DNA of 64,000 nt from Isurus oxyrinchus (Eukaryota): the NCBI GenBank assembly GCA_026770705.1, contig JANJGN010000121.1:930001-994000 (forward strand), in the 5' to 3' direction. Below, piece by piece: positions 1 to 64,000 of this stretch (position 1 is its first letter; every line of letters begins with the position of its first letter). Position numbers and translations under genes: made by a program. The notes under the pieces were generated by a model. The model was not told the DNA's origin and made no database searches. It saw only the letters and a program-made list of their open reading frames with translations.

Positions 1-657
1 GTCATACACGTACAAACACATACACAGGAAAATACACACCCATCTCAAACACACACACATATTCATGCCCACACAAAGACACACACATACACGTACTCTC
101 ACTCATGGACAGACATAGACACACAGACACGCATGCATGCGCACACACAGATACATGTGTGCATACACACACAAGCACACTCACTTGTGCAGAAACACAA
201 ACACAAACACACACATACACACATGTGAGTTCCGTGTCCTCTCTCAGTGCTGCACTGGAGTCTCAGTGTCATCTCCGAATCTGTGTTGAAAGAAGGTAAA
301 CTCCAAATCAATAAGACCCTGAATTGGATGAGCAACCTCCTGAACAGAGAAATGTAGATTTAAACCTCAGTACTCCATCGATCAAATACAATTCATTGCC
401 TGTCCAGCCCTTTGCGAAATCCTGAGGATGTGAAAGCAAGCTTCTTTCATTCTAGATGGACAACACCTCTACTGGTGGGAGAATGCAACTGCAGTGTGAC
501 AGTTTACATCGGCAGTGTCAATTATAAATGTGCCATAAGACCTCATCGTGAGGGAAGTTACCTGGAAATGCATTCAGACATCAGATACAGAGAGATGATG
601 CATGAAGTCTTGCTGTGCACTATATTTGCTCACATTAAAATCTTTCTATGTTTTTAG

Positions 658-939
658 ATGCACCACGGAATCTCTCAATTACTTCTCTTGGTATGATTAA
701 CTCTTCATCGATCAACATAATTGAGGGGAATTCTGCAGTGATAATCTGCTCTGTCGAGAGCTTCCCAGCTTCTAACCTGACGTGGCGACATCTTAATGTC
801 CCAATGAACAGAACAAGTTCCAACAATGAGCTGTGGTTGGTGATTCCTCACGTTACATCCAGGGACACTGGAGACTATCAGTGTGTGGCAGAGAATGAAC
901 ATGGAGCAGTGGAGGGGTTCATAACCATCACTGTGGAAT
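658..939 (+). CDS. Gene A (Siglec-like): Ig C2-set exon, 282-bp type, copy 1
   Basis: tttttag|AT...GTGGAAT|gtgagt; 282 bp, phase 1-1. Encodes YAPRNLSI...IICSVESFPASNLTW...DTGDYQCVAENEHG...ITITVE, with Ig Cys, Trp and DxGxYxC motif. Confidence 0.9.
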
Positions 940-1715
940 GTGAGTTACTGCAAACTTCAACATCACTCTCACACAGACACACACACACACACACAAAAAC
1001 ACAACATGCACTCGTGTAGACACATACATGCACATTTACACACACAAACATACGCATGCAAAAATATACACAGAAACATACACACACTCAACTCACACAC
1101 ACACACTCACACATGCACACACATACACATACACATGTACACACATTCACTCATGCACAGAAATATACACAAAAACACACTCACATATGCGCAAACACAT
1201 ACATGCACACACAGACACATGCATGCATACTCACACAAACATACTCACATATGTACAAACACAAACACATACACATAAACACGCGTGAGGTCCCTCTTCT
1301 CTCTCAGGGCCGCACTGGAGTCTCGGTGTCAGCTCTGATTCTGTGTTGAAGGAAGGTAAACTCCAGATCAACAAGACCCTGAATTGGATGAGCAACCTCC
1401 TGAACAGAGAATGGTAGATTTACCCCTCAGTGCTCCATCAATCAAATACAATTCAATGGCTTTCAATCCCTTGGGGGCATCTTGAGAGTGTTAAACGATG
1501 TTTCTTTCATTCTAGATGGACAGCAACTCTACTGGTGGGAGAATGCAACTGCAGTGTGACAGTTTACATAGGAAATGCCCATTATAAATGTGACAGTAAT
1601 TTTTCATGAGGGAAGGTACCTGGAAAGGCATTCCAACATCAGATACAGAGAGATGATGCATGGAGTCTTGCTGCGCACTATGCTTGCTCACATTAAAATC
1701 TTTATTTATTTTTAG

Positions 1716-1997
1716 ACACACCACGGAATCTCTTAATTACTTCTCTGGATATGATTAACGTTTCATCGATCAATATAATTGAGGGGAATTCTGCAGTGAT
1801 AATCTGCTCTGTCGAGAGCTTCCCAGCTTCTAACCTGACGTGGCGACATCTTAATGTCCAAATGAACAGAACAAGTTCCAACAATGAGCTGTGGTTGGTG
1901 ATTCCTCACGTTACATCCAGGGACACTGGAGACTATCAGTGTGTGGCAGAGAATGAACATGGAGCAGTGGAGGGGTTCATAACCATCACTGTGGAAT
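1716..1997 (+). CDS. Gene A: Ig C2-set exon copy 2
   Basis: tttag|AC...GAAT|gtgagt; 282 bp, open, near-identical to copy 1. Confidence 0.9.
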
Positions 1998-2488
1998 GTG
2001 AGTGTACACAGAATTCAACATCTCTCTCAGATTTGAACACATATACACAAATGCACACCCACACGCACACACAAGCACTCACTGCACTGGAGTCTCGGTA
2101 TCAGCTCCAATTCTGGATGGAACGAAGGTAAACTACAGATCAACAAGTCCCTGAATTGGATGAGCAACCTTCTGAACAGAGAATTGTATATTTACCCCTC
2201 AGTGCTCCATTGATCAAATACAATCATTGCCTGTCAAGCCCTTGGGGACATCCTGAGGATGTGAAAGCAAATTCCTTTCATTCTAGGTGGACAGCACCTC
2301 TACTGGTGGGAGAATGTAACTGCAGTTTGACTGTTTACATAGGCAGTGCCCATTATAAATTTGACAGTGGAAGTTATATGGAGTGGAGGGACCTGGCTAT
2401 GCATACAGACATCAGATACAGAGAGATAATGCATGGAGTCTTGCTGTAAACTGTGCTTGCTCACATTAAACACTTGATTTGTTCTTAG

Positions 2489-2770
2489 ATGCTCCACAGA
2501 ATCTCTCATTTACTTCTCTTGATATGATTAACGCTTCATCGATCAATATAATTGAGGGGAATTCTACAATGATAATCTGCTCTGTCGAGAGCTTCCCAGC
2601 TTCTAACCTGACGTGGCGACATCTTAATGTCCCAATGAACAGAACAGGTTCCAACAATGAGCTGTGGTTGGTGATTCCTCACGTTACATCCAGGGACACT
2701 GGAGACTATCAGTGTGTGGCAGAGAATGAACATGGAGCAGTGGAGGGGTTCATAACCATCACTGTGGAAT
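2489..2770 (+). CDS. Gene A: Ig C2-set exon copy 3
   Basis: cttag|AT...GAAT|gtgagt; 282 bp, open. Confidence 0.9.
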
Positions 2771-3587
2771 GTGAGTGTGGAGATACATTTGTTTGTTTGT
2801 TGTCTCCGTGGTCTCCGTGGAGCCATTGGGATCGTGTTGTTTTTAATCCAGTTTTCTTCAATCCTCGCTCAGTCCACGTTATCCACACATCCAATTTTTC
2901 CTCTCCCTTTCTGTTTTTGCTCTCAGTTTCTCCTTCAATGGTTGTGAGGACAAGGCTGTCAGGTCTTCGTTTCCAATCTCCGTACTTGATGACCTTTCTC
3001 TCTCTAACTGTCCTGAACAACCCTTTTAATTGCTGAACTTCTCATTCTTTAATTGATAAATATTATATATAAATGTTACATGGATTACTTTGAAATGCAA
3101 TACCTGTATTCACAAATTGCTTAGAAATTACTAAACATTCAACAGCCAATGAAGCATTATCGAAGTGAGCACACTTTTGTAATGTAGGAAACACAGGTAC
3201 TGATTTGTGCACAGCAAGATCCCGCAAACCACCGTGTGATAATGACCTGATAGTTGATTATTTCAGTGAGGTTGGTTGTTACATGTGTAGAGACTACATA
3301 CCCTTTAGGGAGGGAAGCATGTCTCGATGTGGATGTGACTCCAGTCTCAGACACCAACATGGTTAACTCTTACCTGCCCTCTGAACTGGTCTCCCAGTTT
3401 GGGACAAACCAGTGGTTCAGGAGGAAGACCCCCCACCACCTTCTCAAGGGGAAACTAGGGATGGACAATAAATGTCAGCATTGCCCGAGAATGAGTATTT
3501 AAACACTGAGTGAGTGTATCGCTTCTCGAGATACATCGGAGCATCATTGTAAACCTGTAGTGCAGTAATTAATGGTTGTTTTTACAG

Positions 3588-3683
3588 GTAGAGACTCCAG
3601 TAAATGGACAGTAGGATTGTTCACGGCTGGGATCATGTTGAGTGTTTTCCTGGCTGGAATCTTCATCTTCATCTGTTGAGAAA
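3588..3683 (+). CDS. Gene A: transmembrane exon with premature TGA (3677-3679)
   Basis: tttacag|GT...GAAA|gtaagt. Reads CRDSSKWTVGLFTAGIMLSVFLAGIFIFIC*. It is 96 bp against 97 bp for the gene D paralog (TGT TGA GAA A vs TGT GTG AGA AA). Confidence 0.8.
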
Positions 3684-3716
3684 GTAAGTCTGAGGATTTA
3701 ACTTGATTTTAATATA

Positions 3717-4035
3717 AACATTTGCTTCAATGTTCTTTCCTGAAGTCGGTGATTGTTTCCCTTGGGATCAGCACCAGGTCCCTCTCTGTAAGTGATCCCT
3801 GTGTCCACTCTGATCCGGAGAGAACCTTTCATTGTCCTGTATCCAGGTAAACGATCACGAGACCCAGAGATTCCTCACTCTGCACGATTACTCCTGGATT
3901 GATATTTGCTTCAATGTTCTATCCTGAAGTCGGTGATTGTTTCCCTTGTGTTAAGCGCCAGATGCCTCTCCGTAACTGGTCTCTTTTGTCCCTTACGATC
4001 CAGAGAGTGTTTTTCATTGCCCGTTATCCAGATGA
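3717..4035. repeat. Local tandem duplication, about 185-bp period
   Basis: atttgcttcaatgttct..cctgaagtcggtgattgtttcccttg occurs at ~3720 and ~3905 with similar following sequence. Confidence 0.7.
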
Positions 4036-4561
4036 ATAATAATCAGTTGCTGTGATCTGGAAGGTGCTGCCTGAAAGGGCGCTGGAAGCAGATTCAATAG
4101 GAACTTTCAAAAGGGTAAATGAATAAATACTTGAAGGGGGAACATTTGAAGGGCTATGGGGGGAAGTGCAGGGGTGGAGGGCGGGTCAAAGATATGGCGT
4201 GTTATTATAATGATATTATACCTTGGGCTTATTTACTGTACAAGAAACAAAGCACCAATCGCTCACAGGGTTTGGGTGAGAATGTTGTCGGTTTGTTTAT
4301 CAAGACTCGGCACGAGAACAGTTATACATACGGATAAAGATTGAAGGCATCAGAGCTGTGAGTGTGTGCTCTGCTCAAAGCAAAAGTGAAACTAAGGTTG
4401 GATCACATGACACACTTCCATTATAGTGATGTCACGCTGATACCCCTTATTGGAACTAGAGACAGTCCAGTCGTTGGTGTAAGGTTACAGTGGGCTCTGT
4501 GTCTGTGCTGCACTGACTCTCTGCTATATGATAACCACAGTGTGATATTGTGTTATTGCAG

Positions 4562-4643
4562 GAGAAAGACAGCGATGGAGGAGAGAGTTTCAGGGACCAG
4601 TGACATTGCATTGACCCCCAGTCCACTCTCTGTGAAGCACCAG
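4562..4643 (+). CDS. Gene A: cytoplasmic exon 1
   Basis: ttattgcag|G AGA AAG...CAC CAG|gtacag; 82 bp, phase 2-0; RKTAMEERVSGTSDIALTPSPLSVKHQ. Conserved paralog at 61830-61911. Confidence 0.8.
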
Positions 4644-4862
4644 GTACAGGAGCTGTTTACACACACTCCAAAGCTTCAACCTCAGTGTGTACACAACACA
4701 TATACCAGATTCTCAGCCGGGTTACACACAGATATCGCCCTGTGAAGTCAGCAATGGCTCAGTGGTCAGCACTGTCTCTCGCTCCCAGCCTCTGTCTCCC
4801 TCCATCACTCGCTCTTTGACCAGAAACCTGAACACATTAATGACAAGGCACCTGATGTCAGA

Positions 4863-7558
4863 ACTGAGGGAGTGCTACACTGTCAGAGGGTCAGTACTGA
4901 GGGAGTGCTGCAATGTCAGAGTGTCAGTACTGAGGGAGTGCTGCACTGTCGGAGGGTCAGTACTGAGGGAGTGCTGCACTGTCAGAGTGTCAGTACTGAG
5001 GGAGTGCTGCACTGTCGGAGGGTCAGTACTGAGGGTGTGTTGCACTGTCAGAGGATCAGTACTGAGGGAGTGCTGCACTGTCGGAGGGTCAGTACTGAGG
5101 GAGTGCTGCACTGTCAGAGGGTCAGTACTGAGGGAGTGCGGGACTGTCAGATGGTCATTACTGAGGGAGTGCTGCACTGTCAGTGGGTCAGTACTGAGGC
5201 AGTACTGCACTGTCGGAGGGTCAGTAGTGAGGGAGTGCTGCACTGTCGGAGGGTCAGTACTGAGGGAGTTGTGCACTGTCAGAGTGTCATTACTGAGGGA
5301 GTGCTGCACTGTCGGAGGGTCAGTACTGAGGGAGTGCTGCACTGTCGGATGATCAGTACTGAGGAAGTGCTGCACTGTCAGCGGGTCAGTACTGAGGGAG
5401 TGCTGGACTGTCAGAGAGTCAGTACTGAGGGAGTGCTGCACTGTCGGAGGGTCAGTAGTGAGGAAGTGCTGCACTGTCAGAGGGTCAGTATTCCGGGAGT
5501 GCTGCACTGTCAGAGGGTCAGTACTGAGGGAGTGCTGCACTGTCAGAGGGTCAGTACTGAGGGAGTGCTGCACTGTCAGAGGGTCAGTAATGAGGGAGTG
5601 CTGCACTGTCAGAGGGTCAGGATTGAGGGAGTGCTGCACTGTCAGAGGGTCAGTATTGAGGGAGTGCTGCACTGTCAGAGGGTCAGTACAGAGGGAGTGC
5701 TGCACTGTCGGAGGGTCGGTACTGCGGGAGTGCTGCACTGTCAGAGGGTCAGTACTGAGGAAGTGCTGCACTGTCAGAGGGTCAGTAGTGAGGGAGTGCT
5801 GCACTGTCAGAGGGTCAGTACTGAGGGAGTGCTGCACTGTCAGAGGGTCAGTAGTGAGGGAGTGCTGCACTGTCAGAGGGTCAGTGCTGAGGGAGTGCTG
5901 CACTGTCAGAGGGTCAGTACTGAGGGAGTGCTGCAATGTCAGAGTGTCAGTACTGAGGGAGTGCTGCACTGTCGGAGGGTCAGCACTGAGGGAGTGCTGC
6001 ACTGTCAGAGGGTCAGTACTGAGGGAGTGCGGGACTGTCAGATGGTCATTACTGAGGGAGTGCTGCACTGTCAGAGGGTCAGTACTGAGGGAGTACTGCA
6101 CTGTCGGAGGGTCAGTAGTGAGGGAGTGCTGCACTGTTGGAGGGTCAGTACTGAGGGAGTTGTGCACTGTCAGAGTGTCATTACTGAGGGAGTGCTGCAC
6201 TGTCGGAGGGTCAGTACTGAGGGAGTGCTGCACTGTCGGATGATCAGTACTGAGGAACTGCTGCACTGTCAGCGGGTCAGTACTGAGGGATTGCTGGACT
6301 GTCAGAGAGTCAGTACTGAGGGAGTGCTGCACTGTCGGAGGGTCAGTAGTGAGGGAGTGCTGCACTGTCAGACGGTCAGTATTTTGGGAGTGCTGCACTG
6401 TCAGAGGGTCAGTATTCCGGGAGTGCTGCACTGTCAGAGGGTCAGTAGTGAGGGTGTGCTGCACTGTCAGAGGGTCAGTATTGAGGTAGTGCTGCACTGT
6501 CAGAGGGTCAGTATTGAGGGAGTGCTGCACTGTCAGGGGGTCACTACTGAGGGAGTGCTGCACTGTCAGAGGGTCAGTACTGAGGGAGTGCTGCACTGTC
6601 AGAGGGGCAGTATTGAGGGAGTGCTGCACTGTCAGAGGGTCAGTATTGAGGGAGTGCTGCACTGTCAGAGGGTCAGTATTGAGGGAGTGCTGCACTGTCA
6701 GAGGGTCAGTACTGAGGGAGTGCTGCACTGTCGGAGGGTCAGTACTGAGGGAGTGCTGCACTGTTAGAGGGTCAGTACTGAGGGAGTGCTGCACTGTCAG
6801 AGGGTCAGTAGTGAGGGAGTGCTACACTGTCAGAGGGTCAGTGCTGAGGGAGTGCTGCACTGTCAGAGGGTCAGTACTGAGGGAGTGCTGCACTGTCAGA
6901 GAGTCAGTAGTGAGGGAGTGCTGCACTGTCAGAGGGTCAGTGCTGAGGGAGTGCTGCACTGTCAGAGGATCAGTACTGAGGGAGTGCTGCACTGTCAGAG
7001 GGTCAGTATTGAGGGAGTGCTGCACTGTCAGAGGGTCAGTACTGAGGGAGTGCTGCACTGTCAGAGGGTCAGTACTGAGGGAGTGCTGCACTGTCAGAGG
7101 GTCAGTACTGAGGGAGTGCTGCACTGTCAGAGGGTCAGTATTGAGGGAGTGCTGCACTGTCAGAGGGTCAGTATTGAGGGAGTGCTGCACTGTCAGAGGG
7201 TCAGTATTGAGGGAGTGCTGCACTGTCAGAGGGTCAGTACTGAGGGAGTGCTGCACTGTCAGAGGGTCAGTAGTGAGGGAGTGCTGCACTTTCAGAGGTT
7301 CAGTACTGAGGGAGTGCTGCACTGTCAGAGAGTCAGTACTGAGGGAGTGCTGCACTGTCAGAGGGTCAGTACTGAGGGAGTGCTGCACTGTCAGAGGGTC
7401 AGTACTGAGGGAGTGCTGCACTGTCAGAGGGTCAGTACTGAGGTAGTGCTGCACTGTCAGAGGGTCAGTATTGAGGGAGTGCTGCACTGTCAGAGGGTCA
7501 GTACTGAGGGAGTGCTGCACTGTCAGAGGGTCAGTATTGAGGGAGTGCTGCACTGTTG
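4863..7558 (+). repeat. 33-bp minisatellite (ACTGAGGGAGTGCTGCACTGTCAGAGGGTCAGT)n, about 80 copies
   Basis: Tandem repeat visible directly; explains the 11-aa repeat ORFs on both strands. Confidence 0.97.
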
Positions 7559-7740
7559 GAGTGCGATAGAGATTAAATTATTAAGAGAGAGAGAAAGCGA
7601 GAGAGAGACAGAGAAAGAGAGTGAAAAAAAGGCTTAAACCCACTGAGACACGACTGACACTAATGAGGCTGCACAATAATTTAACCCTATCAGTGCCAGT
7701 AAATGATGTGAGGATGTCTTCTGTTTCCATTTCTCTGTAG

Positions 7741-7989
7741 GGTAAACAGAACGTGCTGATTACTGAGCCCCGGAACACAACCAGAGCCACAACTAGTGAG
7801 GGGGAGACCCCAGCTCCCCGGGATCTCTCTGAAGGTCCAGTGGGAGGCGATGTTGGACATGGGAACCCTGACAAACCCGACGAGCTTTTCTACGCCAACA
7901 TCAACTTTTCAAAGCTGCCCGGCGGTGACAGGACTGTGCATAGGAGCGAGGACACGGAATACGCACAGATCAGGTTCCAGAAAAACTGA
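7741..7989 (+). CDS. Gene A: terminal cytoplasmic exon with ITIM (LFYANI) and ITSM-like TEYAQI
   Basis: ttctctgtag|GGT AAA CAG...AAC TGA; 249 bp, phase 0. The motif pair resembles CD33-related Siglec tails. Confidence 0.88.
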   Translation, partial: GKQNVLITEPRNTTRATTSEGETPAPRDLSEGPVGGDVGHGNPDKPDELFYANINFSKLPGGDRTVHRSEDTEYAQIRFQKN

Positions 7990-8174
7990 GTGTGAAACAG
8001 GGAGTGGGGCTGTGGGGTGTGTGCAGCCAACATGGCCAAATAGTAATGAACACAAATATGATGTTGCTCAACTTTTTTTTAAATCTGTTCTGAGTGAGCT
8101 TTCTGAATGCTGCACCTTTTTCCATGCTGTAAAAGATTGTGAGAAGCTTATGAATTATGTATAATTTTACATCT

Positions 8175-10250
8175 GTTAATACAAGGTGAGGTGAGAGTGA
8201 CTGCCTTTGACATCAAGGCTGCATTTGACCGAGTTTGGCATCTAGGAGCCCGAGCATAACTGGAGTCAATGGGAATCAGGGGTGGTACGAAAGTATAATA
8301 ATTTGCATAATATTTTCCTGGTTTGTTGTAAACTAGGTTTATGGGTGTGAGTGTAGATGGGTCTGTCTGTGTGTTTTAATTACACCTGGAGTCAGGTAGA
8401 CTGCAAGCTTGAGATTATCAAAAGAAGCTAGATGTAGAAATGTACTTGAAATGCTAATGAGTGAACATGGAGGCTGTGTTAACATGTAAGGTGTGAAGGG
8501 GTTGTTTAGATTTCAAAGGGATGTCGGTCTGTTTAGGACAAGCCCAATAAGCAAAGCTAAGGAGTTTTTTTTAATTTTACCCAAACTTCATTGACAATAT
8601 TGGCAACAAGAAAGTTTATATTATGGGAAAGGTACAGTTCCAAAGAATTTACACATCAAAGAGAGAGAAACATGTATAAAGGAGAATGAAAGGCTATGTT
8701 GGGGGACATGTAAGATCTAACAGGAGTGTGTGAAACAGGCTTGAAGAAGCCTCCAGGCATTTGTGCATAAGTTTGTTATGTTCAGTAAATAAAGTTGGAG
8801 AAATCCATTTAGAATTCCACTGTCAAGTGTGTGCTGTGTTAACTCGCTGGATTTGTTTTTAATCTAAAATTGTATTTTGGACTGTTGCCTTAAACAGGCT
8901 CTGTAACTGGGAGTCAGGTTAATTAGGAATTTTAGAATTTATTTTAGTTGTAACTAACCGTGGTATTATGTCTGTGCTTGAAATCTTTTATTTTGTTAAT
9001 AAATATCCTAATCAAATTTTTAAAATCTCTAAAGGTTGTTGTCAACTCATTACTCCAGAATTCAGTGCACGCATCTTGTAATAAATACAAATTGCAAACT
9101 ATTGTGATAGCATGACCAATTTTCCCTTGTGGATTTGGAGCACCAAGCACACATCATCTGCCATGTCATGTCACAGGGAAAACTCTCCACTCGTTGGATT
9201 CATACCAAGTACAAAGGAAGGTGGTTGTGGTTGTTGGAGGTCAGTCATCTCAGTTCCAGGACATCACTGCAGGAGTTGCTCAGTGTAGTGTCCTAGGCCC
9301 AACCATCTTCAGCTGCTTCAGCAATGACATTCATTCTATCAGATGGTCAGAATTATGGATGGTCACTGATGATTGCACAACGTTCAACATCATTCATGAC
9401 TCATCAGATACTGAAGCAGTCCATGTCCAAATGCAGCAAGACCTGGACAATATCCAGGCTTGGCCTGACAAGTGGCAAGTAACATTCATGCCACACAAGT
9501 GCCAGGCAATGACCATCTCCAACCAGAGAGAATATATCCATCTCCCCTTAATGTCCAATGGCATCACCATTGCTGAATCCCACACTATCAACACTCTGGG
9601 GGTTACCAATGACAAGAAACTGAACTGTACTAGCCATATAAACACTGTGACTATAAGAGCAGGCCAGAGCCTGGGAATCCTGTGGTGAGTAACTCACCTC
9701 CTGACTCCCCAAAACCTGTCCACGAACCTCAAGGCACAGGTCAGAAGTGATGGAATACTCTCCACTTTCCTAGATGTGTCCAGCTCCAACAACACTCAAG
9801 AAGCTCGACACCGTCCAGGACAAAGCAGCCCCGCTTGATTTGCGCCCCGTCCACAAACATTCTCTCCCTCTACAACTGACGCACAGTGGCAGCAGTGTGT
9901 GTACCATCTACAAGATGCAACGCAGTGAGTCACCAAGCCTCCTTAGACAGCACCTTCCAAACACATGATCACTACCATCTCGAAGGACAAGGGCAGCAGA
10001 CACATGGGAACACCACCACCTGGAAGTTCCCCTCCAAGTCACTCACCATTCTGACTTGGAAATATATCACCGTTCCTTCACTGTCGCTGGGTCAGAATCC
10101 TGCAACACCCTCCCAAACAGTTCTGTGGGTGTACATACACCACAGGGACTGCAGCAGCTCAAGAAGGCAGCTCACCCCCATATTCTCAAGGACAATTAGG
10201 GATGGGCAATAAATTCTGGCCTAGCCAGTGTCAGTGAATGAATAAAAAAA
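8175..10250 (+). mobile_element. CR1-clade LINE 3' part (degenerate RT C-terminus and tail), interrupted by a solo LTR
   Basis: GVAQCSVLGPTIF...MVTDDCT matches GVPQGSVLGP...FADD. LINE sequence gggaatcagggg|gggaaaactctcc resumes across the 8283-9175 insertion. Confidence 0.85.
8283..9175 (+). mobile_element. Putative solo LTR (TG...CA) inserted in a LINE
   Basis: Begins TG, ends CA, splits contiguous LINE sequence, contains AATAAA; related to 60938-61694. Confidence 0.6.
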
Positions 10251-10679
10251 AGAATCAATTAAAATGCCCTGACATTTCTGTACATTTTTATCAAATTAAA
10301 TACGTACTCTAGTGAATAATTCCATTCTCCAAGGCACCACTTCCTGTTGTCACATGTCCTTCTGATTATTTAAATTCCTGTGTCATTGGTAATGGAACAT
10401 TCCCATGTAAACATGTCACACTGTAATTACAGCCTCCTGCCAGTGGTGGTGCTCTAGAGTCCTAGTTTTGCTTCTCAGAGACTGGAGGAGCTGTATACTT
10501 TGTGTTTACAATATGAGTAACACTCAGGGGTGACCAGGGAGATTCTTTTGGCTAAGTTTACGATGTTGCTAAGATACAATGGCCCCGTGGGATTTTTCCT
10601 ACTGCGTTTACAAGGTTGAATTGAAGAGATTTTTGAAGTGTCTGGCACAGTTTTATTAAGATCCCCTCACACCCAATCT

Positions 10680-11195
10680 GGTGTCACTGGGTTCAGTTCT
10701 GGGTCCAGCAGCTTAGGAAGGATATATTGTCCTTGGAGGGGGTACTGTGCAGAGTCACCAAAACGATCCCGGGGCTGAAAGGGTTAAATCCCGAGGACAG
10801 GTTGCACAGACCAGGCTTGTGTTCCCTCAAGTCTCGAAGATTAAGGGGTGATCTAATCGAGGGGTTTAAGATGATTAAAGGCTTTGTTACGGGCAATAGA
10901 GAGAAACTATTTCCTCTGATGGGGTTGAGGTGAGGAGGGTTCAGAACAAGGGGGCAGAACATTAACATTGGAGCCAGGCCGTTCAGGGGGTGATGTCAGG
11001 AAGCACTTCTTCACACAAAGTGGGGGTGGAAATCTGGAACTCTCTCCCCCAGAAAAAGCTGTCGAGACTGGGAGGGGTCAATTGTAAATTTCAAAACTGA
11101 GATTGGGAGATTGTTGTTGGGTCGGGGGTTAAGGGTTACAGAACCGAGGCAGGTGGATGGGGTTAAGATACAGATCGGACGTGATCCAATCAAAT
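10680..11195 (+). mobile_element. CR1 LINE 3' fragment
   Basis: LEGVLCRVTKTIPGLKGLNPEDRL...LKSRRLRGDLIEGFKMIKG is typical of the CR1 ORF2 C-terminus. Confidence 0.85.
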
Positions 11196-11896
11196 GTTAG
11201 GACGGTGAGTCTCAGGGAGGCTGGTCCAACCCCAGACGCAGCCGTCTCTGTGACCTGCTTCAACCCTGTTGGTCAGCAATGACAACATGAGTTGATGTTA
11301 GCCTGATATGTAGTGCATGGAGGGATATTACTCTCCAGGGTGTGTGTGCATCACAGTGCTCATTCACATGTGTTCCATGTGCACCTACATCAGCTGTGTA
11401 GACATACAAGCCTCAATGCTGCATCCGCGGAATGTACCATGTCTCACACCTTAGCTGCAGCACGACCCTTCCCTTGGAGCTCTGTGTGCTCGAGACATAT
11501 TTTGTTATTTTTTCCTGCCGTCTCTGTGTCCCCCGACCCGGGAGTGAAAATCCGGCCTTAACTTCCACTTTCTAGTGTCTGAGACAAGAGGCAATGAGTG
11601 AGTGGGCTGGCGGTCAGGATTAATGCTGTTAATCTGTGTTTGAGGGGCTGTGAATTCTCGGGGGACTAGTTACTCTCTGAGCAGCAGCTTCCAAATCCTT
11701 ATTTGATGCCGTGCATATGGGGTTGGAAGATTTTTTTTAAAACCACAGGCAGTTCACAGAAACCCACAGGAAACCCACAGAGAGACAGTCACTGAGAAAG
11801 TCACTCACTCCTTGTGGTTTCACCTTTTAACCACATCCTGTCTGTGTGGCTTAAATGTTAAACACAGCGGCCAGACTCAAGGAGGTTTCACTCTGT

Positions 11897-12139
11897 NNNN
11901 NNNNNNNNNNNNNNNNNNNNNNNNNNNNNNNNNNNNNNNNNNNNNNNNNNNNNNNNNNNNNNNNNNNNNNNNNNNNNNNNNNNNNNNNNNNNNNNNNNNN
12001 NNNNNNNNNNNNNNNNNNNNNNNNNNNNNNNNNNNNNNNNNNNNNNNNNNNNNNNNNNNNNNNNNNNNNNNNNNNNNNNNNNNNNNNNNNNNNNNNNNNN
12101 NNNNNNNNNNNNNNNNNNNNNNNNNNNNNNNNNNNNNNN
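11897..12139. other. Assembly gap; others at 13037-13276, 15601-15778, 48602-48775 and 59982-60127
   Basis: Runs of N. Confidence 1.
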
Positions 12140-12244
12140 CAGACAGACACAAACACACTCACATTCACACACACACACACACATTCACTCACACACTCAC
12201 TCACACACACAAAGACAATATCCCAACGACAACAAACTGCGATT

Positions 12245-13288
12245 AAGAGCTTCCTACAACTTAACTAACAGACCAGAGACGTATTGAACTGTCTAAAAGT
12301 GATCTGTTTATCAAAGAAATACAAGATTGTACACAGATCAAAAATGGCTGACACAAGTCACCTGATTGCTGATACTGTGAAGTTGATCACTTCTCTGGAA
12401 AGGTTCAAATGAATTGCACTGCAGACCTGTTGCATGGAAGTTCATGCCTGGGGTGTGTCAGGGTTCACTTCAAGCAGGGACACTCTTAAAAGGAAGGCAT
12501 TAAAATGTAAAGTGCTAGACTTTGATCAGCTGTAGTTCTATCAAAACAGTGGGAACTGCTCACCAAGCGGATAATCATCAGCCATTCAAAACCCTCTGTG
12601 GAGGATACAATACCCCCATCTCCTGTTGATTTATATCTTGAAATGCATCAAAGGTTTCAGAGATGCAAAGATAAAAAAATGGGAATACTTGGTCTATAAC
12701 AATGTATGTAAAACATGCTGATCGAATTGACTTCAGGGATATACAGACAGGAGTTTAACAAATGGTTCTGCCAAGCAGATATTAGAGAAAGGAGGGGAAA
12801 AAGAAATATGGCAGTCTTCCACAAACACTGCTGGAAAAGAGCAGAAATGATTTCTCCCTCTCTCTCTCTCTGTCTGAAGCTAACAGAGTGTCTTCAACAA
12901 TGTGCAAGTCTGAGCCAGATAAAATACAGGAATCTACAGAAAATCAACTAATTTAAAACAGCTTCAAACTTCACAGCCTACGCTGCAGTACAAGCAAACG
13001 ACTCTTAATTTTTTATTGGACTCTATAATTATTTTANNNNNNNNNNNNNNNNNNNNNNNNNNNNNNNNNNNNNNNNNNNNNNNNNNNNNNNNNNNNNNNN
13101 NNNNNNNNNNNNNNNNNNNNNNNNNNNNNNNNNNNNNNNNNNNNNNNNNNNNNNNNNNNNNNNNNNNNNNNNNNNNNNNNNNNNNNNNNNNNNNNNNNNN
13201 NNNNNNNNNNNNNNNNNNNNNNNNNNNNNNNNNNNNNNNNNNNNNNNNNNNNNNNNNNNNNNNNNNNNNNNNNNNNTGTGTGTACGTG

Positions 13289-13323
<35 letters not shown>

Positions 13324-14445
13324 TTGTGTGTGTGTTTTGTCCCATTTTAATTATTTTTCCTCCAGTTAGGTAACTAATAAACTTACTCTTTCTTTGACTC
13401 CACCAAACATGGTTTAATTGGTTCATTCTTAACAATCAAAGAGACTTGTTTTGGAAATCGTATTTCGGGGAAAATATATTTTAAACCCTTTTTTTCAACC
13501 AACCATAATTACCTCTTAAATATCTTAATCTCATTACTACTGAATTCAAAGCCCACATCTCAAAACATACAAGTTGGAAATTGGTTGTGACAGTTGTTTC
13601 AAGTTTCCCTCCAGGATTTGAACAGCTCAGCATTTACCATCTGTTATGTCATAACAGAGCTTCCTTCAACTTAACCAATGAGCCAAAATCGTATTGAACT
13701 GTTTAAAGGAGACCTGTTTTTCAAAAGTACAAGATTAGGCACTGATCAAAAATGGCTGTCACGAGTCACCTGATTGCTGATACTGCAAACTTGATCACTT
13801 CTCTGGAAAGCTTCAAATGAATTGCACTACAGACATGTTGCATGAAAGTTCTCACTGAGGTGTGTCAGGGTCCACTTGAAACAGGGTCTCCCTTAAAAAT
13901 GCAAAGCGTTGGACTTTGATCACTGTAGGTCTATCAAGGTAATGGGAACTTCTCACCATGCAGATATTCATCAACCGTTCAACACCCCTTGTGGAGGATG
14001 AAATGCCTCCATCTCCTGTTGATTTATATCTTGAAAAGCATCAAATGTTTCAGAGATACAAAGATCAAAAATGGGATTACTTGGTCTGTAACAATGAATG
14101 ACAGACAGGCTGATCAAATTCCCTTTTGAGAATATACCGACAGGAGTTTAACAACAGCTTCTGTCAAGAAAATATAAGAGAAAGTAGGAGGAAAAAGAAA
14201 GATGGCAGTCACTCAAATACACTGCTGGAAAAGAGCAGAAATTCTCTCTCTCTCTCTCTCTCTTTCTGAAGCTAACAGAGCATCTTCAACAAAGTGCAAA
14301 TCTGAATCAAATCACCACCAGGATGCCACAGGAAACCAATTAACCTTGAACAGCTGCAAACGTCAACAATCTACACCTCAAAGACAAGCAAAGGTGTTAA
14401 CCATATATTCTTTTAATTTTTTATTGGACCCTAACTTTTTAATTA
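12245..14445. repeat. Two diverged ~790-bp direct repeats (12245-13035 and ~13656-14445), LTR-like
   Basis: Colinear similarity from agagcttcc..caacttaac to ttttattgga; an LTR-type end (…gtcataaca, ~13656) lies between them. Flanked by N gaps. Confidence 0.6.
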
Positions 14446-14699
14446 TGACATGTGTGTCTGTGTGAACGTGTGTGAATGTGTGTGTGTGTACCTGTGTGCA
14501 TGTGTATTGTTGCATCTTTATTATAAATGTTATTTAAAAATAGTGATCACACAAGCCTAGTTTCTAAGGAAATGAAAATGCAAACAATTTACAGTAAAGT
14601 GAAACGTACAGGAATAATCTATTTTGAGCTGATGATATATAATTATACATGATGCATCTTGCTAATTTCAAACATCATCTGAAATATGGTAGGTCTGAC

Positions 14700-15090
14700 A
14701 GAGCAGCATTTTCTCAGTGCTCAGCCTCTGACAGTGCAGCACTCCCTCAGTACTGACCCTCTGACAGTGCAGCACTCCCTCAGTACTGACCCTCTGACAG
14801 TGCAGCATTCCCTCAGCACTCACCCTCCGACAGTGCAGCACTCCCTCATCACTGACCCTCTGACAGTGCAGCACTCCCTCAGTGCTCACCGTCTGACAGT
14901 GCAGCACTCCCTCAGTGCTCACCCTCTGACAGTGCAGCACTCCCTCAGCACTGACCCTCTGGGAGTGCAGCACTCCCTCAGTACTGACCCTCCGACAGTG
15001 CAGCACTCCCTCAGTACTGACCCTCCGACAGTGCAGCACTCCCTCAGTACTGACCTTCCAACAGTGCAGCACTCCCTCAGCACTCCCTCA
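14700..15090 (-). repeat. 33-bp minisatellite (minus strand); the same junction recurs at 16915-17100
   Basis: Tandem units followed by ctccctcactggggaga...ttttga.ctgaaa and GA/GT-rich DNA at both sites. Confidence 0.9.
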
Positions 15091-16224
15091 CTGGGGAGAG
15101 TCCGTCTGCATTTTGAACTGAAACCTTGACATGGTCTCAAAACACCAACCTTCCATCTCGGAGAGAGAGAGTGCGTTTGTGTGTGAGAGAGAGAGACAAT
15201 GTATGTGTGAGAGACTGAGTGTGTATGTGTGAGAGAGCAAAAGAGAGTTAGAGTGTGTGTGCATGAGAGAGGGAGGTAGCTTGTGTGTGTGAGAGAGAGT
15301 GTGTGTGAGAGAAAGAAAATGTCTATGTGAGAGTGAGAGAGAGTATACGTGTGAGAGAGAAAGATAGAGAGAATGTGCGTGTGAGATAGTGTGTGTGCGA
15401 AAGAGAGTGTGTGTCTGTGAGAGAGTGTTTGTGTATGTGAGAGTGTGTGTGTGAGATTGTGTGTGTGTGTGTGTGTTTGAGAGAGAGGGAGATTGTGCGT
15501 TTGAGAGAGGGAGTGAGAGAGAACATGTGTGTGAGAGAGAGAGTGTGTGTGTGTATGTGTGTGTGTGAAAGAGAAAGTGTTTGTGCAAAAGAGTGTGTGT
15601 NNNNNNNNNNNNNNNNNNNNNNNNNNNNNNNNNNNNNNNNNNNNNNNNNNNNNNNNNNNNNNNNNNNNNNNNNNNNNNNNNNNNNNNNNNNNNNNNNNNN
15701 NNNNNNNNNNNNNNNNNNNNNNNNNNNNNNNNNNNNNNNNNNNNNNNNNNNNNNNNNNNNNNNNNNNNNNNNNNNNNNACAGTTTCACACGTTGCTAGGG
15801 ACCACTTTTCCGCCTCTCTGTCAGACTGTGTGTATCTGACAGCAGGTCAGGCAGAAATAGTCCAGAATGCGCTGTGGTTTTGTAGCATTGAAACAACGAC
15901 ATGAACTAAATGAGTGCTGCACCAAATAAAGACATGGAGTTACCACACCAAAAAACCACGTGACTTCCCCAGTTTCACATCTCCCTCAAACACAGAAAAA
16001 CTGGGTTAACACTGACCCTCCTCCCACAGCTAGTTTACCTCGTGTCCGATGCAGTCAGGAGAGGAAGATCATCTCTCCTCCGATCCTGGTAAACTGAACA
16101 TTTCCAGAATTAGATCAGCTCCCTGAAGTGTCTCCAGTTAGTCATTCATCTGACAGGATTGACTCTACAACCCTGGGAACTCATTCTCCTGTAAGTAAAA
16201 CACTTGCTGCTCCTGTCAAATCTC

Positions 16225-16505
16225 TTCTGTATAGCATGATCTCTGGATGTCCCAGAACACTTTACAAGTGAGTGCACCCTTTTTTCGAAGTGTGGTTACT
16301 GTTGTAATGTAGGAAATGCAACAGCCAATTAGCGCACAGCAAGCTCCCACAAACAGCAATGTGATCATCTGTTTTTGGTGATGTTGGGTGAGGGATAAAT
16401 ATTGGTCCCAGGACACCGGGGAGATCTCCCCCCTGCTCTTCCTCCAAATAGTGGCTGTGGGATCTTTCACACCCGCCCGAGAGGGCAGACGGGGGACTCG
16501 GTTTA
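16225..16505 (-). mobile_element. DeuSINE (SacSINE1/AmnSINE1-like) fragment
   Basis: Reverse complement matches the Deu core and tail seen at 28710-29010 (gatcccacagccactatttggaggaagagcaggggg...). Confidence 0.75.
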
Positions 16506-17574
16506 GTGTCTAATATTGGACTAATCTCCAGGCGAGGTTGGCTGGATGGATTATTGACAAGGTCCATTCACCCTGTAAAGAGTTTCTCTGGTTTGAAATA
16601 CCCGATCAAACATCGAGTTCTGTGTCTAAACCTTGTGTTGAAAAGACACCTTTCCAGCTCTTCACCTGCCATCAGCTTGTTGAGTCTTCACATGCTCCGT
16701 CTGTCCGTGACCAACCCCTCTTAGCTCATCCTTTCCTTGTCGTACATCGAGCTGTTCATCCTGACGGGTTCCCTCCTTCCCAGTAACACTCCATCTCCGA
16801 CATCAAACTAACTCCCAACACGTTGATGAATTGTATGGATTCCAGCGTCAGTTGGTTCTGTCTGAGGCTGTTTCTCTGATCGGGGACCGAGCTGTTCTGA
16901 ATGGACATTGTGTTCAGTACTGATCCTCCGACAGTGCAGCACTCCCTCAGTACTTACCCTCTGACAGTGCAGCACGCCCTCAGTACTGACCCTCTGACAG
17001 TGCAGCACTCCCTCAGTACTGATCCTCTGACAGTGCAGCACTCCCTCACCACTCCCTCACTGGGGAGAATCTACCTGGGTTTTGAGCTGAAATCATGAGC
17101 AGGTCTTAAAACCTTCTGTATCAGAGAGAGAGAGAGTGTCTGAGAGACAGAGAGAGACAGAGAGACTGTGTGAGAGAGAAAAAGAGATAGAGAGAGTGTG
17201 TGCATGTGTGAGGGAGAGTGTTTGTATATGAGGGAGAGAGTGTGCATGTGAGAGTGTGTGAGAGAGAGTGTGTGGGAGAGAGAGTGTGTTTGTGACAGAG
17301 AGTGTGTGTGTGTGTGCGAGGGAGAGAAAGAGGGAGACAGCAGAAGAGCGAGATGAAGAGAAATGTTAAATGTTTGAGAGAGAGAGAATGTGTGTGTCTG
17401 AGAGAGAGAGTGTGTGTGTGTGAGAGAGAGTGTGTGTGCTTGACAGAAAGAGAGATTGTGTTAGTTTTAGGGAAAGTGTGTGAGTGTGTGAGAGAGTGTT
17501 TGTGTCTGAGAGAGAGAGAGAGAATGTATTTGAGGGAGGGAGCCAGAGAGAATGTGTGTGTGTGAGACAGAGAG

Positions 17575-20020
17575 AGAGCAGAAAAGTGCGATAGAGAGAG
17601 ATTGTGAGTGTTAGAGAGAGAATGTGTGTGTGTGAGAGAGAGAGATAGAGCAGAAGAGTGTGATAGAGAGAGATTGTGAGTGTTAGAGAGAGAATGTGTC
17701 TGTGTGAGAGAGAGAGATAGAGCAGAAGAGTGTGATAGAGAGAGATTGTGAGTGTTAGAGAGAGAATGTGTGCGTGTGTGAGAGAGAGAGAGATAGAGCA
17801 GAGGAGTGTGATAGAGAGAGATTGTGAGTGTTAGAGAGAGAATGTGTGTGTGTGAGAGAGAGAGAGAGAGCAGAGGAGTGTGATAGAGAGAGATTGTGAG
17901 TGTTAGAGAGAGAATGTGTGTGTGTGAGAGAGAGAGAGATAGAGCAGAAGAGTGTGATAGAGAGAGATTGTGAGAGTTAGAGAGAGAATGTGTGTGTGAG
18001 AGAGAGAGAGATAGAGCAGAAGAGTGTGATAGAGAGAGATTGTGAGTGTTAGAGAGAGAATGTGTGTGTGTGTGAGAGAGAGATAGAGCAGAAGAGTGTG
18101 ATAGAGAGAGATTGTGAGTGTTAGAGAGAGAATGTGTGTGTGTGAGAGAGAGAGATAGAGCACAGGAGTGTGATAGAGAGAGATTGTGAGAGTTAGAGAG
18201 AGAATGTGTGTGTGAGAGAGAGAGAGATAGAGCAGAAGAGTGTGATAGAGAGAGATTGTGAGTGTTAGAGAATGTGTGTGTGTGTGAGAGAGAGATAGAG
18301 CAGGGGAGTGCGATAGAGAGAGATTGTGAGTGTTAGAGAGAGAATGTGTGTGTGTGAGAGAGAGATAGAGCAGAAGAGTGCGATAGAGAGAGATTGTGTT
18401 TGTTAGAGAGAGAATGTGTGTGTGTGTGAGAGAGAGAGAGATAGAGCAGAAGAGTGTGATAGAGAGAGATTGTGAGTGTTAGAGAGAGAATGTGTGTGTG
18501 AGAGAGAGAGAGATAGAGCAGAAGAGTGCGATAGAGAGAGATTGTGAGTGTTAGAGAGAGAATGTGTGTGTGAGAGAGAGAGATAGAGCAGGGGAGTGCG
18601 ATAGAGAGAGATTGTGAGTGTTAGAGAGAGAATGTGTGTGTGTGAGAGAGAGATAGAGCAGAAGAGTGCGATAGAGAGAGATTGTGTTTGTTAGAGAGAG
18701 AATGTGTGTGTGTGTGTGAGAGAGAGACAGATAGAGCAGAAGAGTGTGATAGAGAGAGATTGTGATTGTTAGAGAGAGAATGTGTGTGTGTGAGAGACAA
18801 GATAGAGCAGAAGAGTGCGATAGAGAGAGATTGTGAGTGTTAGAGAGAGAATGTGAGTGTGAGAGAGAGAGATAGAGCAGAAGAGTGTGATAGAGAGAGA
18901 TTGTGAGTGTTAGAGAGAGAATGTGTGTGTGTGAGAGAGAGATAGAGCAGAAGAGTGCATTTGAGAGAGATTGTGAGTGTTAGAGAGAGAAGGTGTGTGT
19001 GTGAGAGAGAGATAGAGCAGAAGAGTGCGATAGAGAGAGATTGTGAGTGTTAGAGAGAGAATGTGTGTGTGTGAGAGAGAGAGAGAGCAGAAGAGTGTGA
19101 TAGAGAGAGATTGTGAGTGTTAGAGAGAGAATGTGAGTGTGAGAGAGAGAGAGAGAGAGCAGAAGAGTGCGATAGAGAGAGATTGTGAGTGTTAGAGAGA
19201 GAATGTGGGTGAGAGAGAGAGATAGAGCAGAAGAGTGTGATAGAGAGAGATTGTGAATGTTAGAGAGAGAATGTGTGTGTGTGAGAGAGATAGAGCAGAG
19301 GAGTGTGATAGAGAGAGATTGTGAGTGTTAGAGAGAGAATGTGGGTGAGAGAGAGAGATAGAGCAGAAGAGTGTGATAGAGAGAGATTGTGAGTGTTAGA
19401 GAGAGAATGTGTGTGTGTGAGAGAGAGATACAGCAGAAGAGTGTGATAGAGATTGAGAGTGTTAGAGAGAGAATGTGTGTGTGTGAGAGACAGAGATAGA
19501 GCAGAAGAGTGCGATAGAGAGAGATTGTGAGTGTTAGAGAGAGAATGTGTGTGTGTGAGAGACAGAGATAGAGCAGAAGAGTGCGATAGAGAGAGATTGT
19601 GAGTGTTAGAGAGAGAATGTGAGTGTGAGAGAGAGAGATAGAGCAGAAGAGTTTGATAGAGAGAGATAGTGAGTGTTAGAGAGAGAATGTGTGTATGAGA
19701 GAGAGATAGAGCAGAAGAGTGTGATCGAGAGAGATTGAGTGTTAGAGAGAGAATGTGTGTGTGAGAGAGAGAGAGAGATAGAGCAGAAGAGTGTGATCGA
19801 GAGAGATTGAGTGTTAGAGAGAGAATGTGTGTGTGAGAGAGAGAGAGAGCAGAGGAGTGTGATAGAGAGAGATTGTGTTTGTTAGAGAGAGAATGTGTGT
19901 GTGAGAGAGAGAGAGAGAGCAGAAGAGTGCGATAGATAGAGATTGTGAGTGTTAGAGAGAGAATGTGTGTGTGAGAGAGAGAGATAGAGCAGAAGAGTGC
20001 GATAGATAGAGATTGTGAGG
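17575..20020. repeat. Compound ~60-65-bp satellite built from GA/GT microsatellites, about 40 copies
   Basis: Unit gagatagagcagaagagtgtgatagagagagattgtgagtgttagagagagaatgtgtgtgtgtgaga. Confidence 0.95.
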
Positions 20021-20284
20021 ACTAAACTCACTGAGCGAAAAAGCTGGACACCCAGCACAGTGAGTGAGGGTACAATGAATTTTTGCCGTGTTTGGTGAAT
20101 CGGTTTGCGATGTCCCTTCTCAGTCTCTCCTTCCTTGTCTTGACATTAGTTTATTCCCTGGGGCTGTTTAACTCACTGAAAGGTGCCATTTAACCACAAG
20201 TTGTTGTTTGAGGAAGAAACACTGGGGACAATTTATGAAAAAGTCTCTGTCTTTATCATTTTCCATTTAGATGAGGAACTGAAG

Positions 20285-20330
20285 ATGGGAGAGGTCGGTC
20301 TGATATTGATCTTCATCAGCTTGCTGCAAG
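20285..20330 (+). CDS. Gene B: leader exon MGEVGLILIFISLLQ(G)
   Basis: ATG, hydrophobic core, CAAG|gtacaa phase-1 donor; same LLQG ending as the gene D leader. Confidence 0.75.
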
Positions 20331-20649
20331 GTACAAATTCATTACTGATCGGAACTCAGGGAATTGGATTCTTTCCTGGAGTGAGGAAGTGAACATTTAA
20401 TTTTAGAGAACAGGGTTAGTGATCACACAGAGAGTGAGTGAATAGCGAGTCAGAGAATGTAGCAAAAGAAAAAGCCTCATACGGACTCGAAACACCAACT
20501 CTGTTTCTCTCTCCACAGATGCTGTCAGACCTGCTGAGTTTTTCCAGCATTTTCTGTTTGTGCATCAGAGAGCTTGTTTCAATAGGAATGACAGTGCATT
20601 TATATAGCACCTTTAATGCAGTAAAACATCCTTATTGCTTCACAGGATT

Positions 20650-21110
20650 CCCCCACAAGGGGTAACATCCCCTCAGCATCCACCCTGTCAAACCCCCCAC
20701 CACCTCAGAATCTTATATGTTTCAATAAGATCACCTCTCATTCTTCTAAACTCCAATGGATACAGGGCCCAACCTGCTCAACATTTCCTCACAGGACAAA
20801 CCCCCTTCATCCCAGGAATCAGCCCAGTGATCCTCCTCTGAGCTGCCTCCAATGCAGAGTCTATCCCTCCCTAAGTAAGGAGACCAGAACTGTACACACT
20901 GCTCCTGATACAATCTCACCAACGCCCTGTACAGTTGTAGCAAGACTTCCCTCCTTTTATACTTCATCCCTTTGCAATAAAGGCCAACATTCCACTTGCC
21001 TTCCTCATTCCGTGCTGTTCCTGAATGCTGACTTTCTGTGATTCATGTACAAGGACACCCAGATCCCTCTGTACCGCATTCTGCTGCCTCTCTCCATTGA
21101 AGTAATATTC
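20650..21110 (-). mobile_element. CR1 LINE fragment
   Basis: MKYKRREVLLQLYRALVRLYQEQCVQFWSPYL matches the CR1 ORF2 C-terminus. Confidence 0.85.
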
Positions 21111-21150
21111 TGCTTTTTGATGTCCTGTCTCTTCCCTTGTTGCCTTTCAG

Positions 21151-21437
21151 GAGTGACATCAGAGGGATGGTCTATGAAGGCGCTACCTCGGAGGGCCATC
21201 AGCAGCTCTTGTGTGGTTATTCTGTGTAGCTTTGACTTTCCTTCCCACTCTTACACAGCACTGCACGGAGCTTGGTATAAATATTGGTATAGATGGAAAT
21301 ATACCATCACATACACCAAAGATCCCAACTATGGGGTGGCCACATTCGTGGGACGTGCTAAAATAATCGGCGACTTGGAAGGGAAGAATTGTTTGGTGAG
21401 GATTGACAGTCTCAGAGCTGAAGACAGTGACGTGTAA
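21151..21437 (+). pseudogene. Gene B: divergent Siglec-type V-set exon, truncated before the F strand
   Basis: cctttcag|GA GTG...; VTSEGWSM...SCVVILCSFDFP...GAWYK...GRAKIIGDLEGKNCLVRIDSLRAEDSDV*. Has the Siglec CxxIxC and E-strand NC pattern; Gypsy sequence follows directly. Confidence 0.8.
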
Positions 21438-21839
21438 TGCACCCAATTCTAAATCTTTTCACCAATTAGTCGTCCTCATGAAGATGTGTTTTCAGCTGAA
21501 GCCGTGGGTAATAATGCAGAGGTTTAAGTTTAACTCCAGAGTAAGGGCCCAGGGAGAGTCCATCGCAACCTATACAGTGAAGTGGAAGCAGGTGACTGAG
21601 CACTGGGACCTCGGAGACACACTCAATGACATGTTACGGGGCCGATTGGTTTGTGTCGTTCAGCCCAACGCCATTCAGAGCCGTTTACTCGCAGAAGCCG
21701 ACATCAATTTGAAGCGCTCCATGAAAATAGCGCCAGGCATGGAAAGTGCTGGGAGAGACTGGCGGGATTTACAGGATGTATAACATGGCGCCAGTCCTCA
21801 GCTGGGACAGGAACCAACCACCGGGCGTGAGGCTCAAAC

Positions 21840-21872
<33 letters not shown>

Positions 21873-22570
21873 CCGCCAAGCGAGAGACAGTCTCTGCCGC
21901 TCCAGAAACTAAAAGGCTTCGTGGGAGTATTTCAGCAGCAACTCCGAAGTTGGCCTGTTCTCGATGTGGGGGGGAGTGATCTCGTACCGGACACCTGCAG
22001 GTTCAAGGGGGCAGAATGCCATCACTGCCACAAGAAAGGGGCGGGTAATAAAGCAATGCAGGGTGAAATCGAGACAGCCCATCAGGCAGTGCACCAACAT
22101 GATGGAAGTGAATAATATCACAGAGCCTGAAGCTGCTGATACCGATGTCTATTCCCTGTCCAATGTCACAGTGGTAAAAACTGAACCTATAACCATCACA
22201 ACCCAAGTGAATGGGCAGCCACTAGTAATGGGGCAGATACGGGAGCCTCAGACACAGTGGTGGAAGAGCCCACATTTAAACAGCTAAATGAAGGAACCCA
22301 GACGCTGAATTTAGAGCCAACAATGGATCAGCTGAAGACACACACTGGAGAATCCATACAGGGAAAGGACCTCATCCCAGTACCTGTGTCCTACAGGCAG
22401 CAGACAGCCCAGCTTCCAGTGATCATAGCGACAGGTGAGGGCCCTAGTCTTCTGGGCCGAGACTGGTTCCAGAAAACCAAGCTCAGCTGCTCTGAAATGT
22501 TTCACTGGAGGAGTTGCTGAGTTGCTGGGGGAATATGAGAGTGTATCTCGGAATGAGTTTGAAGAATTGA
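21436..22570 (+). mobile_element. Gypsy LTR-retrotransposon gag-protease fragment (degenerate)
   Basis: QRFKFNSRVRAQGESIATY...LNDMLRGRLVC (gag); CSRCGG/CHHCHKKG zinc knuckles; protease-type end GEGPSLLGRDW; frameshifted. Confidence 0.85.
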
Positions 22571-22819
22571 AGCATCCTCACAGGCTGCAAGTGTCCCTCA
22601 GGTCAGAGTTGGTTCCACTGGAAAATCCTGAAGAGAAAGAAAGCGAATTCTGTGCCGCTCTGAGCAAACTGAAGAAACAGTTGGCAGGGAAGACCCAACC
22701 ATGTCCAATGTTCCAGGAGGAAGGCAAGAGATACAAGGAAGAGACTGAAGAGCTGAAGATTCAGCTGAATGAAACCAAAGAGGCAGTTACAGTATCACAA
22801 CAAGTTTACAGTGCAGAAG

Positions 22820-23225
22820 GAGGCCATTCAGCCCCTTGAGCCTGTTACACAGGAACAGGAGGAGGCCATTCAGCCCCCTCAAGCCTGTTACACAGGAACA
22901 GGAGGAGGCCATTCAGCCCGTCGAGCCTGTTACACAGGAACAGGAAGAGGCCCATTCAGCCCCCTCGAAACTGTTACACAGGAACAGAAGGGGGCCATTC
23001 AGCCCATTGAGCCTGTTACACAGATACAGGAAGAGGCCATTCAGCCCCCTCAAGACTGTTACACAGGAACAGAAGGAGGCCCATTCAGCCCCCTCGAGCC
23101 TGTTACACAAGAACAGGAGGAGGCCCATTCAGCCCCATTGAGCCTGTTACACAGAAAAAGGACGAGGCCCATTCAGCCACTGATGCCCGTTACACAGGAA
23201 CAGGAGGAGGCCATTCAGCCCCTTG
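22820..23225 (+). repeat. ~42-44-bp minisatellite (GGCCATTCAGCCCCTCGAGCCTGTTACACAGGAACAGGAGGA)n
   Basis: Tandem units; the same family occurs on the opposite strand at 40055-40355 and 41225-41840 and resembles CR1 3' tails. Confidence 0.9.
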
Positions 23226-24664
23226 TAGGGTGTGGTGGTGTGTGTCAGCTTCACCTGCGACTTCTGAGCCGTCTGAATCGCTCCCATTCCCTGGGTTCTA
23301 GACCTTGGACTTATTCGGGGCTTGTCACAAAGTGCAGCAGACAACTGGTTTTGGTGCAAGACAAAAACTGAGTTTATTGAAGTCACAAATGAACTTCTAA
23401 CATTAGGATGACACTGAGATTATACAGACTTACAAAGTACACTGAGTTAAGAATGGGGAAAAATGGCATAACGAGGGAGAATCACGCTACTAATGCCCTT
23501 ACCCTTGTCCCACCCCCAAACCCTAACTAAATTGCACTAGGAGAGGTCAGGGGTCACGCTCACCAACCCAGGGTTCCTTGACAGGTGGAAATCCAGCCAG
23601 GTAAACCGGTTGCAGTTTTGGGGGACGCTCTTAGTGTCCTCTGGGGCCTGTCATCCCCACGTGGTCCTGGTCTGTGGAATCTGTGAAGGGTCTTCAGTTG
23701 GGTGGAGGGCGCGGTTGTGGGTGGTCGATCTTCATGGAGGGCAGCGGTTGTGGCCTTGTTGTCTTCGGTTGAGCCTGCCACCCCGTGCCCCTCACCGTGA
23801 TGTTGCCTGTGGGCCTGCAAACCTCCAGATCTCCTTGCTTAAACTCTGCTTCAGCCGCTCCCAACTGCTCACTGCCCTGTGTCAGCTTTCAACACTGCAA
23901 CCCTTCTGCTGGCTGGTTTCTCTCCCAACTGACTGCCCAGTTATACTGCCTTTCGAGTTTCTTATCGCAATCCAAATCAAGGTTCGTTCTTTGTTTGTCT
24001 TTGGTGGGCTTCCCCAGGTGATTGATGTCTCGTTGTTGTTAATGGGCTCGCATGATGTTTATCATTGTCTTCCTGCCCAGTAACTAGTTTTGAACTGAAA
24101 GCCATTGTATGTGTGGAGTATTGATGGGTTCGCATAATTAAATTGCCGGCCTCAGAAGTTAGGAGCGATTATTGATGCAAGATTTAGATGGGCTTCAGTT
24201 GCGTGTGAAGTGAAGTCTTTCTCTGGGTTGATTGTATTAAAGGGAAGAATGCGTATTCTCTCGTTGTCTGGTTTCAGGGAGGGTTACAGGGGCTGGAGGA
24301 GGTTACAGGTATAGGGAGGGGTGTAGGGGTTGAAGGTGGCTACAGAGATGGGGAGGGTTGTGGGGGTTGGAGGTGGTTACAGATATAGGGAGGGGTGTAG
24401 GGGTTGAAGGAGGTTACAGAGATGGGGAGGATTGTAGAGGCAGGTGGAGGCTGCCTAAGGGAGGGTTGTAGGGGCTGGAGGAAAGGGACAGAGAGAGGAG
24501 GTTACAGATATAGGGAGGGAGACAGTCAGAGAGAGAGCGACAGGGAGAGAGAGAGCGATAGAGAGATTGAGAGACAGACAGAGACTGAGAGAGGGAGAAG
24601 AGAGAAGGAGAGTGAGAGAGAGACAGAACAAGTGTGAAAGATGGTGGAAGGGAAGAGTGGGGAG

Positions 24665-25020
24665 GTGTTGGCCTGATGGTATTTTCACTGGACCAGTAAT
24701 CCAGAGACCCAGTGTAATGCTCCTGGGACCCTGGTTAGAATCCCACCACAGCAGTTGGTGGAATTTGAACTCAATAAAAACCTGGAATTAAAAGTCCGAT
24801 GATGACCAGGAAACCATTGCTGATTCTTGTATTTGGGTCACAAATGCCCTTTAGGGAGGGAAATCTGCTGTCCTTACCTGGTCTGGCCTACATGTGACTC
24901 CAGACCCACAGCAATGTGGTTCACTTTTAAAAAGTGGCCTCTGAACAAGGGCAATTAGGGTTGGGCAATAAATGCTGGCCTAGGCAGCGATGTCCACATC
25001 ACATGAAAGAATGAAATAAA
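24665..25020 (+). mobile_element. tRNA-derived SINE sharing its 3' tail with the local CR1-clade LINE
   Basis: A/B-box-like head (tggcctgatgg...ggttagaatccc); tail gggcaattaggg.tgggcaataaatgctggcc also seen at ~10195. Related pieces at ~3300-3500, 51810-52085 and 53460-53630. Confidence 0.7.
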
Positions 25021-25604
25021 AGGACAGAGAGGGACAGACAGAGTCGAGAGACACCCAGAATGAAAAAAACACAGTAAACACTGGAAAATAAACATTCTGG
25101 TCTGATCTGGTCTTGTATACCTTCAAATGGAACACCAGTAAAACAGGGAAATAAGAGTACTGGGCCAAACTGTTAGAGAGGGGCACATTTAGAGAGAGAG
25201 AGAGAGAGAGAAAGAGGGAGACACTGAAAGAGATAAGGACAAGGAAAGAAAGAGTGAGAGAGAGAGACAGACAGAGACACACAAAGAAGTAGAAAGAAAG
25301 TGATAGAGATGAAGCAGGAGAGAATGAGGAGAAAGATAGATAGATAGAGAGAGAGGATGGTAGAGAAAGAGAACGAGAGGAAAAGAGACAAAGGCAGAAT
25401 GTGATGGAACACTGAATCCTTGTCTATGCGTTTTGAAATCCAGCCCAGAACTATCATTGGAAGATTCAGCGAGTGTCCAGTACAGGGGACCCAGCCCAAC
25501 CTTCTCATCCTGACCTTCCCAGTGGGGCTGAAGAGGGCAGAGAGGAAACCTTCCTCTGTTATTCTGTTGTCGAATAAACACAACAATTCTGGAACTCTGC
25601 CCTT

Positions 25605-26200
25605 TCTATCTCACGGATTAGAATATAAGGGGGCAGAGGTCATGCTTCAGTCTACATAAAGCCCTGGCTAGACCACACCTGGAGTCACTGTGAGACATTC
25701 TGGGCCCCACACCTTAGGAAGGATATATTGACCTTGGAGGGAGAGCAGTGTCAGTTTACCAGAATGAGACCGGGACTCCAAGGGTTAAATCACAAGGAGA
25801 GATTAAACACAAACTCGGCTTGTATTCCCTGGAAGTTAGAATGTTAAGCAGGAGATTTGATGAAACCTCGCATGATATTAAGGGGAACAGATTGGGGGCG
25901 ATAAAGAGAAACCATTTCCCCTGGTTGGGGGGAGTCTGGGACTCGGGGTCAGAGCCTAAAAAGGAATTAAATTAGGAAGTACAAAGGGTGGGAGAAATTT
26001 GGAACTCTCTTCCCCAAACAGGAACTGATGCACGATCAAGTTGTTCATTTTAAACCTGTGAGACTGATAGATTTTTGTTATCCAAAGGTATTAAAGGAGA
26101 TGGGACAAAGGCATATGGGGCTAGTTTGCAGATCAGCCATGATCTCATTGAATGGTGGAGCAGGCTCGAGGGGCCAAATGGCCTCCTCCTACCCTCATGT
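25605..26200 (+). mobile_element. CR1 LINE 3' fragment
   Basis: GLEYKGAEVMLQ...; ends in ggctcgaggggccaaatggcctcctcct tail. Confidence 0.8.
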
Positions 26201-26873
26201 AATAGAAACTTACCTGTCAGAAGCAGTTTATGTTGATGTGAGTCTGAGTCGATGACTGAACCCAGTTGGTAACTTGTTCCATACAAAGCAAGAACGTTCA
26301 TGCCCTTCAATGTTCCTGGATAAACCATTAACAAAGCTGGTGACAGACAGTCTCCACATGGTAAACACTGACCGATCAACACATGACATGGCTGTTAACC
26401 CCTAAACCTCAGCGTAAATCAGTTCCCCCTCGAGGCCCCTTGTCCAAAATAAAAGCAACGCACACAATTTGTAAAATAGTAAGTGTCTGGCAGGAAGGAG
26501 GAGCAATGAGAGGAGTAAGGGGTTAGGGGGCGTGCGCTTCACCTGATTTGCCGACATAAGAACCAGCCCCTCTGTTTTTGCTATGTTGTGTTGCGTCAAT
26601 ATGAACACATATTTGCACAAGGTGAAGGGCGTTGCGGAGGGACTGATAGTTCTCGGCGCCAGACAGTCAATGTCCCAGTGACCTTACTGCTGGTCCCAGG
26701 CCAGTGGGACAGGGAACATCGACACTGCAATATCCAGAAATGGGTGTGATACCACACAGCAACCCACCCCCGGCTGTCCCCTTCAAGTGTTTCAGGTATA
26801 AGAGCAGGAAGCTCCTCTAGTTACAAACCAAAGCATCAAAGCAGAGCCAGAAGATCAGAAGAGACAGGCAGAG

Positions 26874-26965
26874 ATGGGAAGCTCCCAGATGAAATGGCGA
26901 CTTGTCTTGTTCACTCTGACTTTGCTGCTCTCCCTGCAGCTGAGTCACTTCTTCTCCTTGTCGAG
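26874..26965 (+). other. Candidate signal-peptide exon of an unidentified secreted-protein gene
   Basis: TATAAGAG at ~26797, good Kozak context, MGSSQMKWRLVLFTLTLLLSLQLSHFFSLS, donor AG|gttaag. Confidence 0.45.
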
Positions 26966-27164
26966 GTTAAGCTAAGAGATGTCCCTCTGGGTGAGGTGTT
27001 TCTTGCACATGACTCTACGTCTACCACCCAGATAGACTGGTCTCTTCCGCAGTTTGATATTATTATGTTCGTGCCTTTAATATTGTCGCCCTCTATGAAT
27101 TTAACATCATTTCCTTCTGTCATTTCCCCTGAAATTCTCATTCTTGTTTTCAATCCCTCCTCAG

Positions 27165-28390
27165 CGACTCCCTATCTCTGTAACCTCCTCCAGCCCGTAC
27201 AAACCTCCCTATCTCTGTAAACTCATCCAGCCCCTACAACCCTCCCTATCTCTGTAACCTCCACCAGGCGTTACAACCCTCCCTATCTCTGTAACCTCCT
27301 CCAGCCCCTACACCCCTCCCTATCTCTGTAACCTCCTCCAGCCCCTACACCCCTCCCTATCTCTGTAACCTCCTCCAGCCCCTACAACCCTCCCTATCTC
27401 TGTAACCTCCTCCAGCCCCTACAACCCTCCTATCTCTGTAACATCCTCCAGCCCCTACAACAATCCCTATCTCTGTAACATCCTACAGTCTCTACACCCC
27501 TCCCTATCTCTGTAACCTCCTCCAGTCCCTATAACCCTCCCTATCTCTGTAACCTCCTCCAGACCCGACAATCCTCCCTATCTATGTAACCTCCTACAGT
27601 CCCCACAACACTCCCTATCTCTGTAACCTCCCCCAGGCCCCACAAGTCTCACGATCACTGTAACCTCCTCCAGACCCTACAACCCTCCCTATCTCTGTAA
27701 CCTGCTCCAGACCCTACAACCCTCCCTATCTCTGTAACCTGCTCCAGACCCTACAACCCTCCCTATCTCTGTAACCTGCTCCAGACCCTACAACCCTCCC
27801 TATCTCTTTAAAGTCCTCCAGGCCCCACAACCCTCACAATCACTGTAACCTCCTCCAGCCCCTTCAATCCTCCTGAACTCTATAACCTCCTCTCCACACT
27901 ATAACTCTCCCTATCTCTGTAACCTACTGTGGCCCCTACAGCAGTGTCTATTTTGGTAACCTCCTCCAGCCTCTACAACCCTCCCTACATCTGTAACCTC
28001 CTCCAGCCCCCACAACCACCCCATCTCTGTAACCTCCTACAGCCCCTACACACCTCCCTACCTCTGTAACCTCCTCCAGCCCCCACAACTCCCCCATCTC
28101 TGTAACCTCCTACAGCCTCTACAACCCTCCCTATCTCTGTAACTTCCTACAGCCCTTACAACCCTCCCTATCTCTGTAACCTCCTACAGCCTCTACAGCC
28201 CTCCCTATTTCTGTAACCTCCTCCAGCCCCTACAACCCTCCCTATCTCTGTAACCTCCTACAGCCTCTACAACCCTCCCTATCTCTGTAACTTCCTACAG
28301 CCCTTACAACCCTCCCTTTCTCTGTAACCTCCTACAGCCTCTACAGCCCTCCCTATCTCTGTAACCTCCTCCAGCCCCCACAACCCTACC
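27165..28390 (+). repeat. 37-bp minisatellite (CCTCCCTATCTCTGTAACCTCCTCCAGCCCCTACAAC)n
   Basis: Period 37 (e.g. 27361 and 27398); reverse copies at ~24280-24520. Confidence 0.95.
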
Positions 28391-28449
28391 TAAATCACTG
28401 GTCTGAGTCTCACTCCAGGGAATTCAGTCCCATAATGTAGATCAACGCT

Positions 28450-29010
28450 CCGTGCTGAGGGAGTGCTGCACTCTCAGAGGGTCAGTAGTGTGGAAGTGTT
28501 GCACTATTGGAGGGACAGTACTGAGGGAGTGCTATACTGTCGGAGGTCAGTACTGAGGGAGTGCTGCTGTGTCGAAAGGTTAGTACTGAATAAGAGCTGC
28601 ACTGACGGAGGGACAGTACTGAGGGAGCGCAGCACTATCGAAGGGTTAATACTAAGGGAGTGCTGCAGTGTCAAAGGGTTAGTACTGAGGGAGCACAACA
28701 ATGTTGAATGAGACATTAAACTGAGTCCCCCGTCTGCCCTCTCGGGCGGGTGTGAAAGATCCCACAGCCACTATTTGGAGGAAGAGCAGGGGGTGTTCTC
28801 CCCGGTGTCCTGGGACCAATATTTATCCCTCACCCAACATCACCAAAAACAGATGATCTCGGTCACAATCACATTGCTATTTGTGGGATCTTGCTGTGCA
28901 CAAATCAGCTGCCACATTTCCTACAGTGTGAGTGCACTTCAAAAACATCCTTCAGTGGCTGTGAAATGCTTTGGGATGTGGTGAAAGGCGTTAGAGAAAT
29001 GCAAGTCTGT
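28450..29010 (+). mobile_element. DeuSINE (SacSINE1-like) with an internally amplified 33-bp segment
   Basis: Diverged 33-bp units run directly into atgagacattaaac...gtctgccctctc...gatccc...gaagagcaggggg...aatatttatccctca...aaatgcaagtc (Deu core and tail). Confidence 0.8.
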
Positions 29011-30699
29011 CTTCCTCCCCCTCTCTCTCCTGTACCTCTCTCTCTCTCTCTCCCTCTCCCTCAATCCTCCTCTCACTTTCTCCCTGATAAATTCTTTCTT
29101 TTTGCAGGTTGACACTGCTTTAGGTTCTTCGACGATTGAGAAATCTGTGGATTCCCCGGACACGGTAGGTGGAAATTCATTCCTTATTTTAAGGTTTCTC
29201 CCTGCTCGTTTCTTCCACAGAAAGTTTTCTGATTTCAAGCTGATTTCAGTGGCAGTCTGTCTCGGTTATACTCAGGAGGCATGTTTGAAATCGAGCCCCC
29301 CCCCGCCAACTTTTTTTGCAAAGCTGGGAAGAGGCAATTCCAAGGAAGTGAACATATCCCCACAGGAATTTTAAATGTAACCCACGCCGGGAATAGTGAG
29401 AGGGAGACTGATCCAGCCTGGGAGTGGGTTAAAGAGAGGCTGGGAGTCGAGAGTCGGAGAGAGGGATGGAATGGGGGAGGGAGGGATTGGAAGAGAGAGA
29501 CAGAGAGTGGGACGGGGAGGGGTGAAAGGGAAAGAACATAGGTGGGAGAGAGTGACAGAGGGAGAAATTAAAGAAGAGATGCAGAGTGAGGGAAAGTGAA
29601 AAGGGAAGAGAGATTGTCCAAGAGAGAGAAATTAACAGGAAAGGGAGAGTTACAGAGTGAGCGAAAGTTACAAAAATAGTGTGAGAGAGAGGGAGAGATA
29701 CAGAGGGGGAGAAGGAGACAGGGGAGAGAGAGGGAGAGAGACAGGAAAAGGGAGAGAGGAGAGAAAGATTGGGAGAGAGGGCAATTGAGAGGAAGAGTAG
29801 GAGAGAGAGAGACAGGGAGAGGAGGAGTGGATGAGAGGAAGAGAGAGAGAGATATGGAGCAGGAGAACACCTCCTCCGGTCCCGATGTTCCTCCAAAATC
29901 TCTGACATTACTGCATCTCCCGGGTCCCCCTGATTCCCATCGCTCCACAATTGGCGGCCGTGCCTTCAGCTGCCTGGGGCCCTGAGCTCCGGAATACCCT
30001 CCCTTAACCTCTCTGCCTCTCTCTCTCTCTCCTTTAAGACGCTCCTTAAAAACTGACATCTTTGACCAAGCTTTTGGTCACCTAACCCTAATATCTCCAT
30101 ATGTGACTCAGTGTTAGACTTCTCTCTGATTTACGCTCCGGTAATGTGGGCTGGGACATTTTGCAATGTCAGAGGCGCTGTGTGAATGCAAGTTGTGAGT
30201 GTTATGTGGAAGGGAGACCCCAGGCGGCAGTCAGTGCCAGAGACTGGAGTCATTGTGTACAGACCATATCTAATCTCTCCGAATGCACAATCGATTTGAC
30301 TGTCAGCCAAAGCACTTTTGATATTTGATCCTTCTACCTGTTTATAACCAGGCCTACATCATACACCGAGAGGCTAGTTAATCAACAGACACCTTAGAGG
30401 ATCAAGTGAAAGACAAAGAGGACTTGCATTTCTCTAGCGCCTTCCAACACATCAGGACGTCCCAAAGTGTTTCGCAGACAATCAAGTGCTTTTTTCTTTC
30501 ATGTGAGGTCACTGATGTAATGTGGGAAAAGAATCAGCCATTGGCGCACAGTAAGATCCCACAGACAGCAGCATGATAATGACCAGCGCGCTCCCAGTAC
30601 TTGCACTGCAAGTGTCAGTTCAGGATGTGTACTCGATTCTCTGCGACTCTCATCTCCGAGTTAAAAGGACCACCAGGCGTAATTGAGGAATTACCGAGC

Positions 30700-31390
30700 T
30701 GTCGGAGGGTCAGTACTGAGGGAGTGCTGCACAGTCGGAGGGTCAGTACTGAGGGAGTGCTGCATTGTCAGAGGGTCAGTACTGAGGGAGTGCTGCACTG
30801 TCAGAGGGTCAGTACTGAGGGAGTGCTGCATTGTCAGAGGGTCAGTCTTGAGGGAGTGCTGCACAGTCGAAGGGTCAGTACCGGCGGGGGGATGCACAGT
30901 CGGAGGGTCAGTGCTGAGGGAGTGCAGCCTTGTCAGAGGGTCAGTTTTGAGGGAGTGTTGCACAGTCGGAGGGTCAGTACTGAGGGAGTGTTGCATTGTC
31001 AGAGGGTCAGTCTTGAGGGAGTGTTGCACTGTTGGAGGGTCAGTACTGAGGGTGTGCTACACTGTCAGAGGGTCAGTACTGAGGGAGTGCTGCACTGTTG
31101 GAGGGTCAGTACTGAGGGGGTGCTGCATTGTCAGAGTCAGTACTGAGGGAGTGCTGCACAGTCGGAGGGTCAGTACTGAGGGGGTGCTGCACTGTTGAAG
31201 GCGCTGTCTTTCAGATAAGACATTAAACTGGGGCAACCAATCTGCCCTCTCAGGTGGATGTAGAGGATTCCATGGCCACAATTTAGATGAAGTGCGTCAG
31301 GAGTTGGGGGGTATGTGTGGAGGGGGTGGTGGGGGGTGGATGGGGTGGAGTTATGTCCACTTTCCTGGGGCAAACATTTATCCCTCAACT
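30700..31390 (+). repeat. 33-bp array joined to a Deu-SINE core; further arrays at 32820-33300, 39645-39920, 49205-49795, 60708-60800 and 63600-63790
   Basis: gtgctgcactgttgaaggcgctgtctttcagataagacattaaac...tctgccctctcaggtggatgt follows the last unit. Confidence 0.85.
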
Positions 31391-34009
31391 GACATTGGTA
31401 AAACACTGAAAATGGTCACCATTACTGAGACTAGCTTCGCATTCCAGAAGTCACATCCAGTCGTGGACAATTAAACTGGAGGAGGAGGCTCCACAAATAT
31501 CCCCATCCTCAATGATGGAGGAGTCCAGCACGCCAGTGCAAAAGACAAGACTGAAGCATGCGCAACAAAATGTATCAATCAATTAAATTTATTGATTAAT
31601 CAAATCGAAATTCCTCCAGCTGCCGTGGTGGGATTTGAACCCGTGCCTTCAAAGCATTCACCTGGGCCTCTGGATCACTGGCCTAGTGCCATTCCCATTG
31701 TGCGACTGTCTGCTATCATCATGGCTCTTTCACATCGATGTGGAAGTCCTGATAACAGAAGCATTGGACGAGGTACAGAAAGGTGACAAATCAGGAGCTC
31801 CATTGCTCAATATGAACGGATAATAAAGATAAATGAACATAAACCTTCCAGTCGCTAATTAGGGAGTCACTGTGGAGCCCATGAGTCCCTCGCAGCGCTA
31901 TTGCAACCTTCTGGATCCCCAGTAGGGGACTCGGGGTGCAGCTGTGTCTTCCTCATCATTTGGAAAAGCCGGTATTGTTCGGGTGCCCCTTCAAACAGGC
32001 CGAAGATGCAGTGGGTGATGTCTCCCACAGGCCCTGGGAGACCTCCCCTGCCAATTTGTTTTGTAGCTTATTCTTCAACTGCGACATTGGATCAGCTTGA
32101 AAAAGGGTGAGGCTGAGGCAATACCACCAGGTAAGCGTCTATCCCCTCACACGTCACCCCCCCCCACCCCCGTAACCATCACAGTCCCTCCCATCGTGCT
32201 GGAGGAGCATAATGTGCACATTCCCCTCCTTCCAATCAGTCTCCTCCCTTCCTCTCTAATCCTTGATCTTATTGTGTTCGGGGTTGACATCCCAGTCCTC
32301 CTCCCTAGACTGTCTGATGTTGACATCCCAATGCCCCATGTAGACCTGACCTCTCTCCAACTAGAGGCCCATTGTACTGTGACTTACAGAGACCACCGGC
32401 CCCCCTCGATTCCCACCCCCACCCCTACTCTCTATATTACCTGCTCCCCATTGACCGGCTGCAGATGCCTCCCCTGACTGGGATTGTGCCACCTGCGGCC
32501 TAGTATCAAGCCACCCACCCCCAGGACCGACGTGTGTGAGGGACTGACCACGTCCTGCACACCATGCTGGGCATGACCAACCCAGGACTGCCAGACTGTC
32601 CCCACCACACTGGACTGGGACTAGAATAGGCGTGCCAAGCACAGCTCTCTAAATCGTGGCGCAGACCCACAGCACTCGCAATGTTTTGTGGCCCGAATCC
32701 TTGCTGAGGAACTGCCCAGCACTAAAAGCAAAAAAACTGCAGATGCTGGAAATCCAAAACAGAAACAGAAACAGAAATACCTGGAAAAACTCAGCAGGTC
32801 TGGCAGCATCGGCGGAGAAGTACTGAGGTAGTGCAGCACTGTCGGAGGTTCATTACTGAGGGAGTGCTGCACTGTCAGAGGGTCTGAGCTGAGGGAGTGC
32901 TGCACTGTCGGAGGCTCTGAGCTGAGGGAGTGCAGCACTGTTGGAGGGTTTGAACTGAGGGAGAGCTGCACTGTCGGAGGGTTTGAACTGAGGGAGTGCT
33001 GCACTGTCGGATGGTTTGAACTGAGAGAGTGCTGCACTGTCGGAGGTTCTGAACTGAGGGAGTGCTGCACTGTCTGAGGGTTTGAACTGAGGGAGTGCTG
33101 CACAGTCGGAGGGTCTGAACTGAGGGAGTGCTGCACTGTCGGAGGGTTTGAACTGAGGGAGTGCTGCACTGTCGGAGGGTTTGAACTGAGGGAGTGCTGC
33201 ATTGTCGGAGGGTCTGATCTGAAGGAGTGCTGCACTGTAGGAGGGTCTGAACTGAGGGAGTGCTGCGCTGTTGGAGGGTCAGTACTGAGGGAGTGCTGCG
33301 CTGTCTAAAGAACATTATACAAATTGCACAAAATTGCATGTGATGCCTGTGTCTCATGCTAACATGAAGTTCATGCACACAACAGGAATATTTCTCGCTG
33401 TTTCTCAGCAGCAAGACAGCTTTGATATCACACCAGCCACTGGCAAGAGTGTGCAGCTACAATGTGACATGTTTACATTGGAAATTTCTATTATAAAGAT
33501 GGACAGAGGAATTCATCTGATTGGAAAACGTGACAACATGAAGTAATGTCTTTGAGCCAAGAATTTTGCAGCAAAACAAGAATTTTAATCTTTAAATATC
33601 TACAGAACAGGCTGAGCATTTTAATCACTTGAGTTAATCAATGTAATTTTATTCATAAGCCAAATGCTTCTTACAATCTATCGCAGCATGAAAAAGGTGC
33701 AGCATTCAGAAAGCACATTCTAATCAGAGAACAGAGTTTAGCAACGTCACATTTCTGTTCATTCCTATTCGACCATGTTGGCTGCACACAGCCAGACAAT
33801 ACCGTGGTTATGTTGTGTCCACACAGCAGGACTGGGGAGCACCAGGTATAAGGAAAGGTTTCAGCTTGCTGAGGAGAAGAAGGAGAATCTCTCGTTCCAG
33901 GTTTCTCTCCGTACATTAAGAAGCAGGCATGCCGATGTTTCATTGCACTCTGTCTGCTGATGGGAGTCCGCTTGGAAATTGTTGTTTGTGCTGATGGAAA
34001 GAATAAGCT

Positions 34010-34610
34010 TTTCATAAATGGAGGGATTGAGAACAAACACAGGGAGGTTATGCTGAACATTTATAAAGCTCTGGTTAGGTCACAACTAGAGTATTGTGTC
34101 CAGTTCTGGTGTCCTCACTTTGGGAAGGAAGTGAGGGTCCTTGAGAGGGTGGGGAGGAGATTGAGCAGAATGGGTCCAGGGATGAGGGATTTTAGCTACA
34201 AGGTTGGGTTGGAGAAGCTGGGGTTGTTCTCCTTGGAGCAAAGGAGATTGAGGGGGGATCTGATCGAGGTGTACAATATGATGATGGGTTTAGATAAGGC
34301 AGACAAAGAGAAGCTGTTGCCATTAGCTGATGGTACAAGGACTGGGGGACACAGATTGAAGGATTTGGACAGGGGGTGATGTGAGGAGGAACTTTTTTAC
34401 ACAGCGAGTGGTAATGAGCTGGAACTCGCTGCCTACGAGGATGGTGGAAGCGGAGACGATGAACGATTTCAAAAGGAAATTGGATGGACACTTGAGGGGA
34501 AATAAACTTGAAGGGATACGGGGATAGAGCGGGGGAATGGGACTGACTGGATTGCTTTACAGAGAGACAGCAATGGAGTCGATAGTCCAAATGCCGTCCT
34601 TCTGTTCCAT
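34010..34610 (+). mobile_element. CR1 LINE 3' fragment in the gene C 3' region
   Basis: YKALVRSQLEYCVQFWCPH...LGLFSLEQRRLRGDLIEVY. Confidence 0.9.
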
Positions 34611-34635
34611 GATGAGATTGTTGCTGCACAAATCT

Positions 34636-34775
34636 TCAAACAGTCTGTCGACTTCCTTTCACTGTTTGTCTCTCCCAGACACAGACTCCAGCGATAGTGA
34701 TAACCACAGCCACAAGGAATATCACAGCTCGTATTCCCAGGATCAGGATCACGTGCAGAATCTCTCCTCCACTGT
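34636..34775 (-). CDS. Gene C: terminal TM + short-tail exon with intramembrane Arg (activating-receptor type)
   Basis: ttctctag|AC AGT GGA... phase 1: HSGGEILHVILILGIRAVIFLVAVVITIAGVCVWERQTVKGSRQTV*. A 3'UTR block homologous to that of gene A follows (~33670-33790 vs ~8015-8150). Confidence 0.8.
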
Positions 34776-36445
34776 CTAGAGAACACACAGAAAGAAATCA
34801 TCACTGACTCTCCGCTTTCAATCTCTCACTCTGGCTGAACAATCAAGCTTCATATCACTGCAACATTTGCTGTAATATTGACCCATCCACTGGGATTCAA
34901 TGTGGAATGAATGTTTTCATTGTAAACACTCTAAGAGTGGACAATCGGAACTTTCCCCTTAGCGTGGAACATTGGTGAGAATGGATCATTGTGCTGTTGG
35001 ACTCTCTGTCCAATGTTTCTCTCCATCGCTGTGTACAGGATTGTGCTGTAGAAAATTCTGGAAACGTTTAGTGCAGGGTGGAAATCCATCTCGGACGCGT
35101 GTGCGAATCGGGCAGGATCGAGATGGACTCCCCCATGGACTTACACCCCCCGCTTAATAAACAGTTCCAATCTTTACCCAGAGAGAGGGGAGAATGTGGA
35201 ACTCGCTCCCACAGGGAGTGGTTGAGGTGAACAGTATCGATGTATTTAAGGGGCAGGAGGGTCGGTAACCAGAGGGACACAGATTGACGAACCGGAGGGG
35301 GAGATGAGGAGAATTTGTTTTGACAGAGCGAGTTGTTGTGATCTGGAAGGTGCTGCCTGAAAGGGCAGTGGAAGCAGATTCAATAGGAACTTTCAAAAGG
35401 GAAATTGGATAAACACTTGAAGGAGGAAGATGGGGTAAAGTGGAGTGGTGGTTAGTGGATCTGATGGGATAGAACATTGAAAGACCTGGCACAGGCTCAA
35501 TGGGCTGAATGGCCTCCTCCTGTGCTGTATCATTCTCCGCTTCCATGATCTCTCCCCCAGTCAGTAACCACTCCAGATCCCTCTTGAAGGCAACAGAGCA
35601 ACAGCAACCACCACACCCACTGACAGCACATTCCCGAGGATCCCTACTCTCTGGGAAAAGATGAACTCCCCAACATCCAGCCTATTCCTGCTTCCCGGAG
35701 AGTGTAAACCCTTCAGGGAGGCACCGAGGAAGTTTTCAATAAAATGACATCAAATCCACCGTTTGAGAAATAATTGAATTCCGATGAACTCACAGCTTGT
35801 GTAGCAAACTGGGAAGTAGAGTTGCTGGGAAAGCTGGGAAACACAAGGATGAAGGGCTACAATGCCACCACTGGTGGGAGGCTGTAACTACAGCGTGACG
35901 TTTACATAGGCAGTCATCATTATAAACAGGGGCATTGGACATAATGGGAATTATGTGCACGGAAATAGTGAGAACATTATGTAAGCTTTTCACCAGCAGG
36001 AATTCTCTTCCTAAACCTCTCCAACTCTCTCTTACTCTCAGATACACAAAGAAAATCACACAGAATCAGATAAGGAAGAATTAGGTTGGTGATTCGTCAA
36101 AGGGTTAGGTTTCAGGAAGCTTCTTAAAGGGAGAGAGAGAGAGTTGGAGACGCAGAGAGTATCTGTGAGAGCCTCTATGCATCTGAGTGTCTGTAACAGT
36201 AATTTCCATATTCTTCCATAAATATGAATGGGAACACAAATCCCAGAATTCAGGCCAACTCTCCAGTGCAGTACTGAGGGAGGTCAGGTAACCCATGAGG
36301 GAGTGAGTGTTAGTGTTTGTGTGTGAGTGTGTCTTTGTGTGTGGTCATATATGTGTGTGTGCACGTGTCTATTTAGGTGTGTATGTTCGATGGTGTTTGT
36401 GTAGTGTTCAAATCTGAGAGAGATGTTGAAGTCTGTGTAACTCAC

Positions 36446-36598
36446 GTTCCACAGTGATGGTTATGAACCCATCCACTGCTCCATGTTCTTTCTCTGCCAC
36501 ACACTGATAGTCTCCAGTGTCCCTGGATGTAACGTGAGGAATCACCAACCACAGCTCATTGTTGGAACTTGTTCTGTTCATTTGGACATTCAGATGTC
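36446..36598 (-). pseudogene. Gene C: 3' half of a 282-bp C2 exon; the 5' half is replaced by unrelated DNA
   Basis: Matches the paralogous exon from ...HLNVQMNRT to TVE with an intact gtgagt donor; homology breaks at 36598. Confidence 0.85.
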
Positions 36599-36921
36599 AT
36601 GGCAGGAATCAAGAAGCCCGTTCACAGGATTACCAACAGAAAGTGAACCACAATTTATACTTAATGGGAAGAGAGTGCTGATTGGTTGGCAAGTGGTCTC
36701 TGATAGGTGGAGGTGTTGCCATGGAGAATGGTGTGTGCGAGATGTAAAGTTTAGACAGCTTGTCTCTTCATTCAGCAATAATCAAATAAAGATCAATTAA
36801 CTTCTATCGACTTTGAAGCACTTAGAGAGGCCTTAGAATGTGGATACTGAGAACGGGCTGCACTGTCAGAGGGTCTGCGCTGAGGGAGTGCTGATGTAGA
36901 ATGAAAGGTGTATGTACTTAC

Positions 36922-37218
36922 CTTGTACAGTTAGTACGAGGGTCCGCTCCGATGAAACAGATGGATATCTCACTCTGCAGCTGAGAGTGTGTCCATGGTG
37001 TTTGAGTGATGGGATCAGGGTCAGAACAGAAGTATAGGTCAGAGAGACACCATGCTGAGTTACAGTGTTTGAGACTGATCCAGGTACGTCAGTGGGAGTG
37101 TCCCAGGTTAAGACAGGTGCTGCTGTTCCATTGCACGTTGTGTTGAAGGTGCAGCTTACATCCACACGCTTTCCTGCAATAATTTCAGCAGGGAATATCG
37201 TGGGTTTATCTGTGAAAT
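36922..37218 (-). CDS. Gene C: Siglec domain-2 C2-set exon (open)
   Basis: ctgttag|AT TTC ACA GAT AAA CCC...GTA CAA G|gtaagt; 297 bp. DFTDKPTIFPAEIIAGKRVDVSCTFNTTCNGTAAPVLTW...LSCRVRYP, with the extra Cys typical of Siglec D2. Confidence 0.88.
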
Positions 37219-38075
37219 CTAACAGACAGAGAATGGATCCTTTTCGACAAATATAACGTGAAGCATCAGTTCAAATAGAAACCACAGTCCCACAAGAGAA
37301 AGCACTTTTACAAGGATGATATCAGAACTGAGAGGTTACAATGATCAGGAAAGATTTTCTTGCTCTTTGGCAGTAGTGTTTCTGTCTCTCAGCTTAATAC
37401 ACGTTCACTCCGAGACATGTGAATTGAGAACACTGGATGAGAGAAGAGGCTCAGACCAGAGATTGGAGTTAAAAGCAGAATACTGCGGATGCTGGAAATC
37501 TGAAACAAAAACAAAAATCGCTGGAAAGACTCAGCAGGTCTGACAGTATCAGTGGAGAGGAAGACAGGGTTAACGTTTTGAGTCCGTATGACTCTTCATC
37601 AGACCAGAGGTTTGAGTTCACTGGCTTCTCATTTCCTCAGTGATCTGGGTGATTTATCACCTTGTGGTTTGTTGGATCTTGCTGTGCACAAACTGCCTGC
37701 TGTGTTTTACATCTGTGACTACAATTCAGGAATAATTTCATTGGCTGTGAAGGGATTTGGATCCTCCTGAGGTGGTAAATTGCGCTGCAGAAATGCACAT
37801 CTTTCTTTTATCGATAAGTCAGACTTTTAAACAGGACAGGAGAGATTGATGGGTGTGGTAACCTGAGAATACAGTTAATGCTTTTCATCAGTGATACTAA
37901 AGTGAGTATTAGAGGTTGCTTTAGGACTGATCTGGAAGCCATCACCAGGTTATTGACAATCAGACAGTGTGTTATAATAAGCTGTGTTTTGTGTTAATAT
38001 GTAAATGTCACAGTTTGTGTTATTTCCATTGAGTGCTGAATGTGAATTGTTGAGTAATTATAACACAGCACTTAC

Positions 38076-38452
38076 CAGAAACGTGAAGCTGGGTTACAGG
38101 ATAGTAGCTTTAACTATTCCTGCTGTCAAATTCTACTCTGAAAAAAATAAGGTCCTGCATCTTTCCGTCTGATGTTGTTTATAATCAGGGAACAGTCGCC
38201 ATCTTTCAGGTCTCCAGACAGCCGGGTACGATGGCGGAATCTTTGATCCCTGTGACTGTGACCCTCGGAGTGAAAGGCTATAGACCATATAGGCTGTAGG
38301 GTTCCCATCTATTCCTTTCAACCAGATTCCGACACGTGATCTCCCTACGAAATGTGATGATTAACTGTAATGACATGGAATCTGTACACAGGAACCTTCC
38401 TGCGCTGCCACCTCTCGTGGAGTGTCGCCTTTCCACTCTTGTGACAGTCCAA
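38076..38452 (-). pseudogene. Gene C: Siglec V-set exon with stops and frameshifts
   Basis: Same splice sites as 51232-51597; SCVQIPCHYS* (TAA for TAT), several indels, and a further TAA near the 3' end. Confidence 0.88.
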
Positions 38453-39153
38453 CTGGAGAGAGAAATGTCAATATTTAACTCTGGAAGGTTTGTAGATCCA
38501 CTAGACTCGATATCCACCCCCTCCATCACTGGGGCACAGTGGCTGCAGTGTGGACCATCTACAGGACACACATGGAACTCCCCAAGGTTTCACAATGGAT
38601 GGAAGAGAATCCTGGACAAGGAGTGGACAAGTTCATTCTACATTGGCTCATGGTCCTCAGGACCCTGTTTAGTGAAGCCAGTCTTCCACCCAACACAGTG
38701 TCTACAAGATACACAGAGAAACTGTGTAAACATCTCATCTCTCTAAACTGACTGGCTTGGCTTCAGTTTAACTTTCAGTATTTTTAAATTTCCATATTGT
38801 GGTTGCTATGGTGAAACTGTGCAGGAAGAGTGAGGGCTGGACACTCTGTCTATTCTCACTGCAGCTGTGATGTGGCCGTGGTGATTGTCAGTAAAATGAA
38901 ACCCTCTGAGCTCCTCCATCCCCGAGGTTTAGGGAGTGAATTCCAGAGCTCAGGTCCCAGGCAGCTGAAGGCACGGCCGCCAGTATTGGAGTGATGGGAA
39001 TCGGGGGATGGTCAAGAGGCCGGAATTGGAGTAACACAGAGATCTGGGACGTTGTTTGGTTGAGTTGCAGGAGGTTTCAGAGATTAAGAGATAAGAATGA
39101 TCTTTTACAAAGACTGTTAAACATAAATCTGTCTGAGCTGATGATGATATTAC

Positions 39154-39192
39154 CTTGGGAAAGTGACAAGAGGAAGTAGATTTCCCGATCAT
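39154..39192 (-). pseudogene. Gene C: leader exon, 1 bp short (39 vs 40 bp)
   Basis: Paralog of 55081-55120; restoring one A gives MIGKIYFLLSLSQG. Confidence 0.75.
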
Positions 39193-40379
39193 CGTCCACT
39201 CCCAGATATTCCATCCACTTCTCACTCTCAAACTGTGAAAGAGAAAGGAGTTAATGAGACCTCACCTCTTGTCCGACAGCTCTCGAGAGATCAGAGCTGC
39301 TTTTAGACAATGTCTTCACAGACTAATTTGATTCTCTGTGGGATGATAGGTGCTCTGCAGAGAGTGACAAGGCTTTAAGAAAGAAGAACATTGAAGGATT
39401 TGCATTTCTATAGCACCTTTCACCACCTCAAGACGCTCATGTTTTGAGATCTTGGTGAACTGTTAACCGTTTGTGTCCTGACCCTGTGGTGATATTTCTG
39501 CTCAGAGGTGGACAGTCATTGACCAGGAGTTTCTCCTGTGGGTCAGTGGGTTTCACAGCCAAATTCAGGGGCTCAGAACATTGTGGGATTCAAGACCCCA
39601 TTCAGGGGACGTCTGCCCCACAGAGTAGACTGAAACTCCCCAGTGTCAGTACTGAGCAAGTGCTGCACTGTCGGATGGTCATTACTGAGCAAGTGTTGCA
39701 CTATTGTAAGGTCAGTACTGAGGGGGATCTCCACTGTTGGAGGGTCAGGACTGAGGGAGTGCTGCACTGTCAGAGGGACATTTATCAGGGAGTGCTGCAC
39801 TGTTGGAGGGTCAGTATTGAGGGAATACTGCACTGTCAGAGGAACATTAATCAGGGAGTGCTGCACTGTTAGAGGATCAGTACTGAGGGAGTGCCGCACT
39901 GTTGAAGGGTCAGTATTAAGGTGCTGATTTAGAAGACAGGACAATGTATTAGGAGCCCTCAGAACTTCCCCCGTGATTTCCAATCGATCCGTTACTTACC
40001 CAGGACCTGTCTGACTGCTCGCCTGGGGAGGAACTGCCCACACGCTCTGCTTGGGCTGAATGGGCCTCCTCCTGTTCCTGTGTAACAGGCTTGATGGGGC
40101 TGAATGGGCCTCCTCCTATTCCTGTGTAACAGGCTTGAGGGGGCTGAATGGGCCTCCTCCTGTTCCTGTGTTATAGGCTCGAGGGGCTGAGTGGGCCTCC
40201 TCCTGTTCCTGTGTAACAGGCTTGAGGGGGCTGAATGGGCCTCCTCCTGTTCCTGTGTTATAGGCTCGAGGGGCTGAGTGGGCCTCCTCCTGTTCCTGTG
40301 TAAAAGGCTAAAGGGGCTGAATTGGCCTTCCCCAGTTCCTGTGTACCAGGCTCGAGTACATTAGGAGCATCATTGGAAG

Positions 40380-41210
40380 CAGCATTTCACTTGCACTTCC
40401 CTCAATTTAATCTACTGCATTCACTGCTCCCAATGTGGTCTCCTCTACATGGGACAGACCAAACACAGACTGGGTGATCGCTCTGATGAACACCTTCGGT
40501 CTGTCCACAAGCATGACCCAGACCTCCCTGTCGCTTGCCATTTTAACACCCCACCCTGCTCTCATGCCCACATGTCCGTCCTTGGCCTGCTGCATTGTTC
40601 CAGTGAAGCCCAACGCAAACTGGAGGAACAGCACCTCATCTTCCGACCAGGCACTTTACAGCCTTCCGGACTGAATATTGAGTTCAACACTTTCAGATCA
40701 TGAACTCTCTCCTCCATCCCCACCCCCTTTCCAATCTCCCTTTTCCATTAATTTATCATTTTTAATATTTATTTTATTGATATATTTTTCTTTTCCCACC
40801 TATTTCCATTATTTTTAAATGTTTTACATCTGTTGTTGTATCTCTACCTTTTAGCCTATTTCAATCCTTTCCCCCACCCCACCCCCACTAGGACTATCTG
40901 TCTCTTGCTCGTCCTGCTTTCTACCCTTAATGTCCCCATTAGCACATTCCTCAGATAATATCACCACCATCAACACCCCTTTGTCCTTTTGTCTATCACA
41001 TCTTTGGCAACCTCTTCTTTACCTCCGCCTATCACTGGCCCACAATCCAGCTCTACCTGCCCCACCCCCTCTACCAGCTAAAACGTCACCTCATTTCTCG
41101 ATTCCCTTAGTTCTGATGAAGAGTCATACAGACCCAAAACGTCAAGTGTGTTCCTCTCCGCAGATCCTGTCAGACCTGCTGAGTTTTTCCAGCTATTTTT
41201 GTTTTTGTTC
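40380..41210 (+). mobile_element. Penelope-like retroelement 3' fragment (GIY-YIG endonuclease and tail)
   Basis: LIYCIHCSQCGLLYMGQTKHRLGDR..EHLRSV...PVACHFN...RKLEEQHLIFR.GTLQPSGLN. Confidence 0.88.
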
Positions 41211-43171
41211 CCGTTCATGTGGAACAGGCTTGAGTGGCTGAATGGAGCCCCTAAAGTTCCTGTGTAACAAGCTTGTGGAGGCTGAATGGGTCTCCTGTTC
41301 CTGTGTAACAGGCTCAAGAGGACAGAATGGGCCTCCTCCTGTTCCTGTGTAACAGGCTCAAGGGGACAGAATGGGCCTCCTCCTGTTCCTGTGTAACAGG
41401 CTCAAGGGGACAGAATGGGCCTCCTCCTCTTCCTGTGTAACAGGCTCAAGGGGCTGAATGGGTTTCCTATTCCTGTGTAAGAGGGTTGAGAGACTGAATG
41501 TGCTCTTCCTGTTCCTGGATAACAGGCTAATGTGACTGAATGGCCTCCTCTTGTTCCTGTGTTACAGGCTCTATGGGGCTGAATAGGACTCCTCCTTTTC
41601 CTGTGTAACAGGCTCGAGGGGCTGAGAGTCTCTCCTGTTCCTGTTGAAGGGTGTTGAGAGACTGAATGGCCACTTCCTGTTCCTGTGTAATAGGCTCATG
41701 AGGCTGATGGGCCTTCTCCTGTTCCTGTGTAACAGGCTCAGGTGCTGAATGGGCCTCCTGCTGTTCCTGTGCAACAGGCCCGAGGGGGCTGAATGGGCCT
41801 CCTCCTGTTCCTGTGTAACAGGCTCAGGTGCTGAATGTCCTCCTCTCATTAAAAATAAATATTGCAGATGCTGTAAATCTGAAATAAAAACAGAAAATGC
41901 TGCATTAACTCAGCAGGTCTGGCAGCAGCTGTGGAGAGAGAAACAGAGTTTTTGCTTTGAGACTCTGAAAAAGGGTCATACAGACTCGAAATGATTATTC
42001 TGTTTATCTCTGCACAGATGCTGCCAGACCTACTCAGTTTCTCCAGCATTTTCTGTTTTTATTTCAGGTGCTCTCTTGTTCCTGTGTAGCAGGCTCGAGG
42101 GGGCTGAATGACCTCCTCCTGTTCCTATTCAATGGGCAGTCAAAGCATGTGTCTGATTTTGGACATCGAACCCAATTCTGTCCTCAGGACACTGATAGAG
42201 GGAGAGACCAGTTATAGATCAATGCAGGAGGATTATTTATTTTCCCAATCTTTGATCCAAGCATCTCATCAAACACAGAGCGGAACCAGGATCAAGGATG
42301 TTGGTCTCTGTGATCTGTAACACATCGCACAGTCCACCCACCCACTCACCATCAGGATGGATGCTAATTGTACTCTCCAAGTGTGAAGGACTAAAATTGT
42401 GGTTTATTGCAGCTATATCTCATTCTGTTATCAAAGCTGTCTCATCCATCCATGACATATTGAAGAAGATAAACCTGCAACCAATTTTTCACATCATAAT
42501 TTCCAATGTTCATTGGCTATATCAATGTAAACATGTCACGTTGTACTGATGAACTCCCATCATTGGTGGCACTGTAGCACATGTTATCCTCTAAGCTGCA
42601 GAGAATTTCTCAAATCTCCAATCAAATTGTATCCCAGATTGTTGTTCGTTTCGCTGTTTAACAATGAAGTGTAAAATCCAAATATATATCTGAAAATACT
42701 TTTGACTACAAAATGGTGAGTAAATTTTGCCAATCTCCTCTGCTCCAATTATCCACCGATCCTGCATTTCATGAAGTCTACACTGGCTGATGAATATTCT
42801 GTAAACACTGACAGACAGGAAGCTGAATAACAGAATGAAAATTAACTCATAATCAAGGACACGGGATTGAATTTGTCCGTTCTGTCCTGGTACATCATCG
42901 AACGATATCTAAAGACATTTACAATCAGAATGGAGAGAAGGATGTTTGCAACAGTGAGGGACAATTCTGAAGGAGGTTGTTCAAATTGAAACCCACAAAC
43001 AATCATCCTGGATAGATCATTCCGAAGAAATTCCATCAGATTGTAACAAGAGGTTTAAATCTATTTCCTGGGAGTGAGTTCCTGTGGATATTAGGAAGGT
43101 AAATTGGAGTTTTGAATGATTCTCCCGTTCTGTATTCTCCCCACACTGTGTGTGTCTCATTCTTGCTCAGT

Positions 43172-43288
43172 TTATAAATTCCCATAAACAGAATCCTTGG
43201 CAAAATCACAGTTTGCGTAAAGATCATCATCTGTATCAGGATTGACTCCGCGGTTAGATTTCATTTCCAGATCCTTCTCATCTTTCTT
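43172..43288 (-). CDS. Gene D: predicted terminal cytoplasmic exon (DLYANC, SVYGNL)
   Basis: tttctattacag|AAG AAA GAT...AAT TTA TAA: KKDEKDLEMKSNRGVNPDTDDDLYANCDFAKDSVYGNL*. Confidence 0.72.
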   Translation of the reverse strand, partial: KKDEKDLEMKSNRGVNPDTDDDLYANCDFAKDSVYGNL

Positions 43289-43387
43289 CTGTAATAGAAA
43301 CAGAAATGATCAGAGTGACAATCAGAGTGATCAGTGTTTAGTATTATTGATCCAAATCGAAAATTCCACCCACAATAGATACATTAA

Positions 43388-44510
43388 TTATTGATACTGA
43401 ACAGGGTTTGATTATTGATACTGAATGGTGTTTGATTATTGATTCTGAATGGGATTTGTTTATTGATTCTGAACGGGGTTTGATTATTGATACTAAACGG
43501 GGTTTGATTATTGTTACTGAACGGGGTTTGATTATTGACACTGAACGGGGGTTGATTATTGATACTGAACGGGGTTTGATTATTGATACTGAACAGGGTT
43601 TGATTATTGATACTGAATGGGGTTTGATTATTGATTCTGAATGGTGTTTGATTATTGATACTGAACGGGGTTTGATTATTGTTACTGAACGGGGTTTGAT
43701 TATTGACACTGAACGGGGGTTGATTATTGATACTGAACGGGGTTTGATTATTGATACTGAACGGGGGTTGATTATTGATACTGATCGGGGGTTGATTATT
43801 GATACTGAATGGAGGTTGATTATTGATTCTGAATGGTGTTTGATTATTGATACTGAACGGGGTTTGATTATTGTTACTGAACGGGGTTTGATTATTGATA
43901 CTGAACGGGGTTTGATTATTGATTCTGAACGGGGTTTGATTATTGATACTGAACGGGGTTTGATTATTGATTATGAACGGGTTTTGATTATTGATACTGA
44001 ACGGGGTTTGATTATTGATTCTGAATGGGGTTTGATTATTGATACTGTACGGGGTTTGATTATTGATTATGAACGGGTTTTGATTATTGACACTGAACAG
44101 GGTTTGATTATTTATACTGAACGGTGTTTGATTATTGATCCTGAACGGAGTTTGATTATTGATCCTGAAAGGGGTTTGATTATTGATACTGAACTGGGTT
44201 TGATTATTGATACTGAACTGGGTTTGATTATTGATTCTGAAAGGAGTTTGATTATTGATACTGAATGGGGTTTGATTATTGATACTGAACGGGGTTTGAT
44301 TATTGATACTGAACGGGGTTTGATTATTGATACAGATCGGGGTTTGATTATTGATACTGAACGGGGTTTGATTATTGATACGGAACGGGGTTTGATTATT
44401 GATACTGATCGGGGTTTGATTATTGATACTGAACGAGGTTTGATTATTGATTCTGAACGGGGTTTGATTATTGATACTGAACGGGGTTTGATTATTGATT
44501 CTGAATGGTG
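43388..44510. repeat. 24-bp minisatellite (TTGATTATTGATACTGAACGGGGT)n, about 47 copies
   Basis: Tandem repeat visible directly; source of the 8-aa repeat ORFs. Confidence 0.97.
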
Positions 44511-44641
44511 TTGGGTGTGAGTTTGGTTGGGTTTGGGAGTGACTGTATAAAACATTGCAGATACAGGACTGGAGCAGCCATATCAATAACCAGGCTACTG
44601 GAGCAGCTGAGAGGCTGGGGATCCTGTGGTGTGTGACTCAC

Positions 44642-44746
44642 CTGATTCCTCAAAGCCCAACCACGCTCACAGTTTTCATAAACAGGACCTCGATATTCAT
44701 CAACACGATGGTTCGATTTGATTCCTGCTTTCCCCTCGCCTCTCTT
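44642..44746 (-). CDS. Gene D: predicted cytoplasmic exon (PVYENC), paralog of the terminal exon
   Basis: ctctattacag|AAG AGA GGC...AAT CAG|gtgagt; 105 bp, phase 0-0; KRGEGKAGIKSNHRVDEYRGPVYENCERGWALRNQ. Confidence 0.6.
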
Positions 44747-45257
44747 CTGTAATAGAGATGGAAATGGACAGAGTGACTATCAACATGATGTGTATTCGGT
44801 GTTGGGTTTGATTATTGGGGAGAGAGTTCCAGATTTCCACTCCCCTTTGTGTGAAGAAGTGCTTCCTGACATCACCCCTGAACGGCCTGGCTCCAATCTG
44901 AAGTTCCAGCCCCCTTGTTCTGGACTCCACCCGACCCCCACCCTCACCCCCACCCGAGGGAATAGCTTCTCTCTATCGACCCTATCGAGTGTTTAATCAT
45001 TTTGAACCCCTCAGTTACATCACTCCTTTAATCTTCTAGACCCGAGGGAATATAATCGTAGACTGTGTGTAACCTGTCTGCATAATTTAACCAGAAAGAT
45101 GTTCTGTACAACAGACTTGAGCCTCACACCCAGATCTCAATAATCAGTAGAAATCTTTCAAAGGCATCAATCATTGGAATCTGTCTTTATAAAGTCACAA
45201 CATCAACAAAGGACGGTGTTGGTGGTGGAAGTGAATTCCAATCGTTCCGTTACTTAC

Positions 45258-45342
45258 CCAGGACCTGTCCGACTGCTCGCCTGGGGAGGAACTGCCCACA
45301 CGCTCTGCTTGGGCTGAATGACCTCTTCCTGTGCTGCTCCCT
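45258..45342 (-). CDS. Gene D: predicted cytoplasmic exon 1 (phase 2-0)
   Basis: acacacag|A GGG AGC...TCC TGG|gtaagt; 85 bp, open (GSSTGRGHSAQAERVGSSSPGEQSDRSW). The phase bridges the TM exon and the 44746 exon; the acceptor is weak. Confidence 0.5.
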
Positions 45343-46046
45343 CTGTGTGTTTAATGAGAAAGGGTTGATGTGTCTCTGTGAATCAAATCAGGAATTGGGG
45401 AACAATTGTGAAAACCCTTTCACTGAAACATAGGGCCTTAGTGTTGTGTTGTAAACAAACTGTTAACCCTTTGTGTCCTGACTCTGTGACGTGATTCCTG
45501 TGTAAAGCTGAGCAGTCGTTGAGCGAGTTTCAATTCACTGCTCAATCCAGCTGTTGAGGTGGATCTTCTGAAGGAGCAGATGTTGCTCAGCGCTCCTTAA
45601 AAATGTGAGAGACTGAACAACGTGTAGGAGGATGAGAGAGAGAATGAGAAGGAGAGCATTAGTGGAGATAAGAGAGAGAGAGAATGAGAGAGAGAATGAG
45701 AAGGAGAGCATTAGTGGAGATAAGAGAGAGTGAATGAAACATGGAAAAAGGAAAGAGATTGCATTCACTAACAAAAGAAAGGTTTTCATTTATATAGCAC
45801 CTTTCACATCCTCAGGAGGTCACAAGGTATCTTATGGTCCAGGTCAACACTGCCTGTTACAGGACTGAGTTGTGAAACAGTGAAAGGTGGATGAGATGTT
45901 AAACAGTAGGTGAACATCAAAACTCTTCAGGGGCTGTGAAGGGTTTTGGATTGTAAAAGGTGCTTTTGAAATGCAAGTTCTTTCTATAAGGAGAGAAGTT
46001 TGAAGAAAAAATGTTTGAAATCAACCAATTAAACCTTCGCACTTAC

Positions 46047-46143
46047 TTTCTCACACACTTGAAGATGAAGAATCCACTCAGTCCAACACTCAAACAGATT
46101 CCAGCTCCAAGCAATCCTGCTTACCATTCATTGGAATCTCGCC
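46047..46143 (-). CDS. Gene D: TM exon with in-frame TAA (46121-46123) before the hydrophobic segment
   Basis: tttacag|GG CGA GAT TCC AAT GAA TGG TAA GCA GGA...GTG AGA AA|gtaagt; RDSNEW*AGLLGAGICLSVGLSGFFIFKCVR. Confidence 0.82.
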
Positions 46144-46319
46144 CTGTAAAATCAGCCAATGAATGACTCCGGTACAGTTTGAGAATGGTTCCCTATGTAC
46201 ATGTAGTAATTCTGAACTTGTGAAGTGATATTGTCTATGCATGAAAGGTCTATACAAATAACATTTATCTATGTAATATTTATTGATAATATCCATGTAC
46301 ATGCAGGTTTCTATAAGGA

Positions 46320-47375
46320 GGATTCACATATAACAGAGGTGCCAAGCTGCTGAGGTGACACACAGGACTACATACACACCAAACAGCGGAAACAACATGC
46401 TATAGACAGAGCAAAGCGATCCCACAACCAACGGGTCAGATCTAAGCTCTGCAGTCCTGCCACATCCAGTCATGAATGGTGATGGACAATTAAAGATCTA
46501 ACAGGAGGAGGATGTTCCACAAATATCCCCATCCTTAACGATGGGGGAGCTCAGCACATCAGTGCAAACGACAAGGCTGAAGCATTGGCAACCATGTTCA
46601 GCCAGAAGTGCTGAGTGGATGCTCCATCTCGGCCTCCTCCAGAGGGTCCCAGCATCACAGATGTCAGCTTTCAGACAATTCAATTGACTCCACGTGACAT
46701 CAGGAATCAGCTGATGATACTGGATACAGCAAAGGCTATTGGCCCTGGCAACAACCCGGCAACAGGAAATAATGTGGCTACAAGAGCGGGTAAGAGGCTG
46801 GGAACTCTGCGGTGAGTAATTCAACTCCTGACCCCCCAAAGCCTGTCCACCATCGGACAAGGCACAAGTCAGGAATGTGATGGAATAATCTCCAATTGCC
46901 TGAATAAGTGCAGCTCCAACAACACTCAAGAAGCTCGACACCATCCAGGAGCAGCTTGTTTGATCGACAGCCCATCCACCAGCATAAACATTCATACCCT
47001 CCACCACTGGCACACAATGGCCGCAGTGTGCACCATCTACAAAATGTGCTGCAGCAACTCACCAAGGCTCCTTCGACAGCACCTTCCAAACCCTTAACCT
47101 CTTCCACCAAGACAGTTCCAAGTCAGTGTGGTGTGTGACTTGGAGGCGAACTTGTGGTGTTGGTCTTCCATGAGATTTGGAAATATATCGGCCGTACCTT
47201 CACCGTCGCTGGGACAAAATCATGGAACTCCCTCCCTAACAGCACAGTGGGTGTACCTACACCACATGGACTGCAGTAGTTAAAGAAGGCAGCTCACCAC
47301 CACCTTCTCAAGGGGCAGTTACAGATGGGCAATAATTTCTGGCCTTGTCAACAATGCCCATATCCCATGAGCTAA
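46320..47375 (+). mobile_element. CR1-clade LINE fragments with an internal deletion
   Basis: Same family as 9176-10250 (cagctccaacaacactcaagaagctcgacacc...ggcagctcaccaccaccttctcaagg). Confidence 0.8.
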
Positions 47376-47408
47376 TAAAAACAGAATGTTCAATTCTGTG
47401 TAACTCAC

Positions 47409-47690
47409 GTTCCACAGTGATGGTTATGAATCCCTCCACTGCTCCATGTTCATTCTCTGCCACACACTGATAGTCTCCAGTGTCCCTGGATGTAACGTGA
47501 GGAATCACCAACCACAGCTCATTGTTGGAACTTGTTCTGTTCATTGGGACATTAAGATGTCGCCACGTCAGGTTAGAAGCTGGGAAGCTCTCGACAGAGC
47601 AGATTATCACTGCAGAATTCCCCTCAATTATATTGATCGATAAAGCGTTAATCACACCAAGAGAAGTAATTGATAGGTTCCGTGGTGTAT
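47409..47690 (-). CDS. Gene D: 282-bp C2 exon (second)
   Basis: atttag|AT ACA CCA CGG...GTG GAA C|gtgagt; open. Confidence 0.9.
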
Positions 47691-48790
47691 CTAAATACAA
47701 ATAAAGGTTTCATTGTGAGCAAACACAGTGCACAGCAAGACTCCATGATACATCTCCCTCTATTTGGTGCCTATGTGCATTTCAAGGTTTCTGTCCTGTT
47801 TTAAGTTCCTATGTCAACTTTTATAATGGTCACTGCCGGCGTTTTTCTTTTTGTACATTCATGGGAAGTGGATGTATCTATCTAGACCAGCATTTATTAC
47901 CCATCCCTAATTGCCCTTGAGGAGGTGGTGGTGAGTTTTTCACCCCCACAGAATTCCCAGGCTCTGACCGGCTCCTGTAGCCACAGTATTTATGGCCGGT
48001 CCAGTTAGTTGTTTGGGTAACATCCCCCAGGATGTTGATTGTGGGGGATTCAGTGATGGGAAAGTGATTGAATATCAAGGGGAGATGGTTAGATTCTCTC
48101 TTGTTGGAGATGATCACTGCCTGGTGCTTGTGTGGTGTGAACATTACTTGTCATTTCTCAGTCCAAGCTGAGTGTTGTTCAGCTCTTGCTGCGTGTGGAT
48201 ATGTAAACTGTCACGCTGTAATTACAGCCTTCCACCAGAGGAGACACTGTCGGGCTAGGAGAAAAGAAAATGTCTTTCACATCATCAGGATGTTCACAGG
48301 GATTTGACAGCGGAGGAATTGCTTTAGAATAATGGGGTATTGAGTGATAAACCTACAATTCTCTGTGCAGGGGGCTGCTCGTCCAATACAGGGTCTTGTT
48401 CAGCTGATGTCGTCAGTGTTTCAGAGCAGAATCTGGATCAACACTCCAGTGCAGCACAGGGAGAACAGACAACTCACACATGTCTGTGTGTGTGTGAGCA
48501 AGCACACGTGTGATTCTGTGTATGTTTCCTTCTGTGTGTGTGCATGCAGGTGTACACACCTGTGCACATGTGGGATTCAACATGAATGCTTGTTTGTGTG
48601 CNNNNNNNNNNNNNNNNNNNNNNNNNNNNNNNNNNNNNNNNNNNNNNNNNNNNNNNNNNNNNNNNNNNNNNNNNNNNNNNNNNNNNNNNNNNNNNNNNNN
48701 NNNNNNNNNNNNNNNNNNNNNNNNNNNNNNNNNNNNNNNNNNNNNNNNNNNNNNNNNNNNNNNNNNNNNNNNNNNTTTGCAGTAACTCAC

Positions 48791-49072
48791 ATTCCACAGT
48801 GATGGTTATGAACCCCTCCACTGCTCCATGTTCATTCTCTGCCACACACTGATAGTCTCCAGTGTCCCTGGATGCAACGTGAGGAATCACCAACCACAGC
48901 TCATTGTTGGAACTTGTTCTGTTCATTGGGACATTAAGATGTCGCCACGTCAGGTTAGAAGCTGGGAAGCTCTCGACAGAGCAGATTATCACTGCAGAAT
49001 TCCCCTCAATTATATTGATCGATGAAGCATTAATCATATCAAGAGAAGTAATTGAGAGATTCTGTGGTCCAT
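48791..49072 (-). CDS. Gene D: 282-bp C2 exon (first)
   Basis: tttttag|AT GGA CCA CAG...GTG GAA T|gtgagt; open. Confidence 0.9.
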
Positions 49073-49916
49073 CTAAAAACAAATAAACATCAATTAAGTT
49101 ACACTGACTGTGAAGCACTTTGAAAGACACTGAGAATGTGAAAGGTTTGATATCAATATAGGTTCTTTCACCACAAAGCCCATAATCCAGCCAGACACCT
49201 CAGTTCAGTACTGAGGGTGTGCTGCACTGTGGGAGGGTCAGTACTGAGGGAGTGCTGCACTGTCAGAGGGTCAGTACTGAGGGAGTGCTGTACTGTCGGT
49301 GGGTAAGTACTGAGGGAGTGCTGCACTGTCAGAGAGTCAGTACTGAGGGAGTGCTGCACTGTCAGAGGTTCAGTACATAGGGACTGCTGCACTGTCTGAT
49401 GGTCAGTACAGAGGGGTTGCTGCACTGTCGGAGGGTCAGAAATGAGGATGTGCTGCACTCTCAGAAGGTCAGTACTGAGTGGGTGCTGCACTGTCGAAGA
49501 GTCATTACTGAGGGGGTGCTGCACTGTGGGAGGGTCAGTACTGAGGGAGCACTGCACTGTTGAAGGGTCAGTACTGAGGGAGTGCTGCACTGTCGAAGGG
49601 TCAGTACTGAGGGAGTGCTGCACTGTTAGAGGGTCAGTACAGAGGGAGTGCTGCACTGTCAGAGGGTCAGTACTGAGGGAGCACTGCACTGTTGAAGGGT
49701 CAGTACTGAGGGAGTGCTGCACTGTCAAAGGGTCAGTACTGAGGGAGTGCTGCAGTGTTGGAGAGTCAGTATTCAAGGACTGCTGCAGTGTCAGAGGCGG
49801 ATTTGTATCAGTTAAAGACTATTGATTTGTTGCTAAACACAATGCAGTTGTGGGATCTTGCAGTGTACTATGTAGAGCATTCTAGCTAATGTAGATGGAA
49901 GGGTGTCTGTTCTTAC

Positions 49917-50201
49917 CTTGCACAGTTAGTACGAGGGTCTTCTCCGATGAAACAGATGGATATCTCACTCTGCAGCTTAGAGTGTGTCCGTGGTGTTTGA
50001 GTGATGGGATCAGGGTCAGAACAGAAGTATAGGTCAGAGTGACACCATGATGAGTTACAGTGTTTGAGACTGATCCAGGTACGTCAGTGGGAATGTCCCA
50101 GGATAAGACAGGTGCTGCTGTTCCACTGCACGTTGTGTTGAAGGTGCAGCTTACATCCACACGCTCTCCTGCATTAATTTCAGCAGGGAATATCGTGAAA
50201 T
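49917..50201 (-). CDS. Gene D: Siglec domain-2 C2 exon (285 bp, in-frame 12-bp deletion relative to gene C)
   Basis: ctgttag|AT TTC ACG ATA TTC CCT...GTG CAA G|gtaaga; open. Confidence 0.88.
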
Positions 50202-51231
50202 CTAACAGACAGAGAATGGATCCTTTTAGAGAAATATAACGTGAAGCATCAGTTCAAATAGAAACCACAGTCCCACAAGAGAAAGCACTTTTACAAGGAT
50301 GATATCAGAACTGAGATGTTTTAACGATCCTGATAGACTGTTAGACACGATTCGAGAGATCGATGGGAGTGGAATACATTTAATCATTGATATTAAAGTG
50401 AGTTTTAAATGTTGCTTTAGGACTGAACTGGAAGCTATCACCAGGTTATTGAGAATCAGACATTGTGTTATAATAAGCTGTGTTTTGTGTTAATATGTAA
50501 ACGTCACAGTTTCACTTCATTGGCTGTGAATCAGTTTAGGATCGTCCTGAGGTGGTGAAAGGCGCTATGGAAATGTGAGACTTGCTTTTGTATTTTGAAA
50601 GCAGGTTTCCAAGGATGAGATGGGAACTGAGAGGTAACAACAATCAGCAGCAACTTTCCTATTTTCAAACTTGGTGGGGAATGTGTCACTGAGCTGAATA
50701 CACTTTCACTCCCAGACCCTTGAATTGCCAACACTGGGGTGTGGGTGATGGAGCAGTCCATAGCTCATGGAACCCTGGCTCATCATTCTCTCAGAGATCT
50801 GGGTCACTGATCCCATTGCTCTCTGTGGGAGCTTCCTGTGAACAAACTCACTGCCACGTTAGACAGTGACTATACTTCAAGAATTTCTTCATTGTCTGTG
50901 AAGTGATTTGGTACATGGTGAAAGGTGCTATAGAAATGCAAGTCTTTACTTTGTCAATTTGCCAGACTTTTAAATAGGGATTAGAGAGTTCTATGTGAGT
51001 GGATAACCTGATAACATTGATGGACACAGTCAACACATTTAATCATTGATATTAAAGTGAGTATTAGAGGTTGCTTTAGGACTGAACTGGAAGCTATCAC
51101 CAGGTTATTGAGAATCAGACAGTGTGTTATAATAAGCTGTGTTTTGTGTTAATATGTAAACGTCACAGTTTGTGTTATTTCCCACTGAGTGTTGAATGTG
51201 AATTGTTGAGTAATTATAACACAGCACTTAC

Positions 51232-51597
51232 CAGAAATGTGAAGCCGGGTTACAGGGTAATAGTTATTGCGCGGACCATTGTCAAATTCTATTCTGAAAA
51301 AATAAGGTCCTGCATCTTCCCGTCTGATGTTGTTTATAATCAGGGAACAGTTGCCATCTTTCAGGTCTCCAGACAGCCGGGTCCGATGGCGGAACCGTGG
51401 TAACTCGTGACGGTGATCCTTGGAGTGAAAGGCTATGGACAATCTTCTCCGTTCCTCATTATTAAACCAGACTCCACCTCGTGGTTGGCTGTCCAAATGT
51501 GCTGGATAACTGTAATGACATGGAATCTGTACACACGAACCTTCCTGCGCTGTCACCTCTCGTGGAGTATCACCTTTCCACTCTTGTGACAGTCCAA
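51232..51597 (-). CDS. Gene D: intact Siglec V-set exon with the sialic-acid-binding Arg (YFFR)
   Basis: 366 bp, phase 1-1: VGLSQEWKGDTPREVTAQEGSCVQIPCHYSYP...GVWF...RFRHRTRLSGDLKDGNCSLIINNIRREDAGPYFFRIEF...TRLHIS. Confidence 0.92.
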
Positions 51598-52956
51598 CTG
51601 GGGAGAGAAAAATCAATATTTAACTCTGGATGTTTTTTCGATCCATAATTCTTGATATCCACTCCCTCCATCACTGGGGCACAGTGGCTGCAGTTTGGAC
51701 CATCTACAGGACACACAAGTAACTCCCCAAGGTTTCACAATGGATCGATGAGAGTCCTGGACACAGGAGTGGACAAGTTCATTCTACCTTGGCTCCTGGT
51801 CCTCAGGACTCTATTTAGTTTTTTCAAATTATTCATTCATGGGATTTATTACCCATCCCATGTCCATCAGAGGCATTTAATAGTCAACCACATTGCGGTG
51901 GGATTGGAGTGACATGTAGGGCACACTGGGTAAGGGTCGCAGATTTCCTTCCCTTATGGTGATCAGTGAACCAGGCTTTTTAATCCCATTCATCTGCCGT
52001 GATGGAATTCACACCCAGGGCCCCAGAGCATCACCCTTGGTCTCTGGAATACTAGCCCAGTGACAATACCTCTCTGCTACCGCTTCCCCTTAGTGAAGCC
52101 AGTCTTCTACCCAACACAGTGTCTACAAGACGCACTAATTGAGATCCATTCAGTGCTGATTTACAAGACAGGACAATGGATTAGGAGCCCTCAGAACTCC
52201 CCCCATTATCACCGTCATGAATCACTAATTAGCCTAACATTCCTGTCTGCTCTTCAACACAGCTGATTGAATCAGATTAGCCAATCTGATTGGTGTTCAT
52301 TCCCTCTTCAATGTTTAAGGAATCACCAATCACTCGGCCTCTAGTTATTCTCCTTCCCACAAGAGGGAACATTCTCTGTCTACCCAGTCAATCAAAATAT
52401 TTCATCTAAACCTAGTGGTGCTTGAGTATATAGTCGGGAATCCAGGGCAATGGAGCCTCAGGAGAAGAGATGGAAACCCTGTGAGGTGGAACGTCACTGA
52501 GGCCATCCGAGTTGAAGCAACTTCTGGAGAGAATTCCAAGGCAAGATCTTCGAAGTTGAAGATTGGAATCCCTCATGAGAGAAACAGAGTTTCAGTGAGA
52601 TTGGTTGACTGACAGTGTTCACTGATGTCCGGGTGGGTTGTTGTGAAATCCATGGGCTCTATCTTGGTCGCGTTTACAATTTAATGAGTAATGTGGCTGT
52701 GAGACCACAGTTTGCCTGTTAATTCACATGAGCTCATGTTAATCCAGAATGTTAGGGTATAAGGTGGATATTGTGAATTATTTTATCTTTCTGAACTGGG
52801 GCAGTCAAGTTTATTTTTGTTTGTTTAAAATCCATGGAATCTTGTAGCTTTATTCTCTTTGCAAGCATCTTAAATCTCAAACCTCGTCTACTTGAAACAA
52901 AATATTATTGGTTCCTAACTATAAATTTTCAAAAAAATTGGGTGCCTGTTCCTCCA

Positions 52957-54208
52957 TCAGCAACTCTTCAGAATCCTGCTGAAGTCACGGATATTTCAGA
53001 AGGACAGGGAACAAGAAGTTTCTGGTATCAGCGTTTTGTGTGGGGCCCAGTTCAGTTTGAACAAATAAACAACACCATCTTTGAAAGTCATGAACCCACC
53101 ACAGCGGCACCTCCGACACATGCAGAGCTCAGGCGAGAGGCGCTTTGTTAGTGTGTTTCACAGGGTCTGCTGGAGTAGGGTCAGTGCTGAGAGGGTCTGC
53201 TCAAGGATCATAACAACCTGCACTTGCACCTTCCAAGTAATAAGATTTTGTAAATGTATTCATTCATGGGATGTGGGCGTCGCTGCCAAGGCCAGCATTT
53301 GCTGCCCATCTCTAATGTCCCGTGACATAATCTCTGTAGCAGAGTAGAGACAATCATGATCACTCAGGATATTTGACATCTATCCACAAGAGCAGCTTTG
53401 CCTTCCTTCTCTCTTTCAGTTATCTTACTCCCTTATTGAAGTTTCTAGCATGGTGAGAACTGGATGGTTTGCTCGGACATTTCAGAGGAACCACGTTGCT
53501 ATGAGTCTGGAGTCACATGTAGGCCAGACCAGATATAGACGGCAGATTTCCTTCCCTAAAGGCCATTAGTGAACCAGATGGGTGTGTATGACAATCGATG
53601 ATAGTTTCATGGTCTCCATTACTGAGACTGACTCCCATTAGTGTAAACAGAGTGAACAGTTTTCCATTGATCCCACCTTTCCCGTTCTCTCCGGTGTTTT
53701 ACACACTATTGCTCGATAATTTGATTCTGCCAAGGACCCCTTGGAAAATCATGGACCCCAGTTAGACAACCAATGGAATAAGGAATCTCTTGGATTCTCA
53801 CTGCCAAAGGAATCTCTTTGGATCCTCATTGTCTAAGGAATCTCTTTGGATCCTCATTGTCTGAGGAATCTCTTTGGATTCTCATTGTCTAAGGGATTAT
53901 TTCTGATCCAAACCCCATATTGTTGTATTGTTGATTCTGATGCAGCATTGTAGACTGACTTGTCCCCAAGCTCAGCACTGACCCTACTCCAGCAGACACT
54001 GTGAAACACACTAACAAAGCGCCTCTAGCCTGAGCTCTGCATGTGTCGGAGGTGCCGCTGTGGTGGGTTCATGACTTTCAAAGGCGCTGTTGTCATTTTT
54101 TTTGTTCAAACTGAACTGGCCCCCACATGAAACGCTGATACCAGAAACCTCTTGTTCCCTGTCCATCTGAAACATCTGTGATTCAGCAGGATTCTGAAGA
54201 TTTGCTGA
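52957..54208. repeat. ~235-bp inverted repeat pair (52957-53191 and 53971-54208)
   Basis: The arms are diverged reverse complements; the paired ORFs ending FESHEPTTAAPPTHAELR.EALC lie on opposite strands. Confidence 0.9.
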
Positions 54209-55080
54209 CAAGGGTCTTAAATTGTCTGATTGTTGAATGAAACAACATAGGAGGAGCTCATTTGACCCATCATGCATGTGCTGGCTCTTTCCCAATTCCT
54301 CTCCAGCACCTTTCACACAGCCCTGCAAATTTCCCTTCAAGTATTTATCCAGTTCCCCTTCTGAAAGTTCCTGTTGAATCTGCTTCCACCGCCCTTTCAG
54401 GCAGTGAGTCAATGGTCTCTCTCTGAGCTGCAAAGTGCCCAGATTCTGTGAAAATTAAACTCTGCAGCAGGTCAGAGACAATCATGATAACTCAGAATAT
54501 TTGACAGTTTTACACACAGACAGCTTTGCCTTCCTTCTCTCTTTCAGTTATCTTGTTCCCTTATTGAAGTATCTAGCATGGTGAGAATGGACAGGAGTGT
54601 GACTCTGAACAACCTGTCTATTCTAGGAGCTGCTGTGCTGTCTTCATGGGCAATTTTGAATAAAGGCAGCAAAAGACACAAATTTCAGGTCATTGCTATC
54701 GGAGACCTAACATTAGGATAGGCTTCACCCCCAAGGTTTTATCCCTGCTTCTCTACTCAACCCATCAATCCCCATCGCTCACTGACCAACGTCTGACAGC
54801 ACCTGAATTTTAAGATTCTGCTCTCGCTGCTACAACCCTGCCTATCCCTGTACACTCCTCCAGCCCCTACAACCCTCCAAGGCCTCTGCTCTCCTCCAAT
54901 TCTGCTGTCAGACAGGGAGTCAGTGTATATCAGTGAGCACAGGGGTGATGGGTGAATGGGACATGGTGTGAGTATGTACACTGGCTCACTGCTGAATCGG
55001 TTCCCTATCAGAGCTCAATAAGAATGATCTTTTACAAAGACTATTAACCATAAATCTGTCCGAGCTGACAATGGTATTAC

Positions 55081-55120
55081 CTTGGAGAAGTGACAGGAGG
55101 AAGTATGATTTACCGATCAT
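55081..55120 (-). CDS. Gene D: leader exon MIGKSYFLLSLLQ(G)
   Basis: ATG...CTC CAA G|gtaata; 40 bp, phase 1, joins the V exon in frame. Confidence 0.82.
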
Positions 55121-56359
55121 TGTCCACTCCCAGATATTTCCTCAGCTTATAACTCTGAAGATCTGAAAGAGAAAGGAGTTAATGAGACTTCACCTCTTGT
55201 CCGACAGCTCTCGAGAGATCAGAACTGCTTTTAGACAATATCTTCACAGACTAATTTGATTCTCTGTGGGATGATAGGTGCTCTGCAGAGAGGTACAAGG
55301 CTTTCAGAAAGAAAAACAATGAAGGACTTGCATTTCTATAGCACCTTTCACCACCTCAGGATGTCCCCAAGCTCATGTCCCTTGAGCTAGAAAGATGTTC
55401 TGTACAACAGACTTGAGCCTCACACCCAGATCTCAATAATCAGTAGAAATCTTTCAAAGGCATCAATCATTGGAATCTGTCTTTATAAAGTCACAACATC
55501 AACAAAGGACGGTGTTGGTGGTGGAAGTGAATTCCAATCGTTCCGTTACTTACCCAGGACCTGTCCGACTGCTCGCCTGGGGAGGAACTGCCCACACGCT
55601 CTGCTTGGGCTGAATGACCTCTTCCTGTGCTGCTCCCTCTGTGTATTTAATGAGAAAGAGCTGATGTATCTCTGTGAGACAAAATGAGGAAGTTGGAACA
55701 AAGTGACAGAACAGCACTTTGCTGTGCACTGACAGTAAACCTTGTGTCTGTATAAGAATATAAGAACATTACAAGTAGGATGTGTTTTTTCTTGAACTTA
55801 CTAATGAAATTGGTGCAATGAAAGGGGCTTTTATTGTTCGAAGAGCTGGAGTTCAGAAGACCGAGTGATACAATGGAAAATTTACATTCAAAGGGAAAGC
55901 TAGCTATATAAAGGAAGGAGCTTGTGTGTGTGAGGCAGGAGCATTTCAGACCTAACCAGCCTGTAGCCTCCAACCAACTAGCAAAGGAACCTCATTCAGA
56001 ACTCGTATTGTCAAATGTGCTTTGCCTGGTGTCTATATTATGTCAATGGTTCATTGTTGCCTTAGTAGAGATTTACGTCGGGGTGATTAATTGGGGATTT
56101 GTTAAAAATTTATTATAGTAGTTACTTGTAGCCAATGTGTATGTGTTAAATTTGTTGTTAAATTAATAAATGGTTTATTTAGTTTTATATAAAAAAACTC
56201 AAAAGCCTCGGTCGTCTTATTCCTGCTGAATTCAAAGTCTTCATCTCAAAATTACAATCAGCAAAATTGGGTTATGACAGTTGTTTCAATTTTCCCTCTG
56301 GGATTTGAACAACTCAGCCTTTACCCTTGGCTGTGTCATAGTCCCTAATACACCACGTC

Positions 56360-58000
56360 TACAGGTTCCACTTTATCCAATCCACTTGTTACATCCTCGA
56401 GGAAATCTAATTATTTTTTCAAACATGATATCCCTTTCACAAACCCATGTTGACTCTGTCTGATTGAATTATGGTTTTCTAAATGTCCTGCTGCTCCCTC
56501 CTTCATAATGAATTCTGGTATTTTCCCAATGACAGATATTAGACTATCTGACCTGTAGTTTCTTGCTTTCTACCTCCCCCCTTTATTGAACAGAGGTGTT
56601 TCATTTATGTTTTTCCAATCCGCTGGGACCTTCCCATAATCTAAGGAATTCCGGAAGATTACAACCAATGCATCCACCGTCTCTGCAGCCATTTCCTTTC
56701 AGACCCTCACATTCAGGCCGTCTGCTCCATGGGACTTGTCAGCATTTGTCTCATTAGTTTTCTTAATACTTTTTCTCTGGTGATAGTGATTGTTTTATGT
56801 TCCTCCCTCCTTGTTGCACCGTGACTTTCTCCTGCTATTGGGATGGTTTTAGAGATTTTTACTGTGAAGACAGACACAAAATTCTTGTTGAAAGTCTCTG
56901 TCATTTCCTTGTTTCCCATTATTAATTCCCCAGTCTGATTTTCTATGTGTCCCATTATTACTGTAGCTTCTCTCTTATTTTAATGTACAACATCTCACTG
57001 TCATTGTTTATGGTTCTTGCTAGTTTACTCTCATATCATCATTTCTGCCTCCTTATATTTCTCCCCTCACTTTTCTGGTTTCTCAAATATTCCCAATCTC
57101 CAGCCTATCACTAAGCATCCCAACATTGCCGGCTTTATCTCACAATTGGATACCGTCCTTAGCTTCCTGAGTTAGCCGCCGATGCTCCATCCTTTTTATA
57201 GATTCTTTCTTTCTTACTGGAAAATATCTTCATTGGAATTTATGAAAGATCTCTTTAGACACCTGTTACTCCTCATCTACCTCCATCCCCCCTTTAACCT
57301 GCTGTCCCACTCTACTTGGGCCGACTCTACTTTTAACCCTTGTAATTGTCTTTAGATAAGTTTATGACACTAGTTTCAGACCCAAGTTTCTAATTTGAAT
57401 ATTAAATTTCAACACTGTAGGATTACTCTTCCCTTGAGGGTCCTTTACAATGAGATGTTAATTAGTCTTGTCTCAGTAACATTGCCTGGTCTAAAACAGC
57501 CTCTTCGCTGCTTTGTTCCATGTTGGATTGTTCTCAAATACTGTCCTGAATACAATCTGTATAATCTCGCTGAAAGCTACATTTGCTAATCTGATTTGTC
57601 TAATCTATACGACGATTGAAAACTCCCATGGTTAATGTGGTGCCTTTCTCATAAACCTCCTGATGTATTGATTTATAATCTATCCCTGCAGTGTAACCAC
57701 TGTCAGGGGGGAGTATAAACCAAGCCATCAGAGATTTCTTTCCCTTGCAATTCCTTATATTCACCCAAACTGACTGTGCATCTTGACATCTGAGCCAAAA
57801 TCATTTCTCACTACTTCAGAGGTCTCATCTTTTATTGAGAGAGCTACCCCATCTCCTTTTCATTTTTCCTATCCTTTCAAAAAGTCCAAATATCCTTCAA
57901 TTTTCAATTTCCATCCTTGGTCACCTTGCAACCAACTCTCTGCAGTGTCCATCTTATCGTACCCATTAATCTCTATTTGTGCTATGACTTAATTCATTTT
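56360..58000 (-). mobile_element. Old CR1 LINE ORF2 fragment; an LTR-like piece lies just before it (~55750-56340)
   Basis: GELIMGNKEMTETFNKNFVSVFT...ITREKVLRKL is the CR1 inter-domain region. Confidence 0.7.
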
Positions 58001-58019
58001 GTTCCAAGTTTATGTTTTA

Positions 58020-58760
58020 TATATTCATTCGTCCATGGGAAGTGGGCATCACTGGCTAGGCCAGCATTTATGGCCCATCCCTAATTACCTTGAGAAGGTG
58101 GTGGTGAGCTGCCTTCCTGAACCTCTGCAGTCCATGTGGTGTAGGTACACCCACAATGCAGTAAGAGAAGGAAGTCCAAGATTTTGACCCAGTGGCAGTG
58201 AAGGGACGGCGATATATTTCAAAATCAGGATGATGTGTGGCTTGGAGGGGAACTTCCAGGTGGTGGTGTTCCCCTATGTCTGCTGCCCTTGTCCTTCTCA
58301 ATGGCAGAGGTCGTGGAATTGGAAGGTGCTGTTGAAGGAACCTTGCTGAGTTGCTGAAGTTCATATTGTAGATGGGACACACTGCTGCCACTGTGCATTG
58401 ACGATGGAGGGAGTGAGTGTTGCTGTGATTGAGGGGGAGACAATCAAGCGGGGCTGCTTTGTCCAGGGTGGTGTCAAGCTTCTTGAGTGTTGTTGGAGCT
58501 GCACTCATCCAGGCAAGTGGAGAGTATTCCATTCACACTCCTGCCTTGTGCTATGTCAATGATGGACAGGATTTGAGGAGTCAGGAGGTGAGTTACTCAC
58601 CGCAGGATTCCCAGCCTCTGAGCTGCTCTTGTAGCCACAATGTTTATGTGGCTGACCCAGTTCAGATTCTCGTCAATGGTAACACCCAGGCTGTTAACCA
58701 TGGGGGATCCAATGATGGTGCTGCCATTTAATGTCAAGGGGAGATGGTTAGATTCTCTCT
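58020..58760 (-). mobile_element. CR1-clade LINE 3' fragment; a plus-strand copy lies at ~62035-62510
   Basis: MEYSPLAWMSAAPTTLKKLDT... belongs to the same family as 9750-10210. Confidence 0.85.
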
Positions 58761-60314
58761 TGCGTGCATTCAGATTAAGAAACTTTCTGTCTTTTCCCCA
58801 TTTCCCCTACTCTGACCTTATTTGCTGGGACACTGGTTGATGCTGGTTTCAGTCTCAGTTTGTCTCAGTTGGTCACACTCTGGCCTCCGTCTCGAGACTG
58901 ATGTTCCCTGTTGGTAGTGACAGTGATGGGGGTGTTGGGGAGGGTGTGTATATTGACCCCACTGGTCCCCCTCCCCTGCTCCGCCATTCTGTCCTGGGAG
59001 ACCCGCCAGGATCCTTGTTCCAGCTGTGATGGGCAGCCCTTCCACACTTTCCTGTGGGCCCCGCACTTCATGTGTAAAAGCGCTAAGTTAGAGCAGGGAT
59101 GGAGAAATGAACAGGGGGCGTGGGATGAGTGTGGGGGTCTCTGTGGGGTGGGGGAGGTTTCACCAGCTCTCTGTCTTTGCAACATCATAACCGCAGTGTG
59201 AAGATTGTCCCCATTCCCTGTATCTTAATAATATTGTAAAGACAACTGGGAGATGTGCTGCAGTCTCTGAGAAAGAATTTGGTGTGCTTACAGCACCACC
59301 ACTGGCAAGAGAGTGTAAGTACAGTGTGACATGTTTACATGGGAAATTTTCATGATAAATGTGGACACAGGAATTTACATAATTTGGTGGAGGAAATGCA
59401 ATGACATGAATTAACAGATTGGAGCAGGAAGGTTGTCCCAGAGTAAGATGTTTAATAAAAATATATCTGTACAGAGTTGTCTGGGCATTTCAATCCCTTG
59501 TGACAATAAATGTAATATTATAGAAAATGCAAAAGCTTCTTGTAATCTATCACAGAATAAACAAGTTGCAGAATTCAGAAAGCACATTCTGAAATGTTAA
59601 CAAAGTTCAATGACGTCACATTTCTGCTAATTACTATTCGGCCATGTTGGCTGCACGCAGTCAGGCAGTCCCTCGGTTGTGATGTGTCCACACAGCAGGA
59701 CTGGGATGCATCAGCATCAAAGGACATGCTTAGTTGTTGCTGTGCAATGCATTTATTGTGAGCCTGTTGCACACACGCCCTGTCGAAGGAGCATCCATGG
59801 TTCCATTCTGAATCGAGGCAGATCAAATTTACTACAACAACTTGCATTTATATAGCACACATAATGTAGCAAGCTGTCCCAAAGCTCTTCAGGAGATTGT
59901 TAACCACATATAAATCCATCGCAGAGACACATAAAGAGATATTAGGGACAGGTGACCAAAAGCTGAGTTAACAAAGGCAGTNNNNNNNNNNNNNNNNNNN
60001 NNNNNNNNNNNNNNNNNNNNNNNNNNNNNNNNNNNNNNNNNNNNNNNNNNNNNNNNNNNNNNNNNNNNNNNNNNNNNNNNNNNNNNNNNNNNNNNNNNNN
60101 NNNNNNNNNNNNNNNNNNNNNNNNNNNTCCCCAATGACTTAGCATCAAGTCGTCACTGGGGAAACATTTCATTCCAAACCACACCAACCATATACCCATT
60201 CAGTCCCTTCCTCCCTCTGTCCCCCTCTCCCCCAGTGGGTTGTCTCATGTTCCCAGGAAACTTAATCTCTGCCCCCACCCACAAACCTCCTCACCCCCAC
60301 TCCCCGTTTCACAC

Positions 60315-60563
60315 TCAGTTTCGCTTGAATCTGATCTGTGCGTATTCCGTCTCCTCTTCCCTGTGGACAGACCCATCACCACTGGGCACCCTGAAGACTT
60401 GGGGATTGGCATAGAGAAAGTCCGCGGGATTGTCAGGGTTCCCATGTCCAACATCGCCTCCCACTGGACCTTCAGAGAGACCCCGGGGAGCTGGGGTCTC
60501 CCCCTCGCTAGTTGTATCTCTGGTTGTGTTCTGGGGCTCAGTAATCAGCAAGTTCTGTTTACC
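60315..60563 (-). CDS. Gene E: terminal cytoplasmic exon, copy 2 (FLYANP, TEYAQI)
   Basis: ctctgtag|GGT AAA CAG...CGA AAC TGA; 249 bp, paralog of 7741-7989. A shared 3'UTR block lies at ~59540-59660. Confidence 0.82.
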   Translation of the reverse strand, partial: GKQNLLITEPQNTTRDTTSEGETPAPRGLSEGPVGGDVGHGNPDNPADFLYANPQVFRVPSGDGSVHREEETEYAQIRFKRN

Positions 60564-60937
60564 CTACAGAGAAATGGAAACAGAAGACATCCTCACATCA
60601 TTTACTGGCACTGATAGGGTTAAATTATTGTGCAGCGTCGTTAGTGTCAGTCGTGGCTCAGTGGGTTTAACCCTCTCTCATGTCATCTGAAAGAAACCAC
60701 CTATGGCAGTGCAGTGCTCCCTCAGTACTGACCCTCTGATAGTGCAGCACTCCCTCAGTACTGACCCTCTGACAGTGCAGCACACCCTCAGTACTGACAC
60801 TCTGTCAGTCTCACACTCCCTCGGTAATGACTCTGGTGAGTGACGGCTTGGATTCTGCACTCAGGTGCCTGGTGTGAGGCTCAATAATATGAATCTTGTA
60901 ATCAGAGAGAGGATGAGAGAGAGGGATAGAGACAGAG

Positions 60938-61694
60938 TGTTATGAATCTTTTAATGTATGTAATGTAATTGGAAATGGTCTATTTAAAAAGAGGTTTAGT
61001 CTGTGGGTGTGTTTGTGTGTGTTTCAATTGGATTAAAGCCAGCCAGTCTGGGTACTTTGATGTATAGTAGTTTTGAGATGTAAACAATGAGGTAAAGTGG
61101 TAATTTGCATTTTTAAATAGAGCATTCAATGTCCGGGGGTGAAATCTTAAACCAATCAACATTTATATTAAGAATAAAATTGAGACAATGAAAGGGGATT
61201 TATTGTTAGAAGAGGTGGAGTTCAAAGGTCCTGATGATACAATGAGAATTTACATTCAAAGAGAAGCACTGGGTATAACTTGAGCAGTTTTGTGTGTGCA
61301 GAGCAGAGGCTTGTAACATCAAAGCAGCTGTAAGCCTTCACCTGTCTGCAAAGGAACCAAAGTGAAAGGAACCTCATTTGGAATTTGTGAGGTGAAAATG
61401 CTTTGCTGGAATCTGCTTAAATTCTATGGGTTATCTTAGAGGAGATTAGTTTGGGAATTTGTTAAAAAGTTATGATAATACTAGTTTGTAGCCAAGTGCA
61501 TATGTTTAACTAGTGCAAATTAATAAATGCTTCATGTAGTATGATATAAAACCATCCCGAGAACTGGTGGTCTTATTCCTGAATTTAGAGCTGCATCTCA
61601 AACATTCCACTGGGAAATATAGGTTATGACAGTTGTTTAAAGTTTCCCTCTGGGATTTTAAACAACAGCCTTTACCAGTTGCTGTGTCATAACA
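60938..61694 (+). mobile_element. Solo LTR with TGTTATGA...TCATAACA termini
   Basis: 8-bp inverted termini starting TG and ending CA, internal AATAAA; absent from the gene A paralogous intron. Confidence 0.7.
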
Positions 61695-61829
61695 GAGAGA
61701 CAGCATGATACTGAACCATTGCTGACTCCACAGGTACAAATCAGTGGGTAACTGGGCTGGGAATCTGGGACACGTGTTGTCTACACACTGAGATTGAAGC
61801 TTTGGAGTGAGTGTAAACAGCTCCTGTAC

Positions 61830-61911
61830 CTGGCGCTTCACAGAGAGTGGACTGGGGGTCAATGCAATGTCACTGGTCCCTGAAACTCTCTCCTCCATCG
61901 CTGTCTTTCTC
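61830..61911 (-). CDS. Gene E: cytoplasmic exon 1 copy
   Basis: 82 bp, RKTAMEERVSGTSDIALTPSPLSVKRQ, same splice sites as 4562-4643. Confidence 0.8.
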
Positions 61912-63047
61912 CTGCAATAACACAATATCACACTGTGGTTATCATATAGCAGAGAGTCAGTGCAGCACAGACACAGCCCACTGTAACCTTACACCAACGA
62001 CTGGACTGTCACTTTCAATCACTTCTACACAAAGCACAGAATCAAGAAGCTTGACACCATCCAGGGCAAAGCAGCCCGATTGATCGACACCCCCATCCAC
62101 CACATTAAACATTCACTCCCTCCACCATGAACACACAGTGGCAGCAGTGTGTGTACCATCTACAAGATGCACTGCAGCAACTCAGCAAGGCTCCTTCAAC
62201 AGCACCTTCCAAACCCACGACCTCTACCATCTAGAAGGACAAGGGCAGCAGACACATGGGAACACCACCATCTGGAAGTTCCCCTCCAAGTCACTCACCA
62301 TCCTGACTTGGAAATATATCACCGTTCCTTCACTGTCGCTGGGTCAAAATCCTGGAGCTGCCTCCCTAACAGCACTGTGGGTGTACCTACACCACATGTA
62401 CTGCAGTGGGTCAAGAGGGCAGCTCACCACCACCTTCTAAAGGGGCAATTAGGGATGGGCGTTAATGCTGACATCACCAGTGACAGCCACATTCGATGTA
62501 AGAATTAAAAATCTCACAGCTCAATGTATTTATTGGGAGCCTGCGGCACACACACCCTGTCGAAGGAGCCTTTGTGGTTCCATTGTTAATCGAAGCAGAT
62601 CAGAGTTACTACAACAACTTGCATTTATATAGCACCTTTAATGTAGCAAAATGTCCCAAGGCTCATCCGGGGATTGTTAGTCACATCTTCACCTGACTCT
62701 GAGGCACATGAGGAAATATTAGGGACAGGAGACCAACAGCTGAGTCAACAAAGTCAGTTATTAATGGGCATCTTAAAGGAGGAGCTGGAGATAGAGAATG
62801 AGATACAGACAGAGAGAGAAAGACTGAGAGAGAGAGAGAGAGAGACACAGTGAATCTCGGTCCCCAATGGCTCAGCATCCAGTCCTCTCTGGAGAAGCAT
62901 TTCATTCCAAACCACACCAACCGCAGCCCAATTGCATCCCTTCCTCCCTCTCTCCCCCTCTCCCCCAGTGGGTTGTTTGCTGTTCCCAGGAATCTCAATC
63001 CCTACCCCCACCCACACACCTCCTCACTCCCACTCCCCATTTCTCAT

Positions 63048-63296
63048 TCAGTTATGCTCGAACCTGATCTGTGCGTATTCCGTCTCCTCTTCCCTGTGGA
63101 CAGACCCATCACCACTGGACATCCTCAAGACTTGGGGATTGGTGTAGAGAAACTCTTCAGGTTTGTCGGCGTTCCCATGTCCAACATCGCCTCCCACTGG
63201 ACCTTCAGAGAGACCCCGGGGAGCTGGGGTCTCCCCCTCGCTAGTTGTGTCTCTGGTTGTGTTCCGGGGCTCAGTAATCAGCACGTTCTGTTTACC
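63048..63296 (-). CDS. Gene E: terminal cytoplasmic exon, copy 1 (FLYTNP, TEYAQI)
   Basis: 249 bp, open, same acceptor; the upstream exons lie outside the window. Confidence 0.82.
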   Translation of the reverse strand, partial: GKQNVLITEPRNTTRDTTSEGETPAPRGLSEGPVGGDVGHGNADKPEEFLYTNPQVLRMSSGDGSVHREEETEYAQIRFEHN

Positions 63297-64000
63297 CTAC
63301 AGAGAAATGGAAACAGAAGACATCCTCACATCATTTACTGGCACTGATAGGGTTAAATTATTGTGCAGACTCGTTAATGTCAATCATGTCTCAGTGGGTT
63401 TAACCCTCTCCCTCGCTTGGCCTAAATAGCCAAGTGGTAATGTTACTGGGTTTGTAACCCCAAGATCAAGAGTTCAAATCTCACAATGGCAAGCTATGAA
63501 ACAATATAACCTCAACTGAAAAAGATCAAAACAAGTTTGTATTCAAAAGAGTTAACCTTCTCTCTCATGTCATATGAAAGATACCACCTATGGTAGGGCA
63601 GCACTCCCACAGTACTGACCCTCCGACAGTGCAGCACTCCCTCAGTACTGACCCTCTGACAGTGCAGCGCTCACTCAGTACTGACCCTCTGACAGTGCAG
63701 CACTCCCTCAGTACTGACACTCCGACAGTGCAACTCTCCCTCAGTACTGACCCTCTGACTGTGCAGCACTCCCTCAGTACTGACCCTCTGTCAGTCTTGC
63801 ACTCCCTCGGTAATGGCTCTGGTGAGTGACAGTTGGATTCTGCACTCAAGTGTCTGGTGTGAAGCTCATTAACATGCACCTTGTAATCAGAGAGAGGATG
63901 AGAGAGAGAGAAAGAGAGAGAGAGAGAAAGAAAGGGAGGTTGGGATAGAGAGAGAGACTGTCATGATGCGATTAATAAATATCATGTTATTGGAAATTAT

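Follow-up and report, generated by a model that had tools for sequence, protein, structure and literature searches.

The 64,000-nucleotide stretch of Isurus oxyrinchus DNA analyzed here (the window) is, taken as a whole, probably best explained as part of a large, fast-turnover cluster of CD33-related-Siglec-like receptor genes. Its Siglec-type genes combine common outer exons with four distinct signalling ends, one of them an arginine-bearing membrane anchor, and every gene assessable in the window (A, C and D) carries a disabling lesion as assembled. A Siglec-type multigene cluster of a cartilaginous fish with birth-and-death features, as an earlier note on this DNA had proposed, is supported; the exons and motifs listed in that note were found, with several details corrected.

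Exon anatomy and signalling ends

The exons and fragments of the window are as follows (+ and -, strand).

658-939, +, first of the three C2 (I-set) stalk exons of gene A in the window; 282 bp, phase 1-1, AG/GT borders, open frame
1716-1997, +, gene A C2 stalk exon, copy 2; 282 bp, placed by exon borders, frame and stalk-exon comparison
2489-2770, +, gene A C2 stalk exon, copy 3; 282 bp, placed by the same evidence
3588-3683, +, gene A transmembrane (TM) exon, 96 nt, aligned with the gene D TM exon
4562-4643, +, gene A membrane-proximal cytoplasmic exon (RKTAMEERVSG...KHQ), 98.8% identical to the gene E copy
7741-7989, +, gene A last exon with ITIM and ITSM, then stop; colinear with CD33 and turtle Siglec C-termini
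21144-21431, +, fragment of a divergent V-set-like exon ("gene B"), with tblastn identities of 27-35% to V domains of the family
34636-34775, -, Arg-TM exon of gene C, ending ...ILHVILILGIRAVIFLVAVVITIAGVCVW ERQTVKGSRQTV and a stop; good acceptor, TM Arg
36446-36598, -, remnant of a gene C C2 exon, reduced to its 3' 153 nt, so that the first half with the first Cys is missing
36922-37218, -, exon for the second Ig domain of gene C (C2-set with three Cys), intact; both borders match RNA joints
38076-38452, -, V exon of gene C (377 nt), interrupted by two TAA codons and two single-base frameshifts
39154-39192, -, gene C leader exon (MIGKSTSSCHFPK); 1-bp deletion at 39179, phase altered, hydrophobic core lost
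40000-40065, -, orphan D-type cytoplasmic exon fragment, upstream of the gene C leader
43172-43288, -, gene D last exon (...DDLYANCDFAKDSVYGNL, then stop), matching the P0011 and P0007 tails
44642-44746, -, additional cytoplasmic exon of gene D (...EYRGPVYENC...), phase 0-0, with an equivalent in C. punctatum P0007
45258-45342, -, gene D first cytoplasmic exon (GSSTGRGHSAQAERVG...SW)
46047-46143, -, gene D TM exon, containing TAA 46121-46123
47409-47690, -, gene D C2 stalk exon 2; 282 bp, placed by exon borders, frame and stalk-exon comparison
48791-49072, -, gene D C2 stalk exon 1; 282 bp
49917-50201, -, exon for the second Ig domain of gene D (C2-set, C-x5-C and third Cys), as in CD33 domain 2
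51232-51597, -, gene D V-set exon, intact; three Siglec-type Cys
55081-55120, -, gene D leader exon (MIGKSYFLLSLLQ)
55554-55638, -, D-type first cytoplasmic exon, an orphan copy lying upstream of the gene D leader; same peptide as gene D's own exon
60315-60563, -, gene E tail exon E1 (FLYANP...TEYAQI, then stop); orthologous tail in C. carcharias P0019
61830-61911, -, gene E membrane-proximal cytoplasmic exon
63048-63296, -, second E-type tail exon E2 (FLYTNP...TEYAQI, then stop), upstream of the gene E cytoplasmic exon

We propose a gene plan built from exon modules: the leader would come first, then a V-set lectin domain carrying the sialic-acid arginine, then a C2-set domain that has the additional Siglec cysteine. 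A variable number of 282-bp stalk exons would follow, held similar among genes perhaps through gene conversion or unequal crossing-over, and each gene would close with one of the four 3' cassettes. What these receptors bind, which adaptors they pair with and in which direction they signal we infer from the families involved. The A-type TM and ITIM/ITSM tail would be inhibitory through phosphatase recruitment. The gene A last exon places an ITIM, LFYANI (7885-7902), ahead of an ITSM, TEYAQI (7954-7971), the proximal ITIM and distal ITIM-like/ITSM arrangement that CD33-related Siglecs have at the C-terminus, and it is colinear with the C-termini of Tupaia CD33 (LHYASL...TEYSEI; E 7e-4) and a turtle Siglec (E 3e-3). 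The D-type TM and YxN tail (YEN, YAN and YGN) might provide Grb2-type docking. The gene C exon encodes, as first read, a TM Arg and a 12-residue tail free of Tyr; this short-tailed form would be activating, paired with an ITAM adaptor such as DAP12. The E-type tail had been taken for an A-type tail with a degraded ITIM. FLYANP or FLYTNP followed by TEYAQI is indeed present, but YANPQVF is conserved in a Carcharodon carcharias protein, which argues for a stable tail type rather than local decay; the E-type cassette is a variant that combines YANP with an ITSM. No TM or ectodomain exon of gene E was found in the window.

Other elasmobranchs have each of the four tail types among their NCBI models: the A-type in P0003, P0015 and P0016, the D-type in P0011 (C. 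carcharias) and P0007, the E-type in P0019, and the Arg-TM end in P0006, P0097 and P0158 (S. torazame) and P0024 (C. punctatum). The V-set-like fragment of gene B is truncated by a retroelement ahead of the F strand, and the rest of its exon was not found within the window. None of the five assembly gaps interrupts an exon: gap 48602-48775 begins 15 nt past the donor of the first gene D C2 exon and could conceal additional C2 repeats, gap 59982-60127 lies 188 nt beyond the E1 stop with flanks colinear with the E2 copy, and the other three are located in repeat-rich spacer.

Homogenization appears to have acted on the stalk exons. Five complete 282-bp C2 exons are present, three in gene A (+) and two in gene D (-), the first of which in gene A matches Pfam Ig_3/I-set (E 5e-13). 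Pairs of these exons differ at 7-14 of 282 nt, with 1-4 synonymous differences per pair and 17 of the 24 variable sites within the first 60 nt. Because genes A and D are 95-97.5% identical in these exons and far less alike in the flanking introns (12-85%), concerted evolution is indicated, and the comparison supports homogenization of the stalk exons between genes. Near-identical C2 exons had also been attributed to gene C, which retains only the 153-nt remnant. Genes C and D were likewise said to share leader, V and second-domain exons and introns. They are 80-91% alike, exons and introns equally, which has the appearance of ordinary duplication, not homogenization; their V exons, the sole two in the window, have only ~71% of residues in common, diverging in the CC' loop and the G strand.

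Disabling lesions and Arg-TM transcripts

Gene C as assembled is decayed in its leader, V and C2 exons and provides no intact activating partner. Its V exon is broken by in-frame TAA codons at 38361-38363 and 38110-38112, by an extra base at 38298 and by an extra T within the run 38141-38147, which directly precedes the sialic-acid Arg codon and leaves it out of frame as assembled. Genes A and D each show a single event. The gene A TM exon is 1 nt shorter than that of gene D and than the reading of orthologues, and this 1-bp deletion brings a TGA (3677-3679) immediately after IFIFIC, where Cetorhinus P0003 continues as IFIFICVRK; the ITIM and ITSM noted earlier are present, but they lie behind a stop and the tail is unreachable as assembled. 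The triple-YxN tail and stop reported for gene D are both present, the TAA occupying a position where C. carcharias P0011 has Lys. We propose that the window's copies as assembled represent the "death" side of birth-and-death, gene C being decayed, A frameshifted into a stop as its TM exon ends, D interrupted by TM nonsense and E left with tail modules only.

The lesions might instead be assembly or polishing errors or private alleles, with A, C and D intact in the species as a working inhibitory, activating and YxN set, which we hold to be unlikely but worth serious weight. The base at 38298 is missing in contigs of runs X1, X8 and X6, and 38110 is G in X1 and X8, giving TAC (Tyr) instead of a stop; no support for the window's letters at these two sites was found in the aligned contigs of other runs, so that some lesions may indeed be of this kind. 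Three lesions are 1-bp indels, and RNA-like contigs are 99% (second domain) and 97% (TM) identical to gene C. On the other side, three lesions are substitutions to TAA, and the lesions are clustered: gene C has five point lesions in ~420 coding nt as well as a half-deleted C2 exon, a deletion too large for a base-calling error, whereas ~3.5 kb of other exons (five C2, the V exon of D, two second-domain and three tail exons) have none. The best DNA run contains just 56% of the stretch's words, which makes the absence of the window's version weak evidence.

The same RNA-like contigs, from two organisms, are spliced V to second domain to Arg-TM at the exact gene C exon borders, bypassing the C2 remnant at 36446-36598; the joints 34775|36922 and 37218|38076 are confined to runs X6 and X17. 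A link between a Siglec ectodomain and the Arg-TM exon, on which the earlier note hinged, is thereby found in RNA-like contigs as well as in NCBI models of other sharks (P0006, P0024 and P0097). Since the contigs cover the gene C V exon at its last 23-25 nt only, and the leader variant in X6 is unlike the leaders of both C and D, these transcripts probably derive from a near-identical paralog or allele rather than from the window's gene C copy.

The Arg-TM form thus has the traits of an activating partner, namely a TM Arg, a 12-residue tail and ectodomain-TM transcript joints, the window's gene C itself being damaged. That it is not activating, its arginine serving another membrane partner or the protein acting as a tail-less decoy, seems to us rather improbable. 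The D-type and E-type tails are signalling ends beyond the ITIM/ITAM scheme and adaptor pairing of the Arg-TM form is putative, which leaves room for such a role. However, the cassette is also retained in models from S. torazame and C. punctatum, where the TM segment including ILILGIRA is almost invariant while the ectodomains vary, as would fit a constrained intramembrane contact, and a basic TM residue with a short tail is a hallmark of DAP12/FcRγ-coupled receptors such as Siglec-14 (PMC4042635).

Siglec identity of the domains

The gene D V exon is, by its sequence, a Siglec V-set domain with the sialic-acid arginine and a predicted lectin function. Among solved structures its closest matches are Siglec-5 (E 6e-16), sialoadhesin (4e-15) and Siglec-7 (5e-14), followed by Siglec-8, Siglec-10, CD33 and MAG (E 6e-16 to 1e-12 with the closest); CD22 (E 7e-7) and Siglec-15 (E 4e-6) score lower. 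In this ranking by score, CD33-type structures stand above CD22 and Siglec-15, with sialoadhesin and MAG similar to the CD33-type. Pfam assigns V-set and Ig_CD22 above cut-off. The Arg codon (51293-51295) falls within YFFRIE, whose aligned counterpart at the ligand arginine position is YFFRVE in Siglec-5 and YNFRFE in sialoadhesin. The Siglec cysteine pattern is present in the V domain (GSC..IPC and GNCSL) and in domain 2 (SCTFNTTC and LSC), where the gene D cysteines, including C-x5-C, align with CD33 domain 2 and predict an inter-domain disulfide.

One paper on teleost Siglecs describes CD33-related Siglecs as absent from fish genomes (PMC7226832). Mammalian CD33-related Siglecs and the shark genes are alike in the V-set F-strand arginine, the three V cysteines, the domain-2 C-x5-C and the C-terminal ITIM (L-x-Y-A-x-I/L) with distal T-E-Y-x-x-I; they differ in that V identity is merely ~33-41%, that the shark stalk consists of tandem near-identical exons and that models of this family in other species have several V domains per protein. 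Library proteins matching the family number 1503 at E<=0.001, the best being elasmobranch models that NCBI names Siglec-8/10/12/13/14 or CD33-like. That these are general IgSF adhesion or CD22/MAG-like genes with a superficial likeness to paired Siglecs is very unlikely: NCBI names do vary (MAG-like, CD22-like, hemicentin-like, pIgR-like) and the stalk exon is a generic I-set domain, but the V exon scores Siglec-5, -7, -8, -10 and CD33 well over CD22 and Siglec-15, and the domain-2 cysteines and the ITIM-ITSM C-terminus both align with CD33.

Comparison with known receptor systems

The ITIM/ITSM tail exon (7741-7989) and the Arg-TM exon (34636-34775) lie 27 kb apart, so that opposite ends are linked in one cluster. 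The claim of a Siglec-5/14-like pair, with a homogenized ectodomain on opposite ends, is not borne out: within the window, no ITIM gene and Arg-TM gene were found to share a nearly identical lectin domain. The V domains of C and D diverge as described, and the gene A V exons fall beyond the limits of the window.

The closest relatives are Gnomon models with family and tail cassettes common to the window, among them XP_041037179 and XP_041037180 (Carcharodon carcharias), XP_072326180 and XP_072325011 (Scyliorhinus torazame), XP_072409577 (Chiloscyllium punctatum) and XP_078389734 (Cetorhinus maximus). The E-type and D-type models of C. carcharias have consecutive accessions on one scaffold record, and E and D likewise adjoin in the window. 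These models are automatic predictions with names borrowed from mammals. The system had been thought undescribed, and no shark paper on a paired Siglec-like system was found in the searchable literature, nor any literature analysis of pairing, conversion or tails for these models, but automatic annotation already names Siglecs in many elasmobranchs (sharks, rays).

Paired IgSF multigene clusters with ITIM versus charged-TM ends and birth-and-death turnover include the teleost NITR and LITR and the skate MDIR genes; to our knowledge no sialic-acid lectin is among them, and their ectodomain families differ from that of the shark cluster. Xenopus CEACAM pairs combine similar ectodomains with ITIM or charged-TM ends in multigene birth-and-death clusters, and there too the ectodomain family differs and the proteins are not sialic-acid lectins (PMC5112662). 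In primates, Siglec-5/Siglec-14 and Siglec-11/Siglec-16 are linked genes in which neighbours undergo gene conversion, and activating copies are commonly null or damaged (PMC4042635). As in the window, one type has ITIM/ITSM-like Tyr motifs and the other a basic TM residue with a short tail. Conversion homogenizes the first two domains (V, C2-1) in primates, whereas the homogenized part in the shark is the membrane-proximal stalk exon. At least four tail types stand against two, and the putative activating cassette of the shark consists of one terminal exon, which S. torazame and C. punctatum have in conserved form.

Siglec-type genes in the window

On sequence grounds the window genes are of Siglec type, because of the matches of their V domains, Pfam families and second domains and of the protein libraries, for which homology searches were run exon by exon. 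The gene D V exon (121 residues) matches the solved V domains of Siglec-5 (6e-16), sialoadhesin (4e-15) and Siglec-7 (5e-14), followed by those of Siglec-8, Siglec-10, CD33 and MAG, with far weaker scores for CD22 (7e-7) and Siglec-15 (4e-6), and its YFFRIE aligns to the motif carrying the ligand arginine. Pfam assigns the V exon to V-set and Ig_CD22, the second domain to C2-set_2 and the stalk exon to Ig_3/I-set; a Pfam search of the tail exon and of the "gene B" fragment gave no family match. The second domain aligns to domain 2 of CD33, the third cysteine and the C-x5-C pair included. HMMER returned 1503 matches at E<=0.001 among 1.84 billion representatives. The best have 60-78% V-domain identity, are named Siglec-8/10/11/12/13/14, CD33-like or MAG-like by NCBI, and come from Carcharodon, Cetorhinus, Scyliorhinus, Mustelus, Chiloscyllium, Stegostoma, Hemiscyllium, Pristis, Hypanus, Mobula and Rhinoraja; among those looked up, the closest non-chondrichthyan matches are turtle and mammalian Siglecs (V identity 33-41%). 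These matches also mark the host as an elasmobranch. Several elasmobranch protein models (among P0001-P0006) have 2-4 tandem Siglec V domains per protein, and the gene C V domain resembles the first, that of gene D the second, V domain of the Cetorhinus model P0003.

Exon borders were taken from AG/GT sites and reading phase. Gene A is already within its stalk at the window start; since it lies on the + strand and genes C, D and E on the - strand, A and C converge tail to tail.

Exons of the Siglec-type genes
658-939, 1716-1997, 2489-2770, +: gene A C2 (stalk) exons
3588-3683, +: gene A TM exon
4562-4643, +: gene A cytoplasmic exon
7741-7989, +: gene A last exon
34636-34775, -: gene C Arg-TM exon
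36446-36598, -: gene C C2 remnant
36922-37218, -: gene C second domain
38076-38452, -: gene C V
39154-39192, -: gene C leader
40000-40065: orphan copy of D-type first cytoplasmic exon, just upstream of gene C leader
43172-43288, -: gene D last exon
44642-44746, 45258-45342, -: gene D cytoplasmic exons
46047-46143, -: gene D TM
47409-47690, 48791-49072, -: gene D C2 exons
49917-50201, -: gene D second domain
51232-51597, -: gene D V
55081-55120, -: gene D leader
55554-55638: orphan copy of D-type first cytoplasmic exon, just upstream of gene D leader
60315-60563 (E1), 63048-63296 (E2), -: gene E tail exons
61830-61911, -: gene E cytoplasmic exon (with E1 and E2 the only parts of gene E present)

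The orphan exon at 55554-55638 encodes the same peptide as gene D's own first cytoplasmic exon, and since the orphans lie upstream of the C and D leaders, what remained of the 3' end of an older D-type gene was part of the duplicated unit. A divergent V-set-like exon in the region 21042-22812, 27-35% identical to the family V domains, ends at 21431 before the F strand; the remainder of this exon was looked for and not found. Judged by eye, the frames that follow it resemble a retroelement gag, and one of them has a zinc knuckle of CCHC type.

The window has 46% G+C, five N runs and abundant satellites, chiefly of a 33-bp unit. The 2.7-kb array of this unit lies inside the last intron of gene A, and another array lies in gene D, in the intron that separates the second domain from the first C2 exon; arrays of this kind might favour unequal exchange.

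Repeats of the window
4857-7556 (2.7-kb array), 14694-15084, 16914-17048, 28455-28693, 30699-31195, 32822-33305, 39645-39915, 49205-49797, 63598-63812, both orientations: 33-bp satellite
43387-44512: 24-bp satellite, 47 copies, 90% matches, between gene D's two last cytoplasmic exons
17375-20019: tandem array of a GA-rich 72-bp unit
27168-28392: tandem array of a 37-bp unit
22814-23222, 40053-40356, 41209-41826: tandem arrays of a 44-bp unit (three sites)
9116-9685, 46767-47369, 58024-58760, 62042-62508, both orientations: interspersed repeat, four copies, 74-84% alike; the frame at 9116-9685 looks reverse transcriptase-like by eye

Self-BLAST after tandem-repeat masking left a small set of paralogous blocks, in which the stop-to-stop frames are Ig-domain exons. 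None of the five gaps cuts an exon. The gap at 48602-48775 starts 15 nt past the donor of gene D's first C2 exon, which is therefore complete, although collapsed C2 repeats could be hidden in it. The gap at 59982-60127 lies 188 nt past the E1 stop codon, with flanks colinear with the E2 copy (59745-59981 with 62522-62758; 60128-60677 with 62861-63410), and the remaining three fall in the repeat-rich spacer that separates the V-like fragment at 21 kb from gene A. Mis-assembly of haplotypes was ruled out, as duplicated blocks longer than about 315 bp have at most 97% identity and the likeness within the C/D and E1/E2 pairs of units is 80-92%. Chance was likewise rejected.

Signalling cassettes and lesions

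The earlier note had distinguished four different signalling ends, and these hold up; each recurs in other elasmobranch models, so none is a local invention. In the A-type, a TM exon and a proximal exon precede the last exon, which encodes LFYANI and TEYAQI; the A-type tail is also found in the models Cetorhinus P0003, Stegostoma P0015 and Hemiscyllium P0016 and aligns colinearly with Tupaia CD33 (E 7e-4) and a turtle Siglec (E 3e-3) at their extreme C-termini. The D-type has a different TM and a tail with YEN, YAN and YGN, matching C. carcharias P0011 and C. punctatum P0007. The E-type sequence FLYANPQVF…TEYAQI matches C. carcharias P0019 (LLYANPQVF…TEYAQI); the gene E ITIM had been taken as degraded, a reading that the common YANPQVF contradicts, indicating that the +3 proline is a conserved trait of this tail lineage and not fresh decay. 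The Arg-TM exon of gene C encodes ILHVILILGIRAVIFLVAVVITIAGVCVW, then ERQTVKGSRQTV, then a stop, and in three models from S. torazame and one from C. punctatum the cassette is near-invariant, following Siglec ectodomains. A protein search with the Arg-TM region of the elasmobranch model P0006 returned at least two proteins, a count that has little bearing on the cassette's spread given word and length limits. Judging by motif class, ITIM/ITSM tails would recruit phosphatases, YxN tails would provide Grb2-type docking and the TM arginine would pair with ITAM adaptors.

The local copies carry lesions as assembled. In gene A the TM exon has 96 nt versus 97 nt in gene D, and its reading is IFIFIC-TGA, against IFIFICVRK in Cetorhinus, so that the downstream frame is lost and the protein as assembled would stop before its ITIM tail. 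The pre-TM stop reported for gene D is indeed present, at the seventh codon of the TM exon, where C. carcharias has Lys. Gene C is damaged throughout: a base missing from the leader gives MIGKSTSSCHFPK and the wrong phase; the V exon (377 nt) has TAA at 38361-38363 and 38110-38112, an additional base at 38298 and, immediately ahead of the arginine codon, an additional T at 38141-38147; and only the last 153 nt of the C2 exon remain, the first half with its first cysteine being lost. The near-identical 282-bp C2 exons described for A, C and D are thus a property of A and D, not of C. At position 38110 all contigs of the DNA-like runs X1 and X8 read G (TAC, Tyr), and base 38298 is missing from the contigs of X1, X8 and the RNA-like run X6, which removes one frameshift; two gene C lesions are accordingly without support elsewhere, which is weak evidence either way, the best DNA run having 56% of the stretch's words.

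Taken as a whole, the window belongs to a multigene cluster of Siglec type, whose exons are modular, whose signalling cassettes are swappable and which evolves by birth and death. The local gene copies stand largely on the "death" side, with exons left as orphans, stop codons and a stalk exon of which half is deleted, and because these copies look damaged the window is not the best locus for functional work.

Transcripts of the Arg-TM arm

The alignments to 34450-39450 used contigs throughout, from four public runs. The earlier note's activating gene presupposes a transcript linking an ectodomain to the Arg-TM exon, and such V to second domain to Arg-TM joints are present: 37218|38076 connects V with the second domain, and 34775|36922 connects the second domain with Arg-TM, each with GT..AG ends on the - strand. 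Run X6 (organism A) and run X17 (organism C), both RNA-like, show the two joints, and the DNA-like runs X1 and X8 lack them; the joints confirm the gene C exon borders and the skipping of the C2 remnant. The joint contigs are 99% identical to the gene C second-domain exon and 97% identical to the TM exon, and they match the V exon over its last 23-25 nt only; X17 replaces 38282-38361, and X6 has a leader variant unlike those of C and D. These differences argue that the transcript source is probably not this gene C copy, and a near-identical paralog or allele most likely gave rise to the joints. The activating-type arm thus exists and is expressed in the species, not demonstrably from this gene C copy. 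X6 contigs also cover about 1.2 kb of intron (34748-35942) contiguous with the Arg-TM exon and unspliced at the acceptor, which could stem from a retained intron, from an internal promoter or from DNA present in this run.

Probable stalk-exon conversion and comparison with paired Siglecs

Comparing the five full C2 exons two at a time gives 7-14 differing positions in 282 nt and only 1-4 synonymous differences, and 17 of the 24 variable sites fall within the first 60 nt. The flanks, taken 200 nt to each side, have 12-85% identity, mostly below 60% for A versus D. For genes on opposite strands this pattern is explained better by exon-limited conversion or recent exon transfer than by selection alone. 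Short patches of 96-99% identity also join the A and E cytoplasmic exons, and the D cytoplasmic exon and its orphan copy at 55554-55638. Between C and D, identity is 80% in the V exon, 91% in the second domain and 81-89% in introns, the same degree in exons and introns, as would be expected from ordinary segmental duplication; their V domains have about 71% of residues in common, with differences clustered in the CC' loop and G strand. The homogenised ectodomain with opposite signalling that had been proposed therefore does not extend to the lectin domain, none being homogenised between an inhibitory and an activating gene here. What the window shows is apparent conversion of stalk exons, not of the lectin domain.

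Paired Siglecs are a textbook case of the arms race between host and pathogen; those described in the literature that we found are mammalian. A teleost study reports CD33-related Siglecs to be absent from fish genomes (PMC7226832), a 2025 review mentions paired receptors and does not name sharks or cartilaginous fish (PMC13358205), and the whale shark genome paper merely lists Siglecs among Ig families. Searching the literature for Siglecs, DAP12 and paired receptors of sharks or other cartilaginous fish, we came upon no paper on shark Siglec pairs, but automatic annotation already predicts Siglec-type genes in many elasmobranchs.

We tentatively propose, at somewhat less than even chances, that elasmobranchs have their own large CD33-related-type Siglec system, in which ITIM/ITSM, YANP/ITSM, YxN and Arg-TM cassettes are shuffled onto ectodomains, conversion across genes, opposite strands included, keeps the stalk exons uniform but not the lectin domain, and the Arg-TM cassette, conserved in S. 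torazame and C. punctatum, is an old module for adaptor coupling. If true, on/off Siglec signalling would be older than the split from bony vertebrates, or convergent, and "fish without CD33-related Siglecs" would be valid for teleosts only. A shark cluster with the same logic, combining a lectin V domain with its arginine, ITIM/ITSM tails and a conserved arginine-TM cassette spliced in RNA, would push the paired design back to, or show its reinvention in, the oldest jawed-vertebrate lineage and would supply a natural example of how exon cassettes are shuffled. What defines Siglec-5/14 is that an inhibitory and an activating gene share a homogenised lectin domain (PMC4042635), whereas in the shark window it is the stalk exons, not the lectin domain, that appear homogenised.

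What the first reader, a model, noticed from the sequence alone, without database searches (positions are those of the whole stretch)
34636..34775. Hidden activating-type TM exon with an intramembrane arginine
This frame is not in the ORF track. In the phase set by the upstream C2 donor it reads HSGGEILHVILILGI-R-AVIFLVAVVITIAGVCVW-ERQTVKGSRQTV*: a basic residue inside the helix, with TM and short tail in one terminal exon and no Tyr. Known: a TM Arg or Lys mediates pairing with ITAM adaptors DAP12 or FcR-gamma (Siglec-14/15/16, LILRA). It is unrelated in sequence to the A and D TM exons. The host gene C is pseudogenised here, as often happens to activating members of receptor pairs.
Basis: partly seen in the sequence, partly recalled or inferred. 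Interest (0 to 1): 0.8.

Follow-up and report, generated by a model that had tools for sequence, protein, structure and literature searches.

The report
Shark activating-type membrane anchor exon
This is a real, spliced last exon that gives shark Siglec-like immune receptors a membrane anchor with a buried arginine and almost no tail, the usual build of an activating receptor, but here it sits in a gene whose front half is dead.

Summary
Minus-strand 34775-34636 follows an AG acceptor and encodes a stalk, a 26-residue helix with Arg at helix position 8 (codon 34731-34729), a 12-residue tail without Tyr, and a stop.

It is not a chance frame:
- Contigs of two RNA-like runs from two studies join 34775 to 36922 with GT..AG ends.
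- The peptide hits shark proteins at E down to 7e-14 among 1.84 billion.
- Arg and the core ILGIRA.IF are invariant in 16 of 16 sequences from Siglec/CD33-like, CD22-like and SLAM-like receptors.

- The RNA partner is the C2a donor at 36922, giving Asp. It is not the truncated C2b relic, which would give His.
- The exon is not hidden. RefSeq models in eight sharks carry it, including intact leader-V-C2a-TM proteins of Scyliorhinus canicula.

Gene C is indeed broken here: leader frameshift, two stops and two frameshifts in V, and a half-deleted C2b.

Adaptor pairing is inferred only. This scan met the same kind of cassette twice before on other DNA of this genome (s1-300793, s1-868598). It is a new member of a known kind, of moderate interest.

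The parts
34636..34775 (-). Coding part of the terminal exon: junction codon, SGGEILH stalk, TM helix 34752-34675 (VILILGIRAVIFLVAVVITIAGVCVW), Arg codon CGA at 34731-34729, tail ERQTVKGSRQTV, stop TGA at 34638-34636
   Evidence: Sequence and ORF. Hydropathy. RNA joint at 34775. Homologues.
34776..36921 (-). Intron removed in RNA: GT at 36921-36920, AG at 34777-34776. It contains the skipped C2b relic.
   Evidence: Joint 34775->36922, skips 2146, + strand ends CT..AC, in X4 (1 contig, depth 399.5, side 31) and X17 (1 contig, depth 86.8, side 161). It is absent in X8 and X10, whose contigs run colinear across 34775.
36922..37218 (-). C2a (C2-set) exon of gene C: open, 297 nt, phase 1 in and out. 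It is the exon actually spliced to the TM exon.
   Evidence: Sequence. Continuous 99-aa tblastn matches of 86-97% to shark proteins. RNA contig X17 record 9 covers 36922-37219.
36446..36598 (-). Relic of a C2b exon: only the 3' half is left and the donor is intact. It is skipped by the RNA joint.
   Evidence: Homology to the intact C2b exons starts at 36598. Sequence. Reads over it run on into intact paralogous C2b sequence (loose end at 36598).
38076..38452 (-). V-set exon of gene C, dead: TAA at 38363-38361, 10-nt insertion at 38307-38298, an extra T at about 38147, TAA at 38112-38110
   Evidence: Alignment with the gene D V exon. tblastn split over three frames with stops.
39154..39192 (-). 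Leader exon of gene C with a 1-nt deletion. It reads MIGKSTSSCHFPK instead of MIGKSYFLLSLLQ, so the signal peptide and the phase are lost.
   Evidence: Sequence. Alignment with the gene D leader at 55120-55082. tblastn of the S. canicula leader hits only D.
33601..34635 (-). 3' UTR of the terminal exon, as far as the RNA contig reaches. ATTAAA lies at 33625 and AATAAA at 33653 on the minus strand.
   Evidence: X17 record 9 continues 34615-34775 plus 33601-33991. Motif scan.
33992..34614 (+). 5'-truncated LINE-like fragment inside the 3' UTR, antisense to the gene, with a reverse-transcriptase-tail-like ORF at 33960-34379. It is absent from the X17 RNA contig.
   Evidence: Joint 33991->34615 with non-canonical ends TG..TG in X17. 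Very high repeat depth at 34022-34543 in X8. The left junction is colinear in X4, X8 and X10. ORF. No Pfam hit. The reverse-transcriptase likeness is my own reading of the ORF.

Best explanation
34775-34636 (minus strand) is the last coding exon of a two-Ig-domain Siglec-like receptor gene (leader, V, C2a, TM). It is a copy of a conserved shark cassette that supplies a short stalk, a membrane helix with an arginine about eight residues in from the outer face, and a 12-residue tail with no tyrosine.

Shown:
- The exon is spliced, GT..AG and in frame, to the C2a exon at 36922.
- The same cassette, with invariant Arg, ends Siglec/CD33-like, CD22-like and SLAM-like receptors in eight shark species.
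- Sister genes with similar ectodomains end instead in an uncharged helix plus long tails.
- In this assembly the gene's leader, V exon and second C2 exon are broken, so this copy cannot make a receptor from its own start codon.

Inferred: in intact copies the buried Arg pairs with an acidic residue in the helix of a separate signalling chain (ITAM or similar). That would turn ligand binding into activation and make surface expression depend on that chain. Which chain is unknown.
For: - Splicing: the joint 34775->36922 has GT..AG ends in two RNA-like runs from two studies. In X4 the spliced contig has depth 399.5 against 48.3 for the colinear one. An 850-nt X17 contig reads C2a + TM exon + 3' UTR with 13 other letters in all.
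- Frame: 1+297 nt leaves G, and G+AC = Asp, as in ...TVQDSGGE of the P0001, P0012 and P0018-P0020 proteins.
- Homology: 10 hits at E<=0.001 among 1.84 billion proteins, and 9 of them carry the cassette. The closest is Carcharodon carcharias at 44 of 46 residues.
- Arg and ILGIRA.IF are invariant in 13 of 13 aligned sequences. By my reading of the matched stretches they also hold in the 3 further cassette proteins that a cassette HMM picked out of 104 stored proteins (15 matches at E<=1.5e-19, next best 0.15). That makes 16 of 16.
- Names and domains of the carriers.
- Pairing of forms: P0020 (Arg helix) and P0033 (uncharged helix, 68-residue tail) are 75% identical up to ...LTVQ and then diverge. 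Both list the same longest-contig length, 1,818,738. In the window, gene D matches gene C at 82-92% nucleotide identity over V and C2a but has an uncharged TM exon.
- Lesions in gene C.
Against: - No adaptor was identified or tested, and no tool here can show association.
- A 2014 survey found no FcR-gamma homologue in the shark genomes then available (PMC4016189, passages).
- X4 and X17 are labelled RNA only as a guess, and all the evidence comes from assembled contigs, not raw reads.
- The RNA comes from an organism coded B that differs from the window by about 1.5%. It may be another individual, a sister species or a near-identical paralogue, so expression of this exact copy is not proven.
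- X17 shows no coverage of gene C's V exon, so the upstream exon of that transcript is unknown.
- The cassette hits were found by similarity to a query that holds the Arg, which favours Arg-bearing hits.
Confidence: 0.72

Rival explanations
1. The exon is real and conserved, but the Arg does not dock an ITAM chain. It could pair with a DAP10-like YxxM chain or another membrane partner, act as an ER-retention or quality-control signal, or tune helix position. The receptor would then not be a classical activating one.
For: No adaptor was found or tested. PMC4016189 (passages) reported no FcR-gamma in the sharks surveyed in 2014. The tails end in -TV in several species, which hints at another kind of partner. 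That this resembles a PDZ-binding consensus is recalled, not tested.
Against: Strict invariance of Arg and its neighbours across three unrelated ectodomain families, with short Tyr-free tails and paired uncharged long-tailed sisters, is the pattern of adaptor-coupled receptors in other vertebrates (established knowledge, recalled). The -TV ending is not kept in the carpet-shark versions.
Confidence: 0.17
2. The window's copy is a silent relic. The spliced RNA contigs come from a near-identical intact paralogue or from another species, not from this locus.
For: The RNA contig differs from the window at 13 of 850 letters. Earlier notes report similar Arg exons on two other stretches of this genome. 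Gene C's 5' exons are dead.
Against: The non-coding 3' UTR piece matches at 383 of 391 letters. DNA-like contigs of other coded organisms at this very locus differ by a similar amount, 8 of 505 and 5 of 480 letters. That fits an orthologous or allelic origin. In X4 the V exon region of gene C is covered about tenfold above the neighbouring intron bins.
Confidence: 0.1
3. It is a chance open frame with a hydrophobic run in intergenic or repeat DNA.
For: The ORF is only 50 codons and lies between two copies of a repeat.
Against: The exact GT..AG splice in two runs, E=7.2e-14 among 1.84 billion proteins, and a position about 1.7 kb downstream of the nearest upstream Ig exon (the C2b relic), a spacing similar to the 0.8-1.2 kb seen in genes A and D.
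Confidence: 0.01

Closest known systems
Carcharodon carcharias 'sialic acid-binding Ig-like lectin 12' (P0018, P0019) and 'CD33-like' (P0020) RefSeq models
   Same: Same cassette. 44 of 46 residues are identical in P0018/P0019 and 42 of 46 in P0020. They share the ...TVQ-D-SGGE junction after a C2a domain that is 89-97% identical to the window's across the white-shark models.
   Different: Their N-termini are incomplete models. P0018/P0019 carry two V domains. The window's gene has a dead leader and V exon.
Scyliorhinus canicula 'Siglec-13' (P0012, 272 aa) and 'Siglec-14 isoform X2' (P0013, 273 aa)
   Same: Intact leader-V-C2a-TM(Arg) build. The cassette is 82% identical, the helix core is the same, and the V domain keeps the F-R-I motif.
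   Different: The tail stops after ERRTV (5 residues) instead of 12. A different shark order (recalled taxonomy). The names are automatic and do not imply orthology with the human genes.
The same cassette on CD22-like and SLAM-family-like shark receptors (P0004, P0005, P0011; P0007, P0009)
   Same: ILGIRA.IF core, C-terminal position and short Tyr-free tail.
   Different: Unrelated ectodomains. This implies exon shuffling or shared descent of the last exon only.
Mammalian paired Siglecs such as Siglec-5/Siglec-14
   Same: The logic: near-identical lectin ectodomains, one with an inhibitory tail and one with a charged helix and a short tail (PMC4042635, search listing and start of abstract only; the rest is recalled).
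   Different: No sequence likeness of the helix to any mammalian receptor was detected: no Pfam family reached its curated cut-off and no PDB chain matched. The adaptor is known in mammals and unknown in sharks. The origins are probably independent.

Membership tests
Shark TM-Arg terminal-exon cassette (ILGIRA core) | Significant sequence similarity over the whole exon | tested here: met
   E=7.2e-14 to 3.9e-4 for 9 of the 10 hits. 44 of 46 residues identical to the white-shark models.
Shark TM-Arg terminal-exon cassette (ILGIRA core) | Invariant Arg in the ILGIRA.IF context | tested here: met
   13 of 13 sequences in the alignment. Also seen in the matched stretches of the 3 further cassette proteins, making 16 of 16.
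Shark TM-Arg terminal-exon cassette (ILGIRA core) | Last coding exon, phase-1 acceptor, spliced to an Ig exon | tested here: met
   Joint 36922->34775 and a contig running on into the 3' UTR. The cassette is C-terminal in 14 of 15 database proteins; P0010 is a mis-model.
Adaptor-coupled activating immunoreceptors (Siglec-14/15/16, LILRA, activating KIR type) | Basic residue inside the membrane helix | tested here: met
   Arg at position 8 of a 26-residue helix.
Adaptor-coupled activating immunoreceptors (Siglec-14/15/16, LILRA, activating KIR type) | Short cytoplasmic tail without ITIM, ITSM or Tyr | tested here: met
   ERQTVKGSRQTV, 12 residues, no Tyr.
Adaptor-coupled activating immunoreceptors (Siglec-14/15/16, LILRA, activating KIR type) | Sister gene with a similar ectodomain and an inhibitory-type tail | tested here: met
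   Gene D matches at 82-92% nucleotide identity over V and C2a and has an uncharged TM. P0020 and P0033 are 75% identical up to the exon border. The motifs in the tails of D, A and E were not checked by me.
Adaptor-coupled activating immunoreceptors (Siglec-14/15/16, LILRA, activating KIR type) | Physical and functional dependence on a chain with an acidic membrane residue | not testable with these tools
   No adaptor sequence was at hand. The literature searches gave nothing on shark adaptors except a negative 2014 survey.
Siglecs (sialic-acid-binding Ig lectins) | N-terminal V-set domain with the ligand-binding Arg, in a readable frame | tested here: not met
   In gene C the V exon has two stops and two frameshifts, and the AGA codon of the F-R-[IV]-E motif is out of frame. 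Gene D and P0012/P0013 keep it.
Siglecs (sialic-acid-binding Ig lectins) | C2-set domain(s) after the V domain | tested here: met
   The gene C C2a exon is open and 86-97% identical to C2a of shark Siglec-like proteins. Its gene D counterpart hits Pfam C2-set_2 at E=7.8e-7.

The most novel reading that the evidence does not exclude
Two half-dead neighbours make one live gene. Gene D, upstream on the same strand, has an intact leader and lectin ectodomain but a stop in its own TM exon. Gene C has dead 5' exons but intact, spliced C2a and Arg-helix exons.

In run X17 the C2a-TM transcript (depth 86.8) comes with no coverage at all of gene C's V exon. Its upstream exons may therefore be gene D's, joined by read-through splicing. 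That would convert a former inhibitory-type lectin into an activating one. The phases fit: the D donors are phase 1.
Probability: 0.08. Interest if true: 0.6.

Novelty: new member of a known kind. Interest (0 to 1): 0.4.

Why it matters
The finding shows that cartilaginous fish use the paired-receptor design: similar lectin heads on either an inhibitory tail or a charged, tailless anchor. They use one conserved anchor exon that is shared by at least three receptor families across three shark orders.

This gives a concrete handle for finding the shark signalling chain. Use the invariant ILGIRA.IF helix of an intact copy as bait. It also helps date when adaptor-coupled activation arose.

This particular copy adds little beyond that. 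It is a recently decayed member, and annotation pipelines already model the cassette in other sharks.

Tried and rejected
Tried without result:
- Pfam on the exon gave only sub-threshold noise.
- The PDB sequence search gave 0 hits at E<=10.
- The ESM Atlas gave a best score of 0.80 to unnamed clusters, which is uninformative.
- The search of earlier findings by sequence was blank. The word search 'ITAM adaptor aspartate transmembrane' was also blank.
- Six literature searches found no paper on shark activating Siglecs or shark DAP12/FcR-gamma. So I found nothing in print in that library. The library lacks most subscription journals, and I opened no supplements.
- PMC4016189 and 10.1101/046789 were read only as passages. 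The second held nothing relevant.

Rejected:
- A chance ORF.
- The C2b relic as splice partner.
- The 623-nt skip 33991->34615 as an intron. Its ends are non-canonical and it coincides with a repeat. I found no clean target-site duplication, so insertion versus deletion stays open.
- Reads over the C2b relic as evidence for its use. They continue into intact paralogous C2b sequence.

Not done:
Each exon was searched on its own.
So there is no DNA-level comparison or dN/dS.

Full report
**What is there**

On the minus strand, a pyrimidine-rich tract and an AG (34777-34776) precede an open frame that runs from 34775 to a TGA at 34638-34636. From 34773 it reads SGGEILHVILILGIRAVIFLVAVVITIAGVCVWERQTVKGSRQTV*. 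That is a short stalk, a 26-residue hydrophobic stretch (34752-34675) with one Arg (CGA, 34731-34729) at its eighth position, and a 12-residue tail without Tyr.

The best 21-residue hydropathy mean is 2.95. Only 13 segments in all six frames of the 64-kb window reach 2.4, and roughly half of those are Cys/Val-rich microsatellite translations by my reading. The exon has no other copy in the window.

**Its setting**

The window holds a cluster of Siglec-like genes:
- Gene A (+ strand): C2b exons at 648-2775 and a TM exon near 3611.
- Gene B (+ strand): V exon at 21045-21437.
- Gene C (- strand).
- Gene D (- strand): leader 55120-55082, V 51616-51152, C2a about 50202-49918, C2b exons near 49082 and 47700, TM 46143-46047.
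- Gene E (- strand): tail exon near 62010-61731.

Gene C is a copy of gene D over V (82% nucleotide identity), C2a (92%) and the 3' half of one C2b exon (96%). The similarity ends there, and the region 34500-35270 is unique. The A and D helices (VGLFTAGIMLSVFLAGIFIFI and AGLLGAGICLSVGLSGFFIF) carry no internal charge.

**Is the exon used?**

I gave look-up of sequencing runs 34570-34860. Twenty of the 24 listed runs, from 12 studies, hold part of it. I laid four of the 24 (X4, X17, X8, X10) on 33500-38700 at 90% likeness.

- X4 and X17 are labelled RNA by a guess. They are the same coded organism B and come from two studies. Each has one contig joining 34775 to 36922. The joint skips 2146 letters with + strand ends CT..AC, which is GT..AG on the gene's strand.
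- In X17 the contig is 850 nt. It reads 37219-36922, then 34775-34615, then 33991-33601, with 3, 2 and 8 other letters respectively.
- In X4 the spliced contig has depth 399.5. A contig colinear across the acceptor (34723-35366) has depth 48.3.
- X8 and X10 show no joint, and their contigs run colinear through 34775. They behave as DNA.

The frame fits. The C2a exon is 297 nt and phase 1 in and out. Its last base G plus AC gives Asp, so the protein reads ...LVLTVQ-D-SGGEILHV....

All of this rests on assembled contigs. Strand, ends and expression level cannot be read from them.

**Relatives**

I searched the exon alone and joined no spliced model at any step.

- Against 1.84 billion representative proteins, the 45-residue peptide gave 10 hits at E<=0.001. 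One (P0008) is a low-complexity repeat protein. The other nine carry the cassette, eight of them at the very C-terminus (P0010 is a mis-joined model).
- Their source names and Pfam domains put them in three kinds of receptor:
  - Siglec/CD33/sialoadhesin-like: Scyliorhinus torazame, Chiloscyllium punctatum, C. plagiosum, Rhincodon typus.
  - CD22-like: C. punctatum, Hemiscyllium ocellatum.
  - SLAM-family-like: S. torazame, Mustelus asterias. This third label rests on the source name of one of the two proteins (the other is a 'hypothetical protein') and on generic Ig-domain Pfam hits.
- A region search with P0001 added two complete 272/273-aa Scyliorhinus canicula proteins, leader-V-C2a-TM.
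- A whole-protein search with P0012 gave 95 relatives at E<=1e-20 out of 611 candidates.
- I built an HMM from 12 cassette pieces and ran it over all 104 stored proteins. It found 15 at E<=1.5e-19, and the next best was 0.15. Eleven of those match by construction. The independent ones are P0010 and three Carcharodon carcharias models (P0018, P0019, P0020).
- Seven of the 95 relatives carry the cassette.
- The white-shark models are the closest. They are 44 of 46 (P0018/P0019) and 42 of 46 (P0020) identical to the window's exon, with the same ...TVQ-D-SGGE junction. C2a is 97% identical to other white-shark models and 93-95% to two of the four basking-shark models checked, the other two matching at about 90%. 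I therefore take the window to be from a mackerel shark or a close relative. That order assignment is recalled taxonomy, not a call.
- ILGIRA.IF and the Arg are invariant in the 13 aligned sequences and in the three further ones. P0004 and P0011 are near-duplicates.
- Among the 103 stored proteins scanned for helices (all 104 but P0008), 65 have a TM-like segment. An Arg well inside it occurs only in the 15 cassette proteins and in one ray protein, P0091. The other charged residues sit at the helix edge.

**Paired forms**

White-shark P0020 (Arg helix, 270 aa) and P0033 (uncharged helix plus a 68-residue tail) are 75% identical up to ...LTVQ and unrelated after it. Both list the same longest-contig length. 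S. canicula P0013 and P0021 are 81% identical over the same span. In the window, C and D stand in the same relation.

**State of gene C**

- The leader has lost one base relative to D. It reads MIGKSTSSCHFPK, and its 39 nt no longer leave phase 1.
- The V exon (38452-38076) has TAA at 38363-38361, a 10-nt insertion at 38307-38298, an extra T at about 38147 and TAA at 38112-38110. tblastn needs three frames to follow it.
- The C2b exon lacks its 5' half.
- C2a and the TM exon are intact.

So this copy cannot make a receptor from its own start. The decay looks recent. Two base substitutions to TAA cannot be assembly indel errors.

Whether organism B carries the same lesions cannot be read. In X4 the V-exon bins have depth 462-828 against about 50-60 in the intron bins. 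In X17 they are 0, although the C2a-TM contig has depth 86.8. The exon upstream of C2a in X17 is therefore unknown, which leaves room for the chimera reading given in the section on the most novel reading.

**How it most likely works**

Shown: anchor exon, buried invariant Arg, short signal-less tail, splice to an Ig exon, shared use by three receptor families, and sister genes with uncharged helices and long tails.

Inferred from what is established for mammalian, bird and bony-fish activating receptors (recalled): the Arg docks to an acidic residue in the helix of a dimeric signalling chain, without which the receptor is poorly expressed and silent.

The chain cannot be named. Nothing in the window encodes one, I had no adaptor sequence to search with, and the only relevant passage I found says that no FcR-gamma homologue was found in the shark genomes of 2014 (PMC4016189). 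I put the adaptor mechanism at about two in three, and the structural reading (real cassette exon in a decayed gene) at about nine in ten.

**Compared with what is known**

The logic is that of Siglec-5/Siglec-14 and other paired receptors. For PMC4042635 I saw only the search listing and the start of the abstract. Membership in any mammalian family is not claimed: there is no sequence likeness of the helix to Pfam or PDB entries.

The cassette itself is already in automatic RefSeq models, some of them even named 'Siglec-14'. This scan noted cassettes of the same description twice before on other DNA of this genome: s1-300793, 'reused by three shark receptor families', and s1-868598, 'two-domain receptor, 12-residue tail'. 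I reached the same points independently from this exon. I could not compare their sequences with mine.

I found no paper on the subject in six searches.

**Verdict**

It is a new member of a known kind, of moderate interest.

No supplements were consulted.

Noticed in passing
33992-34614: A 623-nt LINE-like fragment sits in the 3' UTR, 22 nt after the stop. It is missing from the X17 RNA contig (non-canonical ends TG..TG), while contigs of X4, X8 and X10 run colinear across its left junction. This looks like an insertion or deletion difference between individuals or species. I found no clean target-site duplication.
   Followed up: partly
37850-38700 (V exon of gene C) in run X17: There is zero contig depth here although the C2a-TM contig of the same run has depth 86.8. 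In X4 the same bins reach 462-828. The exon upstream of C2a in X17 is unknown.
   Followed up: no
about 3588-3690, + strand (gene A TM exon): The helix ends ...IFIFIC followed by TGA. White-shark and basking-shark proteins read ...IFICVRK there. It looks like a one-base loss that makes a stop and changes the exon's phase.
   Followed up: no
I saw it directly in the sequence.
   Followed up: partly
34650-34636 (tail end) and proteins P0001, P0002, P0012, P0013, P0018, P0019: The tail ends in -QTV or -RTV, and in the window RQTV occurs twice (ERQTV-KGS-RQTV). This resembles a class I PDZ-binding ending (recalled consensus). It is not kept in P0020 or in the carpet-shark versions, which end -KGS or -KGN.
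   Followed up: no
protein P0091 (Hypanus sabinus, named Siglec-10 by its source): A stingray relative has a different helix with an internal Arg (ILLISLAVRGVLFLLATVAVIWL) and an 11-residue tail. The charged-helix form may predate the shark-ray split, or it may have arisen twice.
   Followed up: no
55120-55082, - strand: The gene D leader encodes MIGKSYFLLSLLQ, identical in 13 of 13 residues to the leader of S. canicula P0012 and of several white-shark and basking-shark models.
   Followed up: partly
4872-7637, 14668-15129, 30601-31198, 32621-33414, 39471-39983, 49168-49825, 63565-63879: Long minisatellite arrays of one family are scattered between the receptor genes on both strands. They read ...PLTVQHSLSTD... 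in one frame and ...GVLHCQRVSTE... in another.
   Followed up: no
34346-34498 and 35274-35423: Two same-strand copies (73% identity) of a repeat flank the TM exon. Further copies lie at 4045-4145 and 54404-54334.
   Followed up: no
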